Assembly (NCBI GenBank): GCA_041490825.1
Contig: JBGPTW010000002.1
Span: 28,445 to 92,444, forward strand
Origin: Candidatus Methylomirabilia bacterium
GTDB taxonomy: Bacteria > Methylomirabilota > Methylomirabilia > Rokubacteriales > CSP1-6
Reading direction: 5' to 3'
Length of the DNA stretch: 64,000 nt
In this document: positions 1 to 64,000 of the stretch, in pieces
How positions within the stretch are numbered: position 1 is the first letter of the stretch
Layout: each line of letters begins with the position of its first letter
Notes under the pieces: generated by a model
The model's database searches: none
Told to the model about the DNA's origin: nothing
The model's input: only the letters and a program-made list of their open reading frames with translations
Made by a program: the position numbers and the translations under genes

Positions 1-45
1 CTGAGGGAGCACTGGGGCGACGTGGAGATCATCCACCTTACCTGA
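1..45 (+). CDS. 3' end (14 codons, ...LREHWGDVEIIHLT*) of an upstream gene running off the window; function unknown
   Basis: Open frame from window edge to TGA at 43-45, followed by GAGGAG SD of next gene; too short to identify. Confidence 0.3.
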   Translation: MREHWGDVEIIHLT

Positions 46-100
46 GTCCGGGAGCGGGGCGGTCGCAGCACGCGACCAGCACGCATCTGAGGAGTGAGGA

Positions 101-3436
<3,336 letters not shown>

Positions 3437-3462
3437 GTGGGACTTCTTGGAGACGTAACAGC

Positions 3463-4426
3463 TTACAGCGCGCGACCCCAGATCATCGCCAAATTCTCTA
3501 GGAGCGGCAAAGGGAACGACGCGGCCCAGGCATCCCGCAGTCGAAAGGCGTCGCGTTCAAGCCGCTCGAACACCATGAGCGCCTCCGGCTGGAATATGAG
3601 CGGATTGCATCGGTCGTCATCGCGATAGGCCTCGAAAAGTTCATCGAGCTTCTGCCGGTTCCTGGCAACGAAACTCCGTATCAGCTCGCCGAACTCCTTC
3701 CGCTCGCGAGCATCGTAGAGTCCTTCGAGTACTGGAATGATGTCGAGCGACAGCTCCCGGTCATAGGGGCGAGCCACAAACTGGTAGAAATGTTGCTCTA
3801 TCTCTGCCAACACTCCGGCTTCCGGTGCTCCAGGCAGCATCTCAATTGCCTTTCGGGCGTCCTGCACGGTCTCATCGAACAACTCGATCAACGCCATCAA
3901 CCGGTAGATCCGCCGCTTAATTTCAATCGGAGTGTCTCGCGCCGGCTTGTAGAGAAGGCGATGCGACACATCGGCCCAGCAGTTCTGTGCTCGGGTGTGT
4001 ATCTGTACTTCCGCGATCAGACCCCGCCACTCAGCGCGCGCGACATCACCATCGTGGAGCGATACATCGAAGTGGACACCGAGATAACCCAGCTCGTGGT
4101 AATCAAGCCCGAGCGTCTTGTTCTCATATCGTTCGACAGCAAATCTTGCGCGAATGACTTCCTCCACGACTGGAACGTCGTCGACGAACGTCACGACAAC
4201 GCGAATCCCGGCTTTGTCGTGAATCTCTTCGTACGGCGCGCCGTATGATTTTCCTCAACACCTTCTTGAGAAGGCTGGCGACCTCCTTCGGTCTCGCATC
4301 AACCGAGCACGGTAGCCCGCGCCGCTGGAGGTCGGTTTTCAGGAGCGTGCGAATATGATCGCCGAGAGCTCCATAGACGGGGCGGTCAGCGATCCAGCGT
4401 TCACGGATCGGTTCGAGGTCGATCAT
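3463..4426 (-). pseudogene. RelA/SpoT-domain (small alarmone synthetase / toxSAS-like nucleotidyltransferase) gene interrupted by a 1-nt frameshift
   Basis: Two overlapping frames (4124..4426 and 3463..4194) together give a RelA/SpoT synthetase fold: N-part ...ARPKEVASLLKKVLRK, C-part ...YGAPYEEIHDKAGIRVVV...LDYHELGYLGVHFDV...AEVQIHTRAQNCWADVSHRLLYK. Frame switch maps to an A4/T4 run near 4246-4256. ATGA overlap with upstream gene. Confidence 0.75.
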
Positions 4427-5469
4427 CGCTTGCCGTGAACGCGATCCAATCGGTCTTCAATCTGAACTCGTGTCCGTCCATCGTCGAGCTCAGACATCTG
4501 GACATGATCGCGGAATGACTCCGGTGAGCCCAGGACCGCCAGCCCGCTAGAGGAGTCGAGCTGAAGGCGCTGAATCTGACCCGCGATGAGCGTCGTGTCC
4601 TTCTGAACTACCGTCGTTGAGACATCCTTCGTTTCGAGAAACGTGATGTAACGCTGGCGATCATCGAGTTCGAGATGGCGCTGAGCAAAATCGCGAGGCC
4701 GTAGTAGGGTGGCGGTATCGTTCAGCTCGGCGAGCAGGGCGATGTTGTAGCGGGCCTTGAGGATGGGATCATTCACCTGCGCGTTGATGAAGTCCTCGGT
4801 CGCATTGAAGAAGCGCTTGGTACTCACGTCGGGCGCCTCCAAGAGCGTGCACCCGAGGAACCGCTTCAGAAAGAAGTCAGCGACCTCGGTCTTTGGCAGG
4901 TAGCCGCGCTGTTTGTCAGAAACGGCCCCCGCGATGGTGTCACCGTCTCCATCGGGCTTGATGAAGAGGCCGATCTTGAAGACCTTCGTCTTTGCGTTTA
5001 ACATCAAGTCGCGCAGGTGTTCGATATTGAAGGTCCGCTTCTCCTCGACGCGGGCCTGTTCGACTCGTACGCCTTCCTCCTTCTCAACCTTCAGAATTGC
5101 GAGGGCGCGCCGGCCCCCCACCGCAACGCGTGCCACAATGACGAGGCCCGGGGGGTTCACGCCCGTCTGAGTCGCATATAGGTGCTGCGCAATGGCGACC
5201 GACTTCTCAACGAAGGAACGACCGTCGCCGAGATACCCGGTAACCAGGCCGGGTACGGGCGAGCCGGAGGTTGCATCGAACGCGACGTCGTATGCAGCTG
5301 TTGTCAGGCTGCCTACAATCCGCTCTTTGAAGTAGTTCTTCAGTTCTTGCGTAAGTGGGCTATCGATCTCGCTGAACACTGGCTTCGGCCCGCCGCCGCG
5401 CGCAGGACGGGGCGGCACCTCATGAACTATGAGGCGCTCGACGGCCAGTCGCCCGAGATCAATTTTCAT
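4423..5469 (-). CDS. NdpA/YejK-family (37-kDa nucleoid-associated protein-like) protein, 348 aa
   Basis: From internal Met260 of ORF 4423..6246: MKIDLGRLAVERLIVHEV... aligns with the YejK N-terminus (MSLDINQIALHQLI), and FFLKRFLGCTLLEAPDVSTKRF with the YejK FFMDFLGASEG region. The upstream 260 aa of the ORF is low-complexity and not coding. Region is visibly lower GC than flanks. Confidence 0.7.
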   Translation of the reverse strand: MKIDLGRLAVERLIVHEVPPRPARGGGPKPVFSEIDSPLTQELKNYFKERIVGSLTTAAYDVAFDATSGSPVPGLVTGYLGDGRSFVEKSVAIAQHLYATQTGVNPPGLVIVARVAVGGRRALAILKVEKEEGVRVEQARVEEKRTFNIEHLRDLMLNAKTKVFKIGLFIKPDGDGDTIAGAVSDKQRGYLPKTEVADFFLKRFLGCTLLEAPDVSTKRFFNATEDFINAQVNDPILKARYNIALLAELNDTATLLRPRDFAQRHLELDDRQRYITFLETKDVSTTVVQKDTTLIAGQIQRLQLDSSSGLAVLGSPESFRDHVQMSELDDGRTRVQIEDRLDRVHGKR

Positions 5470-5599
5470 GCGCGCGCCACAGCCTTGTGATTTTAGCAGG
5501 CCTGTGCGCCACCGGAGAACGGTGATGCTAACCGTCGCCGCCGCGGCCTTCGCCGTGCATGAGGCCGCACGGCCCGTCCGCGTGAACGCGCGCGGCTGA

Positions 5600-5827
5600 G
5601 CAACGCACGCGCGGCGATTCCACACTCGGCGCCGCGGCCAGGTCACATCGCGCCAACGCCACGTGCTGCGGATCGCGGCGGGCCGGGGTGCGGTTCGCCG
5701 TCGAGACCTCGTGTCGCGGTTCGGTATCTCGCGCGAGGCCGCGCCCGAGGACTTGGTGGCGCTCGTAAGAGCAGGGCTCCTGAGAAGATCGGGAACAGGA
5801 AGAGGCTCGACGTATTCGCCACCATGA
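5600..5827 (+). pseudogene. Orphan C-terminal winged-HTH fragment (RecG-like/HATPase_c_4-type DNA-binding tail: ...LVALVRAGLLRRSGTGRGSTYSPP*) lacking an N-terminal body
   Basis: 75-codon open frame with no ATG (only an internal GTG at 5663) ending in the characteristic L..LV..GLL.R.G.GRGT.Y motif; lies in the 590-bp divergent intergenic region. Confidence 0.4.
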
Positions 5828-6057
5828 CGCGCCCACCCCCACCACGGACTGCCCGTTACGGGGAAGGCGCCTGTGACGCTGTACCAGGTGTCGGCGCCGC
5901 CGACTGGGCCGGAGAGTTTTGCCCTGGTCGGGGAGGTTCGCCGCGAGGTCCGAAGTTGGCGCGGTGGCGGCGGAACCAAGCCTCTGGCCTTCGGAGCGGC
6001 CGGAAGAAGAGTGAGGAACCCCCTGGGCTCGTGTAGAGTCTGACTTCGAAGGACACC

Positions 6058-7044
6058 ATGGCGACCAAGGACCACGTCAGGGCGCTCGTCCAGAGTCACG
6101 CCGAGGGCGACGACGAGCGGTTCTACGCGATCGCGATGCAGGTCGCTGCTCAGGCGGCACGTCAGGGGCATACGAGATTCGCCCAGGAACTCCGTGACCT
6201 GGTCGATCAGGCGAAGGGTCGCACGAAGAACGCGTCGCCAGGACAACGGACCAGACCGGTGCCTGTCGTTCAGCCGCGAGGTGAACTCGCCGGCCTGTTA
6301 ACAGCGACCTACCCGAAGACTCGGCTCGGCGACATGGCCCTGGATGACGCGGTGAGGTCCCGAATTGACCGCGTACTCCTCGAGCAGCGCCAACGAGAGC
6401 GGATCCACGAGCACGGATTGTCGCCTCTCCGGAAGCTTCTCCTCATCGGCCCACCGGGGACCGGGAAAACGATGACGGCAGCCGCGATGGCGGGCGAGCT
6501 TGGGTTGCCGCTGTTCAGCATCCAGCTCGACGGGCTGATCACGAAGTACCTCGGCGAGACGGCCGCCAAGCTGCGACTCATCTTCGACGCGATACAGCAG
6601 ACTCGGGCGGTGTTCCTCTTTGACGAGTTCGACGCCCTCGGCGGGGAGCGCGCCGCGAGGAATGAGGTTGGCGAGATTCGCCGCGTGCTGAACTCCTTCC
6701 TCCAGTTTCTGGAGCAAGACGAGTCAGACAGCATCATCGTCGCGGCCACGAACCACCCGAAGCTGCTGGACCAAGCGCTCTTCCGGCGCTTCGATACGGT
6801 CATCGAGTACGTGCTGCCATCGCCAGGAATCGCGGAGAAGATCCTCCGCGGGAGGCTCGCGTTCCTGGGCACGTCACGCATCGAATGGCCGCAGGCCGTC
6901 GAGGCCGCCGAGGGCTTGAGCCACGCCGACATCACCCGTGCTTGCGAACACGCGGCGAAGAAGGCGATCCTCGCGCACCGTACAAGGGTCGAGACCGAAG
7001 AGGTCACGGAAGCGCTCAAAGAGCGACTGCCTGCGCGCGGATAA
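6058..7044 (+). CDS. AAA+ ATPase (classic AAA clade), first gene of ATPase + S8 protease pair (ietA-like)
   Basis: Walker A LLIGPPGTGKTM, Walker B VFLFDEFDAL, sensor-1 VAATNHP, arginine finger region LFRRFD; GAAGGA SD; followed 20 nt later by the protease gene. Confidence 0.85.
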   Translation: MATKDHVRALVQSHAEGDDERFYAIAMQVAAQAARQGHTRFAQELRDLVDQAKGRTKNASPGQRTRPVPVVQPRGELAGLLTATYPKTRLGDMALDDAVRSRIDRVLLEQRQRERIHEHGLSPLRKLLLIGPPGTGKTMTAAAMAGELGLPLFSIQLDGLITKYLGETAAKLRLIFDAIQQTRAVFLFDEFDALGGERAARNEVGEIRRVLNSFLQFLEQDESDSIIVAATNHPKLLDQALFRRFDTVIEYVLPSPGIAEKILRGRLAFLGTSRIEWPQAVEAAEGLSHADITRACEHAAKKAILAHRTRVETEEVTEALKERLPARG

Positions 7045-7064
7045 CTGCCGGGGTCGGTGACCAA

Positions 7065-9605
7065 ATGCCCGCTCGACGTAACCGACGGCACCTTATCGTT
7101 CCCACCCCTCCGGCGACGGAGGCGTATACCCCGCATGGTCGGAAGATCAAGCGGCCGTCTTTCCCGGAACCGGCGAACCGACGGAGACACGCCATTGCTC
7201 TGCGGACGGCCCTCACGCGAGCTCAGCAAGAGGCGACCAGATCCCGACAGACCGTGGGAATCGCGGTCCACGGAGCCCAACCCGGCTTGTACATTCAGTT
7301 CGAGAGCCCGCCCGGCGTGGAGCTGAAGCTTGAATCGTTGGAGGACCGCCGCAAAGGAATCGAGATCGTTGCGGTTCAGATGGTACGCCGGCCGGACGAG
7401 CCCGCGATTCAGTTCGCGACGGTTTTTGTTCCCGATGGTGCACTGAAGCACTTCGTCACGAGGTTTGAGCAGTACTCGGAAGAGCGGACCTCGAAAGGTG
7501 AGCCGCGACACAAGGACATGGTGGACCGTATCGCTGCCCTGCGCCGAGCGAGCCTCCGCGCACTTTGGACGGACGACCCTGAGGTCTACCCTGCGGCCGG
7601 CGAGTCAATCTGGTGGGAGGTCTGGTTACGCCGGCATGACGGTCGGGAGCTCGAGCGGATGCTGGAGTTCGCCAACCTCGTTCACCTCACGGTGGGCGAG
7701 CGCCGCCTGGCCTTCGACGACCGGCTCATCGTTCTCGCGCGGGGAACCGAGGAGCAGCTCTCGGGATCGCTCGACGTTTTGAATGACGTTGCCGAGGTCC
7801 GCAAGGCCAAGGAGAGCGCTGCGTTCTTCGTCGACGCTGCGCCTGACGAGCAGGCAGCGTGGACCGATGACCTGAAGCGACGGACGATCTTGCCCTCGCC
7901 GGAGGCCCCGGCAGTTTGCATTCTGGATAGCGGAGTGAACCGTGGCCACCCGTTGCTCGAAGACGTGATCGGGCCGAACGACGCAATGGCAGTCGACCCA
8001 ACATGGGGCGCTCACGACGACGGCGGAGGCCCCGATAACATGGGGCACGGCACCGAGATGGCCGGGCTCGCGGCGTACGGTGACCTCGCCGACGTGCTCG
8101 CCTCCGGCGCGCCCACCCGCCTGTGGCACTGGGTCGAGTCGGTGAAGATTCTCCCACCTACCGGGGCCAATCCGCCCGAGCTGTACGGCGCCGTGACAGC
8201 GCAAGCGGTGAGCCGTCCAGAGGTGAACACGCCGCAACGCCTGCGGGCGTTTTCGCTTGCGGTGACCTCGACCGACAAACGCGATCGCGGTGAGCCGACG
8301 TCCTGGTCGGCCGCCATCGACGCCTTGGCGGCTGGCCGCACGTTCGACCCGGCGAGCCACGGATTGGTGTATCTCGATCCCGCCGAAGAGCAGGCGCACC
8401 GTCTCTTCGTCGTCAGTGCCGGCAACGTGTCAGCAGATCGGCTCGACGTCGCCCACCTCGACCGCAGCGATGTGGAGCCCGTACACGATCCAGCGCAGGC
8501 GTGGAACGCGCTGACCGTAGGCGCATACACCGAGAAGGCAGCCATCACGGATCCCGCGTGGGATGGATGGTCTCCGATCACTCCGCCCGGGGACCTGTCG
8601 CCGTGGAGCACGACGTCCGTTGCATTCCAGGATGCGTGGCCAATCAAGCCAGACGTGGTGTTCGAAGGCGGGAACGCCGCCCACGACGGGACCACGATTG
8701 ACTTTCCGGTCGCTGAGCTTTGCGTGCTGTCGACGTATTACAAACCGACGGAGAGATCGTTCGTCCTGTCCTGCGCCACAAGCGCCGCGACGGCTCAGGT
8801 GGCCCACATGGCCGGAGTCATTCGTGCGGAATATCCTGAGTTGTCGCCGGAGACCGTCCGCGCTCTCATTGTTCATTCGGCCGAATGGACGAAGGCGATG
8901 CAGGCGCGCCTTCGGGGCGCGGGTGGTAAGCGCGCCCGGGCGAAGCTGGTGCGACGTTACGGCTTCGGTGTTCCGAACCTCGACCACGCCCTGCGGAGTG
9001 CCAGCGACGCGCTGACGCTCGTGGTGCAAGCCGAGATCCGGCCCTTTGCCGACGGGAAGATGCGCGAGATGCATCTTCACCAACTGCCGTGGCCGAAGGA
9101 GGTGCTCGAAGAACTGGGGCAAACGTTTGTTCGATTGCGCGTGACGCTCTCCTACTTCATCGAGCCGAACCCTGGCCGGCGGGGATGGACCAGGAGACAC
9201 AGGTACGCGTCACATGGCCTTCGGTTCGAAGTGAAGTCCCCGACCGAAACCATCGACGATTTCCGCAAGAGCTTGAACAAGCGAGCGCTGGAGGAGGAGG
9301 AAGGCAAACCGGCCACCGGTGGCGATTCCAGCGGGTGGTTTCTCGGTGAGCAGACCCGCTTCAAGGGCTCGATCCACTCGGATACGTGGAGCGGCACGGC
9401 GGTGGACCTCGCTGAGCGCGGCGTGATCGGCGTCTACCCAGTGTCGGGGTGGTGGAAGGACCAGCCCAAGCGAGACAGAAGCCAGCTCGGTGCGCGTTAC
9501 GCGCTCGTGGTCGGCATCAGCACCGAGGCTCAGGAGGTCGACATCTGGACACCGGTTGCGCAGCAGATCGGCGTGCCGATCCAGGAAACGGTGCTCGAGG
9601 TCTGA
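7065..9605 (+). CDS. Subtilisin-like S8 serine peptidase with long N- and C-terminal extra domains (ietS-like)
   Basis: Catalytic Asp (CILDSGVNRGHP), His (MGHGTEMAGLAAYG), Asn (VVSAGNVS) and Ser (SCATSAATAQVAHMAGV) motifs all intact; about 250 aa N-terminal and about 250 aa C-terminal non-catalytic regions; start taken at first ATG after the upstream stop. Confidence 0.85.
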   Translation: MPARRNRRHLIVPTPPATEAYTPHGRKIKRPSFPEPANRRRHAIALRTALTRAQQEATRSRQTVGIAVHGAQPGLYIQFESPPGVELKLESLEDRRKGIEIVAVQMVRRPDEPAIQFATVFVPDGALKHFVTRFEQYSEERTSKGEPRHKDMVDRIAALRRASLRALWTDDPEVYPAAGESIWWEVWLRRHDGRELERMLEFANLVHLTVGERRLAFDDRLIVLARGTEEQLSGSLDVLNDVAEVRKAKESAAFFVDAAPDEQAAWTDDLKRRTILPSPEAPAVCILDSGVNRGHPLLEDVIGPNDAMAVDPTWGAHDDGGGPDNMGHGTEMAGLAAYGDLADVLASGAPTRLWHWVESVKILPPTGANPPELYGAVTAQAVSRPEVNTPQRLRAFSLAVTSTDKRDRGEPTSWSAAIDALAAGRTFDPASHGLVYLDPAEEQAHRLFVVSAGNVSADRLDVAHLDRSDVEPVHDPAQAWNALTVGAYTEKAAITDPAWDGWSPITPPGDLSPWSTTSVAFQDAWPIKPDVVFEGGNAAHDGTTIDFPVAELCVLSTYYKPTERSFVLSCATSAATAQVAHMAGVIRAEYPELSPETVRALIVHSAEWTKAMQARLRGAGGKRARAKLVRRYGFGVPNLDHALRSASDALTLVVQAEIRPFADGKMREMHLHQLPWPKEVLEELGQTFVRLRVTLSYFIEPNPGRRGWTRRHRYASHGLRFEVKSPTETIDDFRKSLNKRALEEEEGKPATGGDSSGWFLGEQTRFKGSIHSDTWSGTAVDLAERGVIGVYPVSGWWKDQPKRDRSQLGARYALVVGISTEAQEVDIWTPVAQQIGVPIQETVLEV

Positions 9606-9796
9606 TCGATGGCGGTAGCCGCGTGTGTCGTCTTCGGCAGACGAACCCCCACTCGATCGATTTGGTTCGAGCGTGGTTCCAACTCACCCAAATTCAGTCG
9701 GCACAGCACGATGCAGGCCACCTCACCACCCCTCGGAATCTCGCGCGCTTGCATCGCCGTGCATGTCAGTGCGCGGGTCGCCGGGCTCACTGCCAG

Positions 9797-10208
9797 TCAG
9801 AAAGCGAGCGCCCGCTCGAGCGCGCCGGCCTCGACCTCTTCCAGCGCATAGCGGACACGAAGCATGGGAGGCTTCACGCGAAGCCTCCGGCGAAGGTCGA
9901 TGGGCGTGCCGAGCAACACGACGTCGCATGGCACGGCGTCGATCGTCTTCGCGAGGTCGTCGATCTGGGTCGTGCTGTACCCCATGGCCGGAAGGACGGG
10001 GCCGAGCGACGGGAAGGTGGCGAACGTGTCGCGCAGGCTTCCCGAGCACCCGGCGCCCCGCCAGCGGCACGTCACTCTCGAGCTGGACCGGCAAGCGTGT
10101 GTCGACGATGCGCGCGGTCGGATTGAGCGCGCGGATTGCCACGCGGGTGGCTTCGATCGCGGCCGCTGGCGCCGTGTCTTCTTTGACGACCACCGCGACA
10201 TCGGCCAT
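9797..10208 (-). pseudogene. Small hypothetical protein (about 137 aa) with an apparent frameshift
   Basis: Protein-like N-part MADVAVVVKEDTAPAAAIEATRVAIRALNPTARIVDTRLPVQLE in one frame and C-part SLRDTFATFPSLGPVLPAMGYSTTQIDDLAKTIDAVPCDVVLLGTPIDL...ERALAF in another; junction in a GC homopolymer-rich stretch near 10040-10060. Confidence 0.4.
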
Positions 10209-10445
10209 CCGGAGATTCGTTTCGCCCGGATGATAAGTGTCTTCGTCATGATGGCGACAGCCGAGAGCAACTCGAATGCCACGCTCGATTCCAGGAATTT
10301 CGCTGGATGAACGGGGAGTCACCGTCCCACCTGGGGCGGAGGTCCCCGGCCCCGGGCCGGTCATCCTGCCCATGTCCCTGAAATGGCGACGCGGCAAGCC
10401 TGGCACCGGGGTTGCTCATTGCTCGATGGACCGGAGGCCAAGGCG

Positions 10446-10886
10446 ATGAAGAGAATCCTTCACCCGACTGACTTCTCGGAGTGCGCGCAGAAAGCGCTGG
10501 AGGAGGCGACCGCGTTGATCCGCGCCTGCGGCGGGGAGCTGATCCTGCTCCACGTCTCCGTGGAAGCGCCGCTTTATAATGAAGCCATGTTCGGCCTCGC
10601 CAAGCCGCAAGCCGTCTACGAAGCGCAGCGAAAGTGGGCGGAAGCCGAGCTCGCCGAACGGGCGGCGAAGCTGACCGCAAGCGGTGTGGCCACCCGTAGC
10701 CTCGTGCGCTCCGGTGTGCCGTTCGAGGAGATCGTCGAGGTCGCGCAGAAAGAGGCGTGCGAACTGATCGTCATAGGCACCCACGGCTTCGGCGGCCTCA
10801 ACCGCTGGCTGCTCGGCAGCGTGGCCGATCGCGTCGTGCGGTTGGCGTCGTGCCCGGTGATGACGGTCAGGATGCCGGCCGCCTGA
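10446..10886 (+). CDS. Universal stress protein (UspA family, single domain)
   Basis: MKRILHPTDFSE...LILLHV...VIGTHGFGGLNRWLLGSVADRVVRLASCPVMTV: canonical Usp ATP-binding motif G-2x-G-9x-G(S/T); GGAGG SD. Confidence 0.85.
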   Translation: MKRILHPTDFSECAQKALEEATALIRACGGELILLHVSVEAPLYNEAMFGLAKPQAVYEAQRKWAEAELAERAAKLTASGVATRSLVRSGVPFEEIVEVAQKEACELIVIGTHGFGGLNRWLLGSVADRVVRLASCPVMTVRMPAA

Positions 10887-10905
10887 GATCACGACGATCG
10901 TTCCA

Positions 10906-11787
10906 ATGGCCATCGCCAAGTTCCCCATCGTCGTAGGCACGGACGGCTCCTCGACGGCCGGGGCTGCGCTCGCAACCATGCGGATGTTCCCCTGGCCGGA
11001 GGGCGCCAAGGTCCACGCTGTCGTGGCCCGGCGCACGCGCGCGACGGCGGGACGGCCTCGCTACGTCGTCATGGCCTTCGACCGGGCGTTTGCGAAGGCC
11101 GCGTCCGACGCGCGAGCGCTCCTCTCGCGGCGGTGGCCCGACGTCGGCGTCACCGTGCTCGACAAAAGGCCTGTCGAGGCACTCCTTGCCGAGGCCCGCC
11201 GGGTCGGGGCAAAAGCGATCGTCGTCGGCTGGCGCGGTCACGGTCCCATCGGCCGCTTGCTGCTCGGCAGCGTGTCGCGAGGCATCGTGCGGCACGCGAC
11301 GTGTCCCGTGCTCGTGGTGCGGCAACGGTCGAAGCAGGTCCGGCGGCTGTTGATCGGCATCGACGGATCAGACAACGCGCGTCGGGCCGTTGACCTTGTC
11401 ACGGCGTTTCCGCCGCCCGCCGGCGCGTCGGTCACGCTCGTGACTGCGCTCGAGCCGATCTCGCTGCCGTCGCGCGCACTGCTCCCGGCTCAGGTGCGCC
11501 ACAGAGTTGGCCAGGAGCTGATGGCGCTGAAGGCCGAGATGGCCAGCAACGCGAGGCGCGAGCTCGACAACGCTTCCGCGAGACTGCGCGACGCGGGCTG
11601 GCGAGTTCGCACGATCCTGTCGTCCGGCACGCCACTGGCCGTGCTCCTGACCGCGGTCCGGCAGACCCAGGCCGATGTCCTGGTGATTGGCGCTCGTGGC
11701 TCTACCGGGCTGCAGCGATTCGTCCTTGGCAGCGTCGCCGAAGGCGCGTTGAATCGCTGCGCGATCCCGGTGTTCCTCGTGCGCTGA
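10906..11787 (+). CDS. Universal stress protein with tandem Usp domains
   Basis: Two repeats each ending in ...VGWRGHGPIGRLLLGSVSRGIVRHATCPVLVV / ...IGARGSTGLQRFVLGSVAEGALNRCAIPVFLV. Confidence 0.85.
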   Translation: MAIAKFPIVVGTDGSSTAGAALATMRMFPWPEGAKVHAVVARRTRATAGRPRYVVMAFDRAFAKAASDARALLSRRWPDVGVTVLDKRPVEALLAEARRVGAKAIVVGWRGHGPIGRLLLGSVSRGIVRHATCPVLVVRQRSKQVRRLLIGIDGSDNARRAVDLVTAFPPPAGASVTLVTALEPISLPSRALLPAQVRHRVGQELMALKAEMASNARRELDNASARLRDAGWRVRTILSSGTPLAVLLTAVRQTQADVLVIGARGSTGLQRFVLGSVAEGALNRCAIPVFLVR

Positions 11788-12068
11788 GCCTCGGCGCCGC
11801 CGCGTCCCGCCTCTACCGCTCGAGCACCTGTTCCTGAGGCACCATGATGAGGCGCCCCCACCACTGCTCCGCATCGGCACAGGCGATATCCGGGGCGCTC
11901 CGGCTCTCGGTGGGGCCGGCACGCCACGATTGAGGCGGATGAGGGGCAGCCGATGGCGCCCAGGGTCTGGCCAAGCCCGCGAATTCTTCGGCGACGAGCT
12001 CGGCATCACCCATGCAGTAGTTCGACGTGTCGCTGAAGATGAGGCTCATGGCCTCGAAGGAGAGAACG

Positions 12069-12953
12069 ATGCGCGTGCTGCTGGCCACCGATGGATCCGA
12101 CGATGCGCGGACGGCGACCGAATGGCTGAGCGCGTTTCCCCTCGCGCCGTCGACGAAGGCGCTCGTCGTGACGGTGGCTCTACCGCCTCCGTCGGCGCTC
12201 GACATTCCCACCGTCCGGGAGTTCAAGCACGAGATGGCCGAAGCCGCTCGCGTCGTGGCCGAGAGCGCGCGCGTCGTCCTCGCGCGCCGATGGGATGCCG
12301 AGGCGGTCGTTCTCGAAGGCGATCCTCGCGAGACGATCGCCGCGACGGCGAACGCGTGGTCGGCCGACATCGTCGTGGTCGGCGCTCGAGGGCTCGGCAC
12401 CTTCAAGCGGTTTCTCCTCGGCAGTGTTTCGAGCGCCATCGCACGGCACGTGCATTGCCCCGTTCTCGTCGTGAAGGGCCGGCCGGCGTCGCTTCGTACC
12501 GCGCTCGTCGCCATCGACGGCTCGCCGGACTCGATGGCGGCAGCCCGGTTCCTGGCCGCGCTCCCACTCGAGCGAACACTGACGGTGCGATTGCTGACGG
12601 CCATCGAGGGTCCGCAGTACCCGAGCGCGATCCCCGGGATCCTGGCCAAGACGCTGCACGCGGCGCTGGACGAGCTGGTGCGGGAGCAGGCGGCCGACGC
12701 CGAGAAAATTCTCGCCCGGGTCGGATCGGATTTCGTCGGACCGGCCGCGGTGATTCGGCGTGACGTGGTCGTGGGTCCGGCGGCCGACGAGATCATCCAG
12801 GCCGCGGCGGACGCGGGCGTGGATCTCGTCGTGGTCGGTGCGCGCGGGCTCGGGCCCATCGGCAAGCTCCTGCTCGGCAGCGTGTCCGAGAAAGTGCTGC
12901 ATCACGTCGACTGCCCCGTGCTGATCGTGAAGGGGCGCGAAGGGATCCCGTGA
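12069..12953 (+). CDS. Universal stress protein with tandem Usp domains
   Basis: MRVLLATDGSDD...VVGARGLGTFKRFLLGSVSSAIARHVHCPVLVV and second repeat ...VVGARGLGPIGKLLLGSVSEKVLHHVDCPVLIV; AAGGAGAG SD 5 nt upstream of ATG. Confidence 0.85.
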   Translation: MRVLLATDGSDDARTATEWLSAFPLAPSTKALVVTVALPPPSALDIPTVREFKHEMAEAARVVAESARVVLARRWDAEAVVLEGDPRETIAATANAWSADIVVVGARGLGTFKRFLLGSVSSAIARHVHCPVLVVKGRPASLRTALVAIDGSPDSMAAARFLAALPLERTLTVRLLTAIEGPQYPSAIPGILAKTLHAALDELVREQAADAEKILARVGSDFVGPAAVIRRDVVVGPAADEIIQAAADAGVDLVVVGARGLGPIGKLLLGSVSEKVLHHVDCPVLIVKGREGIP

Positions 12954-12997
12954 AGTACACTGTTCGCCATTCCTGGCGCGGCTGAGAGAGGTGAGCC

Positions 12998-13114
12998 ATG
13001 GTCCACGCGATCCGTGATCAGTGGGTGATCGCGGTCGCGATCGTCGCGGTGCTGGCGATCGCCATCTGGCTGCTGGCGGACCAGTGGCTGACTCGCCGCC
13101 GAGGCGGCAGGTGA
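12998..13114 (+). CDS. Possible 38-aa single-TM peptide upstream of ftsH
   Basis: MVHAIRDQWVIAVAIVAVLAIAIWLLADQWLTRRRGGR; GAGAGAGGTGAG SD; hydrophobic core; below the ORF-track size cutoff. Confidence 0.3.
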   Translation: MVHAIRDQWVIAVAIVAVLAIAIWLLADQWLTRRRGGR

Positions 13115-13130
13115 CGACGCCGCGGTGACG

Positions 13131-14984
13131 ATGGAACCCAAGCAGCGGAGGTTCTCGATCGGCTACCTCGTGATCGCCCTGATCGCGATGGTCGTCCTGC
13201 AGTCGGTCCTGTTCGCCCCTCACGCGGAGACGCTGTCGTACAGCGAGTTCAAGACGCTCGTGAGGAAGGGCAAGGTCAGCAACCTCACGCTCGACAAGCA
13301 GACCATCAGCGGCTCGCTGGCCAGCGAGGGACTCGAGGGTCTCCTCCCGAAAGAGAAGCTCGATGAGCTGAAGCGCCTGGGGGCCGGAGCGCACCCGTTC
13401 GTCACGACGCGCGTCGACGATCCCGGGCTGGTGGCGGAACTCGAGCAGGCGAGCGTCAAGTTCACGGGACGGGTGGAGAACACGTGGCTCTCGGCCCTGC
13501 TCTCCTGGGTACTTCCCGCCGTGGTGTTCGTTGGCGTCTGGCTTCTCGTCATGCGGAGGTTCGGCCCGCAGCAAGGGCTCATGGCCATCGGCAAGAGCAA
13601 GGCGAAGGTCTACGTCGAACACGAGACGGGCGTGACGTTCAACGACGTCGCGGGCATCGACGAGGCGCGCGGCGAGCTGATGGAGGTCGTGGACTTTCTC
13701 AAGAACCCCGATCGCTACCGGCGCCTCGGCGGGAAGATCCCGAAGGGCGTGCTCATCGTGGGCGCGCCCGGCACCGGCAAGACGCTGCTGGCCAAGGCCG
13801 TCGCCGGCGAGGCCGGTGTCCCCTTCTTCAGCTTGAGCGGCGCCGACTTCGTGGAGATGTTCGTCGGCGTGGGCGCCGCGCGCGTGCGCGACCTCTTCGC
13901 CCAGGCCCAGGAAAGAGCTCCGAGCATCATCTTCATCGACGAGCTGGATGCCTTGGGGAAGGCGCGCGGCATCAGTCCGATCGTGGGCGGTCACGACGAG
14001 CGCGAGCAAACGCTGAATCAACTGCTCGCGGAGATGGACGGCTTCGACACCCGGAAGGGCGTCATGATCATGGCGGCGACCAACCGGCCGGAAATCCTCG
14101 ACCCCGCGCTGCTGCGGCCCGGCCGCTTCGATCGCCAGGTCGTGCTCGACCGGCCCGACCTCAACGGTCGGGAGAAAATTCTTCGCGTGCATGTCCGCGA
14201 CGTCAAGCTGGCCCCGGGCCTCGACCTAGGGCGGGTGGCGGCCCGGACCCCCGGCTTCGTCGGCGCCGATCTCGCCAACCTCGTCAACGAAGCAGCCCTC
14301 CACGCCGCCCGGCAGGAGAAGGACGCGGTCGACATGGCCGACTTCGACGAGGCCATCGATCGCGTGGTGGGTGGGCTCGAGCGCAAGTCGCGCGTGATCA
14401 ACCCGAAGGAAAAGGAGATCGTCGCCTACCACGAAGCGGGCCATGCGCTGGTCGCAGAATCGCGCGAGCACGCGGATCGCGTCGCGAAGATCTCCGTGAT
14501 TCCCAGGGGCGTGGCCGCGCTCGGGTACACGCAGCAGCAGCCGACCGAGGATCGGTACCTGATGACTCGCACCGAGCTCCTGGAGCGGCTCGACGTGTTG
14601 CTCGGTGGCCGGGTCGCGGAAGAGCTGATCTTCGGCGACATCTCGACGGGCGCGCAGGACGATCTCCAGCGCGCCACCGACATGGCGCGCCACATGGTCG
14701 CGCGCTACGGGATGAGCGAGGCGCTCGGCCTCGCGACGTTCGAGGCCCCACGCCAGGCGCTCTTCCTCAATGTTCCATCCCCGGCCCAGCGGGAGTACAG
14801 CGAGGAGACCGCGCGGCGCATCGACGCCGAGATCCAGATGCTCCTCGAGACGGCGCACGGGCGCGTTCGCGAGACGTTGACCGCCAAGCGTGAGGTGCTC
14901 ACGTCGCTCGCCAAGCTGCTCATCGAGAAAGAAGTCGTGAGCCGGGCCGACCTCACCGCGCTCCTGGCGTCCGCGAACCCCTGA
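13131..14984 (+). CDS. ftsH: ATP-dependent zinc metalloprotease FtsH
   Basis: N-terminal TM segments, AAA module [26 protein letters not shown] region, M41 zinc motif HEAGHALV; alternative GTG start at 13125. Confidence 0.95.
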
Positions 14985-15163
14985 CGCTCTGTTCTCTCGA
15001 ACGAAACGCGTGTCCGAGAACCACGGGAGTCGCTCCAGTCACATGACGTGATGAGGCGGAGGCGCGACACCGGGGCAACCAGACCCCAGCCGAGAACCTC
15101 GTGTCCCGGGACCCGTGAGGAGACCGTGAAGCAAGGAGACCAAACGGCTCCGATCGTGCTACG

Positions 15164-15182
15164 ATATCGGCTACCGATATCA
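15164..15182. promoter_or_regulatory. Perfect inverted repeat GATATCGG-CTA-CCGATATC overlapping the padR ribosome-binding region (candidate PadR autoregulatory operator)
   Basis: 8-bp arms are exact reverse complements, 3-bp spacer, 6 nt upstream of the padR ATG; unusually AT-rich for this genome. Confidence 0.4.
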
Positions 15183-15187
15183 ACGTC

Positions 15188-15553
15188 ATGCTGCGTGACT
15201 TCTTCCTCGGCTTCATCAAGATCCACATCCTCTACCATGCTGCCGAGGAGCCGCTCTATGGCCTGGCCCTCATCGAGGAGCTGCGTCGGCACGGGTATGC
15301 GCTGAGCGCGGGCACGCTCTATCCCATCCTCCACAGCCTCGAAGCATCCGGGTATCTGCGCCACGAGGATCGCGTGGTCGGCGGGAAAGTGCGGAAGTAC
15401 TACACGATCACCGCCGAGGGACACCGGGCCTTGACCGCGGCGCGGGCGAAGATCGTCGAGCTCATGGATGAACTGCTCGGGGGCCGGAGACCGGCCGCCA
15501 CGAGGATCAGCAGGCGCAATGCGCGGCCGCACCGGGCTGCGCATTCTCGATGA
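15188..15553 (+). CDS. PadR-family transcriptional regulator
   Basis: FIKIHILYHAAEEPLYGLALIEELRRHGYALSAGTLYPILHSLEASGYL...KYYTITAEG: PadR winged-helix signature; ATGA overlap with chrA. Confidence 0.85.
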   Translation: MLRDFFLGFIKIHILYHAAEEPLYGLALIEELRRHGYALSAGTLYPILHSLEASGYLRHEDRVVGGKVRKYYTITAEGHRALTAARAKIVELMDELLGGRRPAATRISRRNARPHRAAHSR

Positions 15554-16707
15554 ACTCGCCGAGCTCCCCGCCTTCCGGATCGGTCCGCGAAGTTGCGGAG
15601 CTGTTCGCGAAGCTCGGCCTGATCGCGTTCGGTGGCCCGGCGGCGCACATCGCGCTCATGCGCGACGAGGTCGTCAAGCGCCGGCGCTGGGTGACCGATC
15701 AGGAATTCCTCGATCTGCTCGGCGCGAGCAACCTCATCCCCGGACCCACGTCGACCGAGCTCGCGATCTATCTTGGCTACGTGCGCGCCGGATGGCGGGG
15801 GCTCGTGCTCGCTGGCACGCTCTTCATCGCACCGGCGACGCTGAGCGTCCTTGCCATCGCGTGGGTATACGCACGCTATGGGTCAACGCCTGGAGCGGAG
15901 TGGCTTCTGTACGGCATCAAGCCGGTCGTCATCGGGATCGTGATCATCGCCTTGTGGGGACTCCTCCAGACGGCGGTGAAGGGCGTGCTCTTCGGCGTCG
16001 TCGGTGTCGCCGCGCTCTCCTTGTTCCTGCTCGGCGTCAACCCGATCGTGGTTCTCTTCGGTGGTGGTCTGGTGATGCTGCTGGCGCGGCGCGTGAAACG
16101 ACTCGGCGGAATCAGCCTCGTGGCGCTCGCCTTGTCAAGCGTCGCGACGGGTCCGGCGAGTGCGTCGACTCCTTATAGCCTTGGCCTGCTCGCACTGTAC
16201 TTCCTCAAGATCGGCGCCGTCGTGTATGGCAGCGGCTACGTTCTGCTCGCGTTCCTGCGTGCCGACTTCGTCGAGCGCCTCGGCTGGCTCACCGACCATC
16301 AGTTGATCGATGCCGTCGCCGTTGGTCAGTTCACTCCAGGCCCGGTGTTCACGACCGCCACGTTCATTGGTTACCTCGTCGGGGGTGTTCCCGGCGCGGT
16401 CGTGGCAACGGTGGCGATCTTCATCCCGTCGTTTCTGCTCGTGGCCGCGATCTCTCCGCTCGTGCCGCGACTGCGGCGCGCGGCGGCGACGAGCGCGATC
16501 CTGGACGGCGTGAACGTGGCGGCGCTCGGCTTGATGGCCGGCGTCACGTGGCAACTGGCGCGCGCCTCCGTCATCGACGGCGTCACCGCAGCCCTGGCGC
16601 TGCTTGCAACGCTCGCCCTCGGCCGTTTCAGAATCAATTCCGTCTGGCTGATCGTCGCCGGTGCCGTGATCGGAGTCGCGGTGCACCTCGTCGGCTGGAC
16701 GAAATGA
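15550..16707 (+). CDS. chrA: Chromate ion transporter ChrA (full-length, two CHR domains)
   Basis: FGGPAAHIALMRDEVVKRRRWVTDQEFLDLLGASNLIPGPTSTELAIYLGY in first half and repeated FTPGPVFTTATFIGY in second half; about 10 TM helices. Confidence 0.9.
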   Translation: MNSPSSPPSGSVREVAELFAKLGLIAFGGPAAHIALMRDEVVKRRRWVTDQEFLDLLGASNLIPGPTSTELAIYLGYVRAGWRGLVLAGTLFIAPATLSVLAIAWVYARYGSTPGAEWLLYGIKPVVIGIVIIALWGLLQTAVKGVLFGVVGVAALSLFLLGVNPIVVLFGGGLVMLLARRVKRLGGISLVALALSSVATGPASASTPYSLGLLALYFLKIGAVVYGSGYVLLAFLRADFVERLGWLTDHQLIDAVAVGQFTPGPVFTTATFIGYLVGGVPGAVVATVAIFIPSFLLVAAISPLVPRLRRAAATSAILDGVNVAALGLMAGVTWQLARASVIDGVTAALALLATLALGRFRINSVWLIVAGAVIGVAVHLVGWTK

Positions 16708-16825
16708 CGCCCCAGCTGGGGCCGCCTTGCCCCTACGCTCGGTGGTGACGGTCCTCGTTAACTCGCGTCGCAATTGACATTCCCAACCGCGGCGATTGGT
16801 ACACCGCGTGCACCTCTCGGACGGC

Positions 16826-17254
16826 ATGCGGAAATCGATCGGGATCGTGATCGGGATCCTGGCTGTGCTCGGCGCGATGGCGGCATGGGCCGAAGACGTG
16901 AAGGTCGAGGCGCCTCCGCCGACGCGCGAGCCGCGCATCATCGCTCCAGGATTGCTCTACGAGCGACGTCCGACCGACGAGAACTACTACCCGGGCGGTG
17001 GTCCGGTCGTCCCCGACGATCCCGCCTTCATCCGACCATTCACGATCGCCGTGGAGACGCCTGACTCGACGGGACGCATGGGCCTCTCGGGCTGGACGTT
17101 GCCGAACACACCCGTCGGCCCCTCCGGCGCTGGCCTTCGCGAGAGCAACGGCTGGCTCGGTTTCGGCTTCACGTGGACGTGGGGCGGACCACCGCCGGGC
17201 TTGCGACACATCGGCCCGGCCGACAATCAACCGGGACGACTCAACGCTCCGTAG
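16826..17254 (+). CDS. Secreted Pro/Gly-rich hypothetical protein
   Basis: Signal peptide MRKSIGIVIGILAVLGAMAAWA; no recognisable domain. Confidence 0.5.
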   Translation: MRKSIGIVIGILAVLGAMAAWAEDVKVEAPPPTREPRIIAPGLLYERRPTDENYYPGGGPVVPDDPAFIRPFTIAVETPDSTGRMGLSGWTLPNTPVGPSGAGLRESNGWLGFGFTWTWGGPPPGLRHIGPADNQPGRLNAP

Positions 17255-17304
17255 ATCGCCGGCGCGATCAGCGCTGCCGCCGCGGCAAGAACAAGGAGAC
17301 CGCA

Positions 17305-17979
17305 ATGACCCAGGTGATGAAGAAGACTGATACGCAGATCCATCATGACGTGCTTGAAGAGCTCAAATGGGACTCCCGCGTCGACGAGACGGAGGTCGGA
17401 GTCGAAGTCGACCGCGGCGTCGTCACCTTGACCGGCACAGTGACGAGCTGGGCCAAGCGCGGCGCCGCCGAGGAAGCGGCCCATCGCGTGATCGGCGTCC
17501 TCGACGTGGCGAACGACATCGTGGTGAAGCTGCCGGGCGGGTACAGCCAGAGCGATACGGAAATCGCGCAGGCCGTGCGCCGGGCTCTCGAGTGGGACGT
17601 GTTCGTCCCAGAGGAGAAGATCAGCTCCACCGTCTCCGACGGCTGGGTCACGCTCGAGGGGACCGTCGAGCGCTGGAGTCAGCGCGAGGACGCAGCGCGC
17701 GCGGTCCGCAATCTCATGGGCGTGAGAGGCGTGGTGAACAAGATCGCGGTCACGCCCGCCAAGCCGGTGACCGAGGACGTCCGGAAGGCCATCGAGCAGG
17801 TCCTGGAGCGGCGCGCCGAGCGTGAGGCGAAGCGGATCCGCGTCGATATCCGGGACGGCACGGTGACGCTGACCGGACCCGTCCATTCGTGGGCGGAGCG
17901 AAAATCGATGCTCGCGGCCGCGCGCTTCACCCCCGGCGTCCGGGCCGTCGAGGATCATCTGCGCGTGGAACCGGTGTGA
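17305..17979 (+). CDS. BON-domain protein (two BON domains, OsmY-like)
   Basis: Repeated ...DSRVDETEVGVEVDRGVVTLTGTVTS... and ...IRVDIRDGTVTLTGPVHSWAERK... BON signatures; AAGGAGA SD. Confidence 0.85.
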   Translation: MTQVMKKTDTQIHHDVLEELKWDSRVDETEVGVEVDRGVVTLTGTVTSWAKRGAAEEAAHRVIGVLDVANDIVVKLPGGYSQSDTEIAQAVRRALEWDVFVPEEKISSTVSDGWVTLEGTVERWSQREDAARAVRNLMGVRGVVNKIAVTPAKPVTEDVRKAIEQVLERRAEREAKRIRVDIRDGTVTLTGPVHSWAERKSMLAAARFTPGVRAVEDHLRVEPV

Positions 17980-17988
17980 GCCGAGATC

Positions 17989-18351
17989 GTGGCCATGACC
18001 GCGACGACGCAGATCCGAATCGAAGGGAACGTGGGCCATCCGATCCCGCGAAGTCACATCACGACCCGGCTGAGCCGAGCGCTCGGCCGTCGACCACTCG
18101 CTCCGGTGACAGCTCACGTCACGTTCTCGGACGTAAACGGTCCCAAAGGCGGTGAGGATATCCGGTGCGCCGTGCTGGTGGAGGTGCCCCACCAGCCGGC
18201 GATCCGTGTCGAGCGAGTCGCCGCATCCCCGCGCGTGGCGTTCGACGAGAGCTGCGACCGGATCATCCGGCAGCTCGAGCGTTCCCGGGAGCGGTGGCAG
18301 GATGGCCGCCGGCATCCGAAGAAGTACTACGTGGCCAAGCGTTTGCTATGA
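17989..18351 (+). CDS. Ribosome hibernation factor HPF/RaiA-family protein
   Basis: TQIRIEGNVGHPIPRSHITTRLSRAL...VTFSDVNGPKGGEDIRCAVLVEV...RVERVAASPRVAFDESCDRIIRQLER matches the S30AE/HPF fold pattern (q-i-i-G-n, gpkgg-d-c-i-v, A-D-a-d-l-rqL). Confidence 0.75.
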   Translation: MAMTATTQIRIEGNVGHPIPRSHITTRLSRALGRRPLAPVTAHVTFSDVNGPKGGEDIRCAVLVEVPHQPAIRVERVAASPRVAFDESCDRIIRQLERSRERWQDGRRHPKKYYVAKRLL

Positions 18352-18387
18352 GCATGGCTACCCTGACCTGAGGCCAGGAAGAAGGAA

Positions 18388-18711
18388 GTGAATCACATGA
18401 AGCTGTGGACGATCGTGCTCGGTGTAGCGTTGACCGGCGCAGTCACGACGGCGTCTGCGCAGAGCGCGTCGCTGGTCGAGCAGGGCAAGGCGGCGTTCGT
18501 CAATCAGGGCTGTTACGGCTGCCACACGCTTGGAAAGACCGGGACGCCGATCGCTCCGGATCTGTTTCACGTCGGCGCGAAGCATGACCACGCCTACCTC
18601 ACGCGCTGGCTCCAGGACCCGTCGAGCCAGGAGCCGGCTCACATGCCGAAGCTCCAGCTCACCGAACCGGAGGTCGCTGCGCTGGCGGCGTATCTGTCGT
18701 CGCTCCAGTAG
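18388..18711 (+). CDS. Periplasmic c-type cytochrome (mono-heme)
   Basis: Signal peptide MKLWTIVLGVALTGAVTTASA, heme-binding CYGCH, distal Met (HMPKL). Confidence 0.8.
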   Translation: MNHMKLWTIVLGVALTGAVTTASAQSASLVEQGKAAFVNQGCYGCHTLGKTGTPIAPDLFHVGAKHDHAYLTRWLQDPSSQEPAHMPKLQLTEPEVAALAAYLSSLQ

Positions 18712-18761
18712 CGATGGCGTGATGATCACAGTGTCCGCGACCGAGATCGCAGGAGGGCAGC

Positions 18762-18911
18762 ATGGGAATCAGACGTAGCACCGTGCGGAACAAGAAATCG
18801 AAGCGACCGGCGGCTGCCATTGCCGTGAAGCGGGACGACGTGCTCCGGAACGCGACACGCGGGCAAGCGCGCGCGAGTGGCGGGCGGCGACGTCAAGCGT
18901 CAGGCCCGTAG
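18762..18911 (+). CDS. Possible 49-aa very basic small protein
   Basis: AGGAGGG SD 5 nt upstream of ATG; MGIRRSTVRNKKSKRPAAAIAVKRDDVLRNATRGQARASGGRRRQASGP; below ORF-track cutoff; speculative. Confidence 0.25.
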   Translation: MGIRRSTVRNKKSKRPAAAIAVKRDDVLRNATRGQARASGGRRRQASGP

Positions 18912-21382
18912 AGATCTTCGCTCGAGCACGGCGCGCCCTCGGCGCAGTGCCCGCGTCGCTGGACCCTCAGCATGAACCGGTCACTGGAGAGCGACAGACC
19001 GGCCAGCGCCAGCGACGCGGCGCCGAGCGCCGACAGTGCCATGATCGGCGTGGGCGGGACGACGTCGAAGAGCTCGCGCGTGAACGGTAGCGCGAGGACC
19101 ACGACGTAGATCCCGAAGAGAGCAAGACACAGCAGGACGATCCAGGCACGTCTCCACTGGCGTCCGTTGCCTTCCAGGACCAGCACGAGGTAGAGGCCCA
19201 CCAGGACGAGCGTCGTGACGGAGACGCTGCGCGCCTCGAGGAGCGGGAGACGCAGGACGTCGCGCGCAAACAGGAAGCTCGAGACGACCGCGAGACCGGC
19301 AGCAGTGCCGGCCGGGATCGAAAACCGGGCGATGTCGCGCAGGAATCCGGGATGCCGCCAGGCGCCGGCGCTCGGTGCCAGGGCGAGGAAGAACGCCGGA
19401 ATGCCGATGGTGAGCGCCGCGGCCAGGGTCAGATGTCGCGAGAGGAACGGGTACGCGTGGGGCGTGATCCCGACGGTGAGGATCACGAACGCCGCGAAGA
19501 CCGACTTCGTGACGAAGAGCTTGCTGACGCGTTGCAGGTTCCGGAGCGCCTGCCGCCCCTCGGCCAGCAGTGCGGGCACCGCGGCGAAATCGCCGCGAAT
19601 CAGCACGAGGTCCGCCACGGCCTTCGCCATCTCGGTGCCGGTGCCGGGGGCGATGGCGAGATGGGCCGCCTTGAGGGCTGGCACGTCATTGACGCCGTCG
19701 CCGACCATGGTCACGTGCAACCCCGCGTCGCGGAGCGATTCGACGAGACGGCGCTTGTCATCGGGCGAGGCTCTTCCGATCACGGATGCTCCAAGGGCAA
19801 GCGTGCGGAGCGCTCCGAGATCGGCAGGCAATGTTCGGCCGTCCAGCGCGCCAGCTTCGCACGGGATCCCGGCGTCGGCAGCAATCGCAGCGACGGTCTC
19901 GGGAGCGTCGCCCGAGATCACCTTCAGCGTGACTCCGGCATCGCTGAACTGTCGCACCATCTCTCTCGTGTCGGGACGCAACCGCTCGGCGAGGACGATC
20001 AGCCCGAGCACCGTCAGCCCGGATGATGGGAGCGTATCGCCGAGCATATCGACCCCCAGAGACGTCGTGCCGATCGCCAGGACGCGCCGGCCCGCTCGCA
20101 TCCGTTGATCCGCGATCTCGGCGAGCGTGCCGAGCGGAAAGAGCTCGGGCGCGCCCAGCACGAATCCTTCCGCGCCCAGCCGCAGAGCGCTCCAGCGTCG
20201 ATGCGAGGAGAACGGAATCTCCGCGGTCGGCGGCTCCGCGGCAGCGGGCCAGGCTGTAGCGACGGCGACGAGCGTCGTGTTCCGACTCCGCGCGCTGGCG
20301 GCGTACCGACCGCACGCGCGCTCGAGCGCTTCCCGGGCGACGCCGGGAGCCGGGATGGTTTCCGTGACGTGGAGCGCGCGCTCGGTCAGCGTCCCCGTCT
20401 TGTCGACACAGATGACGTCCGTCGAGGCGAGGGACTCGATGGCGCTGAGCTGCTGCGCCAGGACGCCGCGACGGGCCATGCGCAGCGCGCCGATCGCGTA
20501 CGTCAGCCGCGTGAGGAGCACGAGCCCTTCCGGGACGAGCGGCACGATGGCGGCCACCGCGATCGTCACGGCATCAGAGAGACTCGGCCTTCGCTGCCAG
20601 AGCGAGTAGCCGAGGATCGCGCCGAGGGGCAGCATCACGGACACGAGCAGGAGCAGCAGGCGGTTCATGTCCCGTTCGAGCGGCGAGAGCGGATGTCGGA
20701 ACCGGCGCGCCTCGCCGGTCACGCGTTCGGCGTAGCTGTCCGGGCCGACGGCCGTGACCTCCAGGATGCCGGCGCCTTCGAGAACGAAGGCGCCGGAGTG
20801 CAGAGCGTGTCCGGCCGATGTCACGACCGGCTGCGACTCGCCGGTGAGCACCGACTCGTCGATGACCAAACGCTCGGCGGCGCGCAGGCGGCCGTCGGCG
20901 CTGATTCGATCGCCGGCCTCGAGCCGGACGAGGTCGCCGACGACGACCTCGCTCAACGGCAGACGTCTCGCCGTTCCGTCTCGGATGACCGTCGCGCTCG
21001 GCGCGACCAGCGCCGCTAGGCGGTCGAGGGCTCGCTTGGCGCGCGCCTCTTGCAGGATGCCGAGGCCGGCGTTGGTGATCAGGATGCCGACGAAGAGCGC
21101 ATCCTCGGCGTCGCCGAACGCGAAGGTGAGGACACCGAACACCGCGAGCACCACGTTGAATGTGGAGAAGACGTTGGCGAGCACGATGCTCGTGTACGAG
21201 CGGCTCGTCGAAGGATTCACGCCGTGGTTCCGGACACCGAGCCCATCAGGCGCCCTCCCTTCAGCCACTCGAGCACGAGGACGGGCCACAGGACGGCAAC
21301 GATCGAGACGAGCCAGTCCGACGCGGACAGTGGAATCGAGCCGAGCAGCCGGCTCGCCGGCGCCCACGAGATCGCCCACCAT
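18893..21382 (-). CDS. P2-type cation-transporting ATPase (paralog a of three)
   Basis: TGESQPV, phosphorylation site DKTGTLT, PEGL motif (IVPLVPEGLVLL), hinge MVGDGVNDVPALKAA. N-terminus uncertain: the full ORF to 21817 is low-complexity, and Met146 (21382) overlaps paralog b by about 165 nt. Confidence 0.8.
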   Translation of the reverse strand: MVGDLVGAGEPAARLDSTVRVGLARLDRCRPVARPRARVAEGRAPDGLGVRNHGVNPSTSRSYTSIVLANVFSTFNVVLAVFGVLTFAFGDAEDALFVGILITNAGLGILQEARAKRALDRLAALVAPSATVIRDGTARRLPLSEVVVGDLVRLEAGDRISADGRLRAAERLVIDESVLTGESQPVVTSAGHALHSGAFVLEGAGILEVTAVGPDSYAERVTGEARRFRHPLSPLERDMNRLLLLLVSVMLPLGAILGYSLWQRRPSLSDAVTIAVAAIVPLVPEGLVLLTRLTYAIGALRMARRGVLAQQLSAIESLASTDVICVDKTGTLTERALHVTETIPAPGVAREALERACGRYAASARSRNTTLVAVATAWPAAAEPPTAEIPFSSHRRWSALRLGAEGFVLGAPELFPLGTLAEIADQRMRAGRRVLAIGTTSLGVDMLGDTLPSSGLTVLGLIVLAERLRPDTREMVRQFSDAGVTLKVISGDAPETVAAIAADAGIPCEAGALDGRTLPADLGALRTLALGASVIGRASPDDKRRLVESLRDAGLHVTMVGDGVNDVPALKAAHLAIAPGTGTEMAKAVADLVLIRGDFAAVPALLAEGRQALRNLQRVSKLFVTKSVFAAFVILTVGITPHAYPFLSRHLTLAAALTIGIPAFFLALAPSAGAWRHPGFLRDIARFSIPAGTAAGLAVVSSFLFARDVLRLPLLEARSVSVTTLVLVGLYLVLVLEGNGRQWRRAWIVLLCLALFGIYVVVLALPFTRELFDVVPPTPIMALSALGAASLALAGLSLSSDRFMLRVQRRGHCAEGAPCSSEDLYGPDA

Positions 21383-23814
21383 TGCGCCAGGGTCAGCGCG
21401 ACGAGAGCCGCCCACATCAATCCATTGCGCGGCAGGCGCCACCACCTGACCCGATCGGATCGGCAGTTCATCGCCTGGAACGGATGGATCAGGACGAGCG
21501 AGACGAACGCGACCGTGTTCGCCCGGACGCCGGCGCGGTCCGTGAACACGACGAGCAGGTACGCGCTCAGGACGCCGAGCGCCAGCAGCATGCCCTCCAG
21601 CACCATCCGGCCTCCGAAGCGCCACGTCACGATCGCTTCGCGGGGGTCGCGCGGTGGGCGCCGCATGACGTCGGGCTCCGCCGGGTCGCGAATCAGCGCG
21701 ACCGCCGGGAGGATGTCGGTGACGAGGTTGACCCAGAGGATCTGCAGCGGCAGCAATGGCGGCGGAAAGCCCAGAATGACCGCGGCGAAGATCGTCATGA
21801 TCTCCGACACGTTGCACGAGAAGAGAAAGTGGATGACCTTCCTCAGATTCGCGTAGATCACGCGGCCTTCCTCGATCGCGTTCACGATCGTCGAGAAGTC
21901 GTCGTCGGCCAGCACGACGTCGGCGGCCTCTCGCGCCATGTCCGTGCCACGCAGTCCCATCGCGATGCCGATGTCGGCGCGCGCCAGCGCCGGCGCGTCG
22001 TTGACGCCGTCGCCGGTCATCGCGACGATTTCTCCCTGCGCCTGCAGCCGGGCCACGAGCGCGAGCTTCTCCTCGGGGCTCATCCGGCTGCGGATCGCGT
22101 CAGCCGGGATGCCGAGCTCCGCCCCGACCGCCTCGGCGGTCGCGCGCTGATCGCCCGTCAGCATGATCGTGCGGACACCCGCGTCACGACACCGGACCAG
22201 CGCGTCCTTCACTCCCGCCCGCACCGGATCCTTCAACGCGAGGAACCCGAGGAACGTGAGCGCATCGAGCCCCTCACCGCGCTCGGCGCCTCTATGCCAG
22301 GCGACGGCGAGAACGCGCAGGCCTTGCCGCGCGAGCGCCCGATTCAGCTCGAGCGCAGCGTCGCGCTGCTCGCTGGTGAGCGGCACGGCGCCTCGCACCG
22401 TCGGCACGGCCGGACACCGGTCGAGCACGCTGTCCGGCGCACCTTTCACGAGCAACGCTCGGCGCCCGTCGGGCATGTCGTGCCACGTCGCCATGATCCG
22501 TGTCGCCGGATCGAACGGTCGTTCCATCCGCCGGGGCCAGTCGCGTCTCAGACGCTCCACGTCGATGCCCGCCTCGTGCGCGGCCCGGACGAGCGCGGTC
22601 TCGGTCGGATCGCCGATGAGGCGGACACCGTCCGGGCGCCGGTCGATCCCCGCATCGTTCACGAGCGCGGCGACGCTCAGCAGGTGCGCGACGTCCGGAT
22701 CATGGGCGTCTCGCGTGAGATCGACGAGACGGTCGTGCACGGTCGCGCGGACAACCGTCATACGATTCTCCGTCATCGTGCCGGTCTTGTCCGCGCAGAT
22801 GACGCTGGTGGAGCCGAGCGTCTCGACCGCGGGCAGGCGGCGGACCAGCGCGTGCCAGCGCGCCAGGCGCCACACGCCCGCCGCCAGCGCCATCGCGGTG
22901 ACGGCGGGCAAGCCTTCCGGGATCGCCGCCACGGCGAGACTGATCGCGGTCTCCAGCATCAGTCCGAGGGGTTCTCCGTGAAGGACGCCGACGATCGCGA
23001 CGAGGGCGCAAATCGCCAGCGCGATCCCGATCAGTCTCCGCCCCAGGCGCTCAATTTGCGCTTCGAGCGGCGTCGCGCGCTCCCCGGCTCCCGCCACGAC
23101 TTCACCGATCCGTCCAAGCTCCGTCTCCGCTCCGGTCGCGGTGACGATGCCGCGCCCGGTACCACGCAGCACCGCAGTGCCGAGATAGACCATCGTGACG
23201 CGATCGACCAGCGGCGCGTCGGCCGCCAGGCTCGCGTCGCAGCGCTTCTCGACTGGAGCGCTTTCTCCGCTGAGGCTCGCCTCGCTCACCTCGAGCGCTG
23301 CGCACGCGATGACGCGGGCGTCGGCAGGAACGAGCGCTCCGGCCTCGAGCACGATGACGTCGCCCGGCACGATATCGGCCGCTGGCACGCGCACGAGTCG
23401 GCCCTGGCGCCACGCGAGGGCTTCGGGGACGGCGAGCGCGCGGAGCTTGGCCAGAGACGTGCGCGCGCGCAACCCGGTCACGAACCCGATCGCCGCATTC
23501 AACATGACCGCGACCAGGATGGCGACGGCTTCGGCAGTTTCCCCCAGCACGGCGGCGGCGGTCGTCGCGCCGAGCAGGAGCAATACCACGACACTCCGAA
23601 CCTGCGCGAGAACGAGCAGCCACAACGAGCGCTCGTGAAGATCTCCGACGCGATTGGGCCCGGTCTCCGCGAGGCGCCGCCGCGCCTCGTCATCGGTGAG
23701 TCCGCGCCCGGCATCTGCGTCGAGCGCACGTGCGACCTCGCGGACGTCGAGTGCGTGCCAGGCGGGGCGACTCGCCAGTCGAAGAGGCGCGGGCCGGCCG
23801 CACGCCAACGTCAT
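21217..23814 (-). CDS. P2A-type (Ca2+/cation) transporting ATPase (paralog b)
   Basis: N-terminal GLTDDEARRRLAETGPNRV, TGES (SGESAPV), DKTGTMTEN, AIPEGLPAV, TGDGVNDAPALARADIGIAMG; start ATG abuts stop of paralog c. Confidence 0.9.
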   Translation of the reverse strand: MTLACGRPAPLRLASRPAWHALDVREVARALDADAGRGLTDDEARRRLAETGPNRVGDLHERSLWLLVLAQVRSVVVLLLLGATTAAAVLGETAEAVAILVAVMLNAAIGFVTGLRARTSLAKLRALAVPEALAWRQGRLVRVPAADIVPGDVIVLEAGALVPADARVIACAALEVSEASLSGESAPVEKRCDASLAADAPLVDRVTMVYLGTAVLRGTGRGIVTATGAETELGRIGEVVAGAGERATPLEAQIERLGRRLIGIALAICALVAIVGVLHGEPLGLMLETAISLAVAAIPEGLPAVTAMALAAGVWRLARWHALVRRLPAVETLGSTSVICADKTGTMTENRMTVVRATVHDRLVDLTRDAHDPDVAHLLSVAALVNDAGIDRRPDGVRLIGDPTETALVRAAHEAGIDVERLRRDWPRRMERPFDPATRIMATWHDMPDGRRALLVKGAPDSVLDRCPAVPTVRGAVPLTSEQRDAALELNRALARQGLRVLAVAWHRGAERGEGLDALTFLGFLALKDPVRAGVKDALVRCRDAGVRTIMLTGDQRATAEAVGAELGIPADAIRSRMSPEEKLALVARLQAQGEIVAMTGDGVNDAPALARADIGIAMGLRGTDMAREAADVVLADDDFSTIVNAIEEGRVIYANLRKVIHFLFSCNVSEIMTIFAAVILGFPPPLLPLQILWVNLVTDILPAVALIRDPAEPDVMRRPPRDPREAIVTWRFGGRMVLEGMLLALGVLSAYLLVVFTDRAGVRANTVAFVSLVLIHPFQAMNCRSDRVRWWRLPRNGLMWAALVALTLAQWWAISWAPASRLLGSIPLSASDWLVSIVAVLWPVLVLEWLKGGRLMGSVSGTTA

Positions 23815-26800
23815 CCCGGTCCCGACCACCACCGGACACACCACTTCCTCGCCTCCTCCAGCGCGAGCATCGCGGGCGGAAACAGCAGGAGGAGCTGCCA
23901 CTCCCGAAACGATGGCGGCACCAGACCGAAGACGCTGGGAAACGGCGGAACGAACATCAGCCCGAGCAGGATTCCCACTTCGGCGGCGATCCCGACGAGC
24001 ACCAGCCGGTTGGACGTGACACCGATCCGGAACAGAGAGTCGCGGTCGGTGCGACACGCGAAGACGTTGCCGATCTGGGCCGCCACGATACCCGCGAGCG
24101 TCATCGTGGTGGCGCGGCGATACAGCTCGCCGTCAGCGGCCATCGGGAGTCCCGGGCGCCAGCCCGCCAGCCAGTAGACCCAGAAGAACGCGAGCAGGGA
24201 CAACGCGGCTTCCGCCACGCCGAGGAAGGCGTAGGCGCGGAGTAGCCGCGCCGGCCCCAGCAGCCGCTCGTCTCGGGCGCGAGGCGAGCGGTCCATCACG
24301 CCGGGCTCCGGCTCTTCAGCGCCGAGCGCCAGCGCCGGAAGCAGATCGGTGCCGAGATCCACCGCGAGAATCTGCATCACGGTCAGCGGCAGCGGGATTC
24401 CGAGAAGAACGAACGCGAGAAACGGAACCAGCTCGGGCACGTTCGACGCGAAGATGTAGGTGACGAACTTGCCCATGTTGTCCCAGGTCGCGCGTCCCTG
24501 CCGGATGGCGGCCACGATCGACGCGAAGTTGTCGTCGGTGATCACCATCTCCGCGGCTTCCTTCGCCACGTCGCTGCCCCGCCGGCCCATCGCGACACCG
24601 ATGTCAGCCGCCTTGAGCGCGGGCGCGTCGTTGACGCCGTCTCCGGTCACGGCCACAACCTCGCGGAGCGCCTCGAGCGTCGAGACGATCGAGAGCTTGT
24701 GGGCCGGCGACACCCGGGCGAAGAGGACGTTCGGCTGCGCGATGAGATCGGCAAGCGCCGGGGGCGGCAGCCGATCCAGCTCCTCGCCGGTCACGACCTT
24801 GTCGACCGGCAGCCCGAGCTGGCGCGCGATCGCCTGCGCGGTGAGGCCGTAGTCTCCCGTCATCATGACGACGCGGACTCCGGCACGGCGGCAGAGCGCG
24901 ACGGCGTCCTTCACCTCCGGTCGAGGCGGATCCGAGAGCGCCACGAGGCCGAGGAATGTCAGTTCGCGCTCGACCGCCGCAGCCGGCCCTCCGATGAGCC
25001 TTTTCTCGACCGGACGCACGGCGACCGCCAGGATACGGAGCCCGTCGACCGCGAGCCGATCGTGGGCGCGGAGGATCTCGCTCCGGAGCTCGTCGGTGAG
25101 AGGGCGGGTCGCGGTGCCCCAGCGGATTCGGTCGCAGAGCGCGAGCGTTTCCCTGGGCGCGCCCTTCACGAATGCGACGGCGCTGCCGTCGATGGCGCGG
25201 ACGAGCGTCATTCGCTTCCGGAACGAGTCGAAGGGGTACGGCGCGAGCAGCGAGTGGGCGTTCCGCAGGTGTTCCGCTGCGATCCCCGCCTCGGCGGCGA
25301 GCGCGACGAGAGCCATCTCGGTCGGATCCCCGCGGTCAGCCGTCGCCTGGGACGCGAGCACCGCCACCTCGAGGAGCTCCCGCAGGTCGCCCGCCGGCTC
25401 CGGAAGGCTGTCGTCGACCGGGACCGTCTGTCCTGATGCCCACACGAAGCAGGCCCTCATGCGGTTCTGCGTGAGCGTGCCGGTCTTGTCGGTGCAGATG
25501 ACGGTCGTAGCGCCGAGCGCCTCGATGGCCGAGAGCCGCTTCACCAGGCAGCGCTCCCGAGCGAGGCGCTTCACGCCGAACGCGAGCGCCAGTGTGAGCG
25601 TGGGCAGGAGTCCTTCCGGGACATTGGCGACGATGACGCCGAGCGCGAAGACGAATCCTTGTGTCACTGTCAAGAGCCGCATCGACACCCCGAGGACGAA
25701 GAAACCGACGCCCAGTGAGACGGCCAATCCCGTCACGATCCGGGTCACGCGCACCATCTCGCGCTGGAGCGGACTCGGCTCTTCCGGCACCGACTGCGTG
25801 AGATGCGCGATGGTGCCGATCTCGGTCGCCATGCCCGTCGCCATGACGGCGAAGCTCGCGCTGCCAGCGACCACACCGGTGCCGGCGAACACGAGCTCGT
25901 GACGCTCCTGCCGGGGCACGCTCTCGCGCGCGTTCCCGACTGCGGGGAGCTTGAAGACGGGATGCGATTCTCCCGTCAAGGCGCTCTGATCCACCCTGAG
26001 CCCGGTCGCCGTCAGAAGCTGTCCGTCCGCCGGGATCTGATCTCCCTCGTCCAGCCGGGCCACGTCGCCGGGCACGATGTCCGTCGTCGCTGTCTTCGTC
26101 TCGACGCCATCGCGCAGCACGGTGATCTCGTGCGGCAGAAGCTCCTGGAGAGCCTCGATGGCTCTCTCGGCGCGGTACTCCTGAAAGAAGCTGAACACGC
26201 CGTTGACGACGATCACCGCGAATACCGCCCAGCCGAGCTCCGGCAGGTCGGCGAGTAACGCGAGGCCGCCCGCGACCCACAGGAGCACCGCGAAGAAGCT
26301 CAGAAACTGCGAGAGACACCGAACCAGCAGTGATCGCCGCGCGATCCGCTCCAGCCGGTTCGGGCCGCACCGACGAAGTCGGTCACGAGCCTCGGTCGTC
26401 GTGAGGCCCGCCGGGCTCGAGTGAAGCAGCGCGAGGAGCTCTTCCGTGCCGAGCACGGATTCTCCCGCACCTTCGTCGGCCGCGGCGAGGATGCGAACAA
26501 GCTCCTCGCGGGTGGTGGCCGAGAGAGTCCGCGTGATGATCGCAGCATCTCGTACGCAGGCCTTGAGACGCGCGACCAGGCGCAGAACGCGGCTGCTGGC
26601 GTCGATGGACGCGCTCACGACGAGGACGATCTCGACCGGCTCGTGGGCTTTATCCAGCGCCGAGGCATGCATCACGCGGGCCCACCGAAGCGTGACGCTC
26701 GTTGCCGCCGGGTCGAGCACGTGAATCAGCCCGACCCGCGGCGCAAGCGGCACATACGTGTGCTTCGCGAGCGGATCAAGACCGAACGCCACGACGACGT

Positions 26801-26879
26801 CCGATACGGACGTGACCTCGGACCCGAAGCGACCCGGATCGCCGGCAAGAAACGGGGAGATCGCCAGCGCGCGGACCAT
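23811..26879 (-). CDS. P2-type cation-transporting ATPase (paralog c) with about 130-150 aa N-terminal extension of unknown function
   Basis: GLTTTEARDRLRRCGPNRL, TGESHPV, DKTGTLTQN, VPEGLLPTL, TGDGVNDAPALKAADIGVAMG. First plausible ATG at 26879; alternative ATG near 26670. Confidence 0.85.
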   Translation of the reverse strand: MVRALAISPFLAGDPGRFGSEVTSVSDVVVAFGLDPLAKHTYVPLAPRVGLIHVLDPAATSVTLRWARVMHASALDKAHEPVEIVLVVSASIDASSRVLRLVARLKACVRDAAIITRTLSATTREELVRILAAADEGAGESVLGTEELLALLHSSPAGLTTTEARDRLRRCGPNRLERIARRSLLVRCLSQFLSFFAVLLWVAGGLALLADLPELGWAVFAVIVVNGVFSFFQEYRAERAIEALQELLPHEITVLRDGVETKTATTDIVPGDVARLDEGDQIPADGQLLTATGLRVDQSALTGESHPVFKLPAVGNARESVPRQERHELVFAGTGVVAGSASFAVMATGMATEIGTIAHLTQSVPEEPSPLQREMVRVTRIVTGLAVSLGVGFFVLGVSMRLLTVTQGFVFALGVIVANVPEGLLPTLTLALAFGVKRLARERCLVKRLSAIEALGATTVICTDKTGTLTQNRMRACFVWASGQTVPVDDSLPEPAGDLRELLEVAVLASQATADRGDPTEMALVALAAEAGIAAEHLRNAHSLLAPYPFDSFRKRMTLVRAIDGSAVAFVKGAPRETLALCDRIRWGTATRPLTDELRSEILRAHDRLAVDGLRILAVAVRPVEKRLIGGPAAAVERELTFLGLVALSDPPRPEVKDAVALCRRAGVRVVMMTGDYGLTAQAIARQLGLPVDKVVTGEELDRLPPPALADLIAQPNVLFARVSPAHKLSIVSTLEALREVVAVTGDGVNDAPALKAADIGVAMGRRGSDVAKEAAEMVITDDNFASIVAAIRQGRATWDNMGKFVTYIFASNVPELVPFLAFVLLGIPLPLTVMQILAVDLGTDLLPALALGAEEPEPGVMDRSPRARDERLLGPARLLRAYAFLGVAEAALSLLAFFWVYWLAGWRPGLPMAADGELYRRATTMTLAGIVAAQIGNVFACRTDRDSLFRIGVTSNRLVLVGIAAEVGILLGLMFVPPFPSVFGLVPPSFREWQLLLLFPPAMLALEEARKWCVRWWSGPG

Positions 26880-27215
26880 CCCGGTGCTGGGGTGCAAATG
26901 TTCTGCCCCGAGCGACGGACCGGTGATCTCCCCGCCGTGTGCATATACGCCTTGACGCTGGCGGATGAGCCGATTGCGCGCCGTGGGGCACTGGCTCCCC
27001 ACTGGGGCGGGCCAAAACACGGCGGATGCTCGGGCAGCAAAGGCGAATCCACGTGTTATACCCCGTGGCAGTCCAGTGAGCCGGGTCCGTGTATGGCATC
27101 CGCGATGCACTTCGTCAGTCGGAAGCGTGGGTTCACTCGCGCCGATCGTCACGGCAGGGCGGCAACGTGAGCCGAATGAACCACCTCGCTGAATGGGGCT
27201 TGCCGGAGGATTCGT

Positions 27216-27908
27216 ATGGTGCTCCGATCCGTGGCGCGCAGCGACGGGATGTTCGCCAAGAAGCGACGTCGCATGGTGGAGTCGCAGATCGCCGCGCGCA
27301 GCGTGCGCGACCCTGCCGTCCTCACCGCGATGGGAAAGGTCGCGCGCGAAGAGTTCGTGCCTGATCGCCTCGCGGTCGAGGCGTACGAGGACGGGCCGCT
27401 TCCGATCGGCGACGGCCAGACGATCTCCCAGCCGTACATCGTGGCCGTGATGACGGAGGCGCTGCGTCTCCAGCCGGGCGACCGCGTCCTCGAAATCGGG
27501 ACGGGCTCGGGCTACGCGGCCGCCGTGCTGGCGGAGATCGCGCTGGAGGTCTACTCGATCGAGCGCATCGCCTCCCTCGCAGACGCCTCTCGCCGTCGCC
27601 TCGCCGATCTCGGATATACCAACGTGCAGATCCTTCACGGCGACGGCACGCTCGGCTGGCCCGAGCAGGCGCCGTACGACGCGATCGTCGTCACGGCGGG
27701 CGGGCCCGACGTGCCGAAGGCGCTGCTCGAGCAGCTCACGATCGGTGGGCGGCTCGTCATCCCAGTCGGCTCGTTGCCGCGCTTCCAGCAGCTCCTGCGT
27801 CTCGTGCGCACCGGCGATGAGACGTACGAGCGCGAGGACCTTGGCGAGGTCGCGTTCGTCCCGCTCATCGGTCGGGAGGGCTGGCCCGACAAGGAGCCCG
27901 CGCGATGA
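27216..27908 (+). CDS. pcm: Protein-L-isoaspartate O-methyltransferase
   Basis: GDGQTISQPYIVAVMTEAL...VLEIGTGSGYAAAVLA...YDAIVVTAG: PCMT SAM-binding motifs; 4-nt overlap with next gene. Confidence 0.9.
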   Translation: MVLRSVARSDGMFAKKRRRMVESQIAARSVRDPAVLTAMGKVAREEFVPDRLAVEAYEDGPLPIGDGQTISQPYIVAVMTEALRLQPGDRVLEIGTGSGYAAAVLAEIALEVYSIERIASLADASRRRLADLGYTNVQILHGDGTLGWPEQAPYDAIVVTAGGPDVPKALLEQLTIGGRLVIPVGSLPRFQQLLRLVRTGDETYEREDLGEVAFVPLIGREGWPDKEPAR

Positions 27909-29113
27909 CGCTGATCGTCGAGGCGCTGCGCCAGCCACCGGTCGCCGAGCGGCGCGTGGAGCTGGTCGAGCGCAAGGGCCTCGGGCATCCCGACACGATC
28001 TGTGACGCGCTCGTGGAAGCGATCGCCGTCGCGCTCAACCGCATGTACCGCGAGCGAGCCGGTGGGATCCTGCATTACAACGTCGACAAGGCGCTGCTCG
28101 TCGCCGGCCAGTGCGCGAAGCGGTTCGGCTGGGGCGAGCTGACACGGCCGATGGAGCTGATCGTCGGCGATCGGGCCACGTTCGAGGTCGACGGGCTCAA
28201 GCTACCGGTCGAGGAGACGATGCGAGAGGCCGTCGACGGCTGGCTCGCCAGGCATCTGCCGCGCGTACGTCCCGGTCGCGATCTACAACTCCGGAGTGTC
28301 CTGGCGCCAGGATCCGCGGAGCTCCGCGGCATCTTCGGCGGCCTCGACCGCGCCGTCGCCTCGAACGACACGTCAGCCGGGTCCGGGTATGCGCCGCTCA
28401 GCCCCGCCGAGCAGACCGTCCTCGCGGTCGAGACCTTCCTGAACGGCGTCGACTTCAAGACGCGCTTCCCTGACACCGGGGAGGACGTGAAGGTGTTCGG
28501 CGTGCGCGAGGACGATCGCATGGCGGTGACTGTCGCGATGCCGCTCGTCTGCTTCGCCGTGCCCTCGGAGGCGTCCTACTTCGCGCGCAAGGAGGAGATC
28601 CTCGGAGCGCTCGCGACGCGCTTCCGTGACGCGCCGCTGGCCCTCGACTGGCGACTGAACAATCTCGACGCGCCAGGCCGCGGCGCGGACGGCGCGTATC
28701 TCACCGTCACGGGTACGTCGGCCGAAGACGCCGATTCCGGGCAGGTCGGCCGCGGCAATCGCGCGAACGGGGTGATCGCGATCGCGCGCCCGGTGAGCGG
28801 CGAGGCCACCGCGGGTAAGAATGCGGTCGCGCATGCAGGCAAGGTTTACAACCTCTTCAGCCACCACGTCGCCGGCGTCGTGCACGCGCGATGTCCCGAG
28901 CTCCGTGAAGTCTACGTGCATCTGATGGCGCGCATCGGCGAGCCCATCGATCGCCCGTGGACGTCGGTACAAGTCATCCTCCCCGACGGCATGGCGCTGG
29001 CGGACGTCGAGCCCGCCATTCGCGAGGTCGTGGAGGCCGAGATCGCACGGCTGCCCGCGTTTCGCGAAGCGCTTTGCACGGGAGCGTACGCCGCCCCGGA
29101 TCTCCGACCGTAG
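27905..29113 (+). CDS. Archaeal-type S-adenosylmethionine synthetase (methionine adenosyltransferase, PF01941 type)
   Basis: ERKGLGHPDTICDALVEAIAVALNRMY and overall about 400 aa layout match archaeal MAT, not bacterial MetK. Confidence 0.85.
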   Translation: MTLIVEALRQPPVAERRVELVERKGLGHPDTICDALVEAIAVALNRMYRERAGGILHYNVDKALLVAGQCAKRFGWGELTRPMELIVGDRATFEVDGLKLPVEETMREAVDGWLARHLPRVRPGRDLQLRSVLAPGSAELRGIFGGLDRAVASNDTSAGSGYAPLSPAEQTVLAVETFLNGVDFKTRFPDTGEDVKVFGVREDDRMAVTVAMPLVCFAVPSEASYFARKEEILGALATRFRDAPLALDWRLNNLDAPGRGADGAYLTVTGTSAEDADSGQVGRGNRANGVIAIARPVSGEATAGKNAVAHAGKVYNLFSHHVAGVVHARCPELREVYVHLMARIGEPIDRPWTSVQVILPDGMALADVEPAIREVVEAEIARLPAFREALCTGAYAAPDLRP

Positions 29114-29252
29114 GCCCGGGGCGCTCAACCTCACGGGGCGCCGATGTCCCAGGTGGTGAGTCGGCTCGCCCCGCGTGGGCCAGAAGTATCGAGAGTTTCA
29201 GCGCGCTCGCTTGGCAAAGCTGATGCACGACCATCAGAGCGAGTCTTGCATC

Positions 29253-29588
29253 ATGGTGAAAACGGCTCCGTGCTCGGTCTGTGTCGCGAAAGAGTTTCGA
29301 CGGAGGCTTCGCACGGCCCGCCGGCGCCTCCTCGATGTCGATGGAACGACGAACCCCGGCCGGCGCAGGGCGACGCAGGTGAAGGATCGCCCGACGTGGG
29401 CGGCCGGTATGGCGCGGCTCTCGCGGCTCAACGGCCGCGAGCGCCGTGAGCTCAGCGAGATCGCGGCAGCGGAAGCGCGCCTCGACACCGGGATGTTCGG
29501 GCTGTGCGAAGCCTGTCGCCAGCCCATCGCCTTGGCGCGCCTGCGCGCATCGCCGACGGCGCGACGATGCCGCCGTTGCGAGGCCTGA
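29253..29588 (+). CDS. DksA/TraR-family C4 zinc-finger protein
   Basis: C-terminal ...EIAAAEARLDTGMFGLCEACRQPIALARLRASPTARRCRRCE: CxxC-17-CxxC DksA/TraR finger; start chosen at internal Met27. Confidence 0.7.
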   Translation: MVKTAPCSVCVAKEFRRRLRTARRRLLDVDGTTNPGRRRATQVKDRPTWAAGMARLSRLNGRERRELSEIAAAEARLDTGMFGLCEACRQPIALARLRASPTARRCRRCEA

Positions 29589-29594
29589 CTGATC

Positions 29595-30023
29595 GTGGGA
29601 CAGTACGCGTTCCTCGACGCAATCGCGGTGGCGGACTGCGCGCTGGAGATCGAAGGCCGAAGTCTCGATGACCTGTTCGAGACGGCCGCGCGCGCGCTGG
29701 CGGAGGTGATGGTCGATCCCGCCACGATGACCGCCACGGTCGCGCGGAATCTGAGTCTGACGGCTCCGTCGATCGATCTCCTCTTCTACGACTGGCTGTC
29801 GGAGCTGATCTTCCTCAAGGATCGCGAGGAGCTCGTCTTCACCGACGCCGTCGTCCAGGTCCGGGAGGCCGGCGACTACCAGCTGACCGCGCGTGTGACC
29901 GGGGGCCCGATCGACCGGGAGCGCACGGGCCTGAGGGCCGACGTCAAGGCCGTGACCTTCCACCAGTTCGCGATCGAGCCGACCACGAGGGGCTGGCGCG
30001 CGCGCGTCGTCCTCGACATCTGA
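29595..30023 (+). CDS. Archease (RtcB ligase cofactor)
   Basis: MGQYAFLDAIAVADCALEIEGRSLDDLF...ADVKAVTFHQFAIEPTTRGWRARVVLDI: archease N-term and conserved C-terminal KAVTxH...VVLDI. Confidence 0.85.
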   Translation: MGQYAFLDAIAVADCALEIEGRSLDDLFETAARALAEVMVDPATMTATVARNLSLTAPSIDLLFYDWLSELIFLKDREELVFTDAVVQVREAGDYQLTARVTGGPIDRERTGLRADVKAVTFHQFAIEPTTRGWRARVVLDI

Positions 30024-30032
30024 GACGGATCG

Positions 30033-31508
30033 ATGACGACGCTGGCTGTCGAGTCCCGTTCGATGAAAACCGTGCCGGTCGGCGACTGCATCTGGGAGAT
30101 CCCGCAAAGCGAGAAGCCCGGGATGCAGGTGCCCGCGCGGATCTACGCCTCGAGGGCGCTCCTCGAGCAGATGGATCAGGGCGTGTTCGAGCAGGTGACC
30201 AACGTCGCCTGCTTGCCCGGCATCGTTCGCGCCGCGCTCTGCATGCCCGACGGTCACTGGGGCTACGGCTTCCCGATCGGCGGCGTGGCGGCGTTCCGGG
30301 AGGACACGGGCGTGATTTCTCCCGGGGGAATCGGCTTCGACATCAACTGCGGGATGCGGTTGATCGCCACCACGCTCACCGAGACGGAGATCCGGCCGCG
30401 ACTGCGGGAACTGGTCGACGCGTTCTTTGCGGCCGTTCCGTCGGGCGTGGGCGCCCAAGGATCCGTCCGGCTGTCCGAAGACGAATTCCGGGACGTCATG
30501 GTGCACGGCGCCGGCTGGTGCGTCGAGCATGGATACGGCTGGCCGGACGACCTTGCCACCACCGAGGGCGCGGGCTGCCTCCCCGGCGCCGGACCCGATC
30601 GAGTGAGCGATCGCGCGATCCGGCGCGGCCTGAACCAGCTCGGCACGCTCGGATCCGGCAACCACTATCTCGAGATCCAGGTCGTCCCGGCTGACGGGAT
30701 CCACGACCCGCACGTCGCGAGCGTGTTCGGCGTCACCGGACCGGGACAGGTGCTGGTGATGCTCCACTGCGGATCCCGGGGGTTCGGCCACCAGGTCGGA
30801 ACCGACTATCTCCGGAAGTTCGACCAGGCCATGCGCGCGTACGGCATCACGGTCAGGGACCGCGAGCTGGCGTGCGCGCCATTCCGCTCGCCGGAAGGGC
30901 AGGCGTACTTCGGCGCGATGAACGCGGCGGCGAACGTGGCATTCGCCAACCGACAGGTGATCACGCACCGCATCCGCGAGGTGATGGCGCGGGTCTTCGG
31001 CCGCAGCGCTCGCGAGCTCGGACTCTCGGTGGTGTACGACGTCTGCCACAACACGGCGAAGCTCGAGCGCCACGTCGTCGACGGTGAGGCGCTCCAGCTC
31101 GTCGTGCACAGAAAGGGCGCCACGCGGTCGTTCGGCCCCGGCGCGCCCGATGTCCCGCCGGCGTACCGCGACGTCGGGCAGCCGGTGATCATCGGCGGGT
31201 CGATGGAGACCGGCTCGGCGCTGCTGGTGGGGACGGCGCACGCCATGAGAGAGACGTTCGGCTCCACGGCACACGGGGCCGGACGGACGATGTCGCGGGC
31301 TCAGGCCAGGCGCAAGGTCCGGGGCGAGACGCTCATCGCCGAGATGGCGGCGCGCGGCATCGTCGTCCGGGCGGCGTCGAAATCCGGCGTCGCCGAGGAG
31401 GCGGGCTTCGCCTACAAGAGCCTCGCCGACGTCGTCGACGTCGTCCATCGCCTCGACGTCTCGCGCCGGGTCGTGTCGCTCACACCGATCGGTAACGTGA
31501 AGGGCTGA
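30033..31508 (+). CDS. rtcB: RNA-splicing ligase RtcB
   Basis: MPDGHWGYGFPIGGVAAF, GGIGFDINCGMRL, NHYLEIQVV, HCGSRGFGHQV: canonical RtcB metal/GTP-binding motifs. Confidence 0.95.
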   Translation: MTTLAVESRSMKTVPVGDCIWEIPQSEKPGMQVPARIYASRALLEQMDQGVFEQVTNVACLPGIVRAALCMPDGHWGYGFPIGGVAAFREDTGVISPGGIGFDINCGMRLIATTLTETEIRPRLRELVDAFFAAVPSGVGAQGSVRLSEDEFRDVMVHGAGWCVEHGYGWPDDLATTEGAGCLPGAGPDRVSDRAIRRGLNQLGTLGSGNHYLEIQVVPADGIHDPHVASVFGVTGPGQVLVMLHCGSRGFGHQVGTDYLRKFDQAMRAYGITVRDRELACAPFRSPEGQAYFGAMNAAANVAFANRQVITHRIREVMARVFGRSARELGLSVVYDVCHNTAKLERHVVDGEALQLVVHRKGATRSFGPGAPDVPPAYRDVGQPVIIGGSMETGSALLVGTAHAMRETFGSTAHGAGRTMSRAQARRKVRGETLIAEMAARGIVVRAASKSGVAEEAGFAYKSLADVVDVVHRLDVSRRVVSLTPIGNVKG

Positions 31509-31525
31509 TCGGGGCAAGGAGGGCT

Positions 31526-31741
31526 GTGGCCATGAGCGTCTGCGCGATCTGCGGAGGACCCATCGCCGGGAAGGCCGGACTGTGTGGGGGGCATGCACTC
31601 GGCGCCGATGCGCGGTGGGCCATGACGAACCGGGTCATGTGCGATCTGCTCCACCGAGGGAAGCTGCCGGTCCGGATCGGGACGGCCGATCTGGACGAAG
31701 AGTCGTACGAGTCCGTGCCCTGCGAGATCACGGTCGTCTGA
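31526..31741 (+). CDS. Small Cys-rich (zinc-ribbon-like) protein downstream of rtcB
   Basis: MAMSVCAICGGPIAGKAGLCGGHALG...: CxxC...CGGH; 18 nt after rtcB stop. Confidence 0.4.
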   Translation: MAMSVCAICGGPIAGKAGLCGGHALGADARWAMTNRVMCDLLHRGKLPVRIGTADLDEESYESVPCEITVV

Positions 31742-31751
31742 AACCGGGACG

Positions 31752-32237
31752 ATGGGGAACACGACGATGACGGTCAAAGAGGTGATGACGCGGCATCCGA
31801 TCACGATCGATCCGGATGCTCCGCTCGGCACGGTGACGGCAGTGATGATGGAGCGGGGAGTGCGCCATCTCCCCGTCGTCGACAGTCAGGGCCGACTCAT
31901 GGGAATGATCAGCGACCGCGATGCCCGCAGCGCTGTCGTGGCTCCCGCGATGGCCGAGTACCTGTCCGCCGCTGGCCGTCGGCGTCTTCGGAGCGTGAGC
32001 GAGACCCTCGAGAATCTTCGAGTGAAGGACGTGATGACCTGGGATGCGGTCACGATCGGCCCGGACGCGCCGGTGGCGCAGGCGGCCGCAATCATGTTCG
32101 AGGGCAGGTTCGGAAGCTTGCCCGTCGTCGAGCGCGACGTGCTGGTCGGCATCGTCACCGAGCGCGACGTCCTCAAGGCGCTCGCCGCGACGCTCCCCGC
32201 CGTGCGCGGTCTCGATCCAGACACGTTCCTTTGGTGA
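31752..32237 (+). CDS. CBS-pair domain protein
   Basis: Two CBS motifs: VMTRHPITIDPDAPLGTVTAVMMERGVRHLPVVD / VMTWDAVTIGPDAPVAQAAAIMFEGRFGSLPVVE. Confidence 0.85.
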   Translation: MGNTTMTVKEVMTRHPITIDPDAPLGTVTAVMMERGVRHLPVVDSQGRLMGMISDRDARSAVVAPAMAEYLSAAGRRRLRSVSETLENLRVKDVMTWDAVTIGPDAPVAQAAAIMFEGRFGSLPVVERDVLVGIVTERDVLKALAATLPAVRGLDPDTFLW

Positions 32238-32257
32238 ACCCGCAGGAGGGCACGCGA

Positions 32258-32818
32258 ATGAGACATCCGAAGCGATCCATCACGCGCGAGATGAGAACAC
32301 GCCGGCCGCTTCATCCCGGCCGCGAGCGCGATGAGCTCGAGGCGTTGACCTGGCCTGCGTCGGTGGTGGTTCGCGATCGGATGAACCGGTCGGTGGTCTC
32401 GATCCACGCCGACGCGCTCGCCAGAGGGGCCTCCGAGATGATGCGGACGCGAAGGATCCGCCACCTGCCCGTGGTCGATCACGGCGGCCGCCTGGTCGGG
32501 ATCGTGACCGATCGCGACCTGCGTCAGGTGATCTTCGACCCCGCGATCCAGCAGCGGGTCGGCAGCCTGAGCGAGGCGCTCAAGACCGTGACGGTGGCAG
32601 ACATCATGACCCGTGGCGTGATCACGGTGCGTCCTGGCACGGGCATCCGCGACGCCGCGCGTCTCATGCGCGAGCAGCGGATCGGCGCGCTCCCGGTCGT
32701 CGAAGGTGACAAGGTCGTCGGAATTCTCACCGAGGCCGACGTGCTGAAGACGTTCCAGGAAGTCATCGACGAGGCGAGCCTCGCAAAGCCCTATCGCTGG
32801 GCGCTGGCGTATCGATGA
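32258..32818 (+). CDS. CBS-pair domain protein
   Basis: IRHLPVVDHGGRLVGIVTDRDL... and IMTRGVITVRPGTGIRDAARLMREQRIGALPVVEGDKVVGILTEADV. Confidence 0.85.
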   Translation: MRHPKRSITREMRTRRPLHPGRERDELEALTWPASVVVRDRMNRSVVSIHADALARGASEMMRTRRIRHLPVVDHGGRLVGIVTDRDLRQVIFDPAIQQRVGSLSEALKTVTVADIMTRGVITVRPGTGIRDAARLMREQRIGALPVVEGDKVVGILTEADVLKTFQEVIDEASLAKPYRWALAYR

Positions 32819-33414
32819 GCCGGAGCCAGACGACGAAGCCACGAACGTCGCCTCGGGCACGCCAGCCGCTGGCGGTATGGTTCGAGCCAGCTCCGGTGCG
32901 GCAGTGGATGCGGCGGCCAGTCGTCACGGTCGAGGCCGATGCGCTCGTCCCGAACGCGGTCGCGATGATGAAGGCACACCAGGTTCGGCATCTGCCGGTG
33001 CTCGACGGCGGTCGGCTCGTCGGCATCGTGACCGACCGTGACCTGAGGCAGCTCGTGTTCGACCCGGCCATCCGGGCCCGGCTCGATCAGACGTCCTATC
33101 TTCTCAGCGCCCTTTCGGTGCGCGAGGTGATGACGTGGGGCGTCGTCACCGTGAGACCCGACACCGATATGCGCGAGGCGGTGCGGGTGATGCGCGAGCA
33201 GAAGCTCGGAGCGCTGCCCGTGGTGAGCGGCGGCAAGCTGGTGGGCATCCTGACCGAGCGTGACGCTCTGAAAGCTCTCGAAGCGCTGCTTCGCACGAAA
33301 GTCAGTCGTGTGCAGCCGTTGCCGGCGAGCCAGATGAGCGCGGAAGCGTACGATCACGGGTTCCTCGTCCCGGCTCGCGACGGATCATGGAGCAACGAGG
33401 GCCCCGGCAATTGA
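32815..33414 (+). CDS. CBS-pair domain protein
   Basis: VRHLPVLDGGRLVGIVTDRDLRQLVF and VMTWGVVTVRPDTDMREAVRVMREQKLGALPVVSGGKLVGILTERD; 4-nt overlap with previous CBS gene. Confidence 0.85.
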   Translation: MSRSQTTKPRTSPRARQPLAVWFEPAPVRQWMRRPVVTVEADALVPNAVAMMKAHQVRHLPVLDGGRLVGIVTDRDLRQLVFDPAIRARLDQTSYLLSALSVREVMTWGVVTVRPDTDMREAVRVMREQKLGALPVVSGGKLVGILTERDALKALEALLRTKVSRVQPLPASQMSAEAYDHGFLVPARDGSWSNEGPGN

Positions 33415-33431
33415 CCAGGCAGGAGGATCCG

Positions 33432-33635
33432 ATGACTGAACGAAACGGGCCGCCTCGACAGAGTCGATCACCGAAAGCCGGACGTCCGCCCGAAGAAGGC
33501 GTGGCACCCCCGAGAGTTCGGCGCCGTCAGAAGACGGCGCATACGGCGTTCCGGAAGGACACCATGATCTCCCAGGCGTCCCAAGGACCGCGCGTCATGT
33601 GGGGCGTGACGAAGCCGAAGGTCAAGAAGGGATAG
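33432..33635 (+). CDS. Possible 67-aa highly basic small protein
   Basis: AGGAGGA SD 5 nt upstream of ATG; MTERNGPPRQSRSPKAGRPPEEGVAPPRVRRRQKTAHTAFRKDTMISQASQGPRVMWGVTKPKVKKG; no domain recognised. Confidence 0.3.
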   Translation: MTERNGPPRQSRSPKAGRPPEEGVAPPRVRRRQKTAHTAFRKDTMISQASQGPRVMWGVTKPKVKKG

Positions 33636-36399
33636 CCTGGTCGAGGCGACGGGCGATCACGTCGCGCACGTGATCCCGGAGCCTCACCATCTCCCTCCAG
33701 CCGTCGTTCCCGGGAACGAGCGGGCCGCCGATCGTCACCCGGATCGCGCCCCGGCGCGGCAGCCAGGTGTCCGCGGGCAGGACGTCGCGCGTCCCGCGGA
33801 TCGCGACCGGGATCACCGCGCAGTGCGTGTCGACGGCGGCCTTGAACGCGCCGAGCTTGAACGGCAGAAGCCGCGGCGTTCGCAGGAACGTGCCCTCCGG
33901 AAAGAAGAAGAGCGAGCCACCGCGTCGCAGCAGCGCGCTCACCCGCTCGGCGTCGGCCACGCTTCGCGAGAGGTCGACGCGATCGACGGTGACGTGGCCC
34001 ATTCGTCTGATCATGGTGCCCACGATCGGCGTGGCCAGGAGCTCCTTCTTCGCGACGAACCGGAAGTCGGCCGGGATCGCCGCGAGCAGCGCGACGGCGT
34101 CGAGATAGCTCGAATGGTTGGCCGCATAGACCACTGCGCCCCCGCGCGGGATATTCTCCAGGCCTTGGACGTCGAGCCGGCAGCCGATCAGTCTGAGCAC
34201 GAGCCGACACCACAGCTTCACGGCCCGGCCCACCGCGCGACCGCCGGGCAACAGGGCGACGGCAGCGTAGAGGGGCGGCACCGTCGTGATCAACACGATG
34301 CCGGCCCGAGCCGCGAATGCCAGCCGGCCGGCGCTGCGAACGGTTTCGCGAACGCGTGCGCCCAGGTTTTCGAGCGCTAGCCGGAGCCGCTGCGTCCGGA
34401 TGGATCGACGGCGTGCCAGCCTACCCTCTACGTAGGCGTCGCGGGTCGCCGATCGCCGGATCTTGCCGCTGGACGTCTTCAGCACCGAGCCGGGCCGCGC
34501 GATGACGACCGTGTCGGGCGGAATCCCGACGGTTGTGACGACCCGATCGACGACCGACGCGCGAAGGCGCTCTCGGGCGTCGGGCCTCGTCTGCCGGCTT
34601 TCGGCCACGACGACGAGCCGCTCGGTTCCGATCGCGGGATCCGAGATCCCGAAGGCCGCCACGCACCCCTTCCGGATGCCGGGGACGTCGCCCACGATCT
34701 CCTCGATCTCTTGAGGATGAATGTTCCGGCCGCCCTTGATGATCACGTCCTTCTGGCGCCCGGTCACGTACAGCTCCCCGTCGGCCGCGTACCCCAGATC
34801 TCCGGAGTCCATCCAGCCGTTTCGCTGAACCGCGCGCGTGGCCTCCGGATTGCGGAAGTACCCGTGCGTCACCGATGGCCCGCGGAACAGGACATGGCCC
34901 TCGACGCGCTCACCCACCGTGTGGCCCGCGCCGGCCACGATGCGGACTTCGTGATCGGGGAGCGGACGGCCGCACGAGACGACCTGCAACGCGTTCGGAT
35001 CATCGGCGCGTGCCGGATCCGCCGTGCGGGTACGCTCGAAGCCCTGTCGCGCGATCCGGTCGACGCGCGGGCCGCGCCCGGGCGGTGTCATCGTCAGACC
35101 GACCGAGGACTCGGCGAGGCCGTACACGGGACACATCGCCGCGAGCGTGAATCCGTACCGCGCGAAGCGGCGCGTGAAGCGCTCGATCGTCTCCTCGCTG
35201 ACGGGCTCGGAGCCGTTGAGCGCGAGACGCCAGGCGCTGAGATCCAGGCCCTCGAGCTCGTCGTCGGTGATGCGCTTGACGCACAGGTCGAACGCGAAGT
35301 TCGGCGCGGGCGACAGCGTGCCGCGATGCGTGTGCAGCGCCCAGAGCCAGCGGGCGGGTCGGGCGAGGAAGGCCAGCGGCGACATGATGACGGTGGGCAC
35401 GCCGTGGTAGAGGGCCCCGAGCCACGCGCCGATCAGTCCCATGTCGTGATAGAGCGGCAACCAGCTCACGCACACGTCGTCCGGGCGCAGCTCGATCGCC
35501 TGCCCGAGCGCGCGGATGTTGGCGAGGATGTTCGCGTGCGTGAGCACGACGCCTTTCGGCTCTCCCGTGCTTCCCGACGTGTACTGGATGAGCGCGGGTG
35601 CGTCGGGAACAAGCCGAGGTGACGGTACCCAGCGCCCGCCGCCGGTCAGCTGATCCACGGCGATCACTTCCCGGAGCGAGCGGACCCGGCTCCGGAGCAG
35701 GCCCGCGATGCGCTCGGCCTCGCCAAAGGTCACGAGGCACCGGGTTGCCGCGTTGCTCAGGATTCCGGTCTGGCGCGCCGCGTATTCTTCGAGCCGGTCC
35801 GCGCGAAATGGTGGATAGATGGGAACCGGAATTCCACCGGCGACCAGGATTCCGAAAAACACCGAGAAGAACGCCTCCTCGGTCCTGAGCATGATGGCCA
35901 CGGACTCGCCGTCGTCGACGCCGCGCTCCCGCAAGGCACCGCCGATCCGCTCGGCCTCGCTCCAGAGCCTCGCGTAGCTGATCGGGCGCTCGAGCCCGGT
36001 CTCCGTTCTGAGGACGATGTGAGTTCGTTCGGGATCGGCCTCGGCGTGCCAGCGGAGAACCTCGGTGAGCGTCCGGGCCGAGGCGGGGGGAGCGGCGCCG
36101 CCTGGCAGCACCGGAACGACGGGAAGCGTCGCTTCCACGATACCGGGCTTGCTCGCGAGAACGGCGGTGACGAGGTCGCGAACCGTGTCGGCCTCGACCA
36201 TGACGTCGTCGCCGACGTGAACCCCGAACGCCTTCTCCAGACGAAGGAGCAGCTCCACCCGCTCGAGGCTGCCGATCGCCAGATCGCGGTCGAGCGAGTC
36301 CTCCAGGCTGACGGGACTCTCGGGCAGAGCGGTTCTGAGCTCCGCCACGAGCCCCGTGACGATCGCGAGGACTTCTCGCTCGACCGCCTGCGCGTCCAT
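33622..36399 (-). CDS. Tri-domain acyl carrier domain - fatty acyl-AMP ligase - lysophospholipid acyltransferase (Aas-like acyl-ACP synthetase/LPLAT fusion)
   Basis: N-terminal carrier domain with phosphopantetheine site (DLAIGSLERVELL); AMP-binding YTSGSTGEPKGV and A8/A10 motifs; C-terminal PlsC motifs NHSSYLDAVALL and FFPEGT. Start at internal ATG 36399, as the upstream 243 aa of the ORF is Arg-rich junk. Confidence 0.85.
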   Translation of the reverse strand: MDAQAVEREVLAIVTGLVAELRTALPESPVSLEDSLDRDLAIGSLERVELLLRLEKAFGVHVGDDVMVEADTVRDLVTAVLASKPGIVEATLPVVPVLPGGAAPPASARTLTEVLRWHAEADPERTHIVLRTETGLERPISYARLWSEAERIGGALRERGVDDGESVAIMLRTEEAFFSVFFGILVAGGIPVPIYPPFRADRLEEYAARQTGILSNAATRCLVTFGEAERIAGLLRSRVRSLREVIAVDQLTGGGRWVPSPRLVPDAPALIQYTSGSTGEPKGVVLTHANILANIRALGQAIELRPDDVCVSWLPLYHDMGLIGAWLGALYHGVPTVIMSPLAFLARPARWLWALHTHRGTLSPAPNFAFDLCVKRITDDELEGLDLSAWRLALNGSEPVSEETIERFTRRFARYGFTLAAMCPVYGLAESSVGLTMTPPGRGPRVDRIARQGFERTRTADPARADDPNALQVVSCGRPLPDHEVRIVAGAGHTVGERVEGHVLFRGPSVTHGYFRNPEATRAVQRNGWMDSGDLGYAADGELYVTGRQKDVIIKGGRNIHPQEIEEIVGDVPGIRKGCVAAFGISDPAIGTERLVVVAESRQTRPDARERLRASVVDRVVTTVGIPPDTVVIARPGSVLKTSSGKIRRSATRDAYVEGRLARRRSIRTQRLRLALENLGARVRETVRSAGRLAFAARAGIVLITTVPPLYAAVALLPGGRAVGRAVKLWCRLVLRLIGCRLDVQGLENIPRGGAVVYAANHSSYLDAVALLAAIPADFRFVAKKELLATPIVGTMIRRMGHVTVDRVDLSRSVADAERVSALLRRGGSLFFFPEGTFLRTPRLLPFKLGAFKAAVDTHCAVIPVAIRGTRDVLPADTWLPRRGAIRVTIGGPLVPGNDGWREMVRLRDHVRDVIARRLDQAIPS

Positions 36400-36446
36400 C
36401 GCGCTCGCTGCGGAGGCAGCGGGTGCCGTCTCTGCCGAGCGCCCGC

Positions 36447-36878
36447 TCAGGCCATCCTCGCCGGACGGTCGAGCTCGCGTGACAGGGCCGAGGCCACGAG
36501 CCCCATCTCCTGACCGAAGAGCATCAGCAGGTCGTCGAGCGCGATGATCCCGGTGAGCTTGCCCTTCTTGTCGACCACGGGCAGCCGTCTCACGCCGTTG
36601 GTGCCGAGCATCTTCGTGACGTCGAAGATCCCCTGATCCTCGCGGATCACGGCCGGGCGCGCGTGCATGACGTCGGCCACTGGCACCGTCGCCGGATCGA
36701 GGCCCTCGGCGACGACGGCGATCGCGATGTCGCGGTCGGTCAGGATGCCCTTCGGCTTCTCGCCGTTGACGACGACGAGGGCGCCGACGTTCTTCTGGCG
36801 CATCAACCGCGCTGCGTCGAGGACGGTCGCCGTCGGGGCGATGGTCACCACGGGCTTGATGCAGACTTCTCCGAGCAT
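36447..36878 (-). CDS. CBS-pair domain protein
   Basis: MLGEVCIKPVVTIAPTATVLDAARLMRQKNVGALVVV... and VMHARPAVIREDQGIFDVTKMLGTNGVRRLPVVDKKGKLTGIIALDD; GGAGGTG SD. Confidence 0.8.
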   Translation of the reverse strand: MLGEVCIKPVVTIAPTATVLDAARLMRQKNVGALVVVNGEKPKGILTDRDIAIAVVAEGLDPATVPVADVMHARPAVIREDQGIFDVTKMLGTNGVRRLPVVDKKGKLTGIIALDDLLMLFGQEMGLVASALSRELDRPARMA

Positions 36879-37113
36879 GGGAACACCTCCTTGGGTGTCT
36901 GGTAATTCTTCCGAGAAGAAGCAAGATGAGGGCCGACACGCCGACACGTAACTGTGCGAATCCGCGATCGTTCGGCCCGGCAAATCCGCGGAGGACTGTG
37001 GAGTGCCCGCCCCACGTGAGGCGCGCCGTCAACGACGAGTCTCGCGAACTCGTTGAATTCTCAGACTCGCAGTTCGGCATCCCAGATGCACGAGCGATCG
37101 GTGCACGTTGAGA

Positions 37114-37131
37114 CCAGTGCATTTTCACTGG
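37114..37131. promoter_or_regulatory. Inverted repeat CCAGTG-cattt-t-CACTGG in the divergent CBS / dksA-groEL promoter region
   Basis: Perfect 6-bp arms with 6-bp AT-rich spacer about 70 bp upstream of the dksA-like gene; not a CIRCE element. Confidence 0.25.
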
Positions 37132-37198
37132 GAACCCGGGGAAGCGCTCGATGGCGCGAGTCGCGACCGCCGCGCTTCAGAACGACGAGGATGAATAT

Positions 37199-37561
37199 AT
37201 GGGGAGCAGAGGCGGCCTGAAGCCGGACGTGCTCGGCGAATTCCGGAAGAAGCTGAAGCGCGAGCGTGGACGGTTACTGCGGACGGTCGCACGGACCGAC
37301 GAGGAGCTCGCCACGCTCGAGGCGCACCAGCCAGGCGCGGCCGCGGAGGACGCTGCGACGCAGCTCGCAACGGCGATCCTGTCCCGGCTGGAGGGCCAGG
37401 AGCGGCACGAGCTCGACGAGATCGACGCTGCCCGGGCGCGACTGGAGACCGGCACGTTCGGCACATGTGAGAAGTGCAATCGACCGATCCCGCTCCGGCG
37501 TCTCCGGGCGGTGCCGATCGCCCGCTACTGTCTGTCCTGCCAGCTCGAGGAAGCGGAATAG
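37199..37561 (+). CDS. DksA/TraR-family C4 zinc-finger protein
   Basis: ...EIDAARARLETGTFGTCEKCNRPIPLRRLRAVPIARYCLSCQ: CxxC-17-CxxC; precedes groEL by 12 nt. Confidence 0.75.
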   Translation: MGSRGGLKPDVLGEFRKKLKRERGRLLRTVARTDEELATLEAHQPGAAAEDAATQLATAILSRLEGQERHELDEIDAARARLETGTFGTCEKCNRPIPLRRLRAVPIARYCLSCQLEEAE

Positions 37562-37573
37562 GAGGAAGCTGCG

Positions 37574-39193
37574 ATGGCGCACAAACAAGTGTTGTTTGGA
37601 TCCGAGGCGCGCGAAAGGATTCTCCGCGGCGTCAATGCCCTTGCGGAAGTCGTGCGCGTCACGCTCGGTCCGAAGTCGAAATGCGTGCTGATCGAGAAGA
37701 AGTTCGGCGCGCCGGTCGTCTGCAACGATGGCGTCACCATCGCCAAGGAGCTGAGCCTCGCCGATCCGGCGGAGAACATGGGCGCCAAGATGATCCGTCA
37801 AGCGGCGGAGCGGACCGGCGAGGCCGTCGGCGACGGCACCTCGACGGCGACGGTGCTCGCGCAGGCCATCTTCACCGACGGTGTCCGCAACGTGGTCGCC
37901 GGCGCCAGCGCCATCGATCTCAAGCGAGGGCTCGACCGGGGCGCCAGCGTCGTCGTCGGCGCGCTCCGGGGGCAGTCACGTCCGGTGAAGAGCCGGCTCG
38001 AAAAGGCGCAGGTCGCCGCGATCTCGGCCCACAACAACACGACGATCGGCGATCTGGTCGCCGACGCGATGGAGAAGGTCGGCGACGAGGGCGTCATCAC
38101 GGTGGAGGAGTCGAAGACGACCGAGACCCAGCTCGAGGTCGTGGAAGGTCTCCAGTTCGATCGGGGCTACGTGTCGCCGTACTTCGTGACGGACGCCGAG
38201 AAGATGCAGGCGGTGCTCACCGACGTGCGCATCGTCCTGAGCGACCGGAAGATCAGCGTGATGAAGGATCTGCTTCCCCTGCTCGAGCAGGCCGCGCGGG
38301 CCGCGCAGCCGATGCTCTTCATCGCCGACGACATCGAGGGCGAGGCGCTCGCCACGCTCGTGGTCAACAAGCTGCGCGGCACCCTTCAGTGCGTGGCGGT
38401 CAAGGCGCCGGGGTTCGGCGACCGCCGCCGCGACATGCTGGAGGACATCGCGGTGCTGACCGGAGGCCAGGTGGTCACCGAGGCGCTGGGGCTCAAGTTC
38501 GAGAACCTGCAGCTCACCGAGCTCGGACGGGCCAGCCGGATCGTGGTCGACCGCGACACCGCGACGATCATCGGCGGCGCCGGAGACAAGAAGGCGATCG
38601 AGGGCAGGAAGCAGCAGCTCCGCCAGCAGATCGAAACATCGACCAGCGACTACGACCGCGAGAAGCTGGAGGAGCGTCTGGCGAAGCTGTCGGGCGGCGT
38701 CGCGGTGATCCGCGTCGGCGCGCCGTCAGAGGCGGAGATGAAGAGCAAGAAGGAAGCGCTGGACGATGCGATCGCCGCCACCAAGGCCGCGGTGGCCGAG
38801 GGCATCGTACCGGGCGGCGGGCTCGCCCTGCTCAGAGCCATCGACGCGGTCGAGAAAGAGGAGGCGAAGTCCGAGGGCGACGAGCGCACGGGTCTCCAGA
38901 TCCTTCGCCGGGCGCTCGAGGCCCCGACGCGCCAGATCGCCGAGAATTCTGCCGTCGACGGCGGCGTCGTCGTGGACCGGATGCGCAAGGGCACCGGCAG
39001 CTACGGCTTCGACGCTGCCCGCAAGGAATGGACCGATCTCGTCGAGGCCGGCATCATCGATCCCACGAAGGTGGTCCGCGTCGCCCTCGAGAACGCGGTG
39101 TCGGCGGCCAGCCTGCTCCTCCTGACGGAGGCGACGCTGACCGATATCCGCGAGAAGTCGAAGAGGGAGGAGGCGGAGAACCTCTCCGACTAG
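37574..39193 (+). CDS. groL: Chaperonin GroEL (Cpn60) paralog, no adjacent groES, atypical C-terminal tail
   Basis: VLFGSEARERILRGVNALAEVVRVTLGPKSKCVLIEKKFGAPVVCNDGVTIAKE...AVGDGTSTATVLAQAI...: full-length Cpn60; ends ...REKSKREEAENLSD instead of GGM repeats; AGGAGGAAG SD. Confidence 0.95.
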   Translation: MAHKQVLFGSEARERILRGVNALAEVVRVTLGPKSKCVLIEKKFGAPVVCNDGVTIAKELSLADPAENMGAKMIRQAAERTGEAVGDGTSTATVLAQAIFTDGVRNVVAGASAIDLKRGLDRGASVVVGALRGQSRPVKSRLEKAQVAAISAHNNTTIGDLVADAMEKVGDEGVITVEESKTTETQLEVVEGLQFDRGYVSPYFVTDAEKMQAVLTDVRIVLSDRKISVMKDLLPLLEQAARAAQPMLFIADDIEGEALATLVVNKLRGTLQCVAVKAPGFGDRRRDMLEDIAVLTGGQVVTEALGLKFENLQLTELGRASRIVVDRDTATIIGGAGDKKAIEGRKQQLRQQIETSTSDYDREKLEERLAKLSGGVAVIRVGAPSEAEMKSKKEALDDAIAATKAAVAEGIVPGGGLALLRAIDAVEKEEAKSEGDERTGLQILRRALEAPTRQIAENSAVDGGVVVDRMRKGTGSYGFDAARKEWTDLVEAGIIDPTKVVRVALENAVSAASLLLLTEATLTDIREKSKREEAENLSD

Positions 39194-39208
39194 CCGCGGT
39201 GTGATGCG

Positions 39209-39661
39209 ATGACCCGATCTCGTCCGATCCTCCATGCGGCGGACTTCTCCGCGGCGTCGCGCCCGGCGTTCGCACTGGCCGTCAAGTGGGCGAAGCGGAC
39301 CCGGGCGCCGCTGCTGCTGATGCATGTCACCGCGCCGCCACTGGTGTTGCTCGAGCACGATGGCGCGTTGGCGGAGAGTTTGGCGCTCTCCACGCTGCGC
39401 GACGCGCACTCGAGGCTCGACCGGCTGGTCACCACGGCCAGGAGGGCCGGCGTGAGGGCCTCGACGATCGTGCAGAGCGGCGTGCCCGTCGAGCAGATCG
39501 TCCGCGCAGCTCGCGGGAGCCGGGCTGGCGTGGTGATCATCGGCACCCACGGTCGCACCGGGTGGCCGCGGATCGTGCTGGGAAGCGTCGCCGCTCGTGT
39601 CATTACCCTCGCGCCGTGCCCAGTCGTGACCGTTCGCGCGGGGCCACGCCGGGGTCGCTGA
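39209..39661 (+). CDS. Universal stress protein (UspA family)
   Basis: ILHAADFS...LLLMHV...IIGTHGRTGWPRIVLGSVAARVITLAPCPVVTV. Confidence 0.85.
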   Translation: MTRSRPILHAADFSAASRPAFALAVKWAKRTRAPLLLMHVTAPPLVLLEHDGALAESLALSTLRDAHSRLDRLVTTARRAGVRASTIVQSGVPVEQIVRAARGSRAGVVIIGTHGRTGWPRIVLGSVAARVITLAPCPVVTVRAGPRRGR

Positions 39662-40608
39662 TGGTGCAGCACGAGCTCGCCGAGCAGCGGGACGGACAGA
39701 TGCCGGTCACGGCAGCGCCGGCGAGCGATCGCGCGTTCCCCCGCACCATCGACGCGCTTCTCCCTCCGGACATGGCCCGGCGTGCCGAAGAGCTCGGCAT
39801 CGCGAAGGCGGCGATGCCCGCCGCCAGATTGCTGACGCTCGCGGTGCTCGCAGGCGCATTCATCGCGCTCGGTGGAGTGTTCTCGACGGTGGCCATCGCC
39901 GGCACCAGCGGCGCCCCGTGGGGACCCGTTCGCGTGCTGGCCGGTGTCGTCTTCAGCCTCGGGCTGGTTCTGGTGATCGTCGGAGGCGCCGAGCTCTTCA
40001 CCGGAAACAATCTGATCGTGATGGCATGGGCCGCTCACCGGATCGGGACCGGCGCCGTGTTGCGGAACTGGGCGATCGTCTTCGCGGGAAACTTCGTCGG
40101 GGCGCTCTCGGTCGCCGGCCTTGTCTTCGTCGCGCGGACGCACGAGCTCGGGAGCGGCGCCTTCGGCGTTGCCGCGTTCGTGATCGCCTCGGCCAAGCTC
40201 AGTCTGAGGTTCTCGCAAGCGGTCGCGCTCGGCGTGCTCTGCAATGTGCTCGTCTGCCTCGCCGTGTGGCTGACGTTCAGCGCCCGCAGCACGACGGACC
40301 GCATTCTGGCCATCGTCCCGCCGATCGCGGCGTTCGGTGCCGCCGGGTTCGAGCACTCGATCGCGAACATGTATTTCGTCCCGCTCGCGTGGCTCATTGC
40401 CACGTTCGATCCCGGCTTCCTTGCCACGCGAGGATTGAGCGGCCAGGCCGAGCATCTCGGTTGGGCCGCCTTTCTCCGTGACAACCTGCTGCCGGTCACT
40501 CTGGGCAACGTGATCGGCGGCGCCGTGCTGGTCGGTGTCGTGTACTGGTTCGCGTACCTGTGGACGGGCGCCGGGGAGTCGGCGGCCGAGCGGGGAGACC
40601 GTTCGTGA
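39661..40608 (+). CDS. Formate/nitrite transporter (FNT) family channel
   Basis: Six TM segments, [37 protein letters not shown] signatures; TGATG overlap with usp. Confidence 0.85.
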
Positions 40609-42383
40609 GCTGGCCATCGATCGTCAAGCACCCGGGCCCCGGCGGCGTCGTCCCGAACCTGGAAGACTACGAACGCGGGCGCGCCGAATTCTCGTGGGAC
40701 GAGGCGCGGGCCGAGCTGGACGGGCTCCCGGGCGGCCAGGGTCTCAACATCGCGCACGAGGCGGTGGACCGCCACGCGGCGGGTGCGCGTGGGCAGCATC
40801 TCGCGCTGCGCTGCCTCGGGAAGGACGGCGAGATCCGCGACTACACGTACGCTCGCCTCGCCGAGGTGACCAGCCGCTTCGCGAACGTGGTACGCGCGCT
40901 CGGCGTGGGCCGCGGCGACCGCGTGTACATCCTCGCCGGCCGCATTCCCGAGCTCTACATCGCCGTGCTCGGCACGTTGAAGAACGGGAGCGTCGCCTGC
41001 CCGCTGTTCTCCGCGTTCGGCCCGGAGCCAATTCGCGCGCGCATGACGATCGGCCAGGCGCGCGTGCTGGTCACCACCGAATCGCTGTACCGCCGCAAGG
41101 TCGCGGACCTGCGCTCCGCGCTGCCCGATCTCGAGCACGTCCTGCTCGTGGCCGATCGCCCGCGTCCGGTCGAGGTGCCCGGCACGCGCGACTACCACGC
41201 GCTGATGGCCGAGGCATCTCCACGCTTCACCATCGGCCCGACCGACCCCGAGGACATGGCGCTCCTGCACTTCACGAGCGGAACCACCGGCACGCCGAAG
41301 GGAGCGGTGCACGTCCACGACGCGGTCGTGGCTCATCACGTCACGGGGAAACTGGCGCTCGACTTTCACCCCGACGACGTCTTCTGGTGCACCGCCGATC
41401 CTGGCTGGGTCACGGGGACCTCGTACGGGATCATCGCGCCGCTGACCAACGGCGTGACGAGCATCGTCGACGAGCGGGAGTTCGATGCCGAGCGATGGTA
41501 CGGAATCTTGCAGTCGCAGAACGTGTCCGTCTGGTACACGGCGCCGACCGCGATCCGGATGATGATGAAGACCGGGACAGCGCTGGCCCGGAAGTTCGAT
41601 CTCGCGCGCCTGAGATTCCTGTCGAGCGTCGGCGAGCCTCTCAATCCCGAGGCCGTCGTCTGGGGTGAGGAGACCTTCGGCCATCCGTTCCACGACAACT
41701 GGTGGCAGACGGAGACTGGCGGAATTATGATCGCCAACTTCGCCTCGATGGAGATCCGGCCGGGTTCCATGGGCCGGCCGCTCCCCGGCGTCGAGGCCAC
41801 CATCGTCCGGCGGATCGATCGCGACCGTGTCGAGGTGATCGAGGAGCCGGATCGACAAGGCGAGCTCGCGCTGCGCGCGGGCTGGCCGTCGATGTTCCGC
41901 GGCTACTGGCGCGAGCCCGAGCGCTACCGCAAGTGCTTCGTCGACGGTCTCTATCTCACGGGGGATCTCGTTCGGCGGGATCGGGACGGCTACTTCTGGT
42001 TCGTCGGACGCTCGGACGACGTCATCAAGACCTCGGGCCACCTGATCGGCCCCTTCGAGGTGGAGAGTGTGCTGATGGAGCATCCGGCGGTGGCGGAGGC
42101 CGGCGTCATCGGCAAGCCCGACCCGGTGGCGATGGAGACGGTGAAGGCGTTCGTCTCGCTCAAGGACGGCTGGGAGCCGACGCCGGAGCTCCGGCGTGAG
42201 CTGCTCGCACTCGCGCGGACGCGCCTTGGCGCTGTCGTGGCGCCCAAGGAGATCGATTTCCGCCCGAGCCTGCCGAAGACCCGGAGCGGCAAGATCATGC
42301 GTCGCTTGCTCAAGGCGCGGGAGCTCGGTCTTCCCGAGGGTGACATCTCGACCCTCGAGGACGACACCGGGGAGTCCGGATGA
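40605..42383 (+). CDS. AMP-forming acyl-CoA synthetase (acetyl-/acetoacetyl-CoA synthetase-like)
   Basis: [28 protein letters not shown]...[43 protein letters not shown]; GTG start overlapping FNT stop (alternative ATG at 40560). Confidence 0.85.
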
Positions 42384-43363
42384 TGGAAGACCCGCCCGTG
42401 GAGCGAGAGCACGCGCTCGCGCTGCTTCGACAGATGCTGCTCATCCGCCGCTTCGAGGAGAAGGCAGCCGAGGTCTACACGCTCGGCAAGATCCGAGGAT
42501 TCCTCCACCTCTACATCGGCGAAGAAGCCGTCGCCGTCGGCGCCATGCAGGCGTTCACGCCGGACGACGCGATCGTCGCGACCTATCGCGAGCACGGCCA
42601 GGCGCTCGCGCGCGGGATCCCGCCCGGGTCGTTGATGGCGGAGATGTACGGCAAGGCGAACGGGTGCAGCCGGGGCCGCGGCGGCTCCATGCACTTCTTC
42701 GACGTCTCGCGCCGGTTCTATGGCGGCCACGCCATCGTCGGGGGCGGACTCCCGATCGCGGTAGGCCTCGCGCTCGCCGACAAGCTTCAGGAGCGCAATC
42801 GCATCACCGCGTGCTTCTTCGGGGATGGCGCCGTTGCCGAAGGCGAGTTCCACGAGTCACTCAATCTCGCAGCGCTGTGGAATCTGCCGGTGCTTTTTCT
42901 CTGTGAGAACAACTTCTATGCGATGGGGACGGCGCTGTCGCGTCATCAGGCGCAGCCCGACATCACGCTCAAGGCGACAGGGTATGGCGTCCCCGCCGAA
43001 GGGGTCGACGGCATGGACGTTCTCGCCGTTGAAGCAGCGACCCAGCGAGCCGCAGACGTGGTGCACGGCGGCCCCGGACCGTTCCTGCTGGAGGCGCGCA
43101 CGTACCGGTACCGGGCTCACTCGATGGCCGATCCCGAGCTGTATCGACCGAAGCAGGAAGTGGAGGAGTGGAAGACGCGCGATCCCATCGTGACGTTCAC
43201 CGCTCAGCTGCGCGCGTGGGGACTCTTCACCGAGGCGGATTCGGCGGCCATCGAAGCGGAGATCGCGACCGAGATCGATCGAGCGGTCGCGGTCGCGGAA
43301 GCGGGACCCTGGGAGCCCGTCGAGGACCTCACCAAGGACGTCTACACGCCGGTGAGTCGATGA
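42380..43363 (+). CDS. Pyruvate/acetoin dehydrogenase E1 component alpha subunit (TPP-dependent)
   Basis: [18 protein letters not shown]-binding [37 protein letters not shown]. Confidence 0.9.
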
Positions 43364-44341
43364 CGACGAAGAAGATGACCTACCGCGAGGCGGTGCGCGG
43401 CGCGCTGCGCGAGGCGCTCCGGAGCGATCCGCGCGTCTTCGTGATGGGCGAGGACGTCGGCCGCTACGGCGGCTCCTTCGCCGTCACGCATGGTCTTCTC
43501 GAGGAGTTTGGCCCCGAGCGTGTCCGGGACACGCCGCTCTCGGAGTCGACGTTCCTCGGGGCCGGCATCGGCGCCGCGCTCGGAGGGATGCGGCCGATCG
43601 TCGAGATCATGACCGTGAACTTCGGTCTCCTCGCGCTCGACCAGATCGTCAACAACGCGGCCACGCTGCGGCACATGTCAGGGGGCCAGCTCAGCGTGCC
43701 GCTCGTCGTGCGCATGGCGACCGGCGGCGGACGCCAGATGGCGGCCCAGCACTCGCACAGCCTGGAAGGCTGGTACGCGCACATCCCGGGGATCAAGATC
43801 CTCGTGCCGGCGACGGTCGCCGACGCCAGAGGCCTGCTGGTGGCAGCGCTCGACGAACCCGATCCGGTCTTCGTCTTCGAGCACGCCACGCTCTATCCGC
43901 TCGAGGGCGAGATCGATCTCGACGCGGGCCCTGCCGATATCGGAAAGGCCGCGGTGAGGCGCGCCGGCGACGCCATCACGCTGATCACCTACGGCGGCAC
44001 GCTCGGCAAGACGCTCGAGGCGGCGGACCGTCTCGCGGCCGAGGGCATCGACGCCGAGGTGATCGATCTGCGCTCGCTCCGGCCGCTCGACACGCCGACG
44101 ATTCTCGTCTCGGTCGCGAAGACGCACCGAGCGCTGATCGTCGACGAAGGCTGGCGCACCTGCAGCTTCGCGGCCGAGGTCAGCGCGCAGATCATGGAGC
44201 GTGGCTTCTACGACCTCGACGCCCCGGTCGCGCGCGTGTGCAGCGCGGAGGTGCCGATGCCCTACGCGAAACACATGGAGGATGCGGCACTGCCACAGGT
44301 CGCCACCATCGTCGACACGGCGCGCGCGATCCTGAAACCGC

Positions 44342-44349
<8 letters not shown>
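43360..44349 (+). CDS. Pyruvate/acetoin dehydrogenase E1 component beta subunit
   Basis: [46 protein letters not shown]...: transketolase-like pyrimidine-binding and C-terminal domains; ATGA overlap. Confidence 0.9.
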
Positions 44350-45459
<1,110 letters not shown>

Positions 45460-45463
<4 letters not shown>

Positions 45464-45711
45464 CGAGAGACGAGCTCCGGGCCACGGTGATACGCGTGCT
45501 CGGCGACATCGCGCCGGAGATCGACGCCGGCTCGCTCGAGCCGAGCGTCGCGTTGCGCGAGCAGCTCGACCTGGACTCGATGGACGTCCTCAACTTCATG
45601 GTCGGGCTTCATGCGGCGGTCGGCATCGACATTCCCGAGACGGATTATCCAAGGCTCTCCACGCTCGAGGGGTGCGTGGAGTACCTGGCGGCGAAAGACC
45701 GCGGTCCATGA
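45460..45711 (+). CDS. Acyl-carrier-protein-like small protein
   Basis: 83 aa; [15 protein letters not shown] carrier-domain Ser motif; GTG start overlapping E2 stop (GTGA). Confidence 0.6.
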
Positions 45712-45717
45712 CGAGAC

Positions 45718-46218
45718 GTGGAGGTTGCCATGGCGATTACGGAACGGCTCAAGCGTGTTCTGGATGCCGAGCGGGTTCGTTACGAGGTCCTGCCGCACCA
45801 CGAGGAGTTCACGGCCCAGAGAGTCGCGGCGGCGAGCGACGTCCCCGGCCGGCAAGTCGCGAAGGTGCTGATCTGTCGTGACGATGCCGGACGCTCGCTG
45901 ATGGCCGTGCTTCCAGCGGCCTGCCGCATCGACCTGATCGCGCTTCAGGCAGCGGCCGGGACGGGGAAGCTCTCGCTGGCCACCGAGGCGGAATTCGAGC
46001 CGCTGTTCCCGGACTGCGAAACCGGAGCGATGCCGCCGTTCGGGACCCTGTGGAACATGCCGCTCTACGTCGACGCCTGCTTCCCGCGGGCGAAAGATTT
46101 CGTCTTCCAGGGCGGGAATCATCACGAGGTGGTCGTCATGCCGTACGAAGCGTACGAGCGGATCGCGAAACCCGTCGCCGGCGAGTTCTGCCTCGAGAAA
46201 CGGGTCGCCGCCGCCTGA
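45718..46218 (+). CDS. YbaK/ProX-like aminoacyl-tRNA deacylase domain protein
   Basis: ...LPHHEEFTAQRVAAASDVPGRQVAKVLIC...GAMPPFGTLWNMPLYVD... pattern of YbaK/aa-tRNA-synthetase-associated editing domain. Confidence 0.65.
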   Translation: MEVAMAITERLKRVLDAERVRYEVLPHHEEFTAQRVAAASDVPGRQVAKVLICRDDAGRSLMAVLPAACRIDLIALQAAAGTGKLSLATEAEFEPLFPDCETGAMPPFGTLWNMPLYVDACFPRAKDFVFQGGNHHEVVVMPYEAYERIAKPVAGEFCLEKRVAAA

Positions 46219-46249
46219 GTCAGGGACGAAACGCGGGACGCGAGCCGGA

Positions 46250-47308
46250 GTGCGAGACGCGGCCCCTACTGAGGCGCCTGTGCTAGCGCTCGACGCCTCA
46301 CACGGTGAGGGTGGCGGCCAGATCGTGCGCACCGCGCTCGCACTCGCGGTGGCCCTGCGTCGGCCAGTTGCGCTGGAGCGCATCCGCTTGCGGCGGCCGA
46401 AGCCCGGGCTCCAGCCGCAGCACCTCACGGTGGTCCGGGCCCTGGCGGCGATCAGCGACGCGCAGGTCGACGGCGATCAGCTCGGCTCGACGGCGCTGTC
46501 TTTCGCGCCGCGCACTCTCCACGCGGGCGACTGGCACTTCGACATCGGCGCCGTCAAGGGCAGCGCGGGCTCGGTGTCGCTGCTCTTCCAGTCATTGCTA
46601 CTCGCGCTGGCATTCGGTAGCGCACCATCCCGGCTGACGCTCGTCGGCGGCACGCACGTGCCGTGGAGCCCGACGGTGCATTACCTGACCGCGGTCTTCG
46701 TGCCCGCGCTGGCGCCGCTCGGATTCGCCGCCGACGTGCGCCTGCGGCGCTGGGGCTGGTATCCGGCGGGTGGTGGACAGATCGAGGCCACCGTCACCCC
46801 GGCGAGGCACATGGCCGGGGTGACGGCGACGAACCCGCCACGTCCACTCGCGATCGCCGGCGTCTCCGCGGTGTCGCACCTGCCGCGCTCCATCGCCGAG
46901 CGCCAGCGCCGGCAGGCCGAGGCGCGCCTCGAGGCCGCGGGCCTGAGCGCCGCCATCACGATCGAAGAGGATGCCGCCGCGCACGGCCCAGGCACCGTGC
47001 TGTTCCTCGGAGTCCACGGCCGGGGCGGCTTCTCCGGGCTGGGTCGGCGCGGCCTGCGCGCCGAGCGCGTGGCCGACGAGGCCGTGGACGCGCTGCTCGA
47101 CTGGCGGGCGAGCGGCGCCGCGATCGACGTGCACCTGGCCGATCAGCTGGTGCCGTTCCTCGCGCTCGCCGAGGGTCCGTCGTCATTCACGTGTCCGCGG
47201 CTGTCGGACCACCTGCGTACCGTCGCGTGGGTCGTGCAGCAATTCCTGGCGGTCGACATCGTCCTCGACGACGAGCGCCCGGCCCGGGTGGAGGTCGTGC
47301 CGATATGA
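46250..47308 (+). CDS. rtcA: RNA 3'-terminal phosphate cyclase RtcA
   Basis: LDASHGEGGGQIVRTALALAVAL, HLTVVRALAAI, GSAGSVSLLFQSLLLALAF, His site region LADQLVPFLALAEG. Confidence 0.85.
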   Translation: MRDAAPTEAPVLALDASHGEGGGQIVRTALALAVALRRPVALERIRLRRPKPGLQPQHLTVVRALAAISDAQVDGDQLGSTALSFAPRTLHAGDWHFDIGAVKGSAGSVSLLFQSLLLALAFGSAPSRLTLVGGTHVPWSPTVHYLTAVFVPALAPLGFAADVRLRRWGWYPAGGGQIEATVTPARHMAGVTATNPPRPLAIAGVSAVSHLPRSIAERQRRQAEARLEAAGLSAAITIEEDAAAHGPGTVLFLGVHGRGGFSGLGRRGLRAERVADEAVDALLDWRASGAAIDVHLADQLVPFLALAEGPSSFTCPRLSDHLRTVAWVVQQFLAVDIVLDDERPARVEVVPI

Positions 47309-48456
47309 CGTCTCCACTCACGCTCTTCCTCTGTGGCGACGTGATGACGGGCCGCGGCGTCGACCAGGCGCTTCCGCATCCCGGCGATCCGCGCATCCAC
47401 GAGCCGCACGTGAAGAGCGCCGAGCGGTACGTGGAGATCGCCGAGCGGGCGAACGGCCCGATTCCGCGCCCCGTCGAATTTTCCTACATCTGGGGCGACG
47501 CGCTCGAGGAGCTCGCGCGCGTGCGGCCGAGCGCGCGAATCGTGAACTTAGAAACCAGCATCACGCGAAGCGACGACTACTGGAGGGGCAAGGGGATCAA
47601 CTACCGGATGCACCCGCACAATGTTCCCTGCCTCACGGCCGCGCGCATCGACTGCTGCGTCCTCGCGAACAACCACGTGCTCGACTACGGCTACCCGGGC
47701 TTGATCGAGACGCTCGAGAGTCTACAGAGGCTTGGCGTGACGACCGCGGGCGCGGGCCGGAATCTCGCTGAGGCGCGAGCACCGGCCGTGATCGACGTTC
47801 CAGGGCAAGGACGAGTGATCGTCTTCGCATTTGGAACGGAGACGAGCGGGATCCTCCCGGGCTGGGCGGCAACGGAAGACCGGCCCGGCGTGAGCTTCCT
47901 GCAGGATCTGTCGGACCAAACCCTGGAACAGGTCGCCGAGACTCTGCGGAGCGTCAAGCGACCCCGCGACGTCGTCGTCGCGTCCATCCACTGGGGTGAC
48001 AACTGGGGATTCGCCGTTCCAGAGGACCACGTCCGCTTTGCGCATGGTCTCATCCACGCTGAAGTGGACATCGTCCACGGACACTCCTCGCACAACGTTC
48101 GCCCGATCGAGGTGTTCGAGGGGAAGCTCATTCTCTACGGGTGCGGCGACTTCCTCGACGACTACGAGGGCATCGGCGGCCACGAAGAATTCCGGGACGA
48201 CCTCACGTTGATGTACTTCCCGACCGTGGACCCTCTCACCGGTCGGCTCTCCGACCTGCGCATGACGCCGATGCGGATCCGGCATTTCAAGGTCAACCGC
48301 GCGTCGCGCGAGGAAGCCGGATGGCTGAGCGACACGATTACTCGCGAGAGCGAGCGGTTCGACTTCCGGCTGGAGCTCCGCGAAGACCACCGCCTCGAGC
48401 TTCGGTGGGCCTACGACGGCTGCGCTAGAGACGACAGGCGCCGGGATCGCACGTGA
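47305..48456 (+). CDS. CapA/PGA_cap-family metallophosphatase-fold protein (poly-gamma-glutamate synthesis CapA-like)
   Basis: LFLCGDVMTGRGVD, NLETSITRSDD, VLANNHVLDYGYPGL, HWGDNWGF, VHGHSSH; ATGA overlap with rtcA. Confidence 0.8.
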   Translation: MTSPLTLFLCGDVMTGRGVDQALPHPGDPRIHEPHVKSAERYVEIAERANGPIPRPVEFSYIWGDALEELARVRPSARIVNLETSITRSDDYWRGKGINYRMHPHNVPCLTAARIDCCVLANNHVLDYGYPGLIETLESLQRLGVTTAGAGRNLAEARAPAVIDVPGQGRVIVFAFGTETSGILPGWAATEDRPGVSFLQDLSDQTLEQVAETLRSVKRPRDVVVASIHWGDNWGFAVPEDHVRFAHGLIHAEVDIVHGHSSHNVRPIEVFEGKLILYGCGDFLDDYEGIGGHEEFRDDLTLMYFPTVDPLTGRLSDLRMTPMRIRHFKVNRASREEAGWLSDTITRESERFDFRLELREDHRLELRWAYDGCARDDRRRDRT

Positions 48457-50260
48457 CGAAGAACTCCCGCGCGTTCGGATCCTCGTCGACTCCGAGCGTC
48501 ACGACCTGGCCTGCCTTCGACCCCCAGCGATAGACCGTGAGCCCCTTGAGCCCGAGCTCCCAGCCACGGAGGAAGGCGTGCGCGACGTCCTCCTGTCCGG
48601 CGTCCTCGGGGAGGTTGATCGTCTTGGCGACCGCGTTGTCGACGTGACGCTGGAACGCCTGCTGGATGGCCAGGTGACCATCGACGGGAATCTCGGTGGC
48701 GGTGACGAAGAGCCGCTGCACCGGCTCGGGAACGTTCGCCACGTTCCGAATGCTTCCGGTCGCCAAGATGGGCTCGACGACGCCGGGGCTCTCGAGCCCC
48801 CGATCGGCGAGGCAGCGAAGCAACATCGGGTTCACCTCGCCGATCGGCGGGCCGCCCAGCGCGTGCTCGCGCCGGTACGCGAGCGCGAAGAGCGGCTCGA
48901 TGCCGCTGCTCGTCCCGGCGATGATGCTGATCGTTCCCGTGGGCGCGATGGAGAGCAGCGTGGCGTTCCGCACGCGCTCGCCGCGCTCCATGTGCACGCT
49001 GTCGGCGAACCGTGGGAACACCCCGCGCGCGGCCGCCAGCTCGCGTGAAGCATTCCGCGCTTCGGTCGCGATGAACGCCATCAGTCGATCAGCCCAGCCG
49101 GCGGCGTTCTCGCAATCGTAGGGAACGCCGAGGCGGATCAGGCACTCTGCGAAGCCCATCACGCCGAGGCCGATCTTGCGGGTGGCCCGCGTGGCGTCTC
49201 CGACCACAGGGAGCGGATCACGGTTGACCTCGATCACATCGTCGAGGAATCGCACGCCCGTGCGCACCGCGTGGCGCAGACGATGCCAGTCGACGTCGGG
49301 CGCCCCACTGGCGTTTCGCACCATGTGGGCGAGGTTGACCGAACCGAGGACGCAGCTCTCCCACGGCCGGAGTGGGACCTCGCCGCAAGGATTGGTCGCA
49401 TCGATGTCGCCGAGGGCGCGGAGAGGATTGGCGCGATTGATCGCGTCGAGGTAGAGCAGTCCGGGATCACCCGCGCGCCACGCCCGATCGACGATCCGGT
49501 CGAAGACACGCCGCGCCCCGAGCCGCCCGACGACGTGCCGATCCCGGGGGTGAAGGAGCTCGTAGCTGCCGCCCTCTCGGGCGGCGCTCATGAAGTCGTC
49601 GGTGACACTCACCGAGAGATTGAAGTTACGAAACCGCTCGCCCGAGAGCTTGGCGTCGATGAATTCCAGGATGTCGGGATGGTCCACGCGAAGCACGCCC
49701 ATGTTCGCGCCGCGCCGGCGACCGCCCTGCTTGATGCTCTCCGTCGCCGAGTCGAAGACACGCATGAACGAGACGGGGCCCGAAGCATCACCGCCGGTCG
49801 AAGCCACCACGTCGCCCTGCGGGCGGAGGCGCGAGAACGAGAATCCGGTGCCGCCCCCTGCCCGCTGCAGGAGCGCCATCGCCTTGAGCGACTCGAAGAT
49901 CCCGTCGATCGAGTCCTCGACCGGCAGCACGAAGCACGCGGCGAGGACGCCGAGCCGAGTGCCGGCGTTCATCAGCGCCGGCGAGTTCGGGAGGAAGTCC
50001 AGGGACTCGAGGAGCCTCTGGAACACCTCCTGCCAGAGATCGGCGTCGCGCGCCTTCCCGAACGCGAGCTCGGCCTGGGATACCGCCCGGGCCACGCGGT
50101 GGAAGAGCTCCGGAGGCGTCTCGATGACCCGTCTCTCCGCATCGCGCCGCAGGTAGCGCGCCTCCAGCACTCGAAGCGCGGTCGCGGACAGATGCGCCGC
50201 GGTCTCCACGGCGCTCACGGTGCGCCGTGGCGCGCCATCACCCCTTGCCTTCGTCCTCAT
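48425..50260 (-). CDS. nrdJ: Class II (adenosylcobalamin-dependent) ribonucleotide reductase (NrdJ/NrdZ-like)
   Basis: Active-site [21 protein letters not shown], glycyl-less class II architecture, C-terminal CDPGAC redox tail; start at internal ATG (upstream ORF part low complexity). Confidence 0.9.
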
Positions 50261-50670
50261 CAGCCGCGCGTCGCTCGAGATGCCAGTAATGCCGGTCCCG
50301 CGCTCGGAGGATCTCGTCGGACGTGTGGACCTCGGCGTCGGATTCTTGCTCGACACCGAGCGCGTGGCCGAGCTCGTCGACGACGTCCTGGTCCGGCGTC
50401 GCCACGCTGCCGCCCACCGTCTCTTCGCCCGAAGCCTCCGCACGCCGCCAGTCGGCGTCGACGTCGCCGCCGCTGAGGGCCGGGCTGGTCTCGGGGTGAC
50501 GCAATCGCTCCTCGACGAGATCAACCGCCGCGCCACCCTGTTCGGGGATGGCGCCGGTCGGCGCCGGGCGCTTCCGAGGGCGCCGCGCCTTGGTGGATCG
50601 CCGCCGCTTGTTCGAGCTTCCCCGTGGACTCATTGCCGCCCTCCATCGCGACGAAGATGTGATCGGCACT

Positions 50671-51357
50671 TCAGGCGCCGTAGTGATAGGGGGTCTCTGC
50701 CCTCGTGACGAGCCGATTCTCGACGCCCCGAGAGCTCTCGATCGCACGCGCCATCGTTTCGAGCGCGGACCGTTCCGGCTCGCTGAGCACGAGGCCCCAG
50801 AGCGAGATGACGCCATCCTTGGCGCCGACCAACACGCGGACCGTTGAAGTCCATGGCTCGCGCGCCATCCGAGACTTCATCTCGGCCACGAGCTCGACGT
50901 CGGAGCGGGACAGCGTCGACGGCACCGCCGCGGCCAGGGCCTTGACGAGGTCGCCCCGGCTCACGATGCCGACCAACTGGCCATCGCGCATCACTGGCAG
51001 GCGGCGGATGCCGCGGGCCTCTAGAATTGCGGCGGCCGTCTCGATGTCGAACACGGGGCTGATCGAGATCACAGCGCGTGTCATCACCTCGCCAGCAGTC
51101 GTGCCCGCGGCCTTTTGGTACTCGCGGGCGAGCCACTCTCCGCTCTCGAAGAACGAACGCCACCACGGGCGCTTTCCCCGCGGCTTCTGACGAAGGATCA
51201 GGTCCCCGTCGCTGAGGATGCCAACGAGCCGCCCGTCGGCGCCGATGACGGGCAGGCCGCTGACGCCGTGGTCGACCATCAGTCGAGCGGCCTTCGCGAT
51301 CGGCGTCTCAGGGCTCACCGTGATGACGTCGCGACTCATGATGTCTTCGACAGTCAT
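50671..51357 (-). CDS. CBS-pair + BON domain protein
   Basis: IMSRDVITVSPETPIAKAARLMVDHGVSGLPVIGADGRLVGILSDGD and VMTRAVISISPVFDIETAAAILEARGIRRLPVMRDGQLVGIVSRGD, then BON-like ...VRVLVGAKDGVISLWGLV. Confidence 0.8.
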   Translation of the reverse strand: MTVEDIMSRDVITVSPETPIAKAARLMVDHGVSGLPVIGADGRLVGILSDGDLILRQKPRGKRPWWRSFFESGEWLAREYQKAAGTTAGEVMTRAVISISPVFDIETAAAILEARGIRRLPVMRDGQLVGIVSRGDLVKALAAAVPSTLSRSDVELVAEMKSRMAREPWTSTVRVLVGAKDGVISLWGLVLSEPERSALETMARAIESSRGVENRLVTRAETPYHYGA

Positions 51358-51643
51358 CGCCGTCCCCCACGCGCGGTCGCCGCGGTGCGGCCCGGCCGCT
51401 TCGGGCCCGCGCGCCACCGCGTCCGCAACGTCCCGGCGACCGCGCCTGCCGCCACGAGGGACCCGGCGACGGTGAATTCACCGAGGCGTGGCGCGGCCAG
51501 GCGGCGGTACTCGGCGGAGCGCATCCGCACTGCGGTCTCGGCATCCCCGGCGGGCATCGTCAGATCCCGCAGCTGGAGAACCGCGCGATCAACGAACGTG
51601 GGGATGCCGAGGAGGGTACGGAGCTTCTGATACATCGTCGTCG

Positions 51644-52045
51644 TCAGTCCTTCACCTGCGCTTCAGTCCAGACTTCCTTGAGGTCCTTCGGGAGCTGCGC
51701 GAGCACGTCGTCCGCCTCGCCGGAAGAAATCTGCGCCTTGAGCGCTGCGAACACCGCGACAGTTGCCCAGCGCGCCTCTCGTGTCGTCGCAAGCCCGGCA
51801 TCCGCCTTCACCCGCTCGTAGAATCGCTCGCGGTCCATCCTCGAGGGCTTTCGATCCGTCCGCTCGCCCTCCTCCCACACGTTCTTCAGCTCAGTAGGCA
51901 GCTGAGCCATGACCTGGTCGGCCTCCTCGGGTGTCAGACGGTCACGTAGTGCGTGGAAGACCGCGGCGGTTGCTCGCTTGGCAGCCTCCCGGTTGCGGTC
52001 GCCGCTGGTGTCCATGACTGTTCGATAGAACGTCTGGGTCGTCAT
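51644..52045 (-). CDS. DUF2267-family protein (two repeats)
   Basis: Repeated ...AAKRATAAVFHALRDRLTPEEADQVMAQLPTELKNVW / ...ARWATVAVFAALKAQISSGEADDVLAQLPKDLKEVW; GGAGGAGGAG SD. Confidence 0.7.
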   Translation of the reverse strand: MTTQTFYRTVMDTSGDRNREAAKRATAAVFHALRDRLTPEEADQVMAQLPTELKNVWEEGERTDRKPSRMDRERFYERVKADAGLATTREARWATVAVFAALKAQISSGEADDVLAQLPKDLKEVWTEAQVKD

Positions 52046-52644
52046 GGTGCTCCTCCTCCGGGCCCGAAAGGAGGTGCATCGCCGGTGCCAGGCCAAAGCC
52101 GTTCGATTTCAAACGCACCATAGCCTCATCTTGCTGCTGGACCTCGAGCGCTTCGTCGCGCGGATGCGCTGGGCGCGAGAACAAGTTGCACACGATCTTG
52201 CCGGGGCACTTGGGATCGATCTTCATCAGGCCGGACTGGGATGGGGCAGGAGCGCAACAGTCGGGGTAACCGAGTCCCAGGCCGGCGGCCCAACGAGGAC
52301 GCGATCGCCACGCAAGTTTTTGATCATCCGGGGACTGGCACGCCCCACTGAACCACTGAAGTGAGAACCATCGTTGAGGCAACGCCCTGTAAACACAGCG
52401 TTGCGCCCTCGGCACACTCGATGCACCAAAGCAGCCGAAGCAAAACACTCGCCGCACCCGGGGGGGAGTGCGAATGGACGATCAGCATGAGCTCGACGAC
52501 AGGAGATTCGCCGCTACACTCGCGACTCTCGAGAGCAGATCGTCCCAGGAAGATCGACCGCGTCATCGACTACGTCGGCGAGAGATCTCGCGTTTTCGGC
52601 AATCATCCTCGCCGTCCGTCGTACGCGGGAGGGAGCAAACAGCG

Positions 52645-52899
52645 ATGCGGTTCTTTCAGCCTGAGGTCGAAGTTACGCTGAAGACTCTCGGCATCCTGAT
52701 GCTGCTGGCTCTGGTCGCGTGGCCTATGACGTGGGGTTACGAGCAGCGGCAGCGAGCAAGGGACTGGCAAAACATCGCGTGCGCCTACCGTCTCCGAGAA
52801 GCGCAGCTTCAGATGCCAATGCTTGTGGACCTCAAGGATCGTGGCGACGCGTGTGAAACGATCGATCGGCTCGGCCTGGACTTCGTCACGCCGCGATGA
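52645..52899 (+). CDS. Small membrane protein (84 aa) of unknown function
   Basis: GGGAGGGAG SD; one TM (LGILMLLALVAWPMTW). Confidence 0.4.
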   Translation: MRFFQPEVEVTLKTLGILMLLALVAWPMTWGYEQRQRARDWQNIACAYRLREAQLQMPMLVDLKDRGDACETIDRLGLDFVTPR

Positions 52900-52990
52900 G
52901 CAACGACAACGGGCCAGCGCCTCGCCGAACGTGGAGCGATCCTGTCGGACCGAGAACGAGCGTGTCGCTTTCGAGAGGATGGAGGAACGT

Positions 52991-53284
52991 ATGCCGACTT
53001 ACGTGATGCTCACGCGCCTCACACCGGAAGCTGTGAAGACTCCTGGCCATCTGAAGCAACTCGAGCAAGCCGTCGCCGATCATGTCCGCAAAGATTGCCC
53101 CCAGGTGAAGTGGGTCGCGAACTACGCCATCCTGGGGCGGTACGACTATCTGGACATCTTCGAGGCGCCCGACGAGATGATCGCGGCGAAGGTCGTGATG
53201 ATCATCCGATCGTACGGCCACGGACAGACCGAAACATGGACGGCGATGCCGTGGGAGCGCTTCGAGATCGTGCTGCCCAGCTGA
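52991..53284 (+). CDS. GYD-domain protein
   Basis: MPTYVMLTRLTPEAVKTPGHLKQLEQAV...YAILGRYDYLDIFEAPDEMIAAKVVMIIRSYGHGQTETW: GYD family signature; GGAGGAA SD. Confidence 0.7.
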   Translation: MPTYVMLTRLTPEAVKTPGHLKQLEQAVADHVRKDCPQVKWVANYAILGRYDYLDIFEAPDEMIAAKVVMIIRSYGHGQTETWTAMPWERFEIVLPS

Positions 53285-53292
53285 GGTTGGCC

Positions 53293-54477
<1,185 letters not shown>

Positions 54478-54509
54478 GGCCCGTACCCTCTTGGCGGTGC
54501 ACGCGCGAG

Positions 54510-55541
54510 TCAGCGCGCTCGGTGTCCCGCATAGCGGCGTGTGACGTTCGGGACGAGGTATTCGTTGAACGTGCGGTCGAGGTCATACCCTGGCCGGAAG
54601 TTCCAATCGCGACGGGCGCGCGTGTCGTCGACGTCCTCCGGCCACGAGTCCACGATAACTTGACGCCGAGCGTCGGGATTGAACGTGAGCTGCTCCGCCG
54701 GGAAGGCCTTGCGCACCATCGCGGCGATCTCGGCCGCGCTCACATTGAAGGCGGTCACGTTGTAGACCACGCTCGTCAGCGACTCCGCGGGTGCCTCGAG
54801 CAAGCCGAGCAGCGCCGCGATCGCGTCGGGCATCGCCATGAACGGAATGCGCGTGTCGTCGCGAACGAAACAGGCATAGGGACGACCCTGTGCTGCGGCG
54901 TGAATCATCTCCGGCGCGTAGTCGCTCGTCCCACCGCTTGGGACCGTGAAGGCGGAGATCAGTCCGGGGAACCGGATTGCGCGAAAGTCCACGCCGCTCG
55001 CTCCCTGCGCGGCGAGCTGACGGTAGTGGCGCGCGACATAGCGGCCGAGGTGCTCGCAGTAGAGCTTGTTGCAGCCGTACATCGTGATCGGCTGGAGCCA
55101 CTGCTCCTCGCTGAGCCGGCCCGCGCCGCGCTTCGTAGCGAGGTCGGGAAGACCGTAGACCGCGATCGAGCTGGGGAAGAGGAATTTCACCGGGCCGCCA
55201 TGCGAGCGGGCTTCCTCGACTGCCAGGTGGAGGAGGTTCAGCGTGCCTTGCACGTTGATCTCGTGCGCCGCCTCGGGGACGAACTCGGCTCGCGTCGAAA
55301 GGATCGCGGCCAGATGGAAGATGGCGGAGATCTCGAACTCGCTCATCAGCGCATCGAGCAGACGGCGATCGAGCACATCGCCAACGCGTGTTGCCGCGCA
55401 CTGCCGAGCGAGTTCAGGGTCGAGAGGCCGGACGTCGCACGCCAGGACATCGAACGAGCCGAGCTCGGCGAGGCGACGGATCAAACCGTGCCCCACCTCG
55501 CCGCCAGCGCCGGTCACGAGTACCGCGGGCTTGCGTGCCAC
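54510..55541 (-). CDS. tdh: L-threonine 3-dehydrogenase (SDR/epimerase-family type)
   Basis: [14 protein letters not shown] Rossmann motif, YGCNK catalytic Y-x3-K; 30 nt downstream of kbl stop; GTG start with GGAGAGGG SD. Confidence 0.85.
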
Positions 55542-55745
55542 GCCAATGTCCCTCTCCGAGAGTCTACGCTGTGCCTGATTCCAACGTCCTGGGGTAACGC
55601 CGGGACACCGATGGGGCAGCGTCGCAACGCTGCGGCAGCATAACCGTCCGAGATCCTTGATGCGCCTCGTGGCACCCCGGATGCACGTGTGCATGAGATC
55701 CAGATTCAGCCGGAGCGGAACGTCCAAGGACCCAGGAGATCAGTG

Positions 55746-56183
55746 ATGGCGAAACGATTCCTCGTTCCACTCGACACCAGTCCGGAAGCCGAACACCTGA
55801 TCCCGCTCGTCGCCGACGCGGCGCGCGCGACCGGTGCGACCGTGCGGCTGCTCCATGTCGCTCCGGTGCCCGGCAACGTCGTGAGTCCCGAGGGACGGAC
55901 CGTGGCGTATGCCGACCAGGAGATGACTCGGCTCGAGGCGGAATACACGAGCTACCTTCGCGGTCTGGAGGCCGAGCTCAGCGGCGTCGCCGTGGAGGCG
56001 GTGGTGAGGTTCGGCAAGCCGGCCGAGGAAATCCTGCAAGAGGCGGAGGCGTTCGGAGCCGACGTCATCGCGGTCACCACGACCTGCCGGAGCGCCGTGA
56101 AGCGAGCCCTGCTCGGGAGCGTTGCCGAGCAGCTCGTCAAGCAGGCGCGCCCGACGGTGATGCTGGTCCGGCCTGCCATGTGA
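55746..56183 (+). CDS. Universal stress protein (UspA family)
   Basis: MAKRFLVPLDTSPEAEHL...VRLLHV...IAVTTTCRSAVKRALLGSVAEQLVKQARPTVMLV; AGGAGA SD. Confidence 0.85.
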   Translation: MAKRFLVPLDTSPEAEHLIPLVADAARATGATVRLLHVAPVPGNVVSPEGRTVAYADQEMTRLEAEYTSYLRGLEAELSGVAVEAVVRFGKPAEEILQEAEAFGADVIAVTTTCRSAVKRALLGSVAEQLVKQARPTVMLVRPAM

Positions 56184-56427
56184 GTCGACCGGTGGCTCGG
56201 ACTGGATGATGCAGAACTGACCCGTGACGTCGAGCCCCGCGTGAGTCGGAAATACATTCCGTACGACAGCGGCTGCTCTACGCTTTGGCGCATTTGCCTC
56301 ACGAGTGGATCGGAATGCCGTGGCCCGGGCGCCCCATGTGGGGCCGGACGGCGCGCCTCACTCGGAACGCTCACACGCATTGTTCACGACTTCGGCTCCG
56401 GCGCGACTCTTGCTGCCCCAATACGCC

Positions 56428-57729
56428 ATGAGATTCCACGACCGTACCGACGCCGGCAAGAAGCTGGCGGACGCGCTCGTCCCGGTCATCAGGCCGCCCT
56501 GCGTCGTCGCCGGCATCCCGCGCGGCGGGGTCGCCATTGCGTTGCCCATCGTCGAGCGATTCGCTCTGCCGCTCACGGTCGTCTATGCGCGCAAGCTGAC
56601 CGCTCCGGTGGCCCCGGAGTTCGCATTTGGCGCGATCGACGAGGACGGTCACACGATCGTCGACTCGCGCTCCGTTGCAATGCTCGGACTCTCGTCGGCC
56701 GACGTGGACGAGGCGAAGGGGCGGGTGTCGAAGGAGATTCGACGTCGCATGACGACCTACGGCGTGCCCGCGCTCGGACACTACCTCCCCGACGCGGCTG
56801 TGGTCCTGGTGGACGATGGCCTCGCGACGGGGCTGACGATGCGGGTGGCGCTCGAGTACGCGCGCCGTCACGGGGCCCGCGAGATCATCGTCGCAGTCCC
56901 GTGCGCTTCCGAGCCCGCAGCGCGGGAATTCGAGCGCGCCGCGGACCACTTCGTCAGCCTGCTGGTGGACCCCGACTTCATGGCCGTCGGCCAGTACTAC
57001 ACAGATTTCGCGCCCGTGTCGGACGACGAGGTCATCGCGATGCTGAGCGGCGCGTTGGAACCAGGCGCCAGCGCTCCCCGCGCGGTCGACCGGAGCGACG
57101 CGCGCATTGTCTTCAAGAATTCGCGTGGTTTCACGCTGGCGGGTCGGCTCCTCGTGCCGTCGTCCTCCGGGCCTCACCCGGTGGTCGTCTTCGCGCACGG
57201 CTGGGGCAGCGGCAAGGACAGTCCGCGTAACACGGCGGTCGCCGAGGCGCTGCGGCGTCTCGGTTTCGCCGCGTTCCTGCTCGACTTCACCGGCCACGGC
57301 GAGAGTGAAGGGAAACCGGAGGATTCGACGCAAGAGCAACAGGTGGACGATCTCGCCGCCGCGCTCGGCGCGCTCGAAGGCCTTGACGAAATCGATGGCC
57401 GCCGGCTCGGCGTCGTCGGCGCGAGCTCCGGGGCTGCCGTGGCGGTCCTCGCCGCGGGACGTGACACGCGGATTCGCGCGCTGGTATTGCGATCTCCCAA
57501 CCTGACGGGTGTTGAAGGGGCGGTGTCGCGCGTGCGCGTGCCGGCGCTCCTCGTGGTCGGCGAGCACGACGCGCCGATTCGCGCTGCGCTCGCGCCCGTG
57601 GTCGGCCACTTCGGCGGTCCGCGCGCGCTCGAAGTCGTTCCGGGCGGCGACCATTTGTTCGAGGATCCCGCGGCGCTGGCATGCGCAACAGCGGCGACCG
57701 TCGCCTGGTTCAAAGACCACCTCAAATAG
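56428..57729 (+). CDS. Phosphoribosyltransferase (type I PRTase) fused to alpha/beta-hydrolase (dienelactone-hydrolase-like) domain
   Basis: PRTase PRPP-binding motif VVLVDDGLATGLTM; C-terminal hydrolase with VVFAHGWGSGKDS, nucleophile elbow GASSGAAVA, His (GGDHLF). Confidence 0.8.
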   Translation: MRFHDRTDAGKKLADALVPVIRPPCVVAGIPRGGVAIALPIVERFALPLTVVYARKLTAPVAPEFAFGAIDEDGHTIVDSRSVAMLGLSSADVDEAKGRVSKEIRRRMTTYGVPALGHYLPDAAVVLVDDGLATGLTMRVALEYARRHGAREIIVAVPCASEPAAREFERAADHFVSLLVDPDFMAVGQYYTDFAPVSDDEVIAMLSGALEPGASAPRAVDRSDARIVFKNSRGFTLAGRLLVPSSSGPHPVVVFAHGWGSGKDSPRNTAVAEALRRLGFAAFLLDFTGHGESEGKPEDSTQEQQVDDLAAALGALEGLDEIDGRRLGVVGASSGAAVAVLAAGRDTRIRALVLRSPNLTGVEGAVSRVRVPALLVVGEHDAPIRAALAPVVGHFGGPRALEVVPGGDHLFEDPAALACATAATVAWFKDHLK

Positions 57730-57959
57730 AGCGATCACGCGCCCGCGCACTCCCACGATGATCCGCGCGCTGGAGCTGCTCTACTTCATGGCGCCGGCCT
57801 ACGCGGCGAACATGGCACCGCCGTTCACGAGGTACCGGCGCGGATGGAACGGCCCGCTCCCGCTCCCGTGGGCGAAGAGGACGACGCCCCGGCTGGCGTC
57901 CGGAACGCTCAGGTTTCTTCGAGCGTCACCCGACCCGCCGGAATGCTCATGGAGCTCCT

Positions 57960-58889
57960 TCAAGATGCCGCCGCGCTCCCTGTCCTGGCGGCGCCGGCCG
58001 TGAATCGTGTGTCGAGCCATGCGGCGAGCAGCGGTACCGCGGAGACGATGACGATGCGAGGCGACGCCGCCCGAGCCGGAAGCGGCGTGGTGTCGGTGCA
58101 GTAGATCTGGCTCACGCCGAGCGACCAAAGGCGCTCCCACCGGGTTCCGGTGAAGAGGCCGTGCGTCGCTATGATGACGATCTCGCGCACGCCCGCGTTT
58201 CGAAGTGCCTCCGACGCCGAGATCAGCGTGCCTCCCGTGTCGAGGATGTCGTCGACGATGACAGCCACGGCGCCGGCGGCGCCGTGGAACGCCGAGTGGC
58301 TGACACCCGTTCCCGTTCGAGTCTTGGTGAACCAGGCGAGCGGTCGGTCGATGCCGGCGGCGTGACGCACGGCTTCGCATCGCGCGCGCGCGCCCTCGTC
58401 TGGCGCCACCACCGTCGGGTCCCGTAATCCCAGTGCGCGCAGCGTGTCGGCGAAGAGCTGGGCCGGTGACAGCGACGTCAGCGGAACGGGGACGAGCTGA
58501 TGGATCCTCGAGCTGTGGACGTCCACGGTGACGATCTCGTCGACCCCGGAAGCACGCAGAAGCTCGCCGAGCCACGCGGCGCCGAGACTCTTGCCGGGCT
58601 CGTCCCGGTCATGGCGCGCGTAGCCGAGGTAGGGCAACAGGGCCACCACACGGCTCGCGCCTGCCCGGTCGAGCGTGTGCGCGAGTAACAACGTCGCCAG
58701 TAAGTCCTCATCAGGCGGCGCAACCGCGCCAAGAAGCATGGCCTCATCGCCGGTGACCGGTGAGTCGACCGTGGCGTGCAGCTCTCCGTTCGAGAATCGG
58801 TCGATCGTGAAGCGGCCCGGCTTCACACCGGCGAGTCTCTCGAGCGTCGCGCCGAGGTGCGCGTGTCGAGGCAGGCTGAACAGCAGCAC
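57960..58889 (-). CDS. prs: Ribose-phosphate pyrophosphokinase (PRPP synthetase) family protein
   Basis: ...DRFSNGELHATV..., PRPP-binding VAVIVDDILDTGGTL; GTG start with GGTGAGGGA SD. Confidence 0.85.
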   Translation of the reverse strand: MLLFSLPRHAHLGATLERLAGVKPGRFTIDRFSNGELHATVDSPVTGDEAMLLGAVAPPDEDLLATLLLAHTLDRAGASRVVALLPYLGYARHDRDEPGKSLGAAWLGELLRASGVDEIVTVDVHSSRIHQLVPVPLTSLSPAQLFADTLRALGLRDPTVVAPDEGARARCEAVRHAAGIDRPLAWFTKTRTGTGVSHSAFHGAAGAVAVIVDDILDTGGTLISASEALRNAGVREIVIIATHGLFTGTRWERLWSLGVSQIYCTDTTPLPARAASPRIVIVSAVPLLAAWLDTRFTAGAARTGSAAAS

Positions 58890-58893
58890 GTGT

Positions 58894-59142
58894 TTATCCC
58901 TCACCGAAAGATCGGTATGGACAGGGGGTGCAACCTCGCTGCCACGACGTGGGCACCGCGGAGGACCTTCCAAGTGACAGGGAACAAGAGGAGGTCAGAG
59001 AGGTCGACTTCGCGGTTCTGCCGTCGGCGTCTGACCGCGACCCGCCTTGGCCCGGCTGGAAGTGTTCGCACGGACAATCAGGGACGCGGCACCTCCCGCC
59101 GAGCACGTGCTCCCTCTCGAGATGACCGCAGATGCAGTGCAT
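58894..59142 (-). CDS. Small Cys/His-rich putative metal-binding protein (82 aa)
   Basis: GGAAGGAGG SD 4 nt before ATG; MHCICGHLEREHVLGGRCRVPDCPCEHF...; immediately upstream of prs. Confidence 0.4.
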   Translation of the reverse strand: MHCICGHLEREHVLGGRCRVPDCPCEHFQPGQGGSRSDADGRTAKSTSLTSSCSLSLGRSSAVPTSWQRGCTPCPYRSFGEG

Positions 59143-59419
59143 GTTGCCTCCTTCCGCGTCGTGCGCCTCGCGGCCAGTTACGCCAGCAACCTTCCTGCCA
59201 GAGCTTGAATCGCGGGAAGCGTCCTTCGATCCTGGCACTACTCGAGGCATCTCGCCGCCGGCGATTGGTCGCGGCCGAGGCGTTCCGCGCGACGCTCGCG
59301 GGACCCACCGGTGTGCACGTGCACGTGGAGCCCATGCACGTCGACGCGGAACGCGATGGGCTCAGGCGAGCTGACCTTGCAGGCGGACGTGGAGTCGGCG
59401 ACGATTCCGAGCCGCCGGA

Positions 59420-60832
59420 CTAGTTTTCGATGAAGCTCCGGAGCGCCTTGGCGCTGACCGGCTGGCGCAGCTTGCTCAGTGCCCGGGTCTCGATCTGGCG
59501 GATCCGTTCGCGAGTGAGCGCGAAACGCGTTCCGATCTCTTCGAGTGTCTGGGGCTCGGTGTCACCGAAGCCGAAGCGGAGCCGCAGCACCCGCTGCTCC
59601 CTCTCCGTGAGGTTGGTCAGCGCGCGCGCGACGTGGAGCGAGAGGTCTTCTGCCAGAACTGGGTCGGTCGGCGCACCGGTAGAGCGGTCCTCGAGCACGT
59701 CGCTGAGCAGCAGGTTCTCACCGATCGGGGTCTCGAGCGACAGCGGCTTCGGCGCGGCGTTGAGGACCAGCCGGACCTTCTTGGCCGGCAGCCGGGTGCG
59801 CCGCGCGATCTCTTCCAGCGTGGGCTCCTTGCCAAGCTCGCTGGCCATCTGCCGGCTCGCTCGCGAAACGCGATTCAACGTCTCGACCATGTGGACCGGG
59901 ATCCGGATCGTCCGGCTGCGGTCGGCGATGGCGCGCGTGATCGACTGCCGGATCCACCATGTGGCGTACGTCGAGAACTTGAAGCCGCGACGGTACTGGA
60001 ACCGGTCGACCGCCTTCAAAAGTCCGAAGTTCCCGTCCTGGACCAGGTCGAGAAGCGGCACGCCGCTCGATCGGACGTAGCGCTTTGCGATGGAGACCAC
60101 CAATCGAAGGTTGGCTTCGATCATCTCGCGCTTGGCCTGGTTCACCGCGGCAGCGTTTTCATCGATCTCGGCCAGCAGCGCCTGGAGGCGCGGGCGGGAC
60201 ACGCCGACTTCTCGCTCGAGCGCCCGGAGCTCGCGCCGGGCGCCGGCCTGGGTCCGGTCGAGCCCGGCCATCCGATCCGACAGCCGGCGGACGCTCTCGA
60301 CGAAAGCGTCGACGAGGACGGGTTTAAGGGGCAGGTCGGCGACGAGCCTCTCGAGCCGAGCGCGATTCGCGGCGGTCGTCTTCGTCTGAGCCGTCCGGAG
60401 CCGCCGGATCTGAGCGAACGAGCGCTGGATCGGGGCGAGCGCTCGGGCATCCAGCTCTCCGCCTTCCGGCAGGACGATCACATTCTCCGCGGCCACTTCG
60501 CCGCGGCGGAGCCGCTCGCCGGTCTCGACGAGCCCTCGGAGGGCCATCGGGATGCGGGCGAGGGCACGGCGGAGGCCGATCTGACCGGCCTCGATACGCC
60601 GCCCGATTTCGACCTCCTGCTTGGCGGTCAGGAGCGGAACTTTCCCGATGTTGCCGAAGTAGAGGGCCACGAGATCCTCGCCGAGCTCAGCCGGCCGCCC
60701 TTCCTCGGCGAGGAGTGTGTCGCCGGCCTCCGGGTCGTAAGCCAGCGCGGCGCCGTCGTCGAGCAGCCCCGCTGGATCCCGTTCGATGCCGTGATCGATG
60801 TCGTCGTGAACCTCGGCGCTCTTGAATGTCAT
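59420..60832 (-). CDS. RNA polymerase sigma-70 family factor (RpoD-like, group 1/2)
   Basis: Region 2 ([43 protein letters not shown]), region 3, region 4.2 ([28 protein letters not shown]). Confidence 0.9.
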
Positions 60833-60945
60833 GTGTCCTGATTCCTGCTATTTAGATGCTCGAGCCCGGCGAATCGTTTCGGCAGGGCATGCCGGTTACG
60901 TCCATGGGCCGAGGCGCCACGGAGGCGTCGCCACGGAGGCGTCGA

Positions 60946-61176
60946 ATGAAGAAATCGCTCCTGCTCATGTTGCTACCGCTGACGTTTCTCCCCGGCTGCT
61001 TTGGCACCGCGTGGCCGCGCGGCACCTGGACCCGGGCGGCCACCGCCAGTGGGCAGCAGCTCCACGACCAGTACGAGTGCGAGCGGCAAGCAGCCCGGTA
61101 CCGGGCCGCCGGACTGTCACCCGAGACGGTCTACGCCGACTGCATGCGCGCCCGCGGCTACGAGCGTGTCAGGTGA
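60946..61176 (+). CDS. Small lipoprotein
   Basis: MKKSLLLMLLPLTFLPGC lipobox. Confidence 0.5.
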   Translation: MKKSLLLMLLPLTFLPGCFGTAWPRGTWTRAATASGQQLHDQYECERQAARYRAAGLSPETVYADCMRARGYERVR

Positions 61177-61260
61177 GCCGCTCGTATGCTCCCGGCCAGG
61201 AATCGCATCGCGACCCGTTCCTGCGGCCGGCCCCGGGTCCGCCCTTCTCGACGCGCGCGT

Positions 61261-61482
61261 CTATGCGCTCACGAGCTGCACCTCGGCACCCGTGCCGAGA
61301 TGCTCCTTGAGGTGCGCGACGATGCGCTGGAGCTGCTGCTCATCGGTCTGTTGCATGTAGCTCCAGATCTGCTGGCAGTCCGGGCATGACTTCGCGTCAC
61401 GATGGAACGTTCCGTATCGATGCAGTCCCTTGGACAGCACTGCCGCCGTCTCCATGAGGTCATACGTGCTGTTATTGAGCAT
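61261..61482 (-). CDS. Small hypothetical protein (73 aa)
   Basis: GGGGAGAG SD 6 nt upstream of ATG; MLNNSTYDLMETAAVLSKGLHRYGTFHRDAKSCPDCQQIW...; no domain recognised. Confidence 0.4.
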   Translation of the reverse strand: MLNNSTYDLMETAAVLSKGLHRYGTFHRDAKSCPDCQQIWSYMQQTDEQQLQRIVAHLKEHLGTGAEVQLVSA

Positions 61483-61904
61483 CGCGTTCTCTCCCCTCGA
61501 GACCGTGTGGCTCGAGTCTCATGTGAGTAAAACGTGCTGATATCTCGGCTCAGGCAGAGCGCCGTGAGCGTAGCCAAGGATGTGGATGAGCGCTGCAACG
61601 ATGCTGCCACGGCAACTTGCGCCCGAGGAACATCGCTAAGTATCCACCGATCGCGAGCCTGCCTTCACCGGACAGTGGCCGCTCGTTTGCGGTCACCGGA
61701 GAGGTCGTGGGGAGCGGCCGACTCACCTGGGGTGAGCGAGGGACAACCAAGCGACGACCACCGGAGAGAGCCCGGAGCGTAAGCACCATCAAGGCATCAA
61801 AATGTCTGGGGCCTTTCCTGGCACCTCCGATGCACCTTCCCGCAAGAATTCCAGGAGGTCCACTTCACGTGAGTGGCGGCCTACCGGAACTCGAGGGAAG
61901 GACG

Positions 61905-62381
61905 ATGACCACCGTGCGCCGGATTCTCCACGCGACCGACTTTTCCCAGGCCTCACGCCCCGCTTTCGCCAGGGCGCTCGAGTGGGCGAAGCGCGGTCGC
62001 GCTGCGCTCCTGCTCGTCCACGTCCTGCCCCCGGTGAGGCCGGTCCTCGAAGACAGCTACATCCCGGCCACGATGTACCGGGACGTGGAGGCGGCGGCTG
62101 ACCGCCGTGCCGAGCACGAGCTCGGCGCGCTGGCCGCACGAGCGAGAAAGGCGGGGATCCGCGCTTCGGTCATGGTCCTCCACGGCGCGCCGTTCGAGCA
62201 GATCGTCCGCGCGGCGCAGCGACAGCGCGCGGGGCTCGTCGTGATCGGCACCCACGGGCGCACCGGGCTCTCACGCTTCGTCATGGGCAGCGTCGCCGAG
62301 CGAGTGGTCACGCAGGCCGGATGCCCGGTTCTCACCGTCCCCGCGAACGCGTCATCACGAACGGTGAAAGCCGGACGATGA
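61905..62381 (+). CDS. Universal stress protein (UspA family)
   Basis: RRILHATDFSQASRPAF...LLLVHV...VVIGTHGRTGLSRFVMGSVAERVVTQAGCPVLTV; GGGAAGGA SD. Confidence 0.85.
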   Translation: MTTVRRILHATDFSQASRPAFARALEWAKRGRAALLLVHVLPPVRPVLEDSYIPATMYRDVEAAADRRAEHELGALAARARKAGIRASVMVLHGAPFEQIVRAAQRQRAGLVVIGTHGRTGLSRFVMGSVAERVVTQAGCPVLTVPANASSRTVKAGR

Positions 62382-62653
62382 TGGTTGCCGATCCAATTCG
62401 CTCGCCGATTCTCGTGGTACGCCTCATGAGCGATCCGTGCCTGTGGTCCTGGGAGATCCGTGAGGTCGACGACGCGCTCGTCGAGAGCGGCTGGATCTCC
62501 ACGTGGGAGGCGTACGACTCGCGGGAAGCCGCCGAGGCCGCGGGCCGGCGACGCCTCAACGAGCTCGTCGCCGGGGATCGCCTTGCCCCAGATACGAGAC
62601 GGCCTGCTGCTCGTATCATCCCCGCGCGTTCTACACTCGACCGGGCGAGCTGA
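62378..62653 (+). CDS. Hypothetical small protein (91 aa) translationally coupled to usp
   Basis: ATGA overlap with usp stop; MMVADPIRSPILVVRLMSDPCLWSWEIREVDDALVESGWISTWEAYDSREAAEAAGRRRLNELV... Confidence 0.35.
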   Translation: MMVADPIRSPILVVRLMSDPCLWSWEIREVDDALVESGWISTWEAYDSREAAEAAGRRRLNELVAGDRLAPDTRRPAARIIPARSTLDRAS

Positions 62654-62667
62654 TCTCGACGACAGGA

Positions 62668-64000
62668 ATGAGCCGCGTGGACAACCTTGCGCGGATGTTC
62701 TGGCAACGGGTCCAGGAGAGCGGGGGCGCCGACGCGCAAATGGTGAAGCGCGCGGGCGTCTGGCGGCGGCTCACCTGGACCGAGGTGGGGAATGGCGTTC
62801 GCGAGATCGCGGTGGGCCTCCTCGCCCTGGAACACCACCCCGGCGATGCAGTCGGGCTCCTGTCCACGAGCCGAGCCGAATGGGTCCAGACGGATTTCGC
62901 GATCCTCTCGACCGGCGGCGTCACCGTACCGATCTACGCCACGTACACGCCCGAGCAGATCGCATACATCGTGAACGATGCCGAGGTCCGGATGCTGATC
63001 GTGGAGAACGCGAGCCAGCTCGCCCGCGTGCTCGCCATGCGTCAGAAGATGCCGCGACTCCAGCACATCGTGGTCATCGACGACGACGAGACGTGCGGAG
63101 CGGCGCTGACCGGACAGGACCTTCGCCGGCTCGGGCGCGATCACGCCAGTGCGCTGGAACGAGCGCTCGCCGAGCGCGTGTCCGCGCTGGATTCGGCCGA
63201 TGTTGCGACGATCGTGTACACATCAGGGACGACGGGCGAGCCGAAGGGCGTCGTGCAGACCCACGCGAACCACATGGCGACGCTCGCGGCTGTCGCCCAG
63301 ATTCCCGGGGTCCAGCCCGGGGACGTTCACCTGCTCTTTCTTCCGCTCGCCCACTCCTTCGCCCGCCTCGAGGCCTTCATGGGCGTGCATCGGGGACTGG
63401 TCACCGCGTTTGCCGAGAGCGTGGATGCGCTGCCCCACAATCTCCGCGAGGTACGACCTGACTTCGTCTTCGGCGTTCCGCGCGTGTACGAGAAGGCGCA
63501 GGCGAGAATCCAGGCTGCTGTCGAGGTGAGCCCGCCTGTCGCTCGGCGCCTCTTTGCCTGGGCTCTGCGCGTCGGTCGCGCGGTATCCCGGTACCAGCAG
63601 AAGAGGCAGCCTGTCCCCGCTCGGCTCGCCCTTGCTCACCGCGTCGCCCGGCGTGCCGTGTTCTCGAAGCTCCACGAAGCCTTTGGCGGGCGGCTGCGCT
63701 TCGCCGTGTCCGGCGGCGCTCCACTCTCGCAGGAGACCGCGGAGTTCTTCCACGCCGCCGGCATTCTCATCGTCGAAGGCTACGGTCTCACCGAAGCCTG
63801 CCCGGCGCTGACGTTCAACCGTATCGACTTCTTCAAGTTCGGCTCGGTGGGGCAAACGATCCCCGGTGTCGAGATCCGGCTCGCGGCAGACGGCGAGATC
63901 CTCGCGCGCGGGCCGAACATCGCGACCCGCGGGTACTGGAGGAAGCCGGAAGCGACCGCCGAGACATTCGGGACGGACGGTTGGCTCCGCACCGGCGACA
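62668..64000 (+). CDS. Long-chain fatty-acid--CoA ligase (AMP-dependent synthetase), 5' partial (runs off window end)
   Basis: Open frame from ATG 62668 to window end, not in the ORF track because no stop; YTSGTTGEPKGV AMP-binding motif, EGYGLTEA, GYWRKPEAT...GWLRTGD. Confidence 0.85.
   Translation, partial: MSRVDNLARMFWQRVQESGGADAQMVKRAGVWRRLTWTEVGNGVREIAVGLLALEHHPGDAVGLLSTSRAEWVQTDFAILSTGGVTVPIYATYTPEQIAYIVNDAEVRMLIVENASQLARVLAMRQKMPRLQHIVVIDDDETCGAALTGQDLRRLGRDHASALERALAERVSALDSADVATIVYTSGTTGEPKGVVQTHANHMATLAAVAQIPGVQPGDVHLLFLPLAHSFARLEAFMGVHRGLVTAFAESVDALPHNLREVRPDFVFGVPRVYEKAQARIQAAVEVSPPVARRLFAWALRVGRAVSRYQQKRQPVPARLALAHRVARRAVFSKLHEAFGGRLRFAVSGGAPLSQETAEFFHAAGILIVEGYGLTEACPALTFNRIDFFKFGSVGQTIPGVEIRLAADGEILARGPNIATRGYWRKPEATAETFGTDGWLRTGD

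What the first reader, a model, noticed from the sequence alone, without database searches (positions are those of the whole stretch)
3463..5469. Low-GC, translationally coupled NdpA/YejK-like + RelA/SpoT (toxSAS-like) two-gene module inside a defense island: candidate undescribed toxin/abortive-infection pair
On the minus strand an NdpA/YejK-family nucleoid-associated-protein homolog (348 aa) is followed, with an ATGA stop/start overlap, by a RelA/SpoT-domain nucleotidyltransferase with the full synthetase motif set (GY-G-H, EVQIHT, H--YK). The segment is clearly AT-richer than everything around it, indicating recent horizontal acquisition. It sits between a HEPN-DUF499 defense ATPase and an ietAS-like ATPase/protease pair. 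Small alarmone synthetase homologs are established toxins (toxSAS) and phage-defense effectors (CapRel). To my knowledge a partnership with an NdpA-like DNA-binding protein in the upstream antitoxin/sensor position is not a described architecture.
Basis: partly seen in the sequence, partly recalled or inferred. Interest (0 to 1): 0.8.

Follow-up and report, generated by a model that had tools for sequence, protein, structure and literature searches.

The report
Broken PANGU-type phage defence gene pair
This is a horizontally acquired two-gene anti-phage module, a DNA-bound YejK-like sensor plus an alarmone-synthetase effector, of a kind first described in an April 2026 preprint (type I PANGU); in this genome a one-base insertion has disabled the effector gene.

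Summary
On the minus strand a 348-aa NA37/YejK-like gene (5469..4423) overlaps by ATGA a RelA/SpoT-domain gene (4426..3463). The pair is the lowest-GC 2 kb of the window and lies between an Hma-type HEPN-DUF499 ATPase and IetA/IetS.

The claim that the architecture is undescribed is out of date. bioRxiv 10.64898/2026.04.06.716658 defines type I PANGU as a YejK-like nucleoid protein (Pag1A) plus a GRel small alarmone synthetase (Pag1B) with an acidic C-terminal domain. In that work the nucleoid protein is an activating sensor, not an antitoxin.

Both window proteins are full-length homologues (hhalign 99.9-100%) of the E. coli, Klebsiella, Ochrobactrum and Clostridium operons of that architecture, at about 24% identity.

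The pair is tightly conserved. 28 of 30 full-length synthetase loci in genomes have the nucleoid-protein gene directly upstream, against 0 of 41 loci that match the catalytic domain only. 57 of 62 metagenome loci have the synthetase directly downstream.

The window's effector carries a +1 frameshift (an extra A at 4249-4252), shared by four independent assemblies, so this copy is probably inactive.

Verdict: a divergent, pseudogenised new member of a known kind, of modest interest.

The parts
4423..5469 (-). pagA-like gene: intact 348-aa (38.6 kDa) YejK/NdpA-family nucleoid-associated protein, the presumed DNA-bound sensor and activator
   Evidence: ORF and translation. Pfam NA37 E=1.2e-15. 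AF2 model pLDDT 83, whose only significant PDB match is E. coli YejK 9be2 at E=1.6e-8. hhalign 100%, E=1.7e-39, over 336 columns to the NAPs of the E. coli, Klebsiella, Ochrobactrum and C. botulinum NAP+RelA/SpoT operons.
4423..4426 (-). ATGA stop/start overlap between the two genes (translational coupling)
   Evidence: Sequence read directly. The same 4-nt or 1-nt overlap occurs in relatives L005, L007, L008, L080, L081 and L084.
3463..4426 (-). pagB-like gene, a pseudogene: RelA/SpoT small alarmone synthetase of 320 aa (37.2 kDa) once one base is removed
   Evidence: Pfam RelA_SpoT E=1e-17. The repaired ORF has no other lesion and is 81%, 77% and 74% identical, without gaps, to the intact proteins P0001, P0002 and P0003. 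AF2 model pLDDT 88. hhalign 99.9%, E=2.9e-35, over 310 columns to proteobacterial and firmicute Pag1B-like proteins.
4249..4252 (-). frameshift site: an A4 run holding one extra A at codon 59/60 (AGG AAA A TCA TAC; intact relatives read R-K-S/D-Y)
   Evidence: The module DNA is identical in four assemblies that differ from the window elsewhere (99.85-99.99% identity).
4124..4426 (-). truncated product of the frameshifted gene: 59 native residues followed by 41 out-of-frame residues
3931..4426 (-). coding region for the synthetase (toxSYNTH) domain, residues 1-165, interrupted by the frameshift; catalytic residues R45, K47, K55, D70, R75, Y114, H118, E139 and Q141 are all encoded
   Evidence: Family-invariant columns. 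Foldseek to RelQ/SAS1 5dec gives TM 0.84 and E=1e-9; CapRel 7ztb is much weaker at E=6e-6. Profile against PDB: RelQ/RelP E about 1e-25, CapRel 6e-9.
3832..3930 (-). coding region for the long helical linker, residues 166-198
   Evidence: AF2 secondary structure shows helix 167-196.
3466..3831 (-). coding region for the acidic all-helical C-terminal domain, residues 199-320, the presumed NAP-binding ('DNA-mimicking') domain
   Evidence: Net charge -7 and pI 4.8; family mean charge -7.3. The domain is present only in synthetases that have a NAP gene upstream: 28 of 30 loci against 0 of 41. The domain alone aligns to the C-domain of the E. coli-type proteins at 81% probability, E=1.2e-5.
101..3436 (+). 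context: HEPN_Swt1 + DUF499 ATPase (PADLOC HmaC), last gene of an Hma-like system that continues beyond the window's left end
   Evidence: L001 shows DUF87/HerA, a DUF1156 methylase, DuOB and two DUF488 genes upstream.
6058..7044 (+). context: IetA AAA+ ATPase, divergent from pagA across a 588-bp high-GC spacer
   Evidence: PADLOC IetA E=1.3e-76.
7254..9605 (+). context: IetS subtilase
   Evidence: Pfam Peptidase_S8 E=7.5e-59 and PADLOC IetS E=1.1e-39. The start coordinate comes from the gene call in L001.

Best explanation
The locus is a divergent member of the type I PANGU class of abortive-infection systems. It was acquired horizontally into a defence island and is now disabled by a +1 frameshift in its effector gene.

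The mechanism below is inferred by homology to the systems characterised in the preprint; none of it was shown for this clade.
- The YejK-like protein (Pag1A-like) sits on chromosomal DNA as a dimer.
- The RelA/SpoT protein (Pag1B-like) has a synthetase domain, a long helix and an acidic C-terminal domain, and is kept inactive as a homo-oligomer.
- When phage nucleases shred the chromosome, the freed NAP binds the acidic C-terminal domain.
- The synthetase then transfers pyrophosphate from ATP to GTP/GDP. This makes (p)ppGpp, drains NTPs, and stops transcription and translation before the phage completes its cycle.

Shown here:
- the domain architecture;
- full-length homology of both proteins to the E. 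coli-type operons;
- strict co-occurrence of the C-terminal domain with a NAP gene;
- the acidity of that domain;
- a complete catalytic residue set;
- the RelQ-like rather than CapRel-like fold;
- the defence-island and low-GC context;
- the frameshift.

In this genome the effector reading frame breaks at codon 60, before the catalytic Asp and the G-loop Tyr. The module is therefore most likely non-functional, leaving an orphan sensor.
For: Architecture and domains.

Published system with the same architecture and a tested mechanism: bioRxiv 10.64898/2026.04.06.716658.

Homology to operons that fit the preprint's Cluster 1, including ones with a SLATT/DUF4231 gene in E. coli KFu023 and a Klebsiella IncFIB plasmid.

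The E. coli-type synthetase belongs to a family of about 600 gammaproteobacterial proteins of about 329 aa, which fits the 'GRel' name.

Pair conservation:
- 28 of 30 full-length synthetase loci in genomes have the NAP gene upstream. The two exceptions are a contig edge and a transposase gene upstream.
- 0 of 41 loci that match the catalytic domain only have a NAP gene nearby.
- 57 of 62 metagenome NAP loci with room downstream have the synthetase gene there.

Acidic C-domain.

Structure: the synthetase model matches RelQ/SAS1 (a tetrameric pppGpp synthetase) far better than CapRel. The NAP model matches E. coli YejK.

Defence island and lowest GC in the window.

Frameshift, real and shared by four non-identical assemblies.
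Against: - Identity to the E. coli and Klebsiella proteins is only 23-25%. The C-terminal domain alone aligns at 81% probability.
- The experimentally validated sequences (F. futtsuensis, P. aeruginosa, the authors' E. coli system) could not be retrieved. The link to them rests on architecture plus homology to E. coli-type operons that fit the paper's description.
- The mechanism comes from a single preprint that is not yet peer-reviewed.
- The nucleotide product and the trigger are untested for this clade.
- Most relatives of this clade do not lie next to recognisable defence genes. Among 132 neighbouring ORFs from 28 loci I found only 2 LmuB, 4 DNA methylases and 5 integrases.
- No full-length copy was found in viral contigs.
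Confidence: 0.75

Rival explanations
1. Classical type II toxin-antitoxin pair. The RelA/SpoT protein is a constitutively toxic toxSAS, and the upstream NAP-like protein is its antitoxin.
For: The upstream, translationally coupled small-gene layout resembles toxSAS toxin-antitoxin operons. In this window the 'toxin' is the gene that has been lost while the partner is intact, which is the usual decay order for a toxin-antitoxin pair.
Against: In the homologous PANGU systems neither protein, alone or together, is toxic, and the NAP is required for activity and defence. L014 carries a full-length synthetase ORF with a DDE transposase gene upstream in place of a NAP gene. L030, L036 and L038 have split NAP genes beside intact synthetase genes. 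PDB comparisons place the enzyme nearer RelQ/RelP than the toxin-antitoxin-type CapRel.
Confidence: 0.1
2. Not a defence system. It is an accessory stress module in which a nucleoid protein couples chromosome state to alarmone synthesis for the cell's own physiology, and it sits in the island by chance.
For: The catalytic domain is closest to the pppGpp-making RelQ/RelP. Most relatives have heterogeneous neighbourhoods without defence genes.
Against: Homologous operons protect E. coli from T4 and Bas34 by 3-4 logs. The distribution is patchy across at least seven phyla, with low GC here and integrases nearby, which is typical of mobile accessory genes. The same NAP clade also pairs with a small membrane protein in place of the synthetase, which is effector swapping typical of defence systems. 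The window copy lies directly between Hma-like and IetAS systems.
Confidence: 0.08
3. The module is still functional. Either the A4 run is a +1 slippage or phase-variation site that allows low-level synthesis of the full-length effector, or the frameshift is a sequencing artefact.
For: tRNA-Lys could re-pair one base downstream on AAA-A, and there is only one lesion in the gene.
Against: Close relatives read straight through with AAG or AAA and no extra base. Other frameshifted copies (L035, L143) break at different codons, so there is no conserved recoding site. A 4-nt run is too short for efficient slippage. Four non-identical assemblies agree on the extra base.
Confidence: 0.05

Closest known systems
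Type I PANGU (Pag1A YejK-like NAP + Pag1B/GRel toxSAS), bioRxiv 10.64898/2026.04.06.716658
   Same: - Bicistronic NAP-then-synthetase operon with overlapping genes.
- Protein sizes of 38.6 and 37.2 kDa, against the reported 40.6 and 37.5 kDa.
- Synthetase domain, helical linker and acidic C-terminal domain.
- Conserved G-loop Tyr.
- Full-length profile homology of both proteins to E. coli-type operons of that architecture.
- Location next to known defence systems.
   Different: - Only about 24% identical to the gammaproteobacterial proteins.
- The clade lives in Chloroflexota, Actinomycetota, Acidobacteriota, Cyanobacteria, Planctomycetota and Patescibacteria, not mainly in Pseudomonadota and Bacillota.
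- No SLATT gene.
- Activity is untested.
- The effector in this window is frameshifted.
Type II PANGU (NAP + transmembrane effector)
   Same: The sensor family is the same. Within the window's own NAP clade, 5 of 62 metagenome loci replace the synthetase gene with one for a 166-202-aa protein with a single predicted transmembrane helix.
   Different: The window's partner is a synthetase, not a membrane protein. In the sibling loci the transmembrane helix is N-terminal, whereas Pag2B is described with a C-terminal transmembrane domain.
toxSAS toxin-antitoxin systems (FaRel, FaRel2, PhRel, PhRel2) and fused CapRel(SJ46)
   Same: A RelA/SpoT synthetase fold is used as a growth-arresting effector controlled by a partner or a C-terminal domain, with an anti-phage role.
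   Different: The partner is an activator and sensor of host DNA integrity, not an antitoxin or a capsid sensor. Fold and profile similarity to CapRel is much weaker than to RelQ. The expected product is (p)ppGpp rather than pyrophosphorylated tRNA or (pp)pApp.
Housekeeping small alarmone synthetases RelQ/RelP (SAS1/SAS2)
   Same: These are the best structural and sequence matches for residues 1-198 (TM 0.84; E about 1e-25), and the catalytic residues are the same.
   Different: - They lack the 120-residue acidic C-terminal domain.
- The window protein scores 65.5 bits against the NCBIfam cut-off of 320.
- The window gene is operonic with a NAP gene.
- The window gene is horizontally acquired.
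E. coli YejK / NdpA (PDB 9be2)
   Same: The fold is the same, and it is the only significant PDB match. The protein also matches Pfam NA37.
   Different: About 13% identity. It is not a stand-alone core-genome nucleoid protein but a low-GC island gene coupled to an effector.

Membership tests
Type I PANGU | Two-gene operon: YejK-like NAP gene followed by a toxSAS gene, with a spacer under 40 bp | tested here: met
   ATGA overlap at 4423-4426, same strand, NAP gene first.
Type I PANGU | PagA is a YejK/NdpA-family protein of at least 300 aa (IPR007358 / NA37 HMM E<1e-10) | tested here: met
   348 aa. Pfam NA37 E=1.2e-15. Foldseek to YejK 9be2 E=1.6e-8.
Type I PANGU | PagB has an N-terminal toxSYNTH domain with the catalytic G-loop tyrosine | tested here: met
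   RelA_SpoT E=1e-17. Y114 in LGYLGVHF is invariant in the clade and aligns with Y129, which is conserved in three of the four proteobacterial/firmicute proteins of alignment A2 (E. coli, Klebsiella, Ochrobactrum).
Type I PANGU | PagB has a helical linker and an acidic C-terminal (DMK) domain that binds the NAP | tested here: inconclusive
   The architecture and acidity are met: helix 167-196, helical domain 201-316, net charge -7. The domain occurs only where a NAP gene is present. Homology of the domain alone is 81% probability. Binding itself was not testable.
Type I PANGU | Both proteins are homologous to members of the described cluster | tested here: met
   hhalign gives 99.9% (E=2.9e-35) for the synthetase and 100% (E=1.7e-39) for the NAP, against E. 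coli KFu023, a Klebsiella plasmid, an Ochrobactrum plasmid and a C. botulinum plasmid.
Type I PANGU | Effector assigned to the GRel subfamily in the RSH classification | not testable with these tools
   The RSH subfamily HMMs are not available. GRel was defined for gammaproteobacteria, and this clade is only about 24% identical to the gammaproteobacterial family.
Type I PANGU | Interface residues (Pag1B R258/R306/H314) and DNA-binding residues (Pag1A K200/R203/K204) | not testable with these tools
   The F. futtsuensis sequences are not held. Transferring the residue numbers onto the E. coli-type proteins failed. The equivalent loop in the window NAP (SDKQRGYLPK, residues 184-193) is basic, which is only suggestive.
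Type I PANGU | Intact, expressible effector gene | tested here: not met
   +1 frameshift at codon 59/60 (window 4249-4252), with a stop after 100 codons. It is shared by four assemblies.
Type I PANGU | NAP-dependent (p)ppGpp synthesis, tetramer-to-heterotrimer switch, phage protection | not testable with these tools
   These need biochemistry and phage assays.
toxSAS type II toxin-antitoxin | The synthetase is toxic alone and is neutralised by the adjacent gene product | not testable with these tools
   Indirect evidence argues against it: an orphan full-length synthetase gene without a NAP gene upstream in L014, and the preprint's non-toxicity data for homologues.
RelQ/RelP housekeeping SAS | Reaches the NCBIfam equivalog cut-off and has a single-domain protein of about 210 aa | tested here: not met
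   NF053588 scores 65.5 bits against a cut-off of 320. The protein has an extra 120-aa C-terminal domain.
Core-genome YejK/NdpA | Stand-alone, vertically inherited nucleoid protein gene with host-like composition | tested here: not met
   GC 0.592 and GC3 0.71, against host genes at GC3 0.80-0.90. The gene is operonic with the synthetase gene in 57 of 62 related loci.

The most novel reading that the evidence does not exclude
The Chloroflexota/Actinomycetota/Acidobacteriota clade may be an independently assembled lineage of NAP-coupled synthetases rather than a branch of GRel. It might have a different nucleotide product or trigger. Its effectors may be recurrently switched off: independent frameshifts occur here, in L035 and in L143. 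That could leave orphan NAP sensors that are free to be re-paired with other effectors, such as the small membrane protein seen in L123-L125.
Probability: 0.12. Interest if true: 0.5.

Novelty: new member of a known kind. Interest (0 to 1): 0.3.

Why it matters
The finding extends a newly described defence principle, sensing phage-induced chromosome degradation through release of a nucleoid protein. It places that principle in a divergent clade spread over soil and sediment phyla that the founding study sampled only sparsely.

Comparative genomics gives independent support for the key structural claim of the preprint. The acidic C-terminal domain of the synthetase is found only where a NAP partner gene is present.

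The window also gives a natural example of effector loss with sensor retention.

The architecture and mechanism are already published, and this copy is broken, so the finding does not open a new question.

Tried and rejected
- Sequence search of the PDB for a deposited Pag1A/Pag1B complex. Nothing was found for the NAP, and only RelQ/RelP/Rel/CapRel for the synthetase.
- Retrieving the validated F. futtsuensis and P. aeruginosa sequences. The preprint has no supplement held. The genome scan pattern did not pick them up. The last protein search returned the gammaproteobacterial family but no Ferrimonas entry among the 120 proteins listed. Transferring the published residue numbers onto the E. 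coli-type proteins failed.
- Viral contigs. Only synthetases matching the catalytic domain alone were found, with no full-length copy.
- Promoter and terminator scan of 3300-6200. No promoter-like site was found, and terminator-like sites were at chance level.
- Flanking repeats that could mark an insertion. None were convincing.
- Rfam and tRNA scans of the window. Both were empty.
- The afdb50 fold library was unavailable.
- PADLOC and Pfam on 132 neighbouring ORFs of 28 related loci, to test enrichment in defence islands. Hits were sparse and heterogeneous, so no enrichment claim is made for this clade.
- Programmed frameshifting was considered and rejected, because relatives lack the extra base and other broken copies break at different codons.
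- PADLOC PDC-S33 gave a weak partial hit on the catalytic domain (E=1.5e-11). I did not treat it as membership.
Full report
**Observation**

The minus strand of 3463-5469 holds two genes. The upstream gene runs from ATG 5469 to the stop at 4423 and encodes 348 aa. It matches Pfam NA37, the YejK/NdpA family, at E=1.2e-15. Its stop overlaps the next start codon as ATGA at 4426-4423.

The downstream gene matches Pfam RelA_SpoT at E=1e-17 and carries the motifs LGYLGVHF, EVQIHT and HRLLYK. It is split into two ORFs, 4426..4124 and 4194..3463. Comparison with intact relatives and a scripted repair locate the lesion. An A4 run at 4249-4252 holds one extra A: the window reads AGG AAA A TCA TAC, where relatives read R-K-S/D-Y. 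Removing one A gives a clean 320-aa ORF with no further lesion. That ORF is 81% identical, without gaps, to P0001.

The 2-kb module has GC 0.586 against a window mean of 0.677 (sd 0.020), the lowest value anywhere in the 64 kb. Its GC3 is 0.69, against 0.80-0.88 in the flanking genes.

The left neighbour (101-3436) carries HEPN_Swt1 and DUF499 and matches PADLOC HmaC at 1183 bits. The right neighbours are IetA (6058-7044) and IetS (7254-9605). The rest of the window is housekeeping: P-type ATPases, an archaeal-type AdoMet synthetase, RtcB, GroEL, ribonucleotide reductase and a sigma-70 factor.

**Is the frameshift real?**

The same protein and locus occur in two JGI metagenome assemblies and two NCBI MAGs. 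Over the regions they share, these differ from the window by 1 to 14 substitutions, which is 99.85-99.99% identity. They are therefore independent assemblies of close strains. All four are 100% identical across the 2181-nt module, including the extra A.

A 4-nt homopolymer is not a typical error site. I therefore treat the effector as a genuine, recently inactivated pseudogene. The reading frame is lost at codon 60, upstream of D70, R75, Y114, E139 and Q141. Any residual product, such as the 243-aa ORF, would lack the ATP- and Mg-binding residues.

**Conservation of the pair**

Database searches found about 100 synthetase homologues of about 320 aa and more than 170 NAP homologues of about 349 aa. 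Many of the two sets lie on the same contigs. Gene neighbourhoods show the same NAP-then-synthetase order, with a 1-4-nt overlap and unrelated flanks.

A scan of one genome per species with the synthetase alignment returned 71 loci. HMM searches of their six-frame ORFs gave the following.
- All 30 full-length matches have the NAP gene immediately upstream on the same strand, with two exceptions. L016 is cut by a contig edge. In L014 a DDE transposase gene sits upstream instead.
- None of the 41 matches limited to the catalytic domain (about 190 aa) has a NAP gene nearby.

The converse scan used the NAP alignment against metagenomes. Of 62 loci with room downstream, 57 have the synthetase gene directly downstream. 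The remaining five include L123 and L125, where I read the ORFs (L124 has the same layout by coordinates). These carry instead a 166-202-aa protein with an N-terminal hydrophobic helix.

The hosts span Chloroflexota, Actinomycetota, Acidobacteriota, Cyanobacteria, Planctomycetota, Patescibacteria and a gammaproteobacterial MAG. It also shows that the 120-residue C-terminal extension of the synthetase is the part that tracks the NAP.

**Structure**

The AF2 model of the repaired synthetase has pLDDT 88. It shows a synthetase domain (residues 1-165), one long helix (167-196) and an all-helical domain (201-316).

Foldseek against the PDB matches residues 1-200 to the tetrameric pppGpp synthetases RelQ/SAS1 and RelP. 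The best hit is 5dec, with target TM 0.84 and E=1e-9. CapRel 7ztb is much weaker at E=6e-6. The profile search agrees: about 1e-25 for RelQ/RelP against 6e-9 for CapRel.

The protein is nevertheless not a RelQ/RelP equivalog. It scores 65.5 bits against an NCBIfam cut-off of 320.

The C-terminal domain is acidic, with net charge -7 and pI 4.8. The mean over 24 relatives is -7.3.

The NAP model has pLDDT 83. Its single significant PDB match is E. coli YejK 9be2, at E=1.6e-8.

**What is known**

A full-text search found bioRxiv 10.64898/2026.04.06.716658, posted 6 April 2026. It defines PANGU as bicistronic defence operons built around a YejK-like NAP. Type I pairs the NAP (Pag1A) with Pag1B, a GRel-subfamily small alarmone synthetase. 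Pag1B has an N-terminal toxSYNTH domain, a helical linker and an acidic 'DNA-mimicking' C-terminal domain.

The preprint reports the following.
- Both genes are needed for defence against T4, and neither is toxic alone or together.
- Pag1B alone is an inactive tetramer.
- A Pag1A dimer binds the acidic domain with nanomolar affinity and forms an active 2:1 complex.
- Pag1A binds DNA fragments of 400 bp and 1 kb but not 200 bp. It leaves the nucleoid when T4 nucleases degrade the chromosome.
- Escape mutants map to T4 denA.
- A DNA-binding-deficient Pag1A makes the pair toxic.

The preprint also describes nine further NAP-centred operon types, and notes SLATT genes in some type I operons. Independently, DefensePredictor (PMC13092281) lists a YejK domain among domains newly validated in defence. 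The architecture is therefore described, and the partner is an activating sensor, not an antitoxin.

**Membership**

I could not retrieve the exact validated sequences. The preprint has no supplement held, and the structure is not in the PDB copy.

I instead found annotated NAP+RelA/SpoT operons that fit the paper's Cluster 1:
- a C. botulinum phage-like plasmid;
- an Ochrobactrum plasmid;
- a Streptomyces plasmid;
- a Klebsiella IncFIB plasmid and an E. coli chromosome, both with a DUF4231 (SLATT-clan) gene in front.

The E. coli-type synthetase belongs to a family of about 600 gammaproteobacterial proteins of about 329 aa. That fits 'GRel', which was named for gammaproteobacteria.

Profile-profile comparison of the window's clade with these operons gives 99.9% (E=2.9e-35, 310 columns) for the synthetase and 100% (E=1.7e-39, 336 columns) for the NAP. 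Pairwise identity is 23-25%. The C-terminal domain on its own aligns at 81% probability, E=1.2e-5. The G-loop tyrosine is conserved, Y114 here aligned with Y129 in the E. coli, Klebsiella and Ochrobactrum proteins.

Formal GRel assignment, the published interface and DNA-binding residues, and all biochemical features could not be tested. The one tested feature that fails is integrity of the effector gene.

**Mechanism and rivals**

The best-supported reading is a type I PANGU-like abortive-infection module, with the mechanism transferred by homology, that has lost its effector to a frameshift.

The toxin-antitoxin reading is disfavoured by three things:
- the preprint's genetics;
- the orphan full-length synthetase gene in L014;
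- split NAP genes beside intact synthetase genes in L030, L036 and L038, although those are long-read MAGs and may contain indel errors.

A purely physiological alarmone module is disfavoured by four things:
- the mobile, patchy distribution;
- the effector swap within the same NAP clade;
- the validated defence activity of homologues;
- the island context here.

I note, however, that neighbours of this clade elsewhere are heterogeneous. Among 132 ORFs there were 5 integrases, 4 methylases and 2 LmuB. I therefore make no enrichment claim.

Programmed recoding is unlikely. Relatives lack the extra base, and other broken copies (L035, L143) break at different codons.

**Verdict**

This is a divergent, pseudogenised new member of a known kind. 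The residual interest lies in three points:
- the breadth of the non-proteobacterial clade;
- the comparative-genomic confirmation that the acidic C-domain tracks the NAP;
- the recurrent loss of the effector.

Noticed in passing
L123:5095-5595, L125:1825-2433 (L124, L127 and L139 also lack the synthetase gene): NAPs of the same clade (about 45% identical to the window's) are followed here not by the synthetase gene but by a gene for a 166-202-aa protein with an N-terminal hydrophobic helix. This looks like a type II-like effector swap with the transmembrane helix at the opposite end to the described Pag2B. A tyrosine recombinase gene lies just downstream in L123.
   Followed up: partly
L014:198-3057: A full-length, intact synthetase ORF (322 aa) in an Actinomycetota MAG has a DDE transposase gene directly upstream and no NAP gene on the 4.6-kb contig. 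It is an orphan effector, which argues against the NAP being an antitoxin.
   Followed up: partly
L083:4629-5432, and plasmid hits H24-H30: Several Streptomyces linear plasmids encode hypothetical proteins that match only the acidic C-terminal domain (residues 205-317) of the synthetase, at 30-33% identity. In L083 this is a 267-aa protein without a Pfam domain, downstream of an HTH/DUF6292 protein rather than a NAP. The domain may be reused with other N-terminal modules.
   Followed up: partly
L035:6001-6962; L143:1517-2466; L030, L036 and L038 (NAP genes): Further split copies exist. The synthetase gene is frameshifted near codon 76 in L035 and near codons 40-50 in L143. The NAP gene is split in three long-read Acidobacteriota MAGs, which may be real decay or indel errors.
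   Followed up: partly
L085:4001-4929 (N. gonorrhoeae NZ_CP119140.1, a chromosome filed as a plasmid): A homologue of the Ochrobactrum-type synthetase (34% identity) is found in two BLAST pieces with no annotation. It is probably a pseudogenised PANGU-like remnant in gonococcus.
   Followed up: no
L002:5278-6265, equivalent to window 6058-7044: In the MAG GCA_041482695.1 the IetA gene is called as two ORFs (190 and 103 aa) instead of 328 aa. That assembly has 2 gaps relative to the window. IetA may be broken in that strain.
   Followed up: no
L005:3928-6495 and L007:6062-10462: Two relatives of the module lie next to SbcC/SbcD- or Rad50-like genes, and two neighbours in the genome set match Lamassu LmuB (E=1.5e-133). 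This may be a recurrent association with SMC-type systems.
   Followed up: no
window:27821-29113: The host encodes an archaeal-type S-adenosylmethionine synthetase (PF01941, E=6.7e-128). The same family appears near the module in the unrelated locus L008.
   Followed up: no
window:5470-6057: The 588-bp spacer between the divergent pagA-like and ietA genes has host-like high GC (0.69), unlike the module. It has no called gene, no Rfam hit and no sigma-70-like promoter, so the low-GC insert appears to end at or near the pagA start.
   Followed up: partly

Follow-up and report, generated by a model that had tools for sequence, protein, structure and literature searches.

The window, as we call the entire 64,000-nucleotide stretch analysed here, carries on its + strand a two-gene locus, ietA–ietS, whose products are an AAA+ ATPase and a subtilisin-like (S8) protease. 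Its features are as follows.

6022..6057, + strand: short, conserved leader 5' of ietA, whose left end is the limit of nucleotide similarity by blastn
6058..7044, + strand: ietA, 328 aa, classic-clade AAA+ ATPase, putative antitoxin
IetA, N-terminal ~95 aa: region helical as judged from sequence alone
IetA aa 127–250: AAA core, followed by the lid
IetA aa 131–138: Walker A, GPPGTGKT
IetA aa 163–167: pore loop 1, KYLGE
IetA aa 186–192: Walker B, FLFDEFD
IetA N232: sensor-1
IetA R243/R244: arginine pair
7045..7064, + strand: intergenic spacer of 20 nt, read from the sequence
7065..9605, + strand: ietS, 846 aa, cytoplasmic S8 subtilase, putative toxin/effector
7065..7907, + strand: IetS N-terminal region (aa 1–281), Y4kK_N, from the PF27160 annotation precomputed on homologues
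IetS aa 1–36, 39–64 and 74–139, within the N-terminal region: basic conserved tail, long helix and alpha/beta module, respectively (AlphaFold2)
7608..7805, + strand: ferredoxin-like beta-alpha-beta-beta-alpha-beta module (IetS aa 182–247), immediately before the catalytic domain
7908..8969, + strand: S8 catalytic domain (IetS aa 282–635)
8970..9602, + strand: C-terminal beta-rich domain (IetS aa 636–846)

The ietA stop codon (TAA, 7042–7044) precedes the next ATG, at 7065, by the 20-nt gap, and the two genes are presumably co-transcribed. A promoter scan of the + strand upstream of ietA gave no match to a sigma-70-like promoter, and terminator-like sites occur at background frequency only. The GC content of the pair, 0.650 vs 0.6775 for the whole window, lies at the 6.9th percentile of 3.5-kb windows, in agreement with the modest depression remarked on by the first-pass annotation; both GC and GC3 are lower than in the adjoining genes.

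IetA matches the AAA family in a Pfam search (PF00004, E=4e-32), and the location of all of its motifs bears out the earlier reading of a classic-clade ATPase with intact Walker A, Walker B and arginine finger. By its sequence, the protein is related to FtsH, PAN and Cdc48, and the nearest solved structures are the p97/Cdc48 D2 domain and NSF (E ~1e-46 to 1e-48). Conservation of the Walker A and B, pore-loop and arginine motifs extends to 82–83 homologues.

The start of ietS is placed at ATG 7065, downstream of which residues 1–36 are conserved in homologues (M1, A3, R5, N6, R7, H9, P16); the JGI gene call (783 aa) begins 189 nt too far downstream, and a 906-aa mechanical open reading frame from 6885 was rejected on account of its overlap with ietA and the lack of conservation of its N-terminal extension. 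The protein lacks a signal peptide and matches Peptidase_S8 (PF00082) over residues 282–635 (E=1e-58). Its catalytic residues, previously reported as an intact D/H/N/S set, are D288, H328, N454 and S573, which are conserved across 82–84 homologues, and all invariant residues of a 57-sequence IetS alignment are kept. Conservation of this tetrad and of the IetA motifs suggests that both activities are under selection.

The large non-catalytic parts attributed to the protease are real, at ~281 aa on the N-terminal and ~211 aa on the C-terminal side. Y4kK_N has 1,522 cluster-representative matches and is N-terminal in every one. A Pfam profile search with the two non-catalytic regions of IetS itself returned no match even at E <= 10, and no I9; a phmmer search of IetS against the PDB was empty at E <= 1e-3, so that sequence comparison reveals no relative of known structure. 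Among folds, the best matches for the IetS models are pro-subtilases, a model of the N-terminal domain by itself being of low confidence (pLDDT 64). In predicted fold and position, residues 182–247 resemble a subtilase propeptide (I9-like), a fold that is very common, and the models suggest that in IetS a propeptide-like fold is followed by the S8 core and then by a beta-sandwich.

Both proteins are recognized by profiles of the ietAS system. IetA matches the PADLOC IetA model PDLC02196 (1.3e-76, 256.5 bits; residues 3–321, profile positions 3–319 of 374) and three other PADLOC IetA models. IetS matches PDLC02198 (8.8e-40, 134.4 bits) and four other IetS models, as read without PADLOC's per-model coverage and E-value filters and with a best stretch of about half of the profile; this stretch corresponds to the catalytic and C-terminal regions and leaves the Y4kK_N region outside. 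An IetA match, an IetS match and same-strand adjacency, the elements of a PADLOC-style ietAS definition, are all present. Two pairs served as controls, one from a Ti plasmid (95% DNA-identical to pTiC58 ietAS) and one from an enterobacterial plasmid, and both score about equal to or lower than the window pair on the PADLOC models; for IetS, the scores are 85 bits for the Ti founder-type pair, 140 for that of the E. coli plasmid and 134.4 for the window protein.

The NCBIfam equivalogs gave a different picture: the window IetA scores 210.1 bits against IteA_antiphage (NF042959, cutoff 510) and the window IetS 67.8 bits against IteS_antiphage (NF042956, cutoff 900), both missing the cutoffs. The HMM comparison that the first-pass annotation had proposed succeeded with the PADLOC IetA/IetS models. 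The founder-type Ti pair is also below the cutoffs (199 bits for IteA, 41 for IteS), which indicates that the equivalogs describe a narrower clade, and on these scores the window pair belongs to a different ietAS clade from the one behind the NCBIfam/PADLOC anti-phage models.

Considered together with full-length collinearity with the pTiC58 pair (see below), the PADLOC matches indicate at the sequence level that the locus is a true homologue of ietAS, beyond the likeness of architecture from which the identification had started. The alternative descriptions offered at that stage do not hold: a new ATPase–protease pair is incompatible with both proteins matching known IetA and IetS, and a divergent, domain-expanded variant is contradicted by the lengths of pTiC58 IetS (836 aa), of the PADLOC IetS profiles (749–855 positions) and of 67 homologues (826–859 aa), as well as by the N-terminal region being Y4kK_N, a Pfam domain proper to the IetS family, and by scores on the defence-system models that exceed those of the founding pair. 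The pair is an intact, ordinary ietAS cassette, neither new nor domain-expanded.

The limits of this cassette are sharp. When 5470–10382 was compared by blastn with 80 homologous loci, nucleotide similarity was confined to 6022–9608; outside these limits, the flanks upstream (within 5470–6057) and downstream (within 9606–10382) resembled none of the 80. In 79 of these genomic loci the IetA gene lies directly upstream of the IetS gene on the same strand, and the identities of the two proteins to the window pair co-vary (r = 0.96). Across 67 homologous pairs from at least ten phyla, IetA measures 324–346 aa and the spacer ranges from −23 to +35 nt, with a mode of 21. IetS homologues number more than 6,400; among the 120 matches listed, and leaving out the identical copy from the source contig, identities are 66–78% and lengths mostly 840–848 aa. 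Copies of the cassette are found in Acidobacteriota, Myxococcota, Alpha-, Beta- and Gammaproteobacteria, Planctomycetota and Gemmatimonadota (57–77% identity), and also in Cyanobacteria, Acidimicrobiia, Dehalococcoidia and Verrucomicrobiota, with an overall identity range of 37–77%. Plasmid records with the cassette amount to 491, 340 of them conjugative, and most of the 80 loci are on chromosomes or long contigs of up to 13.8 Mb; no complete phage in a phage-genome collection carries it, two unannotated fragment records apart. No flanking ORF family is common to more than four of 81 loci. The cassette is self-contained and mobile.

In the window, HmaC (1183 bits) lies upstream of the pair, with DUF1156 methylase and DUF488 genes farther upstream on the source contig; HmaC is separated from ietA by a RelA_SpoT-like and an NA37 gene, both on the opposite strand, with NA37 divergently oriented. 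NA37, RelA_SpoT-like and HmaC were considered as parts of the system and rejected, being unconserved beside homologues. The RelA_SpoT-like ORF matches only positions 34–110 of a 113-position profile, and an ORF without family occupies 9723–10364. Homologues elsewhere adjoin type I restriction–modification, ThsB-TIR, DUF3800, serine recombinase, HipA and dCTP deaminase genes. The pair is thus part of a chromosomal defence island and has an Hma-like system as its neighbour. Scanning the entire window for Rfam families and for tRNAs gave no match, and hence there is no tRNA integration site or RNA element; repeats within 1–12000 are short, chance-like matches, with no island-flanking direct repeats.

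Toxin–antitoxin behaviour has been shown in relatives of this pair (PMC5006074, PMC8562856, PMC13069673). Anti-phage activity was reported for ietAS systems of B. cereus m1293 and E. coli (10.1101/2022.08.27.505566; 10.1101/2022.08.21.504612), with abortive infection and a single phage gene as trigger (bioRxiv 10.1101/2022.08.27.505566); defence requires protease activity, and an ietA mutant was not constructible (PMC13069673). By analogy, toxin and antitoxin roles, abortive infection and a requirement for the protease may be inferred for the window pair. Expressed from one transcript, IetA would act as a hexameric ATPase of the classic clade that remodels proteins and whose pore loop for threading substrates is intact, and IetS as a cytoplasmic subtilisin-like protease with a covalent N-terminal regulatory region, including the propeptide-like fold, and a C-terminal beta-sandwich. 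ATP-driven IetA would hold IetS harmless, in the manner of an antitoxin; this restraint would be disrupted by a protein of the phage or by some disturbance that infection brings about, releasing IetS proteolysis, which would arrest or kill the cell before the phage cycle ends. The same toxicity would penalize loss of the element and so produce addiction. We regard it as very probable that the locus is an intact ietAS of the pTiC58 (Y4kK_N) clade, a mobile, self-contained toxin–antitoxin/abortive-infection module that would work in this way beside an Hma-like system.

Fold and motifs further hint at zymogen-like control by the propeptide-like module and threading by IetA. In a tentative scheme, which we consider unlikely as it stands, IetS would be a zymogen shut by the uncleaved module (aa 182–247) and the basic tail (1–36), IetA would continuously thread or re-set the N-terminal region via its KYLGE pore, and infection would be sensed as lost IetA activity, through a phage inhibitor or a collapse of ATP or translation, and not as a disappearance of the antitoxin protein. 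If true, this would make the pair an activity-based guard and explain the mode of action of the entire ietAS family.

A narrower function, in which the pair is solely an addiction (post-segregational killing) module that stabilizes the island or a former plasmid and has no part in phage defence, draws on experiments in the nearest clade, which concern stabilization, namely plasmid stability and incompatibility for pTiC58 and the maintenance of SGI1 (PMC5006074, and Yamamoto 2009 as cited there). That the clade is frequent among conjugative plasmids and misses the NCBIfam anti-phage cutoffs points the same way. Addiction and defence are, however, compatible with each other, the 80 loci are mainly chromosomal or on long contigs, defence genes surround the pair both here (Hma) and in homologous loci (type I restriction–modification, ThsB-TIR, dCTP deaminase), and other ietAS systems do protect against phage (10.1101/2022.08.27.505566; PMC13069673); a role in addiction only is accordingly improbable.

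A housekeeping ATP-dependent protease, with an AAA+ unfoldase feeding its partner in quality control, would account for the kinship of IetA with FtsH, PAN and Cdc48, its pore loop and the adjacent protease gene, but we consider it very improbable. The spread of the pair is patchy, with 57–77% identity across unrelated phyla, it has no conserved neighbourhood, its GC is atypical and some copies are plasmid-borne; a canonical FtsH is already present in the window (13125–14984), and subtilases are not chambered proteases. Relatives are, moreover, toxic without the ATPase (PMC5006074, PMC8562856). The outcome that the first-pass annotation had named as refuting its proposal, the lack of an ietAS match together with a conserved housekeeping context, is the reverse of what was found: the models match, and the surroundings vary from locus to locus and abound in defence genes or mobile elements. 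Decay of the copy, or a chance juxtaposition of the two genes, is suggested by the degraded look of the adjoining partial RelA_SpoT-like and familyless ORFs, yet both ORFs of the pair are full length with the invariant IetS residues and all motifs intact, and 79 of the 80 loci carry the two genes paired, which makes this extremely improbable.

The ietAS system is already catalogued in PADLOC and NCBIfam, and the window copy, a typical representative of the founding (pTiC58-type) clade, has thousands of close relatives; by itself, the locus adds little. The family comprises at least two clades, with experimental toxin–antitoxin evidence in the pTiC58-type clade and the NCBIfam 'anti-phage' equivalogs in another, and because the equivalogs describe that other clade, pipelines label pTiC58-type members merely as 'ATP-binding protein' and 'S8 family peptidase'. 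The sharp limits (6022–9608) and strict pairing make the cassette a clean cloning unit, and the predicted succession of propeptide-like fold, S8 core and beta-sandwich, along with the conserved IetA pore loop, offers a concrete, testable hypothesis of mechanism.

Among characterized proteins, the predicted fold order of IetS is shared by Tk-SP (3afg/9ues), KP-43 (1wmd), PCSK9 and kexin/furin, and its C-terminal domain is modelled like the beta-sandwich/jelly-roll C-domains of KP-43, Tk-SP and kexin-type subtilases; these pro-subtilases, in contrast, are secreted or compartmental enzymes that lack an AAA+ partner, and IetS has ~180 extra N-terminal residues. Mycoplasma TA132/133, likened here by description, is an AAA-ATPase/subtilisin-like protease toxin–antitoxin pair of a distant lineage whose sizes (353 and 757 aa) are of the same order as those of the window pair, and deletion of its ATPase gene alone was impossible (PMC8562856). 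The anti-phage ietAS systems of B. cereus m1293 and E. coli have the same two-gene AAA+ and S8 protease architecture as the window pair. The ietAS variant ietHAS (Liu-DS4) has the same IetA–IetS core together with an SNF2 helicase that is essential to it (PMC13069673); no helicase gene adjoins the window pair.

The closest known counterpart is the founding ietAS toxin–antitoxin pair of the Agrobacterium fabrum C58 Ti plasmid pTiC58 (NC_003065.3, 97873–101373), with which the window pair shares the ATPase gene in first place, a short spacer, the catalytic motifs and the order of domains. The IetA proteins, both of 328 aa, are 56% identical over 323 aa; the IetS proteins (836 aa in pTiC58, 846 aa here) are 42% identical over 817 aa (E = 0), in an alignment that covers residues 38–835 and spans the N-terminal, catalytic and C-terminal regions, the first ~37 IetS residues being left unaligned by BLASTP. 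The two differ in moderate sequence divergence and in setting, a defence island on a 146-kb metagenomic contig as opposed to a Ti plasmid. Residence on a chromosomal island is known from SgiA/SgiT of Salmonella Genomic Island 1, an experimentally validated AAA-ATPase antitoxin and subtilisin-like toxin that are 50% and 36% identical to pTiC58 IetAS (PMC5006074); judged by these published identities, the window pair is closer to pTiC58 than SgiAT is.

The features of the window that bear on ietAS are the following.

101–3436, forward: HEPN_Swt1–DUF499 gene, 1111 aa; PADLOC HmaC, 1183 bits
3463–4194 and 4423–5469, both reverse: RelA_SpoT-like and NA37 genes; lowest-GC stretch of the window, ~0.60
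6058–7044, forward: ietA, putative antitoxin; 328 aa, one AAA domain (PF00004, E=4e-32)
7065–9605, forward: ietS, putative toxin of 846 aa with Peptidase_S8 at residues 282–635 (E=1e-58)
9606–10382: 777 nt between ietS and the first universal-stress-protein (Usp) gene, with a JGI-called gene of 213 aa, without Pfam family, at 9723–10364, reverse
10383–12953: three consecutive Usp genes, two of them tandem-domain, to the right of ietAS
13125–14984: canonical FtsH, followed by PadR and a chromate transporter

As read from the sequence, IetA carries a Walker A motif (GPPGTGKT, 131–138), pore loop 1 (KYLGE, 163–167), Walker B (FLFDEFD, 186–192), sensor-1 N232 and an arginine pair (R243/R244). Its nearest solved structures are the D2 ring of p97/Cdc48, NSF and AFG2 (E ~1e-42 to 1e-48), and the next best NCBIfam models after IteA are PAN, FtsH and Cdc48; IetA is therefore a classic-clade AAA+ ATPase with Walker and arginine motifs intact, as the first-pass annotation had described it. 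IetS possesses all four catalytic residues (D288, H328, N454, S573), a tetrad conserved in 82–84 homologues, and IetA homologues keep Walker A, Walker B and the arginine pair, together with an aromatic-hydrophobic-Gly pore loop (82 of 83). The ATPase and protease centres are both under purifying selection.

The TAA of ietA lies at 7042–7044 and the ATG of ietS at 7065, so that the spacer is 20 nt; this gap and the 846-aa subtilase with its D/H/N/S set, both proposed earlier, hold in coordinates and residues. IetS residues 1–36, numbered from the ATG at 7065, are conserved among homologues. A 906-aa mechanical ORF from 6885 was rejected as ietS, its extension overlapping ietA and lacking conservation in homologues. 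The JGI gene call (783 versus 846 aa) begins 189 nt too late (window 7065–7253; 10001 in L003, the JGI source-contig record) and drops the conserved basic N-terminal tail of the protein, the Y4kK_N match then being only "weak". The GC of the pair is, as first noted, modestly below background (0.650 versus 0.6775 for the window; 6.9th percentile among equal-sized windows), and its GC3 is 0.77–0.80 versus 0.83–0.90 in genes alongside.

The HMM comparison suggested by the first-pass annotation returned both proteins: four PADLOC IetA models match IetA, the best (1.3e-76) spanning the whole protein, and five PADLOC IetS models match IetS (best 8.8e-40). Relative to the founding system of Agrobacterium plasmid pTiC58, IetA is 56% identical across 323 of 328 residues and IetS 42% over 817 residues, in an alignment (window residues 38–835) that takes in the N-terminal, catalytic and C-terminal regions. 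pTiC58 (NC_003065.3) has one ietAS pair, at 97873–101373, annotated merely as "ATP-binding protein" and "S8 family peptidase"; the experimentally validated SgiAT of SGI1 is 50% and 36% identical to its IetA and IetS (PMC5006074). The window pair scores below the NCBIfam anti-phage equivalog cutoffs (IteA, 210 versus 510 bits; IteS, 68 versus 900). As a control, an Agrobacterium Ti-plasmid pair with DNA 95% identical to pTiC58 ietAS falls short of them by more (199 and 41 bits) and also ranks below the window pair on PADLOC IetS (85 bits), where an E. coli IncF plasmid pair is about its equal (140 bits). Because of the pTiC58 homology and the scores of these control pairs, we place the window pair in a pTiC58-type ietAS clade, distinct from the clade behind the curated NCBIfam anti-phage models. 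Homology to ietAS thus stands, and the alternative of a new ATPase–protease pair falls away.

The protease had also been described as a domain-expanded variant, a view that the family's dimensions do not sustain: its N- and C-terminal regions are standard, pTiC58 IetS measures 836 aa, PADLOC IetS profiles have 749–855 positions, and across 67 genomic loci where both genes are full length, IetS spans 826–859 aa (median 843), with an IetA of 324–346 aa (median 328) and a spacer of −23 to +35 nt (mode 21). The N-terminal region corresponds to Pfam PF27160 (Y4kK_N), an assignment that nearly all homologues carry as precomputed annotation. When IetS residues 1–282 were searched exhaustively with HMMER, 1,522 cluster representatives matched, and nearly all of the best 150 of these have Y4kK_N at the extreme N-terminus; among the matches listed, full-length Y4kK_N proteins are 817–869 aa long, and shorter ones look like contig-end fragments. 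More than 6,400 whole-IetS homologues were scored; the 120 listed are 66–78% identical to window IetS, barring the identical source-contig copy, and most of them have 840–848 aa.

From an alignment of 57 sequences, AlphaFold2 gave an IetS model (pLDDT 76.6, pTM 0.71) with the following predicted order of elements.

Residues 1–36: conserved basic tail
Residues 39–64: long helix
Residues 74–139: alpha/beta module
Residues 182–247: beta-alpha-beta-beta-alpha-beta module
Between the 182–247 module and the S8 core: helical linker
Residues ~640–846, after the S8 core: beta-rich C-terminal domain

The best Foldseek matches of this model in the PDB are subtilase pro-forms, led by ProN-Tk-SP (3afg, 1e-16) and including Tk-SP with propeptide (9ues), EpiP and PCSK9. 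Since the fold comparison scores ribosomal protein S6 and ACT domains just as highly, a propeptide-like reading of the N-terminal module is suggestive, not established. No hydrophobic signal sequence was seen at the IetS N-terminus, and the enzyme is therefore predicted to be cytoplasmic.

Among 80 ietS loci drawn from one-genome-per-species contigs, 79 have an IetA homologue directly upstream on the same strand, the lone exception being a truncated IetS, and the identities of the two proteins to the window pair (37–77% overall) co-vary (r = 0.96). Hosts of the cassette include Acidobacteriota, Myxococcota, Alpha-, Beta- and Gammaproteobacteria, Planctomycetota and Gemmatimonadota (57–77% identity), as well as Cyanobacteria, Acidimicrobiia, Dehalococcoidia and Verrucomicrobiota. 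When flanking ORFs were clustered (n=1,658 from 81 loci), every family occurred in at most 4 loci, and nucleotide similarity between the window and other loci is restricted to 6022–9608. A tblastn search of a plasmid collection gave 491 records, 340 of them conjugative, among which are 54 from Agrobacterium (Ti plasmids included), 213 from Klebsiella and other enterobacterial plasmids; a search of complete phage genomes found no copy. ietAS is, in short, a self-contained mobile cassette.

On plasmids, the homologue closest to IetS (49% identity) comes from Rhodococcus opacus pLPS8 (L002 4998–7560), where RAMP-superfamily CRISPR-associated genes lie a few kb away; the annotation of this homologue as two overlapping CDSs suggests a frameshifted or pseudogenised copy. 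The enterobacterial IncF version, on ~213 Klebsiella plasmid records and labelled throughout merely "S8 family peptidase", is exemplified by E. coli pECAZ162_KPC (L090 2959–6487), where ietA and ietS overlap by 23 nt, IetS is 40% identical to window IetS over its full length, and IS26, IS3 and ISKpn38 elements lie on both sides.

Each ietAS neighbourhood read contains defence or mobility genes. Iodidimonas has type I restriction-modification, ThsB-TIR and DUF3800; Defluviicoccus has a serine recombinase as well as a type I restriction-modification system that includes an AAA_15 ATPase; and a third locus has genes for HipA, dCTP deaminase and type II restriction-modification. Ahead of the HmaC-like gene of the window, the source contig (JGI metagenome 3300053057, Ga0534150_0000056, 145,665 nt; L003 1–6183) carries genes for a DUF1156 methyltransferase, a DuOB-domain protein and two DUF488 proteins; together with the HmaC-like gene they form an Hma-like (helicase/methylase/ATPase) defence system cut by the window start, and this system upstream places ietAS within a defence island. 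The RelA_SpoT-like protein, encoded downstream of the NA37 nucleoid-associated-protein homologue, has 243 aa and 28 bits against a Pfam cutoff of 27, and matches profile positions 34–110 alone, as if the synthetase fold lacked its N-terminal part. Neither gene matches a PADLOC system; a small toxin module of the alarmone-synthetase type, or a degraded gene, could account for the stretch. Beyond ietS, an ORF at 9797–10282 (reverse) that overlaps the JGI-called gene and has a very weak CobW-tail match (E=0.25) may be a gene remnant from cassette insertion. The stretch from Usp through FtsH and PadR to the chromate transporter, where GC is back to 0.68–0.70, is ordinary host sequence just right of the island.

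These observations contradict a housekeeping AAA+/protease pair, against which stand a patchy distribution across phyla, a context without conservation, plasmid carriage and atypical GC; the first-pass annotation had named as its refuting outcome a failure of tools to call ietAS together with a conserved housekeeping context, and instead PADLOC models match and no flanking family is shared by more than 4 of 81 loci. Decay of the copy, or chance adjacency of ietA and ietS, is likewise contradicted, by the intact motifs and by the pairing in 79/80 loci. The data also fit pure addiction, a role that does not exclude defence.

How the ietAS pair might work is indicated by its relatives. In the SGI1 system the IetS-type protease is toxic and the AAA-ATPase neutralises it (PMC5006074), pTiC58 ietAS is cited as acting in the same way, and in a Mycoplasma relative protease toxicity is again neutralised by the AAA-ATPase, whose gene alone is undeletable (PMC8562856). 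Defence by ietAS has been described as abortive infection, with toxicity triggered by one phage gene, SPbeta yosG (10.1101/2022.08.27.505566); protease activity is required and construction of an ietA mutant was impossible (PMC13069673). Our literature search found no mechanistic or structural ietAS paper, and PMC13069673 calls the anti-phage mechanism unknown. Fold and motifs, and only these, suggest that IetA would be a hexameric threading ATPase exerting an ATP-dependent restraint on a zymogen-like IetS, probably through its N-terminal tail or propeptide-like region. By homology, we infer that the window pair would act as toxin and antitoxin, infection upsetting the restraint by IetA so that released IetS protease arrests the cell in abortive infection.

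In summary, the window holds a genuine ietAS cassette, intact and typical, that belongs to the founding clade of an already known system and lies within a defence island.

Follow-up and report, generated by a model that had tools for sequence, protein, structure and literature searches.

A conserved stress and repair gene cluster of Rokubacteria with predicted sigma-54 promoters and a common upstream palindrome

The membership of the DosR regulon of Mycobacterium tuberculosis has been listed (PMC5309233), and in the NmpRSTU system of Myxococcus xanthus an NtrC-like regulator acts with sigma-54 during hypoxia to control genes for CBS proteins, Usp, and P-type ATPases (PMC11841059). The window, a 64,000-nucleotide stretch from an uncultured soil and groundwater bacterium of the Rokubacteria/Methylomirabilota, contains a 52-kb block (approximately 10.2-62.4 kb, about 50 genes) of stress, repair, and hibernation genes that appears to belong to the same kind of regulon as DosR, lxa, OsdR, and NmpR. 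The overlap with DosR concerns family membership only, and includes Usp, CBS (hrp1), HPF (Rv0079), RtcB (Rv2631), NrdZ (Rv0570), Rv0574c, Rv0571c, and CtpF. The first-pass annotation held that the block mirrors the DosR repertoire, and at the family level it does, but its control does not follow the DosR pattern. DosR boxes are depleted, with 30 matches where 66 would be expected, and the FNR/Anr box is not enriched. The block appears instead to be a counterpart that is wired differently, with sigma-54 and an upstream palindrome, for which M. xanthus NmpRSTU provides a precedent.

Overall we give a probability of about 60% to the reading that the block is a chromosomal regulon cluster of this Rokubacteria/Methylomirabilota bacterium, conserved in its relatives and controlled by sigma-54 and an enhancer-binding protein, and that most of its genes belong to roughly a dozen transcription units headed by sigma-54 (RpoN) -24/-12 promoters. 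The direct observations are the gene content, the promoter and palindrome statistics, the conservation of these signals, and the genomic association of a regulator. Genes were called from GC3, and domains were identified by scanning against Pfam and NCBIfam. The genes are as follows.

10446-10886, +, Usp1, single domain (PF00582, E 5e-36)
10906-11787, +, tandem-domain Usp (PF00582, E 6e-47, two stretches)
12069-12953, +, tandem-domain Usp (Pfam Usp twice)
12998-13114, +, small transmembrane ORF, 38 aa (translation)
13125-14984, +, FtsH paralog (Pfam Peptidase_M41, AAA, FtsH_ext)
15188..16707, +, PadR regulator and ChrA chromate transporter pair (Pfam)
16826 (start; unit 16826..18711), +, secreted 142-aa protein (signal peptide read off the translation)
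17305-17979, +, triple-BON protein (Pfam)
17989-18351, +, short S30AE/HPF-like protein (weak Pfam match, 31.9 bits)
18388-18711, +, cytochrome c (Pfam)
18893-21220, 21217-23844, 23811-26879, -, three P-type ATPases (Pfam/NCBIfam)
27216..29113, +, protein-isoaspartyl methyltransferase (PCMT; PF01135, 7.6e-67), its stop overlapping the start of an archaeal-type SAM synthetase (PF01941, 5.4e-128)
within 29253..33414, +, DksA/TraR-like protein (DksA1), archease, and RtcB (30033-31508) (Pfam)
31532-31741, +, Cys-rich ORF, 70 aa (translation)
31752-32237, 32231-32818, 32896-33414, +, three CBS-pair proteins (Pfam, HMM check)
33622-36399, -, Aas-like ACP-FAAL-acyltransferase (Pfam; NCBIfam fatty acyl-AMP ligase)
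36447-36878, -, CBS-pair protein CBS4 (Pfam)
37151..48456, +, string of 12 tightly packed or overlapping genes: DksA/TraR, GroEL, Usp, FNT channel, Acs-like ligase, E1alpha, E1beta, E2, ACP, YbaK, RtcA, CapA-like (Pfam)
37574-39193, +, GroEL of this string (TIGR02348, 742 bits)
39209-39661, +, Usp of this string (Pfam)
47305-48456, +, CapA/PGA_cap protein of this string (Pfam)
48425-50536, -, class II B12 ribonucleotide reductase NrdJ/Z, 5' end ambiguous, convergent with the CapA/PGA_cap gene (TIGR02504 NrdJ_Z, 650 bits versus a cut-off of 400)
50671-51417, -, CBS+BON protein (Pfam)
51644-52045, -, DUF2267 protein (Pfam)
52474-52899, +, transmembrane ORF, 141 aa (translation)
52931-53284, +, GYD protein (Pfam)
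53293..55541, -, NAD-dependent epimerase and class I/II aminotransferase (Pfam)
55746-56183, +, Usp5 (Pfam)
56428-57729, +, PRTase and alpha/beta-hydrolase fusion (Pfam/PDB domains)
57960-58904, -, ribose-phosphate diphosphokinase (Prs) paralog (TIGR01251, 207 bits)
59420-60832, -, RpoD-paralog (group-2-like) sigma factor (Pfam regions 1.2, 2, 3, 4)
61261-61482, -, 73-aa protein, function unassigned (translation)
61905-62381, +, Usp6 (Pfam)

Much of the inventory in the first-pass annotation is borne out, including all six Usp genes, FtsH, BON, the weakly matching HPF-like gene, RtcB, the class II reductase beside a CapA-like gene, the PRTase-hydrolase fusion, DUF2267, GYD, and DksA/TraR, of which there are two. 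GroEL is without GroES as described, since the gene preceding it encodes a DksA/TraR protein. Two Usp proteins rather than three have tandem domains, and Rv2623 structures are among the PDB matches for the pair at 10446..11787. A 254-aa ORF at 61617 was rejected as a tandem Usp, having a single Usp domain and a promoter within it. At least seven CBS-pair proteins had been claimed; five are present, and no more turned up when all six frames were searched locally with an HMM. The three ATPases are P-type, and the P2-type N- and C-terminal domains are found in two of them but not in the 775-aa protein. Additional genes had not been listed: PCMT, the archaeal-type SAM synthetase, archease, RtcA, FNT, Acs, E1alpha/E1beta/E2 with ACP, a sigma-70-family sigma factor, PadR-ChrA, YbaK, the Aas-like FAAL-acyltransferase, the Prs paralog, and cytochrome c.

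The distribution of sigma-54 promoter patterns suggests that the block is turned on through them, the majority with one common upstream operator. The pattern GGCAY-N5-WTGCW has nine exact matches versus 0.53 expected, and none of 100 shuffles reaches nine. All nine are intergenic (p approximately 2e-9 at 11% non-coding) and point at an SD and start codon 29-110 nt away. With a relaxed pattern, 14 of 26 matches fall in the non-coding 11% of the DNA (p 1e-7). About six weaker elements bring the candidate promoters to 15. The strict sites number nine at 9.6-62.4 kb of the window and none at 1-9.6 kb; the related locus L047 has seven, and 43 kb of housekeeping Rokubacteria loci have none. The predicted elements and palindromes are listed by position.

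10266..10280, -, sigma-54 -24/-12 element GGCATTCGAGTTGCT, exact pattern match, facing a frameshifted remnant ORF at about 9797-10233
10323..10338, palindrome CGTCCCACCTGGGGCG, 1 mismatch, 50 and 71 nt from the GGs of 10280(-) and 10402(+)
10402..10416, +, promoter TGGCACCGGGGTTGCT for Usp1 and the first tandem Usp; SD and ATG at 10446, 30 nt downstream
11922..11937, palindrome CGCCACGATTGAGGCG, 2 mismatches, 72 nt upstream of the -24 GG at 12002
12002..12016, +, promoter CGGCATCACCCATGCA for tandem Usp, small transmembrane ORF, and FtsH; ATG at 12069
16708..16723, palindrome CGCCCCAGCTGGGGCC, 1 mismatch, 82 nt upstream of element 16798
16798..16812, +, weak, tentative sigma-54-like element GGTACACCGCGTGCA upstream of the 16826..18711 unit; leader would be very short
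26995..27009, palindrome CTCCCCACTGGGGCG, spacing 1, 92 nt upstream of the -24 GG at 27095
27095..27109, +, promoter TGGCATCCGCGATGCA for PCMT and SAM synthetase, probably onward through CBS3 (top PWM score, 28.0)
29213..29227, +, probable internal promoter GGCAAAGCTGATGCA for DksA1, archease, and RtcB (PWM 16.4)
36920..36934, -, element GGCCCTCATCTTGCT for CBS4 and Aas (GGCCC-N5-TTGCT variant)
37008..37023, perfect palindrome CGCCCCACGTGAGGCG, 0 mismatches, 81 and 60 nt from the GGs of 36934(-) and 37076(+)
37076..37090, +, promoter CGGCATCCCAGATGCA for the 12-gene string (promoter pattern scan)
52075..52089, -, promoter TGGCACCGGCGATGCA for DUF2267, possibly CBS-BON and NrdJ; ATG at 52045
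52411..52425, +, promoter CGGCACACTCGATGCA for the 141-aa transmembrane ORF and GYD (promoter pattern scan)
55671..55685, +, promoter TGGCACCCCGGATGCA for Usp5 (promoter pattern scan)
56330..56345, palindrome CGCCCCATGTGGGGCC upstream of the 56400 element
56400..56414, +, element GGCGCGACTCTTGCT for the PRTase-hydrolase fusion (phylogenetic footprint)
58929-58943, -, TGGCAG-N5-TTGCA element for the Prs paralog (PWM 12.0)
61594-61608, -, TGGCAG-N5-TTGCA element for the 73-aa protein (PWM 11.6)
61719..61734, palindrome CGACTCACCTGGGGTG, 2 mismatches, common to 61608(-) and 61820(+)
61820-61834, +, promoter TGGCACCTCCGATGCA for Usp6 (promoter pattern scan)

The elements at 16798 and 56400 lie very near the start codons, so the mRNAs would be almost leaderless.

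The palindrome, CGCCCCA-N2-TGGGGCG, is read as the predicted enhancer (UAS) to which one and the same bacterial enhancer-binding protein (bEBP) would bind. The 16-bp sequence is found 50-120 nt upstream of 10 of the 15 candidate promoters, versus 3.7% of random 220-nt windows, and nine of ten palindromes (spacing 1-2, up to two mismatches) are intergenic (p 2e-8). Three divergent promoter pairs (10280/10402, 36934/37076, and 61608/61820) have one palindrome each. At 64 strict sigma-54 sites in 465 kb of related DNA, the region from -160 to -30 has 10.7 times as many half-sites as expected (58 observed versus 5.4), a pooled figure inflated by some near-duplicate metagenome contigs; the half-sites peak at -60 to -95, and the downstream control gives 2. 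Five candidate promoters lack a good palindrome (52089-, 52411+, 55671+, 58943-, and 29213+). GGGGCG half-sites occur near the 29213 element (29114-29174), and 52411+ has one exact half-site, CGCCCCA, at -62. A different inverted repeat is present at 52411+ and 55671+, which allows for a second regulator there. No promoter accompanies the palindromes at 33591 and 46261.

The promoter and palindrome are conserved in other Rokubacteria at orthologous promoters while the flanks vary. The footprinted promoters are those of the PRT-hydrolase (nine loci), the archease-RtcB string (six loci), BON, and GYD. YGGC[CG]C-N5-TTGCT is kept before the PRT-hydrolase in L001, 3, 4, 5, 6, 9, 10, and 11, the GGCCC-N5-TTGCT variant of the 36920 element also occurs upstream of these orthologs, and the palindrome equivalent to 56330 is perfect or near-perfect in eight orthologous loci. 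DksA-archease-RtcB strings in L003-L010 begin with a strict site and a UAS. Strict sites are similarly found 70-100 nt upstream of BON orthologs (L041/42/43/47/53/72) and with GYD orthologs (L052/L053). The core of the 10402..10416 promoter recurs unchanged before a CBS gene of L076, and L075 repeats the divergent layout of 36934/37008/37076. The gene families themselves are again found together, though in shuffled order, on other contigs of Rokubacteria, in searches anchored on three different proteins. As first proposed, the co-localization is beyond chance, and the block acts as a single regulon would, its gene set and signals staying together in related genomes.

The shared signals predict a regulator of the NtrC family. 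A search had been suggested for a common operator in seven intergenic regions and for a DosR/DevR-like regulator of the NarL family. The promoter element is present in all seven regions and the palindrome in six, but the operator is not a DosR box, and a sigma-54 promoter with an enhancer-type upstream palindrome points to an NtrC-family rather than a NarL-family protein. As previously noted, the window has no response regulator (no REC domain or bEBP signature), and the expectation that the regulator gene lies elsewhere agrees with the relatives. Neither rpoN nor an activator gene is in the window, so we infer both. In all six relatives examined (L073, L075, L076, L077, L078, and L079), the gene of an NtrC-type activator is next to an equivalent cluster or no more than about 8 kb from it, with Usp, CBS, HPF, BON, DUF2267, and Acs-E1-E2 genes as neighbors. 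A histidine kinase gene adjoins the activator gene in five of the six, and all four complete kinases have PAS domains. The activator has REC, sigma-54 AAA+, and Fis-type HTH domains, and the partner kinase has several transmembrane segments and a PAS domain. The activators are strongly conserved (75-93% identity); their labels are generic (NtrC/HydG), and at NCBI, family members from Rokubacteria, NC10, and Methylomirabilota are named sigma-54-dependent regulators. Through gene neighborhood, this response regulator is the best candidate for binding the palindromes. The kinase has no recognizable O2- or heme-sensing feature, and hypoxia or anaerobiosis is suggested as the trigger by analogy and by gene content.

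Under the sigma-54 reading, the kinase would sense a signal, and the phosphorylated activator would bind the palindromes and remodel closed sigma-54 holoenzyme complexes, turning on the block jointly; judging from the sequence, the cluster probably depends on sigma-54 in vivo. The products would serve nucleotide and energy sensing (Usp, CBS), ribosome hibernation (HPF-like), the repair and quality control of proteins (PCMT and a SAM synthetase dedicated to it, GroEL, FtsH), RNA repair (RtcB, archease, RtcA), O2-independent dNTP supply (class II reductase, Prs), envelope and ion homeostasis (BON, P-type ATPases), and acetate/2-oxoacid metabolism. Such an output suggests survival without growth at low oxygen or low energy.

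Some units probably belong to a second regulatory tier under the RpoD paralog. Promoter scans found no sigma-54 signal at the ATPases, PadR-ChrA, epimerase-aminotransferase, sigma factor, and lipoprotein genes. A match at 26668-26682(-) was dropped as an ATPase promoter because the sequence has coding-type GC3. The sigma factor scores under the RpoD equivalog cut-offs and is 55-61% identical to a sigma factor of about 500 aa from a ribosomal-protein neighborhood. Its homolog adjoins the PRT-hydrolase in L002 and L008, and in L002 the epimerase-aminotransferase pair also adjoins Prs, CBS, and PRT-hydrolase genes.

A dense block of about 50 genes extends from about 10.2 to 62.4 kb of the window. 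Genes were called from third-position GC (GC3) and annotated with Pfam and NCBIfam; the window is 68% G+C, and because of this raw ORF lists are mostly noise. The genes of the block, by kind, are as follows.

Genes of the 10.2-62.4 kb block
Usp: six genes, two with tandem domains
CBS-pair proteins: five, one of them a CBS + BON fusion
FtsH, PadR-ChrA, a secreted protein, a triple-BON protein, a short HPF-like protein and a cytochrome c
P-type ATPases: three
PCMT and an archaeal-type SAM synthetase
DksA/TraR-like proteins: two
Archease, RtcB and RtcA
Aas-like FAAL-acyltransferase
GroEL, with no GroES
FNT channel, Acs-like ligase, E1alpha/E1beta/E2 with ACP, and YbaK
CapA-like gene, convergent with a class II (NrdJ/Z) ribonucleotide reductase gene
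DUF2267 and GYD proteins
Aminotransferase and epimerase
PRTase-hydrolase fusion (PRT-hydrolase) and Prs paralog
Sigma-70-family sigma factor

The first-pass annotation had this inventory essentially right, except that it counted too many CBS-pair proteins and tandem Usp genes (five and two are found) and omitted several members, including the sigma factor. Local HMM searches of all six frames of the window found no CBS protein beyond the five and no Usp beyond the six. Rfam and tRNA scans of the window were empty, which speaks against a B12 riboswitch at nrdJ and against an island boundary linked to a tRNA.

A separate defence-type island of lower GC (0.62-0.66) occupies window positions 101-9605 and bounds the stress cluster on the left. 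Besides a 1111-aa HEPN_Swt1 + DUF499 protein, it encodes a fragment with a RelA/SpoT domain, a protein resembling NA37 and an AAA ATPase, after which comes a subtilase (S8). The adjacency of this island (0.1-9.6 kb) and the variation of gene order among genomes might suggest that the block is a recently acquired mobile genomic island, or that unrelated stress genes came together by chance. Either is highly improbable, however, as the block has a uniform GC of 0.66-0.71 and contains no integrase, tRNA or flanking repeats. The same genes and cis-elements are found in many Rokubacteria contigs with 60-85% protein identity, which fits vertical inheritance with rearrangement.

The gene families of the block sit together in relatives, but in a changed order. 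The closest relatives of the PRTase-hydrolase (65-81% identity) are found only in Candidatus Rokubacteria/Methylomirabilota MAGs, and relatives of the BON protein with 60-85% identity come from soil and groundwater metagenomes. Maps of related loci, mostly from Rokubacteria and designated by L numbers, show the following gene strings.

Gene strings in related loci
L010 and L006: PRT-hydrolase, DksA-like, archease, RtcB, YbaK, CBS, GYD, CBS, DksA, GroEL, Acs
L007: RtcA, SAM synthetase, YbaK, CBS, GYD, CBS, PRT-hydrolase, Usp
L002: epimerase, aminotransferase, Prs, CBS, PRT-hydrolase, sigma factor
L011: PCMT/SAM synthetase, ATPase, PRT-hydrolase, CBS
L047: HPF, GroEL, CBS, BON, Usp, CBS, PCMT, Usp, ATPase

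The order is shuffled and the membership is kept, a signature of selection for co-localisation or co-regulation. The regrouping of the families in relatives bears out the earlier view that their clustering is beyond chance. Two further families resembling DosR regulon members, which are absent from the window, occur in the clusters of relatives: baeRF proteins, which are eRF1-like, and a CBS-domain M50 protease (Rv2625c type), at L047 590-1735 and 8616-9728 and at L077 5070-6221. DksA/TraR zinc-finger paralogs head the archease-RtcB and GroEL strings (window 29253-29588 and 37151-37561). In L025 (13013-14268) and L030 (3750-5013), from a deltaproteobacterial and a Binatia MAG, an exact sigma-54 site lies directly 5' of a DksA-like gene and then a CBS gene, beside PRTase/Usp genes. 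These loci suggest a sigma-54 module of DksA-like and CBS genes that may extend across phyla.

The promoters of the block closely resemble those of the sigma-54 class, in which conserved GG and GC dinucleotides are exactly 10 nt apart (TGGCAC-N5-TTGCW). The pattern GGCAY-N5-WTGCW has nine exact matches in the window against 0.53 expected, a 17-fold excess. All nine of these strict sites are intergenic, with an SD sequence and start codon on the same strand 29-110 nt downstream, and they fix the true gene starts at 10446, 12069, 52045, 55746 and 61905. Comparison of orthologous promoters revealed weaker -24 variants.

Weaker variants of the sigma-54 element
GGCCC/GGCGC-N5-TTGCT, 5' of PRT-hydrolase in nine genomes/loci
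36934 (-), GGCCC/GGCGC-N5-TTGCT type, upstream of CBS4-Aas
TGGCAG versions, 5' of the Prs paralog and 5' of a 73-aa ORF
29213, GGCAA version, ahead of DksA1-archease-RtcB
16798, GGTAC version, ahead of the BON operon; doubtful

Some further promoters have variants of the form GGCCC/GGCGC/GGTAC followed by TTGCT/GTGCA. With a relaxed pattern, 14 of 26 matches fall in the 11% of the DNA that is non-coding (p 1e-7). The element is kept at the orthologous promoters of PRT-hydrolase (9 loci), of the archease-RtcB string (6 loci) and of BON/GYD. The density of strict sites in the clusters is 1.7-3.4 per 10 kb, while none occurs in 43 kb of housekeeping Rokubacteria DNA or in the defence island of the window. 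Seven intergenic regions had been named earlier for a search for a shared motif, and all seven contain a sigma-54-type element. In vivo, the promoters of the block are probably sigma-54 dependent. There is no rpoN gene in the window; Rokubacteria/NC10 have many activators that carry a sigma-54 interaction domain, indirect evidence that the Rokubacteria/NC10/Methylomirabilota phylum probably has the sigma-54 machinery.

Several units in the window, namely the ATPases, PadR-ChrA and the epimerase-aminotransferase pair, have no sigma-54 signal. A match at 26668-26682 (-) was dropped as promoter of the ATPase operon, its surroundings having coding-type GC3 in the ATPase frame, and no other element for this operon was found between 26880 and 27000.

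A palindrome with the properties of an enhancer accompanies most of the promoters. Enhancers of sigma-54 activators (bEBPs) are inverted repeats about 60-150 nt 5' of the -24 element, often multiple, and they can be used by divergent promoters. The palindrome CGCCCCA-N2-TGGGGCG, with up to 2 mismatches, occurs eight times in the window, always in intergenic DNA. A ninth copy with a spacing of 1 is also intergenic, so that 9 of 10 matches overall are intergenic (p 2e-8). The palindrome is found 50-120 nt 5' of 10 of the 15 candidate promoters, compared to 3.7% of random 220-nt windows. Those at 10323, 37008 and 61719 are each common to a divergent promoter pair. Orthologous promoters have tandem half-sites, and a block of the form CGCCTCA-G-TGGGGCG-N4-6-CGCCCCA is kept at about -80 of the orthologous archease-RtcB promoters. 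Around 64 strict sites in 465 kb of related DNA, half-sites are enriched 10.7-fold at -160 to -30 (58 against 5.4 expected), a figure that is optimistic because some contigs are near-duplicates. They peak at -60 to -95, and the downstream control has 2. The informative signal is the full palindrome at fixed spacing only; the short word CACCTGGGG, which was considered as a common motif, is not enriched (17 against 14.7 expected window-wide).

Two palindromes in the window are found where there is no evident promoter, and different inverted repeats are located just 5' of two promoters that lack the palindrome.

Palindromes without a promoter and other inverted repeats
33591-33606: palindrome between convergent gene ends, with no promoter to serve
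46261-46276: palindrome in a 61-nt gap directly before rtcA, with no room for a promoter
52380-52410: inverted repeat GCAACGC-N12-GCGTTGC, 5' of the promoter at 52411
55620-55645: inverted repeat GCAGCGT-N4 (CGCA)-ACGCTGC, 5' of the promoter at 55671

The last two repeats may be the site of a second regulator. In addition, a frameshifted remnant ORF at 9650-10262 (-), with its N-terminal and C-terminal parts in different frames and no Pfam match, lies behind an exact sigma-54 promoter (10280-10266) that has the palindrome of Usp1 in common. It is either a decaying member of the regulon or the product of a sequencing error.

The operators of known hypoxia regulons do not account for the cluster. 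The DosR box GGGAC-N4-GTCCC (up to 2 mismatches) is under-represented in the window (30 found, 66 expected), and the relevant promoters contain no match. The FNR/Anr box TTGAT-N4-ATCAA (TGA-N6-TCA; up to 2 mismatches) is not enriched (9 against 5.8 expected), and nearly all of its matches are in coding sequence. The NmpR operator GCGCA-N5-TGCGC has 14 matches against 13.5 expected, all of them coding. The gene families do overlap the DosR regulon and the lxa locus (PMC5309233, PMC3721108), as would be expected if this were a DosR/NarL- or FNR/Anr-type hypoxia regulon in the style of mycobacteria, Streptomyces or Burkholderia and the sigma-54-like words were coincidental. Such a coincidence is scarcely credible for a pattern that is 17-fold over expectation, confined to intergenic DNA, correctly oriented and phylogenetically conserved.

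A candidate activator is encoded near the equivalent clusters of relatives. A bEBP has a sigma-54 AAA+ domain (GAFTGA) and an HTH that binds the enhancer. Searches for GAFTGA and Walker A signatures found no bEBP in the window or in L001-L011, and Pfam found no NarL/LuxR-family regulator with GAF-domain heme kinases in the window. However, an activator of REC-AAA+-HTH_8 type lies beside, or within about 8 kb of, the equivalent clusters in all six relatives examined. In L073, a response regulator with REC, sigma-54 AAA+ and HTH_8 domains adjoins a histidine kinase, and the same locus has a perfect palindrome as well as genes for BON, HPF, Usp and PRT proteins. Homologs of this regulator are 75-93% identical, and some are named by NCBI as sigma-54-dependent regulators of Rokubacteria, NC10 and Methylomirabilota. 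Each of the five other contexts retrieved likewise has the regulator beside genes of these kinds.

Further contexts of the candidate regulator
L075: regulator then Usp, with FNT, ACP-E2-E1beta-E1alpha-Acs and a divergent Aas-like gene nearby
L077: CBS, Usp, baeRF, CBS, Usp, HPF, CBS on one side of the kinase/regulator pair, Usp-Usp-LplA-Usp on the other
L079: BON, HPF, DUF308, CBS, DUF2267, ATPase, Usp and epimerase around the kinase/regulator pair
L076 and L078: contexts similar to the other three

The layout in L075, sigma-54(-)/palindrome/sigma-54(+), is that of window 36934/37008/37076. A kinase with multi-TM, PAS and HisKA regions precedes the regulator in four of the five contexts (L076-L079), and in L075 no kinase gene adjoins it. 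Several membrane helices lie at the N-terminus of the kinase, which also has a PAS domain. The NtrC-type activator is the candidate to act on the palindrome. The proposal that the block is one regulon whose regulator is encoded elsewhere gains support from these results, as the palindrome is common to most promoters and the activator is near the clusters of relatives and missing from the window.

The sigma factor of the cluster has 470 aa and scores below the RpoD equivalog cut-offs of NCBIfam. It was rejected as the housekeeping RpoD, since homologs of about 500 aa (55-61% identity) hold the conserved S2/EF-Ts/S9/L13 ribosomal-protein neighbourhood. Homologs of the cluster sigma adjoin PRT-hydrolase in L002 and L008, and a sigma gene with 98% identity shows that the species occurs in a JGI metagenome. 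The cluster sigma appears to be a paralog of group-2-like type, and the units that have no sigma-54 signal may be served by it.

The presence of this RpoD paralog and of a PadR regulator within the block raises the alternative of a sigma-54-rich island that is not one regulon. Several bEBPs, possibly with the sigma factor of the cluster, would each run some of the operons, answering different stresses, and co-localisation would reflect shared physiology. The 5 of 15 candidate promoters without the palindrome, the other inverted repeats 5' of 52411 and 55671, and the units without any sigma-54 signal are consistent with this. We nevertheless consider it unlikely, given that one palindrome is common to the other ten promoters, degenerate half-sites are found at some of those that lack it, half-sites are strongly enriched over all strict sites pooled, and a single kinase/activator family is found near the clusters of all six relatives.

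The most far-reaching interpretation, with a probability of roughly 45%, is that Rokubacteria/Methylomirabilota independently built a phylum-wide sigma-54 'dormancy' regulon that is functionally convergent with mycobacterial DosRST. It would comprise a membrane and PAS kinase, an NtrC-type activator, the previously undescribed enhancer CGCCCCA-N2-TGGGGCG, 13 or more promoters within a single 52-kb block, an RpoD paralog of its own that forms a second tier, and a Usp/CBS/DksA-like core that reaches Deltaproteobacteria and Binatia. In the mechanism that we propose for the block, the kinase would phosphorylate the activator, which would bind the CGCCCCA/TGGGGCG enhancers and open sigma-54 promoter complexes at about a dozen units together. 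The predicted output includes the sensing of energy and nucleotides by Usp and CBS proteins, hibernation of ribosomes, repair of proteins by PCMT (which has its own SAM synthetase), GroEL and FtsH, repair of RNA by RtcB, archease and RtcA, and a dNTP supply independent of O2 (NrdJ, Prs). Envelope and ion homeostasis and acetate/2-oxoacid metabolism would also be part of it. The anatomy of the block and its statistics are direct observations, whereas its sigma-54 dependence in vivo, the pairing of activator and operator, and its trigger are what we infer.

The regulon could be real and yet have a trigger or role other than hypoxia or dormancy. It might be a general response to starvation, desiccation, energy depletion or macromolecular damage in a slow-growing soil bacterium, and its likeness to DosR would then reflect a common non-growth toolkit. 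The kinase, with its membrane domain and generic PAS domain, has no recognisable heme/O2-sensing motif, and comparison with PDB gave only generic kinase-core matches. PCMT, RtcB/RtcA/archease, GroEL, FtsH and HPF function in repair and hibernation and have no direct link to oxygen, and a Pfam scan of the window found no genes for nitrate or fumarate respiration, hydrogenase or high-affinity oxidase. On the other hand, the class II O2-independent RNR, FNT, Acs/2-oxoacid dehydrogenase and cytochrome c suit low-oxygen metabolism, and the clusters of relatives adjoin genes for cytochrome c, molybdopterin oxidoreductase and PFOR. The analogous DosR, OsdR, lxa and NmpR systems all answer low oxygen (PMC5309233, PMC5069765, PMC3721108, PMC11841059). 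On balance this explanation is somewhat improbable.

Another alternative is an Rtc-type response to RNA damage, in which sigma-54 control is due to rtcB/rtcA and an RtcR-like (CARF-domain) activator, and the other genes are mere neighbors. In enterobacteria such as E. coli and Salmonella, rtcBA is dependent on sigma-54 and RtcR. RtcB, archease and RtcA are all present in the block, and as in enterobacteria rtcB and rtcA are downstream of sigma-54 promoters. However, no bEBP signature and no adjacent CARF-domain RtcR was found in the window or the rtcB-bearing loci L005-L010, and the activator that is associated with the clusters has a REC receiver, not a CARF domain. The Rtc genes are inside larger units with PCMT, DksA-like, CBS, GroEL and metabolic genes, unlike RtcR-rtcBA, and the same palindrome is found at the Usp, BON, PRT-hydrolase and GroEL promoters without Rtc genes. 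An Rtc-type response is thus very unlikely.

Judged from its DNA, the block is a large contiguous counterpart, predicted to be driven by sigma-54 and an enhancer, of known dormancy regulons, in an uncultured phylum and with a previously undescribed operator. [quoted passage not shown] All eight families are present in the block by Pfam/NCBIfam. The first-pass annotation saw the block as mirroring this regulon, and the likeness holds at the family level only; the DosR box and a NarL-type regulator are missing. Rv2623 and Rv2626c are among the PDB matches of block proteins but are not the best ones. Both systems have about 50 genes and two-component control (predicted for the block), and the M50+CBS protease Rv2625c has a counterpart in relatives of the cluster. 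In contrast to DosR, which is a NarL-family regulator, the predicted regulator here is of the NtrC family, and the promoters are of sigma-54 type with a distant enhancer. DosR regulon genes are in nine scattered blocks rather than one of 52 kb. [quoted passage not shown] It is a contiguous, co-regulated set of about 50 genes with, like the block, six Usp, BON-type 'phospholipid-binding' proteins, cytochromes, a cation ATPase, a class II RNR and genes for acetate/fatty-acid metabolism; its authors pointed out the overlap with the DosR regulon, and the locus is required for anoxic survival (PMC3721108). It differs in having Anr/FNR-like TGA-N6-TCA promoters, and it is strain-restricted, whereas the block is found widely across its phylum. 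In mechanism the closest analogue is NmpRSTU of Myxococcus xanthus, in which a relay of sensor kinases feeds an NtrC-like activator working with sigma-54; the regulon is hypoxia-induced and includes CBS, Usp and P-type ATPase genes, and its promoters have multiple enhancer half-site pairs within about 100 bp (PMC11841059). The candidate activator of the block would resemble NmpR in type and targets. The NmpR operator differs from the palindrome found here, its regulon is small and scattered (7 promoters, 23 genes) without repair and hibernation genes, and its sensor is a protoglobin kinase rather than a multi-TM + PAS kinase, the candidate here. Streptomyces coelicolor OsdR controls a Usp-rich dormancy/stress regulon that overlaps the DevR regulon, under two-component control as predicted for the block, but with a DevR/NarL-type regulator, DevR-like boxes and sigma-70-type promoters (PMC5069765). 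A 2025 survey predicted enrichment of Usp and CBS in planctomycete sigma-54 regulons (PMC12316311). Since the repertoire recurs here and in the DosR, OsdR, lxa and NmpR systems, we argue that what is conserved as a unit is the repertoire and not the regulator. The gene repertoire of tuberculosis DosR recurs in a distant phylum as one physical block that appears to be wired differently, through sigma-54 and an enhancer.

Soil and groundwater are rich in Rokubacteria, which have large genomes and of which, to our knowledge, none is in culture. The cluster offers a testable model of a program for survival without growth: it specifies the class of promoter, the operator sequence, a kinase and an activator as candidates for its control, and the genes involved. 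This model of operator and promoter can already help in the annotation of regulons in Rokubacteria MAGs and in the interpretation of metatranscriptomes. Predicted co-regulation of RNA repair (Rtc), protein repair (PCMT and SAM synthetase) and ribosome hibernation provides a lead for the physiology of long-term dormancy.

Several smaller features were found among the genes of the block. An exact 60-mer from the right end of the window, used in an attempt to extend the contig, had no match in the metagenome collection, and an exact search of the contig index for the GroEL of the window gave no entry.

Smaller features of the block
12998-13114: 38-aa membrane peptide ORF between the tandem Usp and FtsH genes; unannotated
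23811-26879 (-): largest P-type ATPase, with an N-terminal extension of about 150 residues preceding Cation_ATPase_N; the extension has coding-type GC3 and no domain match
31532-31741: 70-aa Cys-rich, zinc-ribbon-like ORF after RtcB; unannotated
48425-50536 (-): nrdJ, with an ambiguous 5' end (703 aa from 50536 or 597 aa from 50218)
50238-50504: 88-aa high-GC3 ORF in another frame, at the 5' region of nrdJ
60946-61176: 76-aa lipoprotein ORF with a lipobox, divergent from the sigma gene; unannotated
27216-29113 (+): PCMT and archaeal-type SAM synthetase (PF01941), the latter overlapping the PCMT stop codon

The PCMT/SAM synthetase pair is found again in L011 and L007. The overlap of the two genes indicates that the isoaspartyl repair enzyme is paired with its own cofactor supply.

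What the first reader, a model, noticed from the sequence alone, without database searches (positions are those of the whole stretch)
27216..33414. Combined protein-repair / RNA-repair operon: pcm + archaeal-type SAM synthetase + TraR + archease + RtcB + Zn-ribbon + three CBS proteins
All genes are co-directional with 4-nt overlaps or gaps under 30 nt. A protein-isoaspartyl repair methyltransferase is paired with its own archaeal-type MAT to make SAM locally, which is unusual in Bacteria (most use MetK). These are followed by the archease-RtcB RNA ligase pair. The archease-RtcB pair is normally not operonic with pcm. This suggests a dedicated macromolecule-repair module for dormant cells.
Basis: partly seen in the sequence, partly recalled or inferred. 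Interest (0 to 1): 0.6.

Follow-up and report, generated by a model that had tools for sequence, protein, structure and literature searches.

The report
Sigma-54-controlled protein and RNA repair cluster
A soil bacterium of the Methylomirabilota (Rokubacteria) group places a protein-repair enzyme, coupled to its own archaeal-style SAM-making enzyme, next to an RNA-repair ligase; the two are neighbouring units of a large stress-survival gene island that appears to be switched on through sigma-54 promoters.

Summary
The nine genes are real and co-directional: pcm, archaeal-type MAT, a DksA/TraR zinc-finger protein, archease, RtcB, a 71-aa Cys-rich ORF and three CBS-pair proteins. A tenth small gene (33432-33635) was missed.

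The run is probably not one conserved operon. One junction is 61 nt or more, not under 30 nt. It holds a predicted sigma-54-type promoter (29212-29227) with an upstream palindrome (29134-29151). A matching pair lies upstream of pcm (27094-27109; 26984-27001). The motif TGGCA-N6-WTGCW occurs 10 times in the window against 0.13 expected. It is always upstream of a gene and is enriched in related Methylomirabilota contigs. The palindrome TGGGGC-N6-GCCCCA sits 40-99 nt upstream at helically phased distances.

Two sub-modules are conserved. pcm overlaps MAT by 4 nt in 8 of 16 related places. Archease-RtcB are paired in 26 of 26.

The same gene set recurs around them in relatives in shuffled order: Usp, HPF, CBS, Hsp20/GroEL, PolX-LigA, RtcA and class II RNR. 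This resembles the mycobacterial DosR repertoire. The MAT sits in a Methylomirabilota clade nested among archaeal sequences.

I could not test whether a canonical MetK coexists. Verdict: a new variant of known kinds, of moderate interest.

The parts
26984..27001 (.). Near-palindromic upstream activator site TGGGGCACTGGCTCCCCA. It is shared by the divergent pcm and P-type ATPase promoters.
   Evidence: 1 mismatch to TGGGGC-N6-GCCCCA. It lies 92 nt upstream of the pcm promoter and 75 nt upstream of the minus-strand site at 26893-26908.
27094..27109 (+). Predicted sigma-54-type -24/-12 promoter TGGCATCCGCGATGCA for pcm-MAT.
   Evidence: Exact match to TGGCA-N6-WTGCW: 10 in the window against 0.13 expected. 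It ends 106 nt upstream of the pcm ATG. The combined promoter-plus-palindrome pattern gives 6 sites against 0.23 expected.
27216..27908 (+). pcm, protein-L-isoaspartate O-methyltransferase (230 aa).
   Evidence: PF01135 E=7.6e-67. NF001453 scores 263 bits against a cut-off of 188. GGAGGA lies 6 nt before the ATG. The same 230-aa gene call appears in L147.
27905..29113 (+). Archaeal-type methionine adenosyltransferase (SAM synthetase, 402 aa). It overlaps pcm by ATGA.
   Evidence: PF01941 E=5.4e-128. Solved archaeal MATs match at E=3e-78 with conserved motifs. It falls in a Methylomirabilota clade among archaeal sequences.
29134..29151 (.). Palindrome-like upstream activator site CGGGGCGCCGATGTCCCA in the MAT to DksA-like gap.
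   Evidence: 2 mismatches to the palindrome. It lies 60 nt upstream of the internal promoter, within the commonest distance classes.
29212..29227 (+). Predicted internal sigma-54-type promoter TGGCAAAGCTGATGCA.
   Evidence: Exact match. It lies inside the 5' end of the longest DksA-like ORF and 25 nt before ATG 29253.
29175..29588 (+). DksA/TraR-family C4 zinc-finger protein. The longest ORF gives 137 aa. The likely true start is ATG 29253, giving 111 aa.
   Evidence: PF01258 E=5e-10. It is a divergent paralogue of the island's DksA-like protein at 37151-37561 and lacks the coiled-coil tip segment.
29595..30023 (+). Archease (142 aa).
   Evidence: PF01951 E=1.4e-35. Archease sits directly upstream of RtcB in 26 of 26 close relatives that have enough upstream sequence.
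30033..31508 (+). RtcB RNA ligase (491 aa) of the archaeal/eukaryal-like type.
   Evidence: PF01139 E=9e-166. P. horikoshii RtcB matches at E=2e-166. The motifs carrying the residues I recall as metal-binding and as the guanylylated His are conserved.
31526..31741 (+). 71-aa Cys-rich ORF; lineage-specific, function unknown.
   Evidence: AGGAGG ribosome-binding site and in-frame GC3 of 0.83. No family hit. No homologue in the related loci.
31752..32237 (+). CBS-pair protein 1 (161 aa).
   Evidence: PF00571, two domains, E=3.8e-34. PDB hits include MJ0100, AcuB and Rv2626c.
32258..32818 (+). CBS-pair protein 2. The likely start is ATG 32258, preceded by AGGAGG; the longest ORF starts at 32231.
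   Evidence: PF00571 E=4e-33; start-codon analysis.
32815..33414 (+). CBS-pair protein 3 (199 aa). It overlaps CBS2 by ATGA.
   Evidence: PF00571 E=3.6e-34; PDB hits.
33432..33635 (+).
   Evidence: 63% identical to the 65-aa ORF that directly follows MAT in L148. A 65-aa ORF sits in the same position in the P0059 and P0030 contigs. AGGAGGA precedes the ATG. No Pfam family.

Best explanation
The region holds two adjacent, co-directional transcription units that belong to one sigma-54-type regulon. That regulon spans at least 50 kb of this window, a stress and maintenance island of a Methylomirabilota (Rokubacteria) bacterium.

Unit 1 is pcm-MAT. Unit 2 is the DksA-like gene, archease, RtcB, the 71-aa ORF, three CBS-pair genes and the small basic protein.

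Each unit is preceded by a -24/-12 promoter (TGGCA-N6-WTGCW). Each promoter has, 60-92 nt upstream, a TGGGGC-N6-GCCCCA palindrome.

Inferred steps:
- An NtrC-type enhancer-binding response regulator, like the one encoded in a relative's island, binds the palindromes on some stress or energy signal. It switches on both units together with the Usp, DUF2267, DksA-like-GroEL and P-type ATPase units.
- Read-through from unit 1 into unit 2 is possible, because no terminator was detected.
- Within unit 1, the ATGA overlap couples MAT translation to pcm. SAM is then made from Met and ATP alongside the enzyme that consumes it to convert isoaspartyl residues back toward aspartyl.
- In unit 2, archease-activated RtcB seals RNA ends bearing 3'-phosphate or 2',3'-cyclic phosphate to 5'-OH ends.
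- The CBS-pair proteins probably sense adenosyl ligands.

Shown here: gene identities, junctions, motif statistics and positions, and conservation of the sub-modules and of the promoters in relatives.

Inferred: sigma-54 dependence, the activator, the inducing signal, SAM supply to Pcm, and every enzymatic activity.
For: Gene identities.

Promoter motif:
- 10 exact sites against 0.13 expected, with 0 of 100 shuffles reaching that count.
- The GATGCA variant gives 9 against 0.62.
- All sites point at a start codon 25-110 nt downstream, most of them preceded by a Shine-Dalgarno sequence.
- Enriched in Methylomirabilota-like loci: 19 hits in 205 kb against 0.8 expected, and 36 in 267 kb against 0.6.
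- Not clearly enriched in distant RtcB loci (7 against 3.0) and not in other MAT loci (5 against 5.2).

Palindrome:
- 16 sites against 4.3 expected.
- 44 of 47 palindromes found near 56 promoters lie 40-99 nt upstream, against 4 in the downstream control.
- Distances cluster at about 50, 62, 72, 83 and 93 nt.
- The combined pattern gives 6 in the window against 0.23, and includes both 27094 and 29212.

Relatives carry the same promoter, with the palindrome in every case but L003, directly upstream of:
- pcm-MAT (L001, L005);
- PolX-LigA-pcm-MAT (L148);
- GroEL-FNT-pcm-MAT (L011);
- kinase-PCMT-OsmC-RtcB-GroEL-MAT (L150);
- radical-SAM-MAT (L003, L006).

The promoter motif also lies upstream of Hsp20-archease-RtcB and of archease-RtcB in relatives; a palindrome accompanies it at L073, L075 and L082.

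Activator: an NtrC-type protein (receiver + Sigma54_activat + HTH_8) sits in a relative's island, and GAFTGA motifs occur in L095 and L109.

pcm/MAT overlap is conserved. MAT-pcm is also adjacent in a Gammaproteobacteria MAG.

No terminator, riboswitch or stable hairpin was found in the region.

Island content.
Against: - No rpoN and no enhancer-binding protein is encoded in the 64-kb window.
- The internal promoter lies inside the longest DksA-like ORF. GC3 does not settle the true start (0.73 against 0.80), and ATG 29253 has only a weak ribosome-binding site.
- The palindrome at 29134 has 2 mismatches.
- Several promoter sites in the window lack a good palindrome within 38-111 nt.
- In relatives the same promoter type drives LigA, normally an essential gene. 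The regulon may therefore not be strictly a dormancy or stress set, and the MAT might be the only SAM synthetase.
- The order of the nine genes is not conserved, so adjacency of the two units may carry no function beyond co-regulation.
- No expression data were available.
Confidence: 0.6

Rival explanations
1. One reading: one dedicated operon transcribed from a single promoter upstream of pcm. It evolved as a fixed protein-plus-RNA repair module with its own SAM supply.
For: All genes are co-directional with small gaps, and no terminator-like site or stable hairpin was found. A second lineage (L150) also has PCMT, RtcB and MAT in one co-directional run behind one sigma-54 promoter.
Against: The order is not found in any other of about 16 MAT-anchored and 30 close RtcB-anchored places. 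In L077 and L079 the two modules are convergent. A promoter plus palindrome sits in the largest gap. The small ORF that follows MAT in relatives lies after CBS3 here, which suggests the RtcB block was inserted.
Confidence: 0.15
2. The archaeal-type MAT is simply this phylum's only, housekeeping SAM synthetase, having replaced MetK. Its position next to pcm is incidental synteny in a region that mixes housekeeping and stress genes.
For: The MAT forms a monophyletic Methylomirabilota clade, consistent with vertical inheritance, at 66-80% identity. No MetK was found in the window or in 1.9 Mb of fetched loci, though that search has little power. LigA, PRPP synthetase, GroEL and RNR also lie in these regions.
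Against: In 9 of 16 places the gene directly upstream of MAT is a SAM-consuming enzyme. That gene is pcm in 8, with a 4-nt overlap in the 7 that have gene calls or ORF bounds. In the ninth (L006/L149) it is the AmmeMemoRadiSam radical SAM enzyme with a 1-nt overlap. In L003 the same radical SAM gene lies 74 nt upstream. The pairing recurs in other phyla: Anaerolineae L025 and Gammaproteobacteria L040. The operons containing MAT sit behind predicted sigma-54 promoters, which by established knowledge are silent without an activator. From established knowledge, genera such as Novosphingobium and Pseudomonas that carry a PF01941 MAT also have MetK.
Confidence: 0.3
3. The TGGCA-N6-WTGCW and palindrome elements are not sigma-54 promoters and enhancers. 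They could be binding sites of an unrelated regulator or a repeated element.
For: No rpoN or activator is present in the window. There are no expression data.
Against: The GG/GC spacing matches the canonical -24/-12 element exactly. All sites are oriented toward a downstream gene. Enhancer-like palindromes lie at phased distances. Proteins with a sigma-54 activation domain are encoded in related islands.
Confidence: 0.1
4. The PCMT homologue is not a repair enzyme. It could be a peptide-maturation methyltransferase of the kind that forms aspartimide in RiPP pathways, with MAT feeding a biosynthetic pathway.
For: PCMT-like NCBIfam models for the FxLD and ATP-grasp maturase systems give partial hits.
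Against: Those hits are far below their cut-offs (141 against 320; 125 against 380), whereas the canonical Pcm equivalogs pass. No precursor peptide, ATP-grasp or lanthipeptide genes are nearby.
Confidence: 0.04

Closest known systems
E. coli / Salmonella rtcBA RNA-repair operon with the sigma-54 activator RtcR (PMC9650030, PMC7790460, PMC4987338)
   Same: An RtcB RNA ligase behind a sigma-54-type promoter that needs an enhancer-binding activator, induced by stress.
   Different: No CARF-domain RtcR is adjacent, and no activator is in the window at all. RtcA is 15 kb away behind a YbaK-like gene. An archease is present, and the RtcB is of the archaeal/eukaryal-like type: the E. coli-type model NF007153 scores only 135 bits against a 407 cut-off. 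The promoter type is shared with dozens of other island genes.
Mycobacterium tuberculosis DosR dormancy regulon, e.g. block Rv2623-Rv2631 (PMC5309233, PMC3390679, PMC3374827)
   Same: Overlapping repertoire: universal stress proteins, a CBS-pair protein, RtcB (Rv2631), an S30AE/HPF ribosome hibernation factor, B12-dependent RNR (Rv0570) and a phosphoribosyltransferase protein (Rv0571c). From my recollection it also includes a P-type ATPase. I also recall Rv2630 being archease-like; I did not check that here.
   Different: The DosR box GGGAC-N4-GTCCC is not enriched: 1 site against 4.8 expected. No DosR/DosS is in the window. Control appears to be through sigma-54 and an enhancer palindrome. 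pcm and a MAT are not listed among DosR genes.
Archaeal methionine adenosyltransferases with solved structures: 4L4Q, 7P83, 6S81, 4HPV (organisms recalled as Thermococcus, Methanocaldococcus, Pyrococcus and Sulfolobus)
   Same: Same family (PF01941), aligned over the full length. Conserved blocks include ERKGxGHPD, NDTSxGxGYAPLS, TGTSAExxDxGxVGRGNRxNG and AGKNxVxHxGKxYN.
   Different: Bacterial host. The best NCBIfam equivalog is below its cut-off (482 against 557). The gene is embedded in a stress island and translationally coupled to pcm. No pcm was detected beside MAT in the archaeal loci I fetched.
E. coli surE-pcm-nlpD-rpoS stationary-phase cluster (recalled from memory)
   Same: pcm is placed among genes for survival of non-growing cells.
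   Different: Different neighbours and a different sigma factor. There is no SAM synthetase partner.
AmmeMemoRadiSam system radical SAM enzyme (TIGR04337)
   Same: In relatives L003 and L006/L149, and in Anaerolineae L025, this SAM-consuming enzyme occupies the slot directly upstream of MAT that pcm occupies here.
   Different: It is not present in the window. The function of that system is unknown.

Membership tests
Protein-L-isoaspartate O-methyltransferase (Pcm) | Full-length match to PF01135 and scores above the curated equivalog cut-offs | tested here: met
   PF01135 matches residues 17-221 at E=7.6e-67. NF001453 scores 263.3 against 188; TIGR00080 scores 234.3 against 159.
Protein-L-isoaspartate O-methyltransferase (Pcm) | SAM-binding motif I (VLEIGxGxGY) | tested here: met
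   VLEIGTGSGYAAAVLAE is present in the translation.
Protein-L-isoaspartate O-methyltransferase (Pcm) | Methylation of isoaspartyl substrates | not testable with these tools
   Needs an enzyme assay.
Archaeal-type methionine adenosyltransferase (PF01941) | Full-length PF01941 match, with no MetK domains | tested here: met
   PF01941 matches residues 3-393 of 402 at E=5.4e-128 and is the only family hit.
Archaeal-type methionine adenosyltransferase (PF01941) | Score above an NCBIfam equivalog cut-off | tested here: not met
   The best model, NF003363, scores 481.8 bits against a cut-off of 557. This is a divergent bacterial branch of the family.
Archaeal-type methionine adenosyltransferase (PF01941) | Conserved sequence blocks shared with solved archaeal enzymes | tested here: met
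   Alignment to 4L4Q and 7P83. Which residues are catalytic was not checked individually.
Archaeal-type methionine adenosyltransferase (PF01941) | Branches with archaeal sequences rather than ordinary bacterial MetK | tested here: met
   In the NJ tree of 59 sequences, the Methylomirabilota clade plus one Geobacter sequence is sister to a group of Anaerolineae, Bathyarchaeota, Hadarchaeota and Methanosarcina. NJ only, with no support values.
RtcB RNA ligase | Full-length PF01139 and conserved active-site residues | tested here: met
   PF01139 E=9e-166. Aligned to P. horikoshii RtcB, these motifs are conserved: DINCG, GSGNH, HxGSRGxGHQ, xHN and HGAGR. The assignment of catalytic residues to these motifs is from memory.
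RtcB RNA ligase | Adjacent archease cofactor | tested here: met
   The archease gene ends 9 nt before rtcB. The pair is conserved in 26 of 26 close relatives.
E. coli-type Rtc system (rtcR-rtcBA) | Sigma-54 promoter upstream of rtcB | tested here: met
   A predicted -24/-12 element lies at 29212-29227, two genes upstream of rtcB. This is a prediction only.
E. coli-type Rtc system (rtcR-rtcBA) | Adjacent RtcR (CARF + sigma-54 activation domain) and adjacent rtcA | tested here: not met
   No GAFTGA or ESELFG motif occurs anywhere in the window. RtcA is at 46250-47308.
Single operon (as claimed) | Co-directional genes with short gaps and no internal terminator | tested here: met
   One gap is 61 nt or more.
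Single operon (as claimed) | No internal promoter | tested here: not met
   A predicted sigma-54 promoter with a palindrome lies between MAT and the DksA-like gene.
Single operon (as claimed) | Gene order conserved in relatives | tested here: not met
   Only pcm-MAT and archease-RtcB are conserved. The full order was seen nowhere else.
Single operon (as claimed) | Co-transcription | not testable with these tools
   Needs RNA data.
Sigma-54 regulon | GG at -24 and GC at -12 with canonical spacing, upstream of genes and in their orientation | tested here: met
   10 exact sites against 0.13 expected. All lie upstream of start codons, most with a Shine-Dalgarno sequence. Conserved in relatives.
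Sigma-54 regulon | Upstream activator sites | tested here: met
   The TGGGGC-N6-GCCCCA palindrome lies 40-99 nt upstream at about 10-nt periodic distances.
Sigma-54 regulon | Enhancer-binding protein and rpoN in the genome | tested here: inconclusive
   An NtrC-type activator is present in related islands L109 and L095. None is present in the window, and no rpoN was found in any fetched sequence. The whole genome is not available.
DosR dormancy regulon | Overlapping gene repertoire | tested here: met
   The window holds Usp (at least 6), HPF, CBS-pair proteins, P-type ATPases, NrdJ/Z class II RNR (TIGR02504 above its cut-off), a PRTase-hydrolase fusion and RtcB. These were compared with the list in PMC5309233.
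DosR dormancy regulon | DosR-box promoters and a DosR/DosS regulator | tested here: not met
   GGGAC-N4-GTCCC gives 1 site against 4.8 expected. No response regulator was found among the window ORFs I scanned. The island works like the DosR regulon but is not a member of it.
DksA (RNA polymerase secondary-channel factor) | C4 zinc finger plus the acidic coiled-coil tip (DxxDxA), with a score above the equivalog cut-off | tested here: not met
   The zinc finger is present (PF01258). TIGR02420 scores 46.9 against 115.5. The tip segment is deleted relative to E. coli DksA and to the island's other DksA-like proteins.

The most novel reading that the evidence does not exclude
Methylomirabilota carry a phylum-wide maintenance regulon, dependent on sigma-54 and an NtrC-type activator, that is a functional analogue of the mycobacterial DosR regulon. 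It covers Usp, HPF, CBS, Hsp20/GroEL, PolX-LigA, RtcA, archease-RtcB and Pcm. Within it, an SAM synthetase of archaeal origin serves as a second, stress-specific MAT. It is translationally coupled to SAM-consuming enzymes (Pcm, or the AmmeMemoRadiSam radical SAM enzyme), so that these keep working when housekeeping MetK is shut down in non-growing cells.
Probability: 0.4. Interest if true: 0.7.

Novelty: new variant of a known kind. Interest (0 to 1): 0.55.

Why it matters
Rokubacteria/Methylomirabilota are abundant, uncultured soil bacteria, and how they persist is not known.

The analysis yields a concrete, testable regulon model. It consists of a promoter motif, an enhancer palindrome with helical phasing, and a candidate NtrC-type activator. 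The model ties protein, RNA and DNA repair, chaperones, ribosome hibernation and nucleotide supply into one switch.

It also gives archaeal-type SAM synthetases in bacteria a possible role. They appear as partners of SAM-consuming enzymes, with pcm-MAT adjacency arising independently in two phyla. That is a lead for how methyl-donor supply is secured in non-growing cells.

If the MAT instead turns out to be the only SAM synthetase, the finding reduces to a MetK replacement. The regulon model would remain.

Tried and rejected
- Sigma-70 promoter and intrinsic terminator scan of 26200-33900: nothing found. This says little for a genome of 68% G+C.
- DosR box GGGAC-N4-GTCCC: 1 site against 4.8 expected, so rejected.
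- Naive k-mer and dyad enrichment in my first intergenic set: nothing above shuffles. It failed because over-long ORF calls hid the promoter sites and because the motif is gapped.
- Rfam search of the whole window at gathering threshold, and of 26700-29300 at E up to 1: no riboswitch, including no SAM riboswitch, and no other RNA family.
- Folding of the MAT to DksA-like gap and of the pcm leader: no more stable than shuffles, z = -0.26 and +0.44.
This has no power to exclude MetK elsewhere in the genome.
- Exact look-up of the window's MAT in the contig index failed. The 100%-identical P0001 led to GCA_041482695.1, whose contig is 99.6% identical to window 20441-29199 and ends just after MAT.
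- Homologues of the 71-aa ORF in about 150 loci: none.
- An rpoN signature (RpoN box) in all fetched DNA: none.
- Literature searches found no description of pcm with an archaeal-type MAT, or of stress islands in Rokubacteria.
- By-eye alignment of the regions upstream of pcm in relatives showed nothing, before the motif was known.

Full report
WHAT IS THERE. The window has 62-71% G+C. Between 27216 and 33635 it holds ten co-directional genes on the + strand.

- Pfam and NCBIfam identify a canonical protein-L-isoaspartate O-methyltransferase (27216-27908) and an archaeal-type methionine adenosyltransferase (27905-29113; PF01941, no MetK domains).
- They also identify a DksA/TraR-family C4 zinc-finger protein (29175-29588), archease (29595-30023), RtcB (30033-31508) and three stand-alone CBS-pair proteins.
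- The 71-aa Cys-rich ORF (31526-31741) has a good ribosome-binding site and coding-like GC3. It has no family and no homologue in about 150 related loci.
- A tenth gene is a 67-aa basic protein at 33432-33635. It is homologous to the small ORF that directly follows MAT in relatives.
- RtcB aligns end to end with Pyrococcus horikoshii RtcB, with the active-site motifs conserved.
- The MAT shares the conserved blocks of solved archaeal MATs.

JUNCTIONS. pcm/MAT and CBS2/CBS3 overlap by ATGA, and most other gaps are 6-20 nt. The MAT to DksA-like gap is 61 nt with the longest ORF. No terminator-like site, Rfam family or unusually stable hairpin occurs in the region.

ORGANISM AND SURROUNDINGS. The MAT's nearest named relatives are Rokubacteria/Methylomirabilota MAGs at 66-80% identity. 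A contig of GCA_041482695.1 is 99.6% identical to window 20441-29199.

The rest of the window is a dense set of stress and maintenance genes:
- at least six universal stress proteins, FtsH, a BON protein and an S30AE/HPF hibernation factor;
- three tandem P-type ATPases and further CBS and CBS-BON proteins;
- a second DksA-like gene in front of a GroEL that has no GroES;
- a formate/nitrite transporter family protein (FNT), a 2-oxoacid dehydrogenase set, and a YbaK-like gene with RtcA;
- a class II (B12) ribonucleotide reductase, DUF2267 and GYD proteins, and a PRTase-hydrolase fusion;
- PRPP synthetase and an RpoD-like sigma factor that scores below the RpoD cut-offs.

This repertoire overlaps strongly with the M. 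tuberculosis DosR regulon as listed in PMC5309233, which includes RtcB (Rv2631). The DosR box itself is not enriched.

CONSERVATION. I anchored on MAT in GTDB genomes and in metagenome contigs. I anchored on RtcB in 80 metagenome loci. I then mapped the window's proteins onto all loci.

- The nine-gene order occurs nowhere else.
- Two sub-modules are conserved. pcm lies directly upstream of MAT in 8 of 16 Methylomirabilota-like places, with a 4-nt overlap in the 7 that have gene calls or ORF bounds. Archease lies directly upstream of RtcB in 26 of 26 close relatives with enough sequence.
- In other lineages the slot upstream of MAT is taken by the AmmeMemoRadiSam radical SAM enzyme (TIGR04337; L003, L006/L149, and Anaerolineae L025). 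It is also taken by PolX, or by GroEL.
- Other co-directional arrangements include PolX-LigA-pcm-MAT-small ORF, GroEL-FNT-pcm-MAT (L011) and kinase-PCMT-OsmC-RtcB-GroEL-MAT (L150).
- In L077 and L079, archease-RtcB converges on MAT-pcm.
- A Gammaproteobacteria MAG whose MAT is only 39% identical has Hsp20-MAT-pcm with a 1-nt overlap.

The picture is an island whose content is conserved and whose order is fluid. Within it, MAT usually sits directly downstream of an enzyme that consumes SAM. In the window, the block from the DksA-like gene to CBS3 looks inserted between MAT and the small ORF that normally follows it.

MAT PHYLOGENY. The scan returned PF01941 MATs from many bacterial lineages: Methylomirabilota, Anaerolineae, Geobacter, Alpha- and Gammaproteobacteria, Bacteroidota, Planctomycetota and Myxococcota.

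In an NJ tree, the window's protein lies in a monophyletic Methylomirabilota clade. That clade, with one Geobacter sequence, is sister to a group of Anaerolineae, Bathyarchaeota, Hadarchaeota and Methanosarcina. A second bacterial group is separate.

The MAT is therefore genuinely archaeal-type, though such enzymes are not rare in bacteria. In Novosphingobium the gene lies near two FtsH genes, a Spy-like protein and MgtC.

REGULATION, THE MAIN NEW RESULT. I tested for a sigma-54 promoter because E. coli rtcBA is sigma-54/RtcR-dependent (PMC9650030, PMC7790460).

- The motif was over-represented. The refined pattern TGGCA-N6-WTGCW occurs 10 times against 0.13 expected.
- Every site points at a start codon 25-110 nt downstream, most of them preceded by a Shine-Dalgarno sequence. 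Several of these start codons correct over-long ORF calls.
- One site (27094-27109) ends 106 nt upstream of pcm.
- Another (29212-27, i.e. 29212-29227) lies in the 5' end of the longest DksA-like ORF. The gene probably starts at ATG 29253, which makes the MAT to DksA-like gap 139 nt.
- The motif is enriched about 25- to 60-fold in Methylomirabilota-like loci. It is not clearly enriched in distant RtcB loci (7 against 3.0) and not in other MAT loci.

A palindrome emerged from the upstream regions, TGGGGC-N6-GCCCCA.
- It occurs 16 times in the window against 4.3 expected.
- 44 of 47 occurrences near 56 promoters lie 40-99 nt upstream, against 4 in a downstream control.
- The distances cluster at roughly 50, 62, 72, 83 and 93 nt, which indicates helical phasing.
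- Promoter-plus-palindrome pairs number 6 in the window against 0.23 expected. They include pcm, whose palindrome at 26984-27001 is shared with a divergent ATPase promoter. They also include the internal site, whose palindrome at 29134-29151 lies inside the 61-nt gap.

In relatives, the same promoters precede the operons that contain pcm and/or MAT (palindrome present in all but L003) and those that contain (Hsp20-)archease-RtcB. An NtrC-type activator (receiver, Sigma54_activat, HTH_8) is encoded in one related island, and a GAFTGA protein in another. None is in the window.

INTERPRETATION. The finding is best read as two adjacent units of one sigma-54-type regulon. Read-through between them is possible.

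It does not hold as a fixed operon.

The 'own SAM supply' idea is supported by the conserved translational coupling of MAT to SAM-consuming enzymes. It is also supported by the independent MAT-pcm pairing in a second phylum.

What remains open:
- Is this MAT a second, stress-specific enzyme or the only SAM synthetase? I could not search whole genomes, and one search has no power to answer this.
- What signal induces the regulon?
- Is the regulon truly dormancy-specific? LigA under the same promoter type in relatives argues for caution.

All enzymatic functions are inferred from homology.

SCORES. The components are all known. The combination of features is new as far as my literature searches show:
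- an archaeal-type MAT coupled to pcm;
- a DosR-like repertoire under sigma-54 control;
- a defined enhancer palindrome.

I rate it a new variant of known kinds, with interest 0.55.

Noticed in passing
window 101-9605: This is a block unlike the rest of the window, and it looks like a defence or mobile region. It holds a HEPN_Swt1+DUF499 protein (101-3436), a RelA_SpoT-like fragment (3463-4194, -), a 607-aa protein with an NA37 nucleoid-associated domain (4423-6246, -), an AAA ATPase (6058-7044) and a 906-aa subtilase (6885-9605). G+C dips to 0.62 at 4-6 kb.
   Followed up: partly
window 18893-26880 (- strand): Three tandem P-type cation ATPases. The one nearest pcm has an N-terminal extension of about 130 aa of unknown nature. 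A predicted sigma-54 site (26893-26908, -) shares the palindrome at 26984-27001 with the pcm promoter.
   Followed up: partly
window 37075-39193: A second DksA-like zinc-finger gene (37151-37561) lies directly in front of a GroEL with no GroES, behind a sigma-54-like site (37075-37090) and palindrome (36997-37014). This DksA-like type is conserved across relatives, usually preceding Usp genes. It keeps part of the DksA tip (xxEDAA), unlike the copy at 29175-29588.
   Followed up: partly
window 45718-47308: A YbaK-like aminoacyl-tRNA editing-domain protein lies directly upstream of the RNA 3'-phosphate cyclase RtcA, 15 kb from RtcB. In relatives RtcA is often next to MAT, for example divergent from it in L010.
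   Followed up: no
window 56305-57729: A phosphoribosyltransferase fused to an alpha/beta (dienelactone-type) hydrolase. From memory this is the architecture of M. tuberculosis Rv0571c, a DosR-regulon gene. The same fusion occurs in the P0027 contig.
   Followed up: no
window 58894-59142 (-) and 52474-52899 (+): Two ORFs missed by my first gene-calling pass, each starting after a sigma-54-type site and a Shine-Dalgarno sequence. One is an 82-aa protein with a Cys/His-rich N-terminus (MHCICGHLEREH...). The other is a 141-aa protein with a hydrophobic segment.
   Followed up: no
window 10383, 52096, 55689, 58973, 61617 (ORF starts): The longest-ORF starts of several island genes (three Usp genes, DUF2267, PRPP synthetase) run over their own predicted sigma-54 promoters. 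The likely true starts are 10446, 52045 (-), 55746, about 58890 (-) and 61905.
   Followed up: yes
window 33622 to about 36400 (- strand): A large fusion protein with carrier-protein, AMP-binding (acyl-adenylate-forming) and PlsC-type acyltransferase domains converges on the end of the cluster. It is followed by another CBS-pair gene (36447-36983, -).
   Followed up: no
L150 1997-3313: In a relative, PCMT is fused to an N-terminal P-loop kinase domain (APS_kinase/AAA_33-like). It heads a run kinase-PCMT-OsmC-RtcB-GroEL-MAT-AMP-binding-E1-E2.
   Followed up: partly
L040 5571-13740: A Gammaproteobacteria MAG (44% G+C) has ATP synthase alpha and gamma genes, then Hsp20, archaeal-type MAT and pcm (1-nt overlap), with a CBS-pair gene nearby. 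This is an independent MAT-pcm pairing in reversed order.
   Followed up: partly
L057-L060 (Novosphingobium), about 9900-17300: The archaeal-type MAT of Novosphingobium lies beside an LTXXQ/Spy-like protein, two FtsH paralogues and MgtC, and downstream of AidB and Bax1-I genes. This is another stress-flavoured neighbourhood, in a genus that should also have MetK.
   Followed up: partly
L003 7326-7550; L077 3826-4029; L079 2350-2544: A conserved 74-aa acidic, Cys-rich small protein follows MAT in one relative and follows RtcB in two others. By eye it shows no similarity to the window's 71-aa ORF, which sits in the equivalent slot after RtcB.
   Followed up: no
L067-L078 upstream of archease: In many close relatives an Hsp20 small heat-shock gene immediately precedes archease-RtcB, behind the sigma-54 promoter. 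The window has the DksA-like gene in that position instead.
   Followed up: partly
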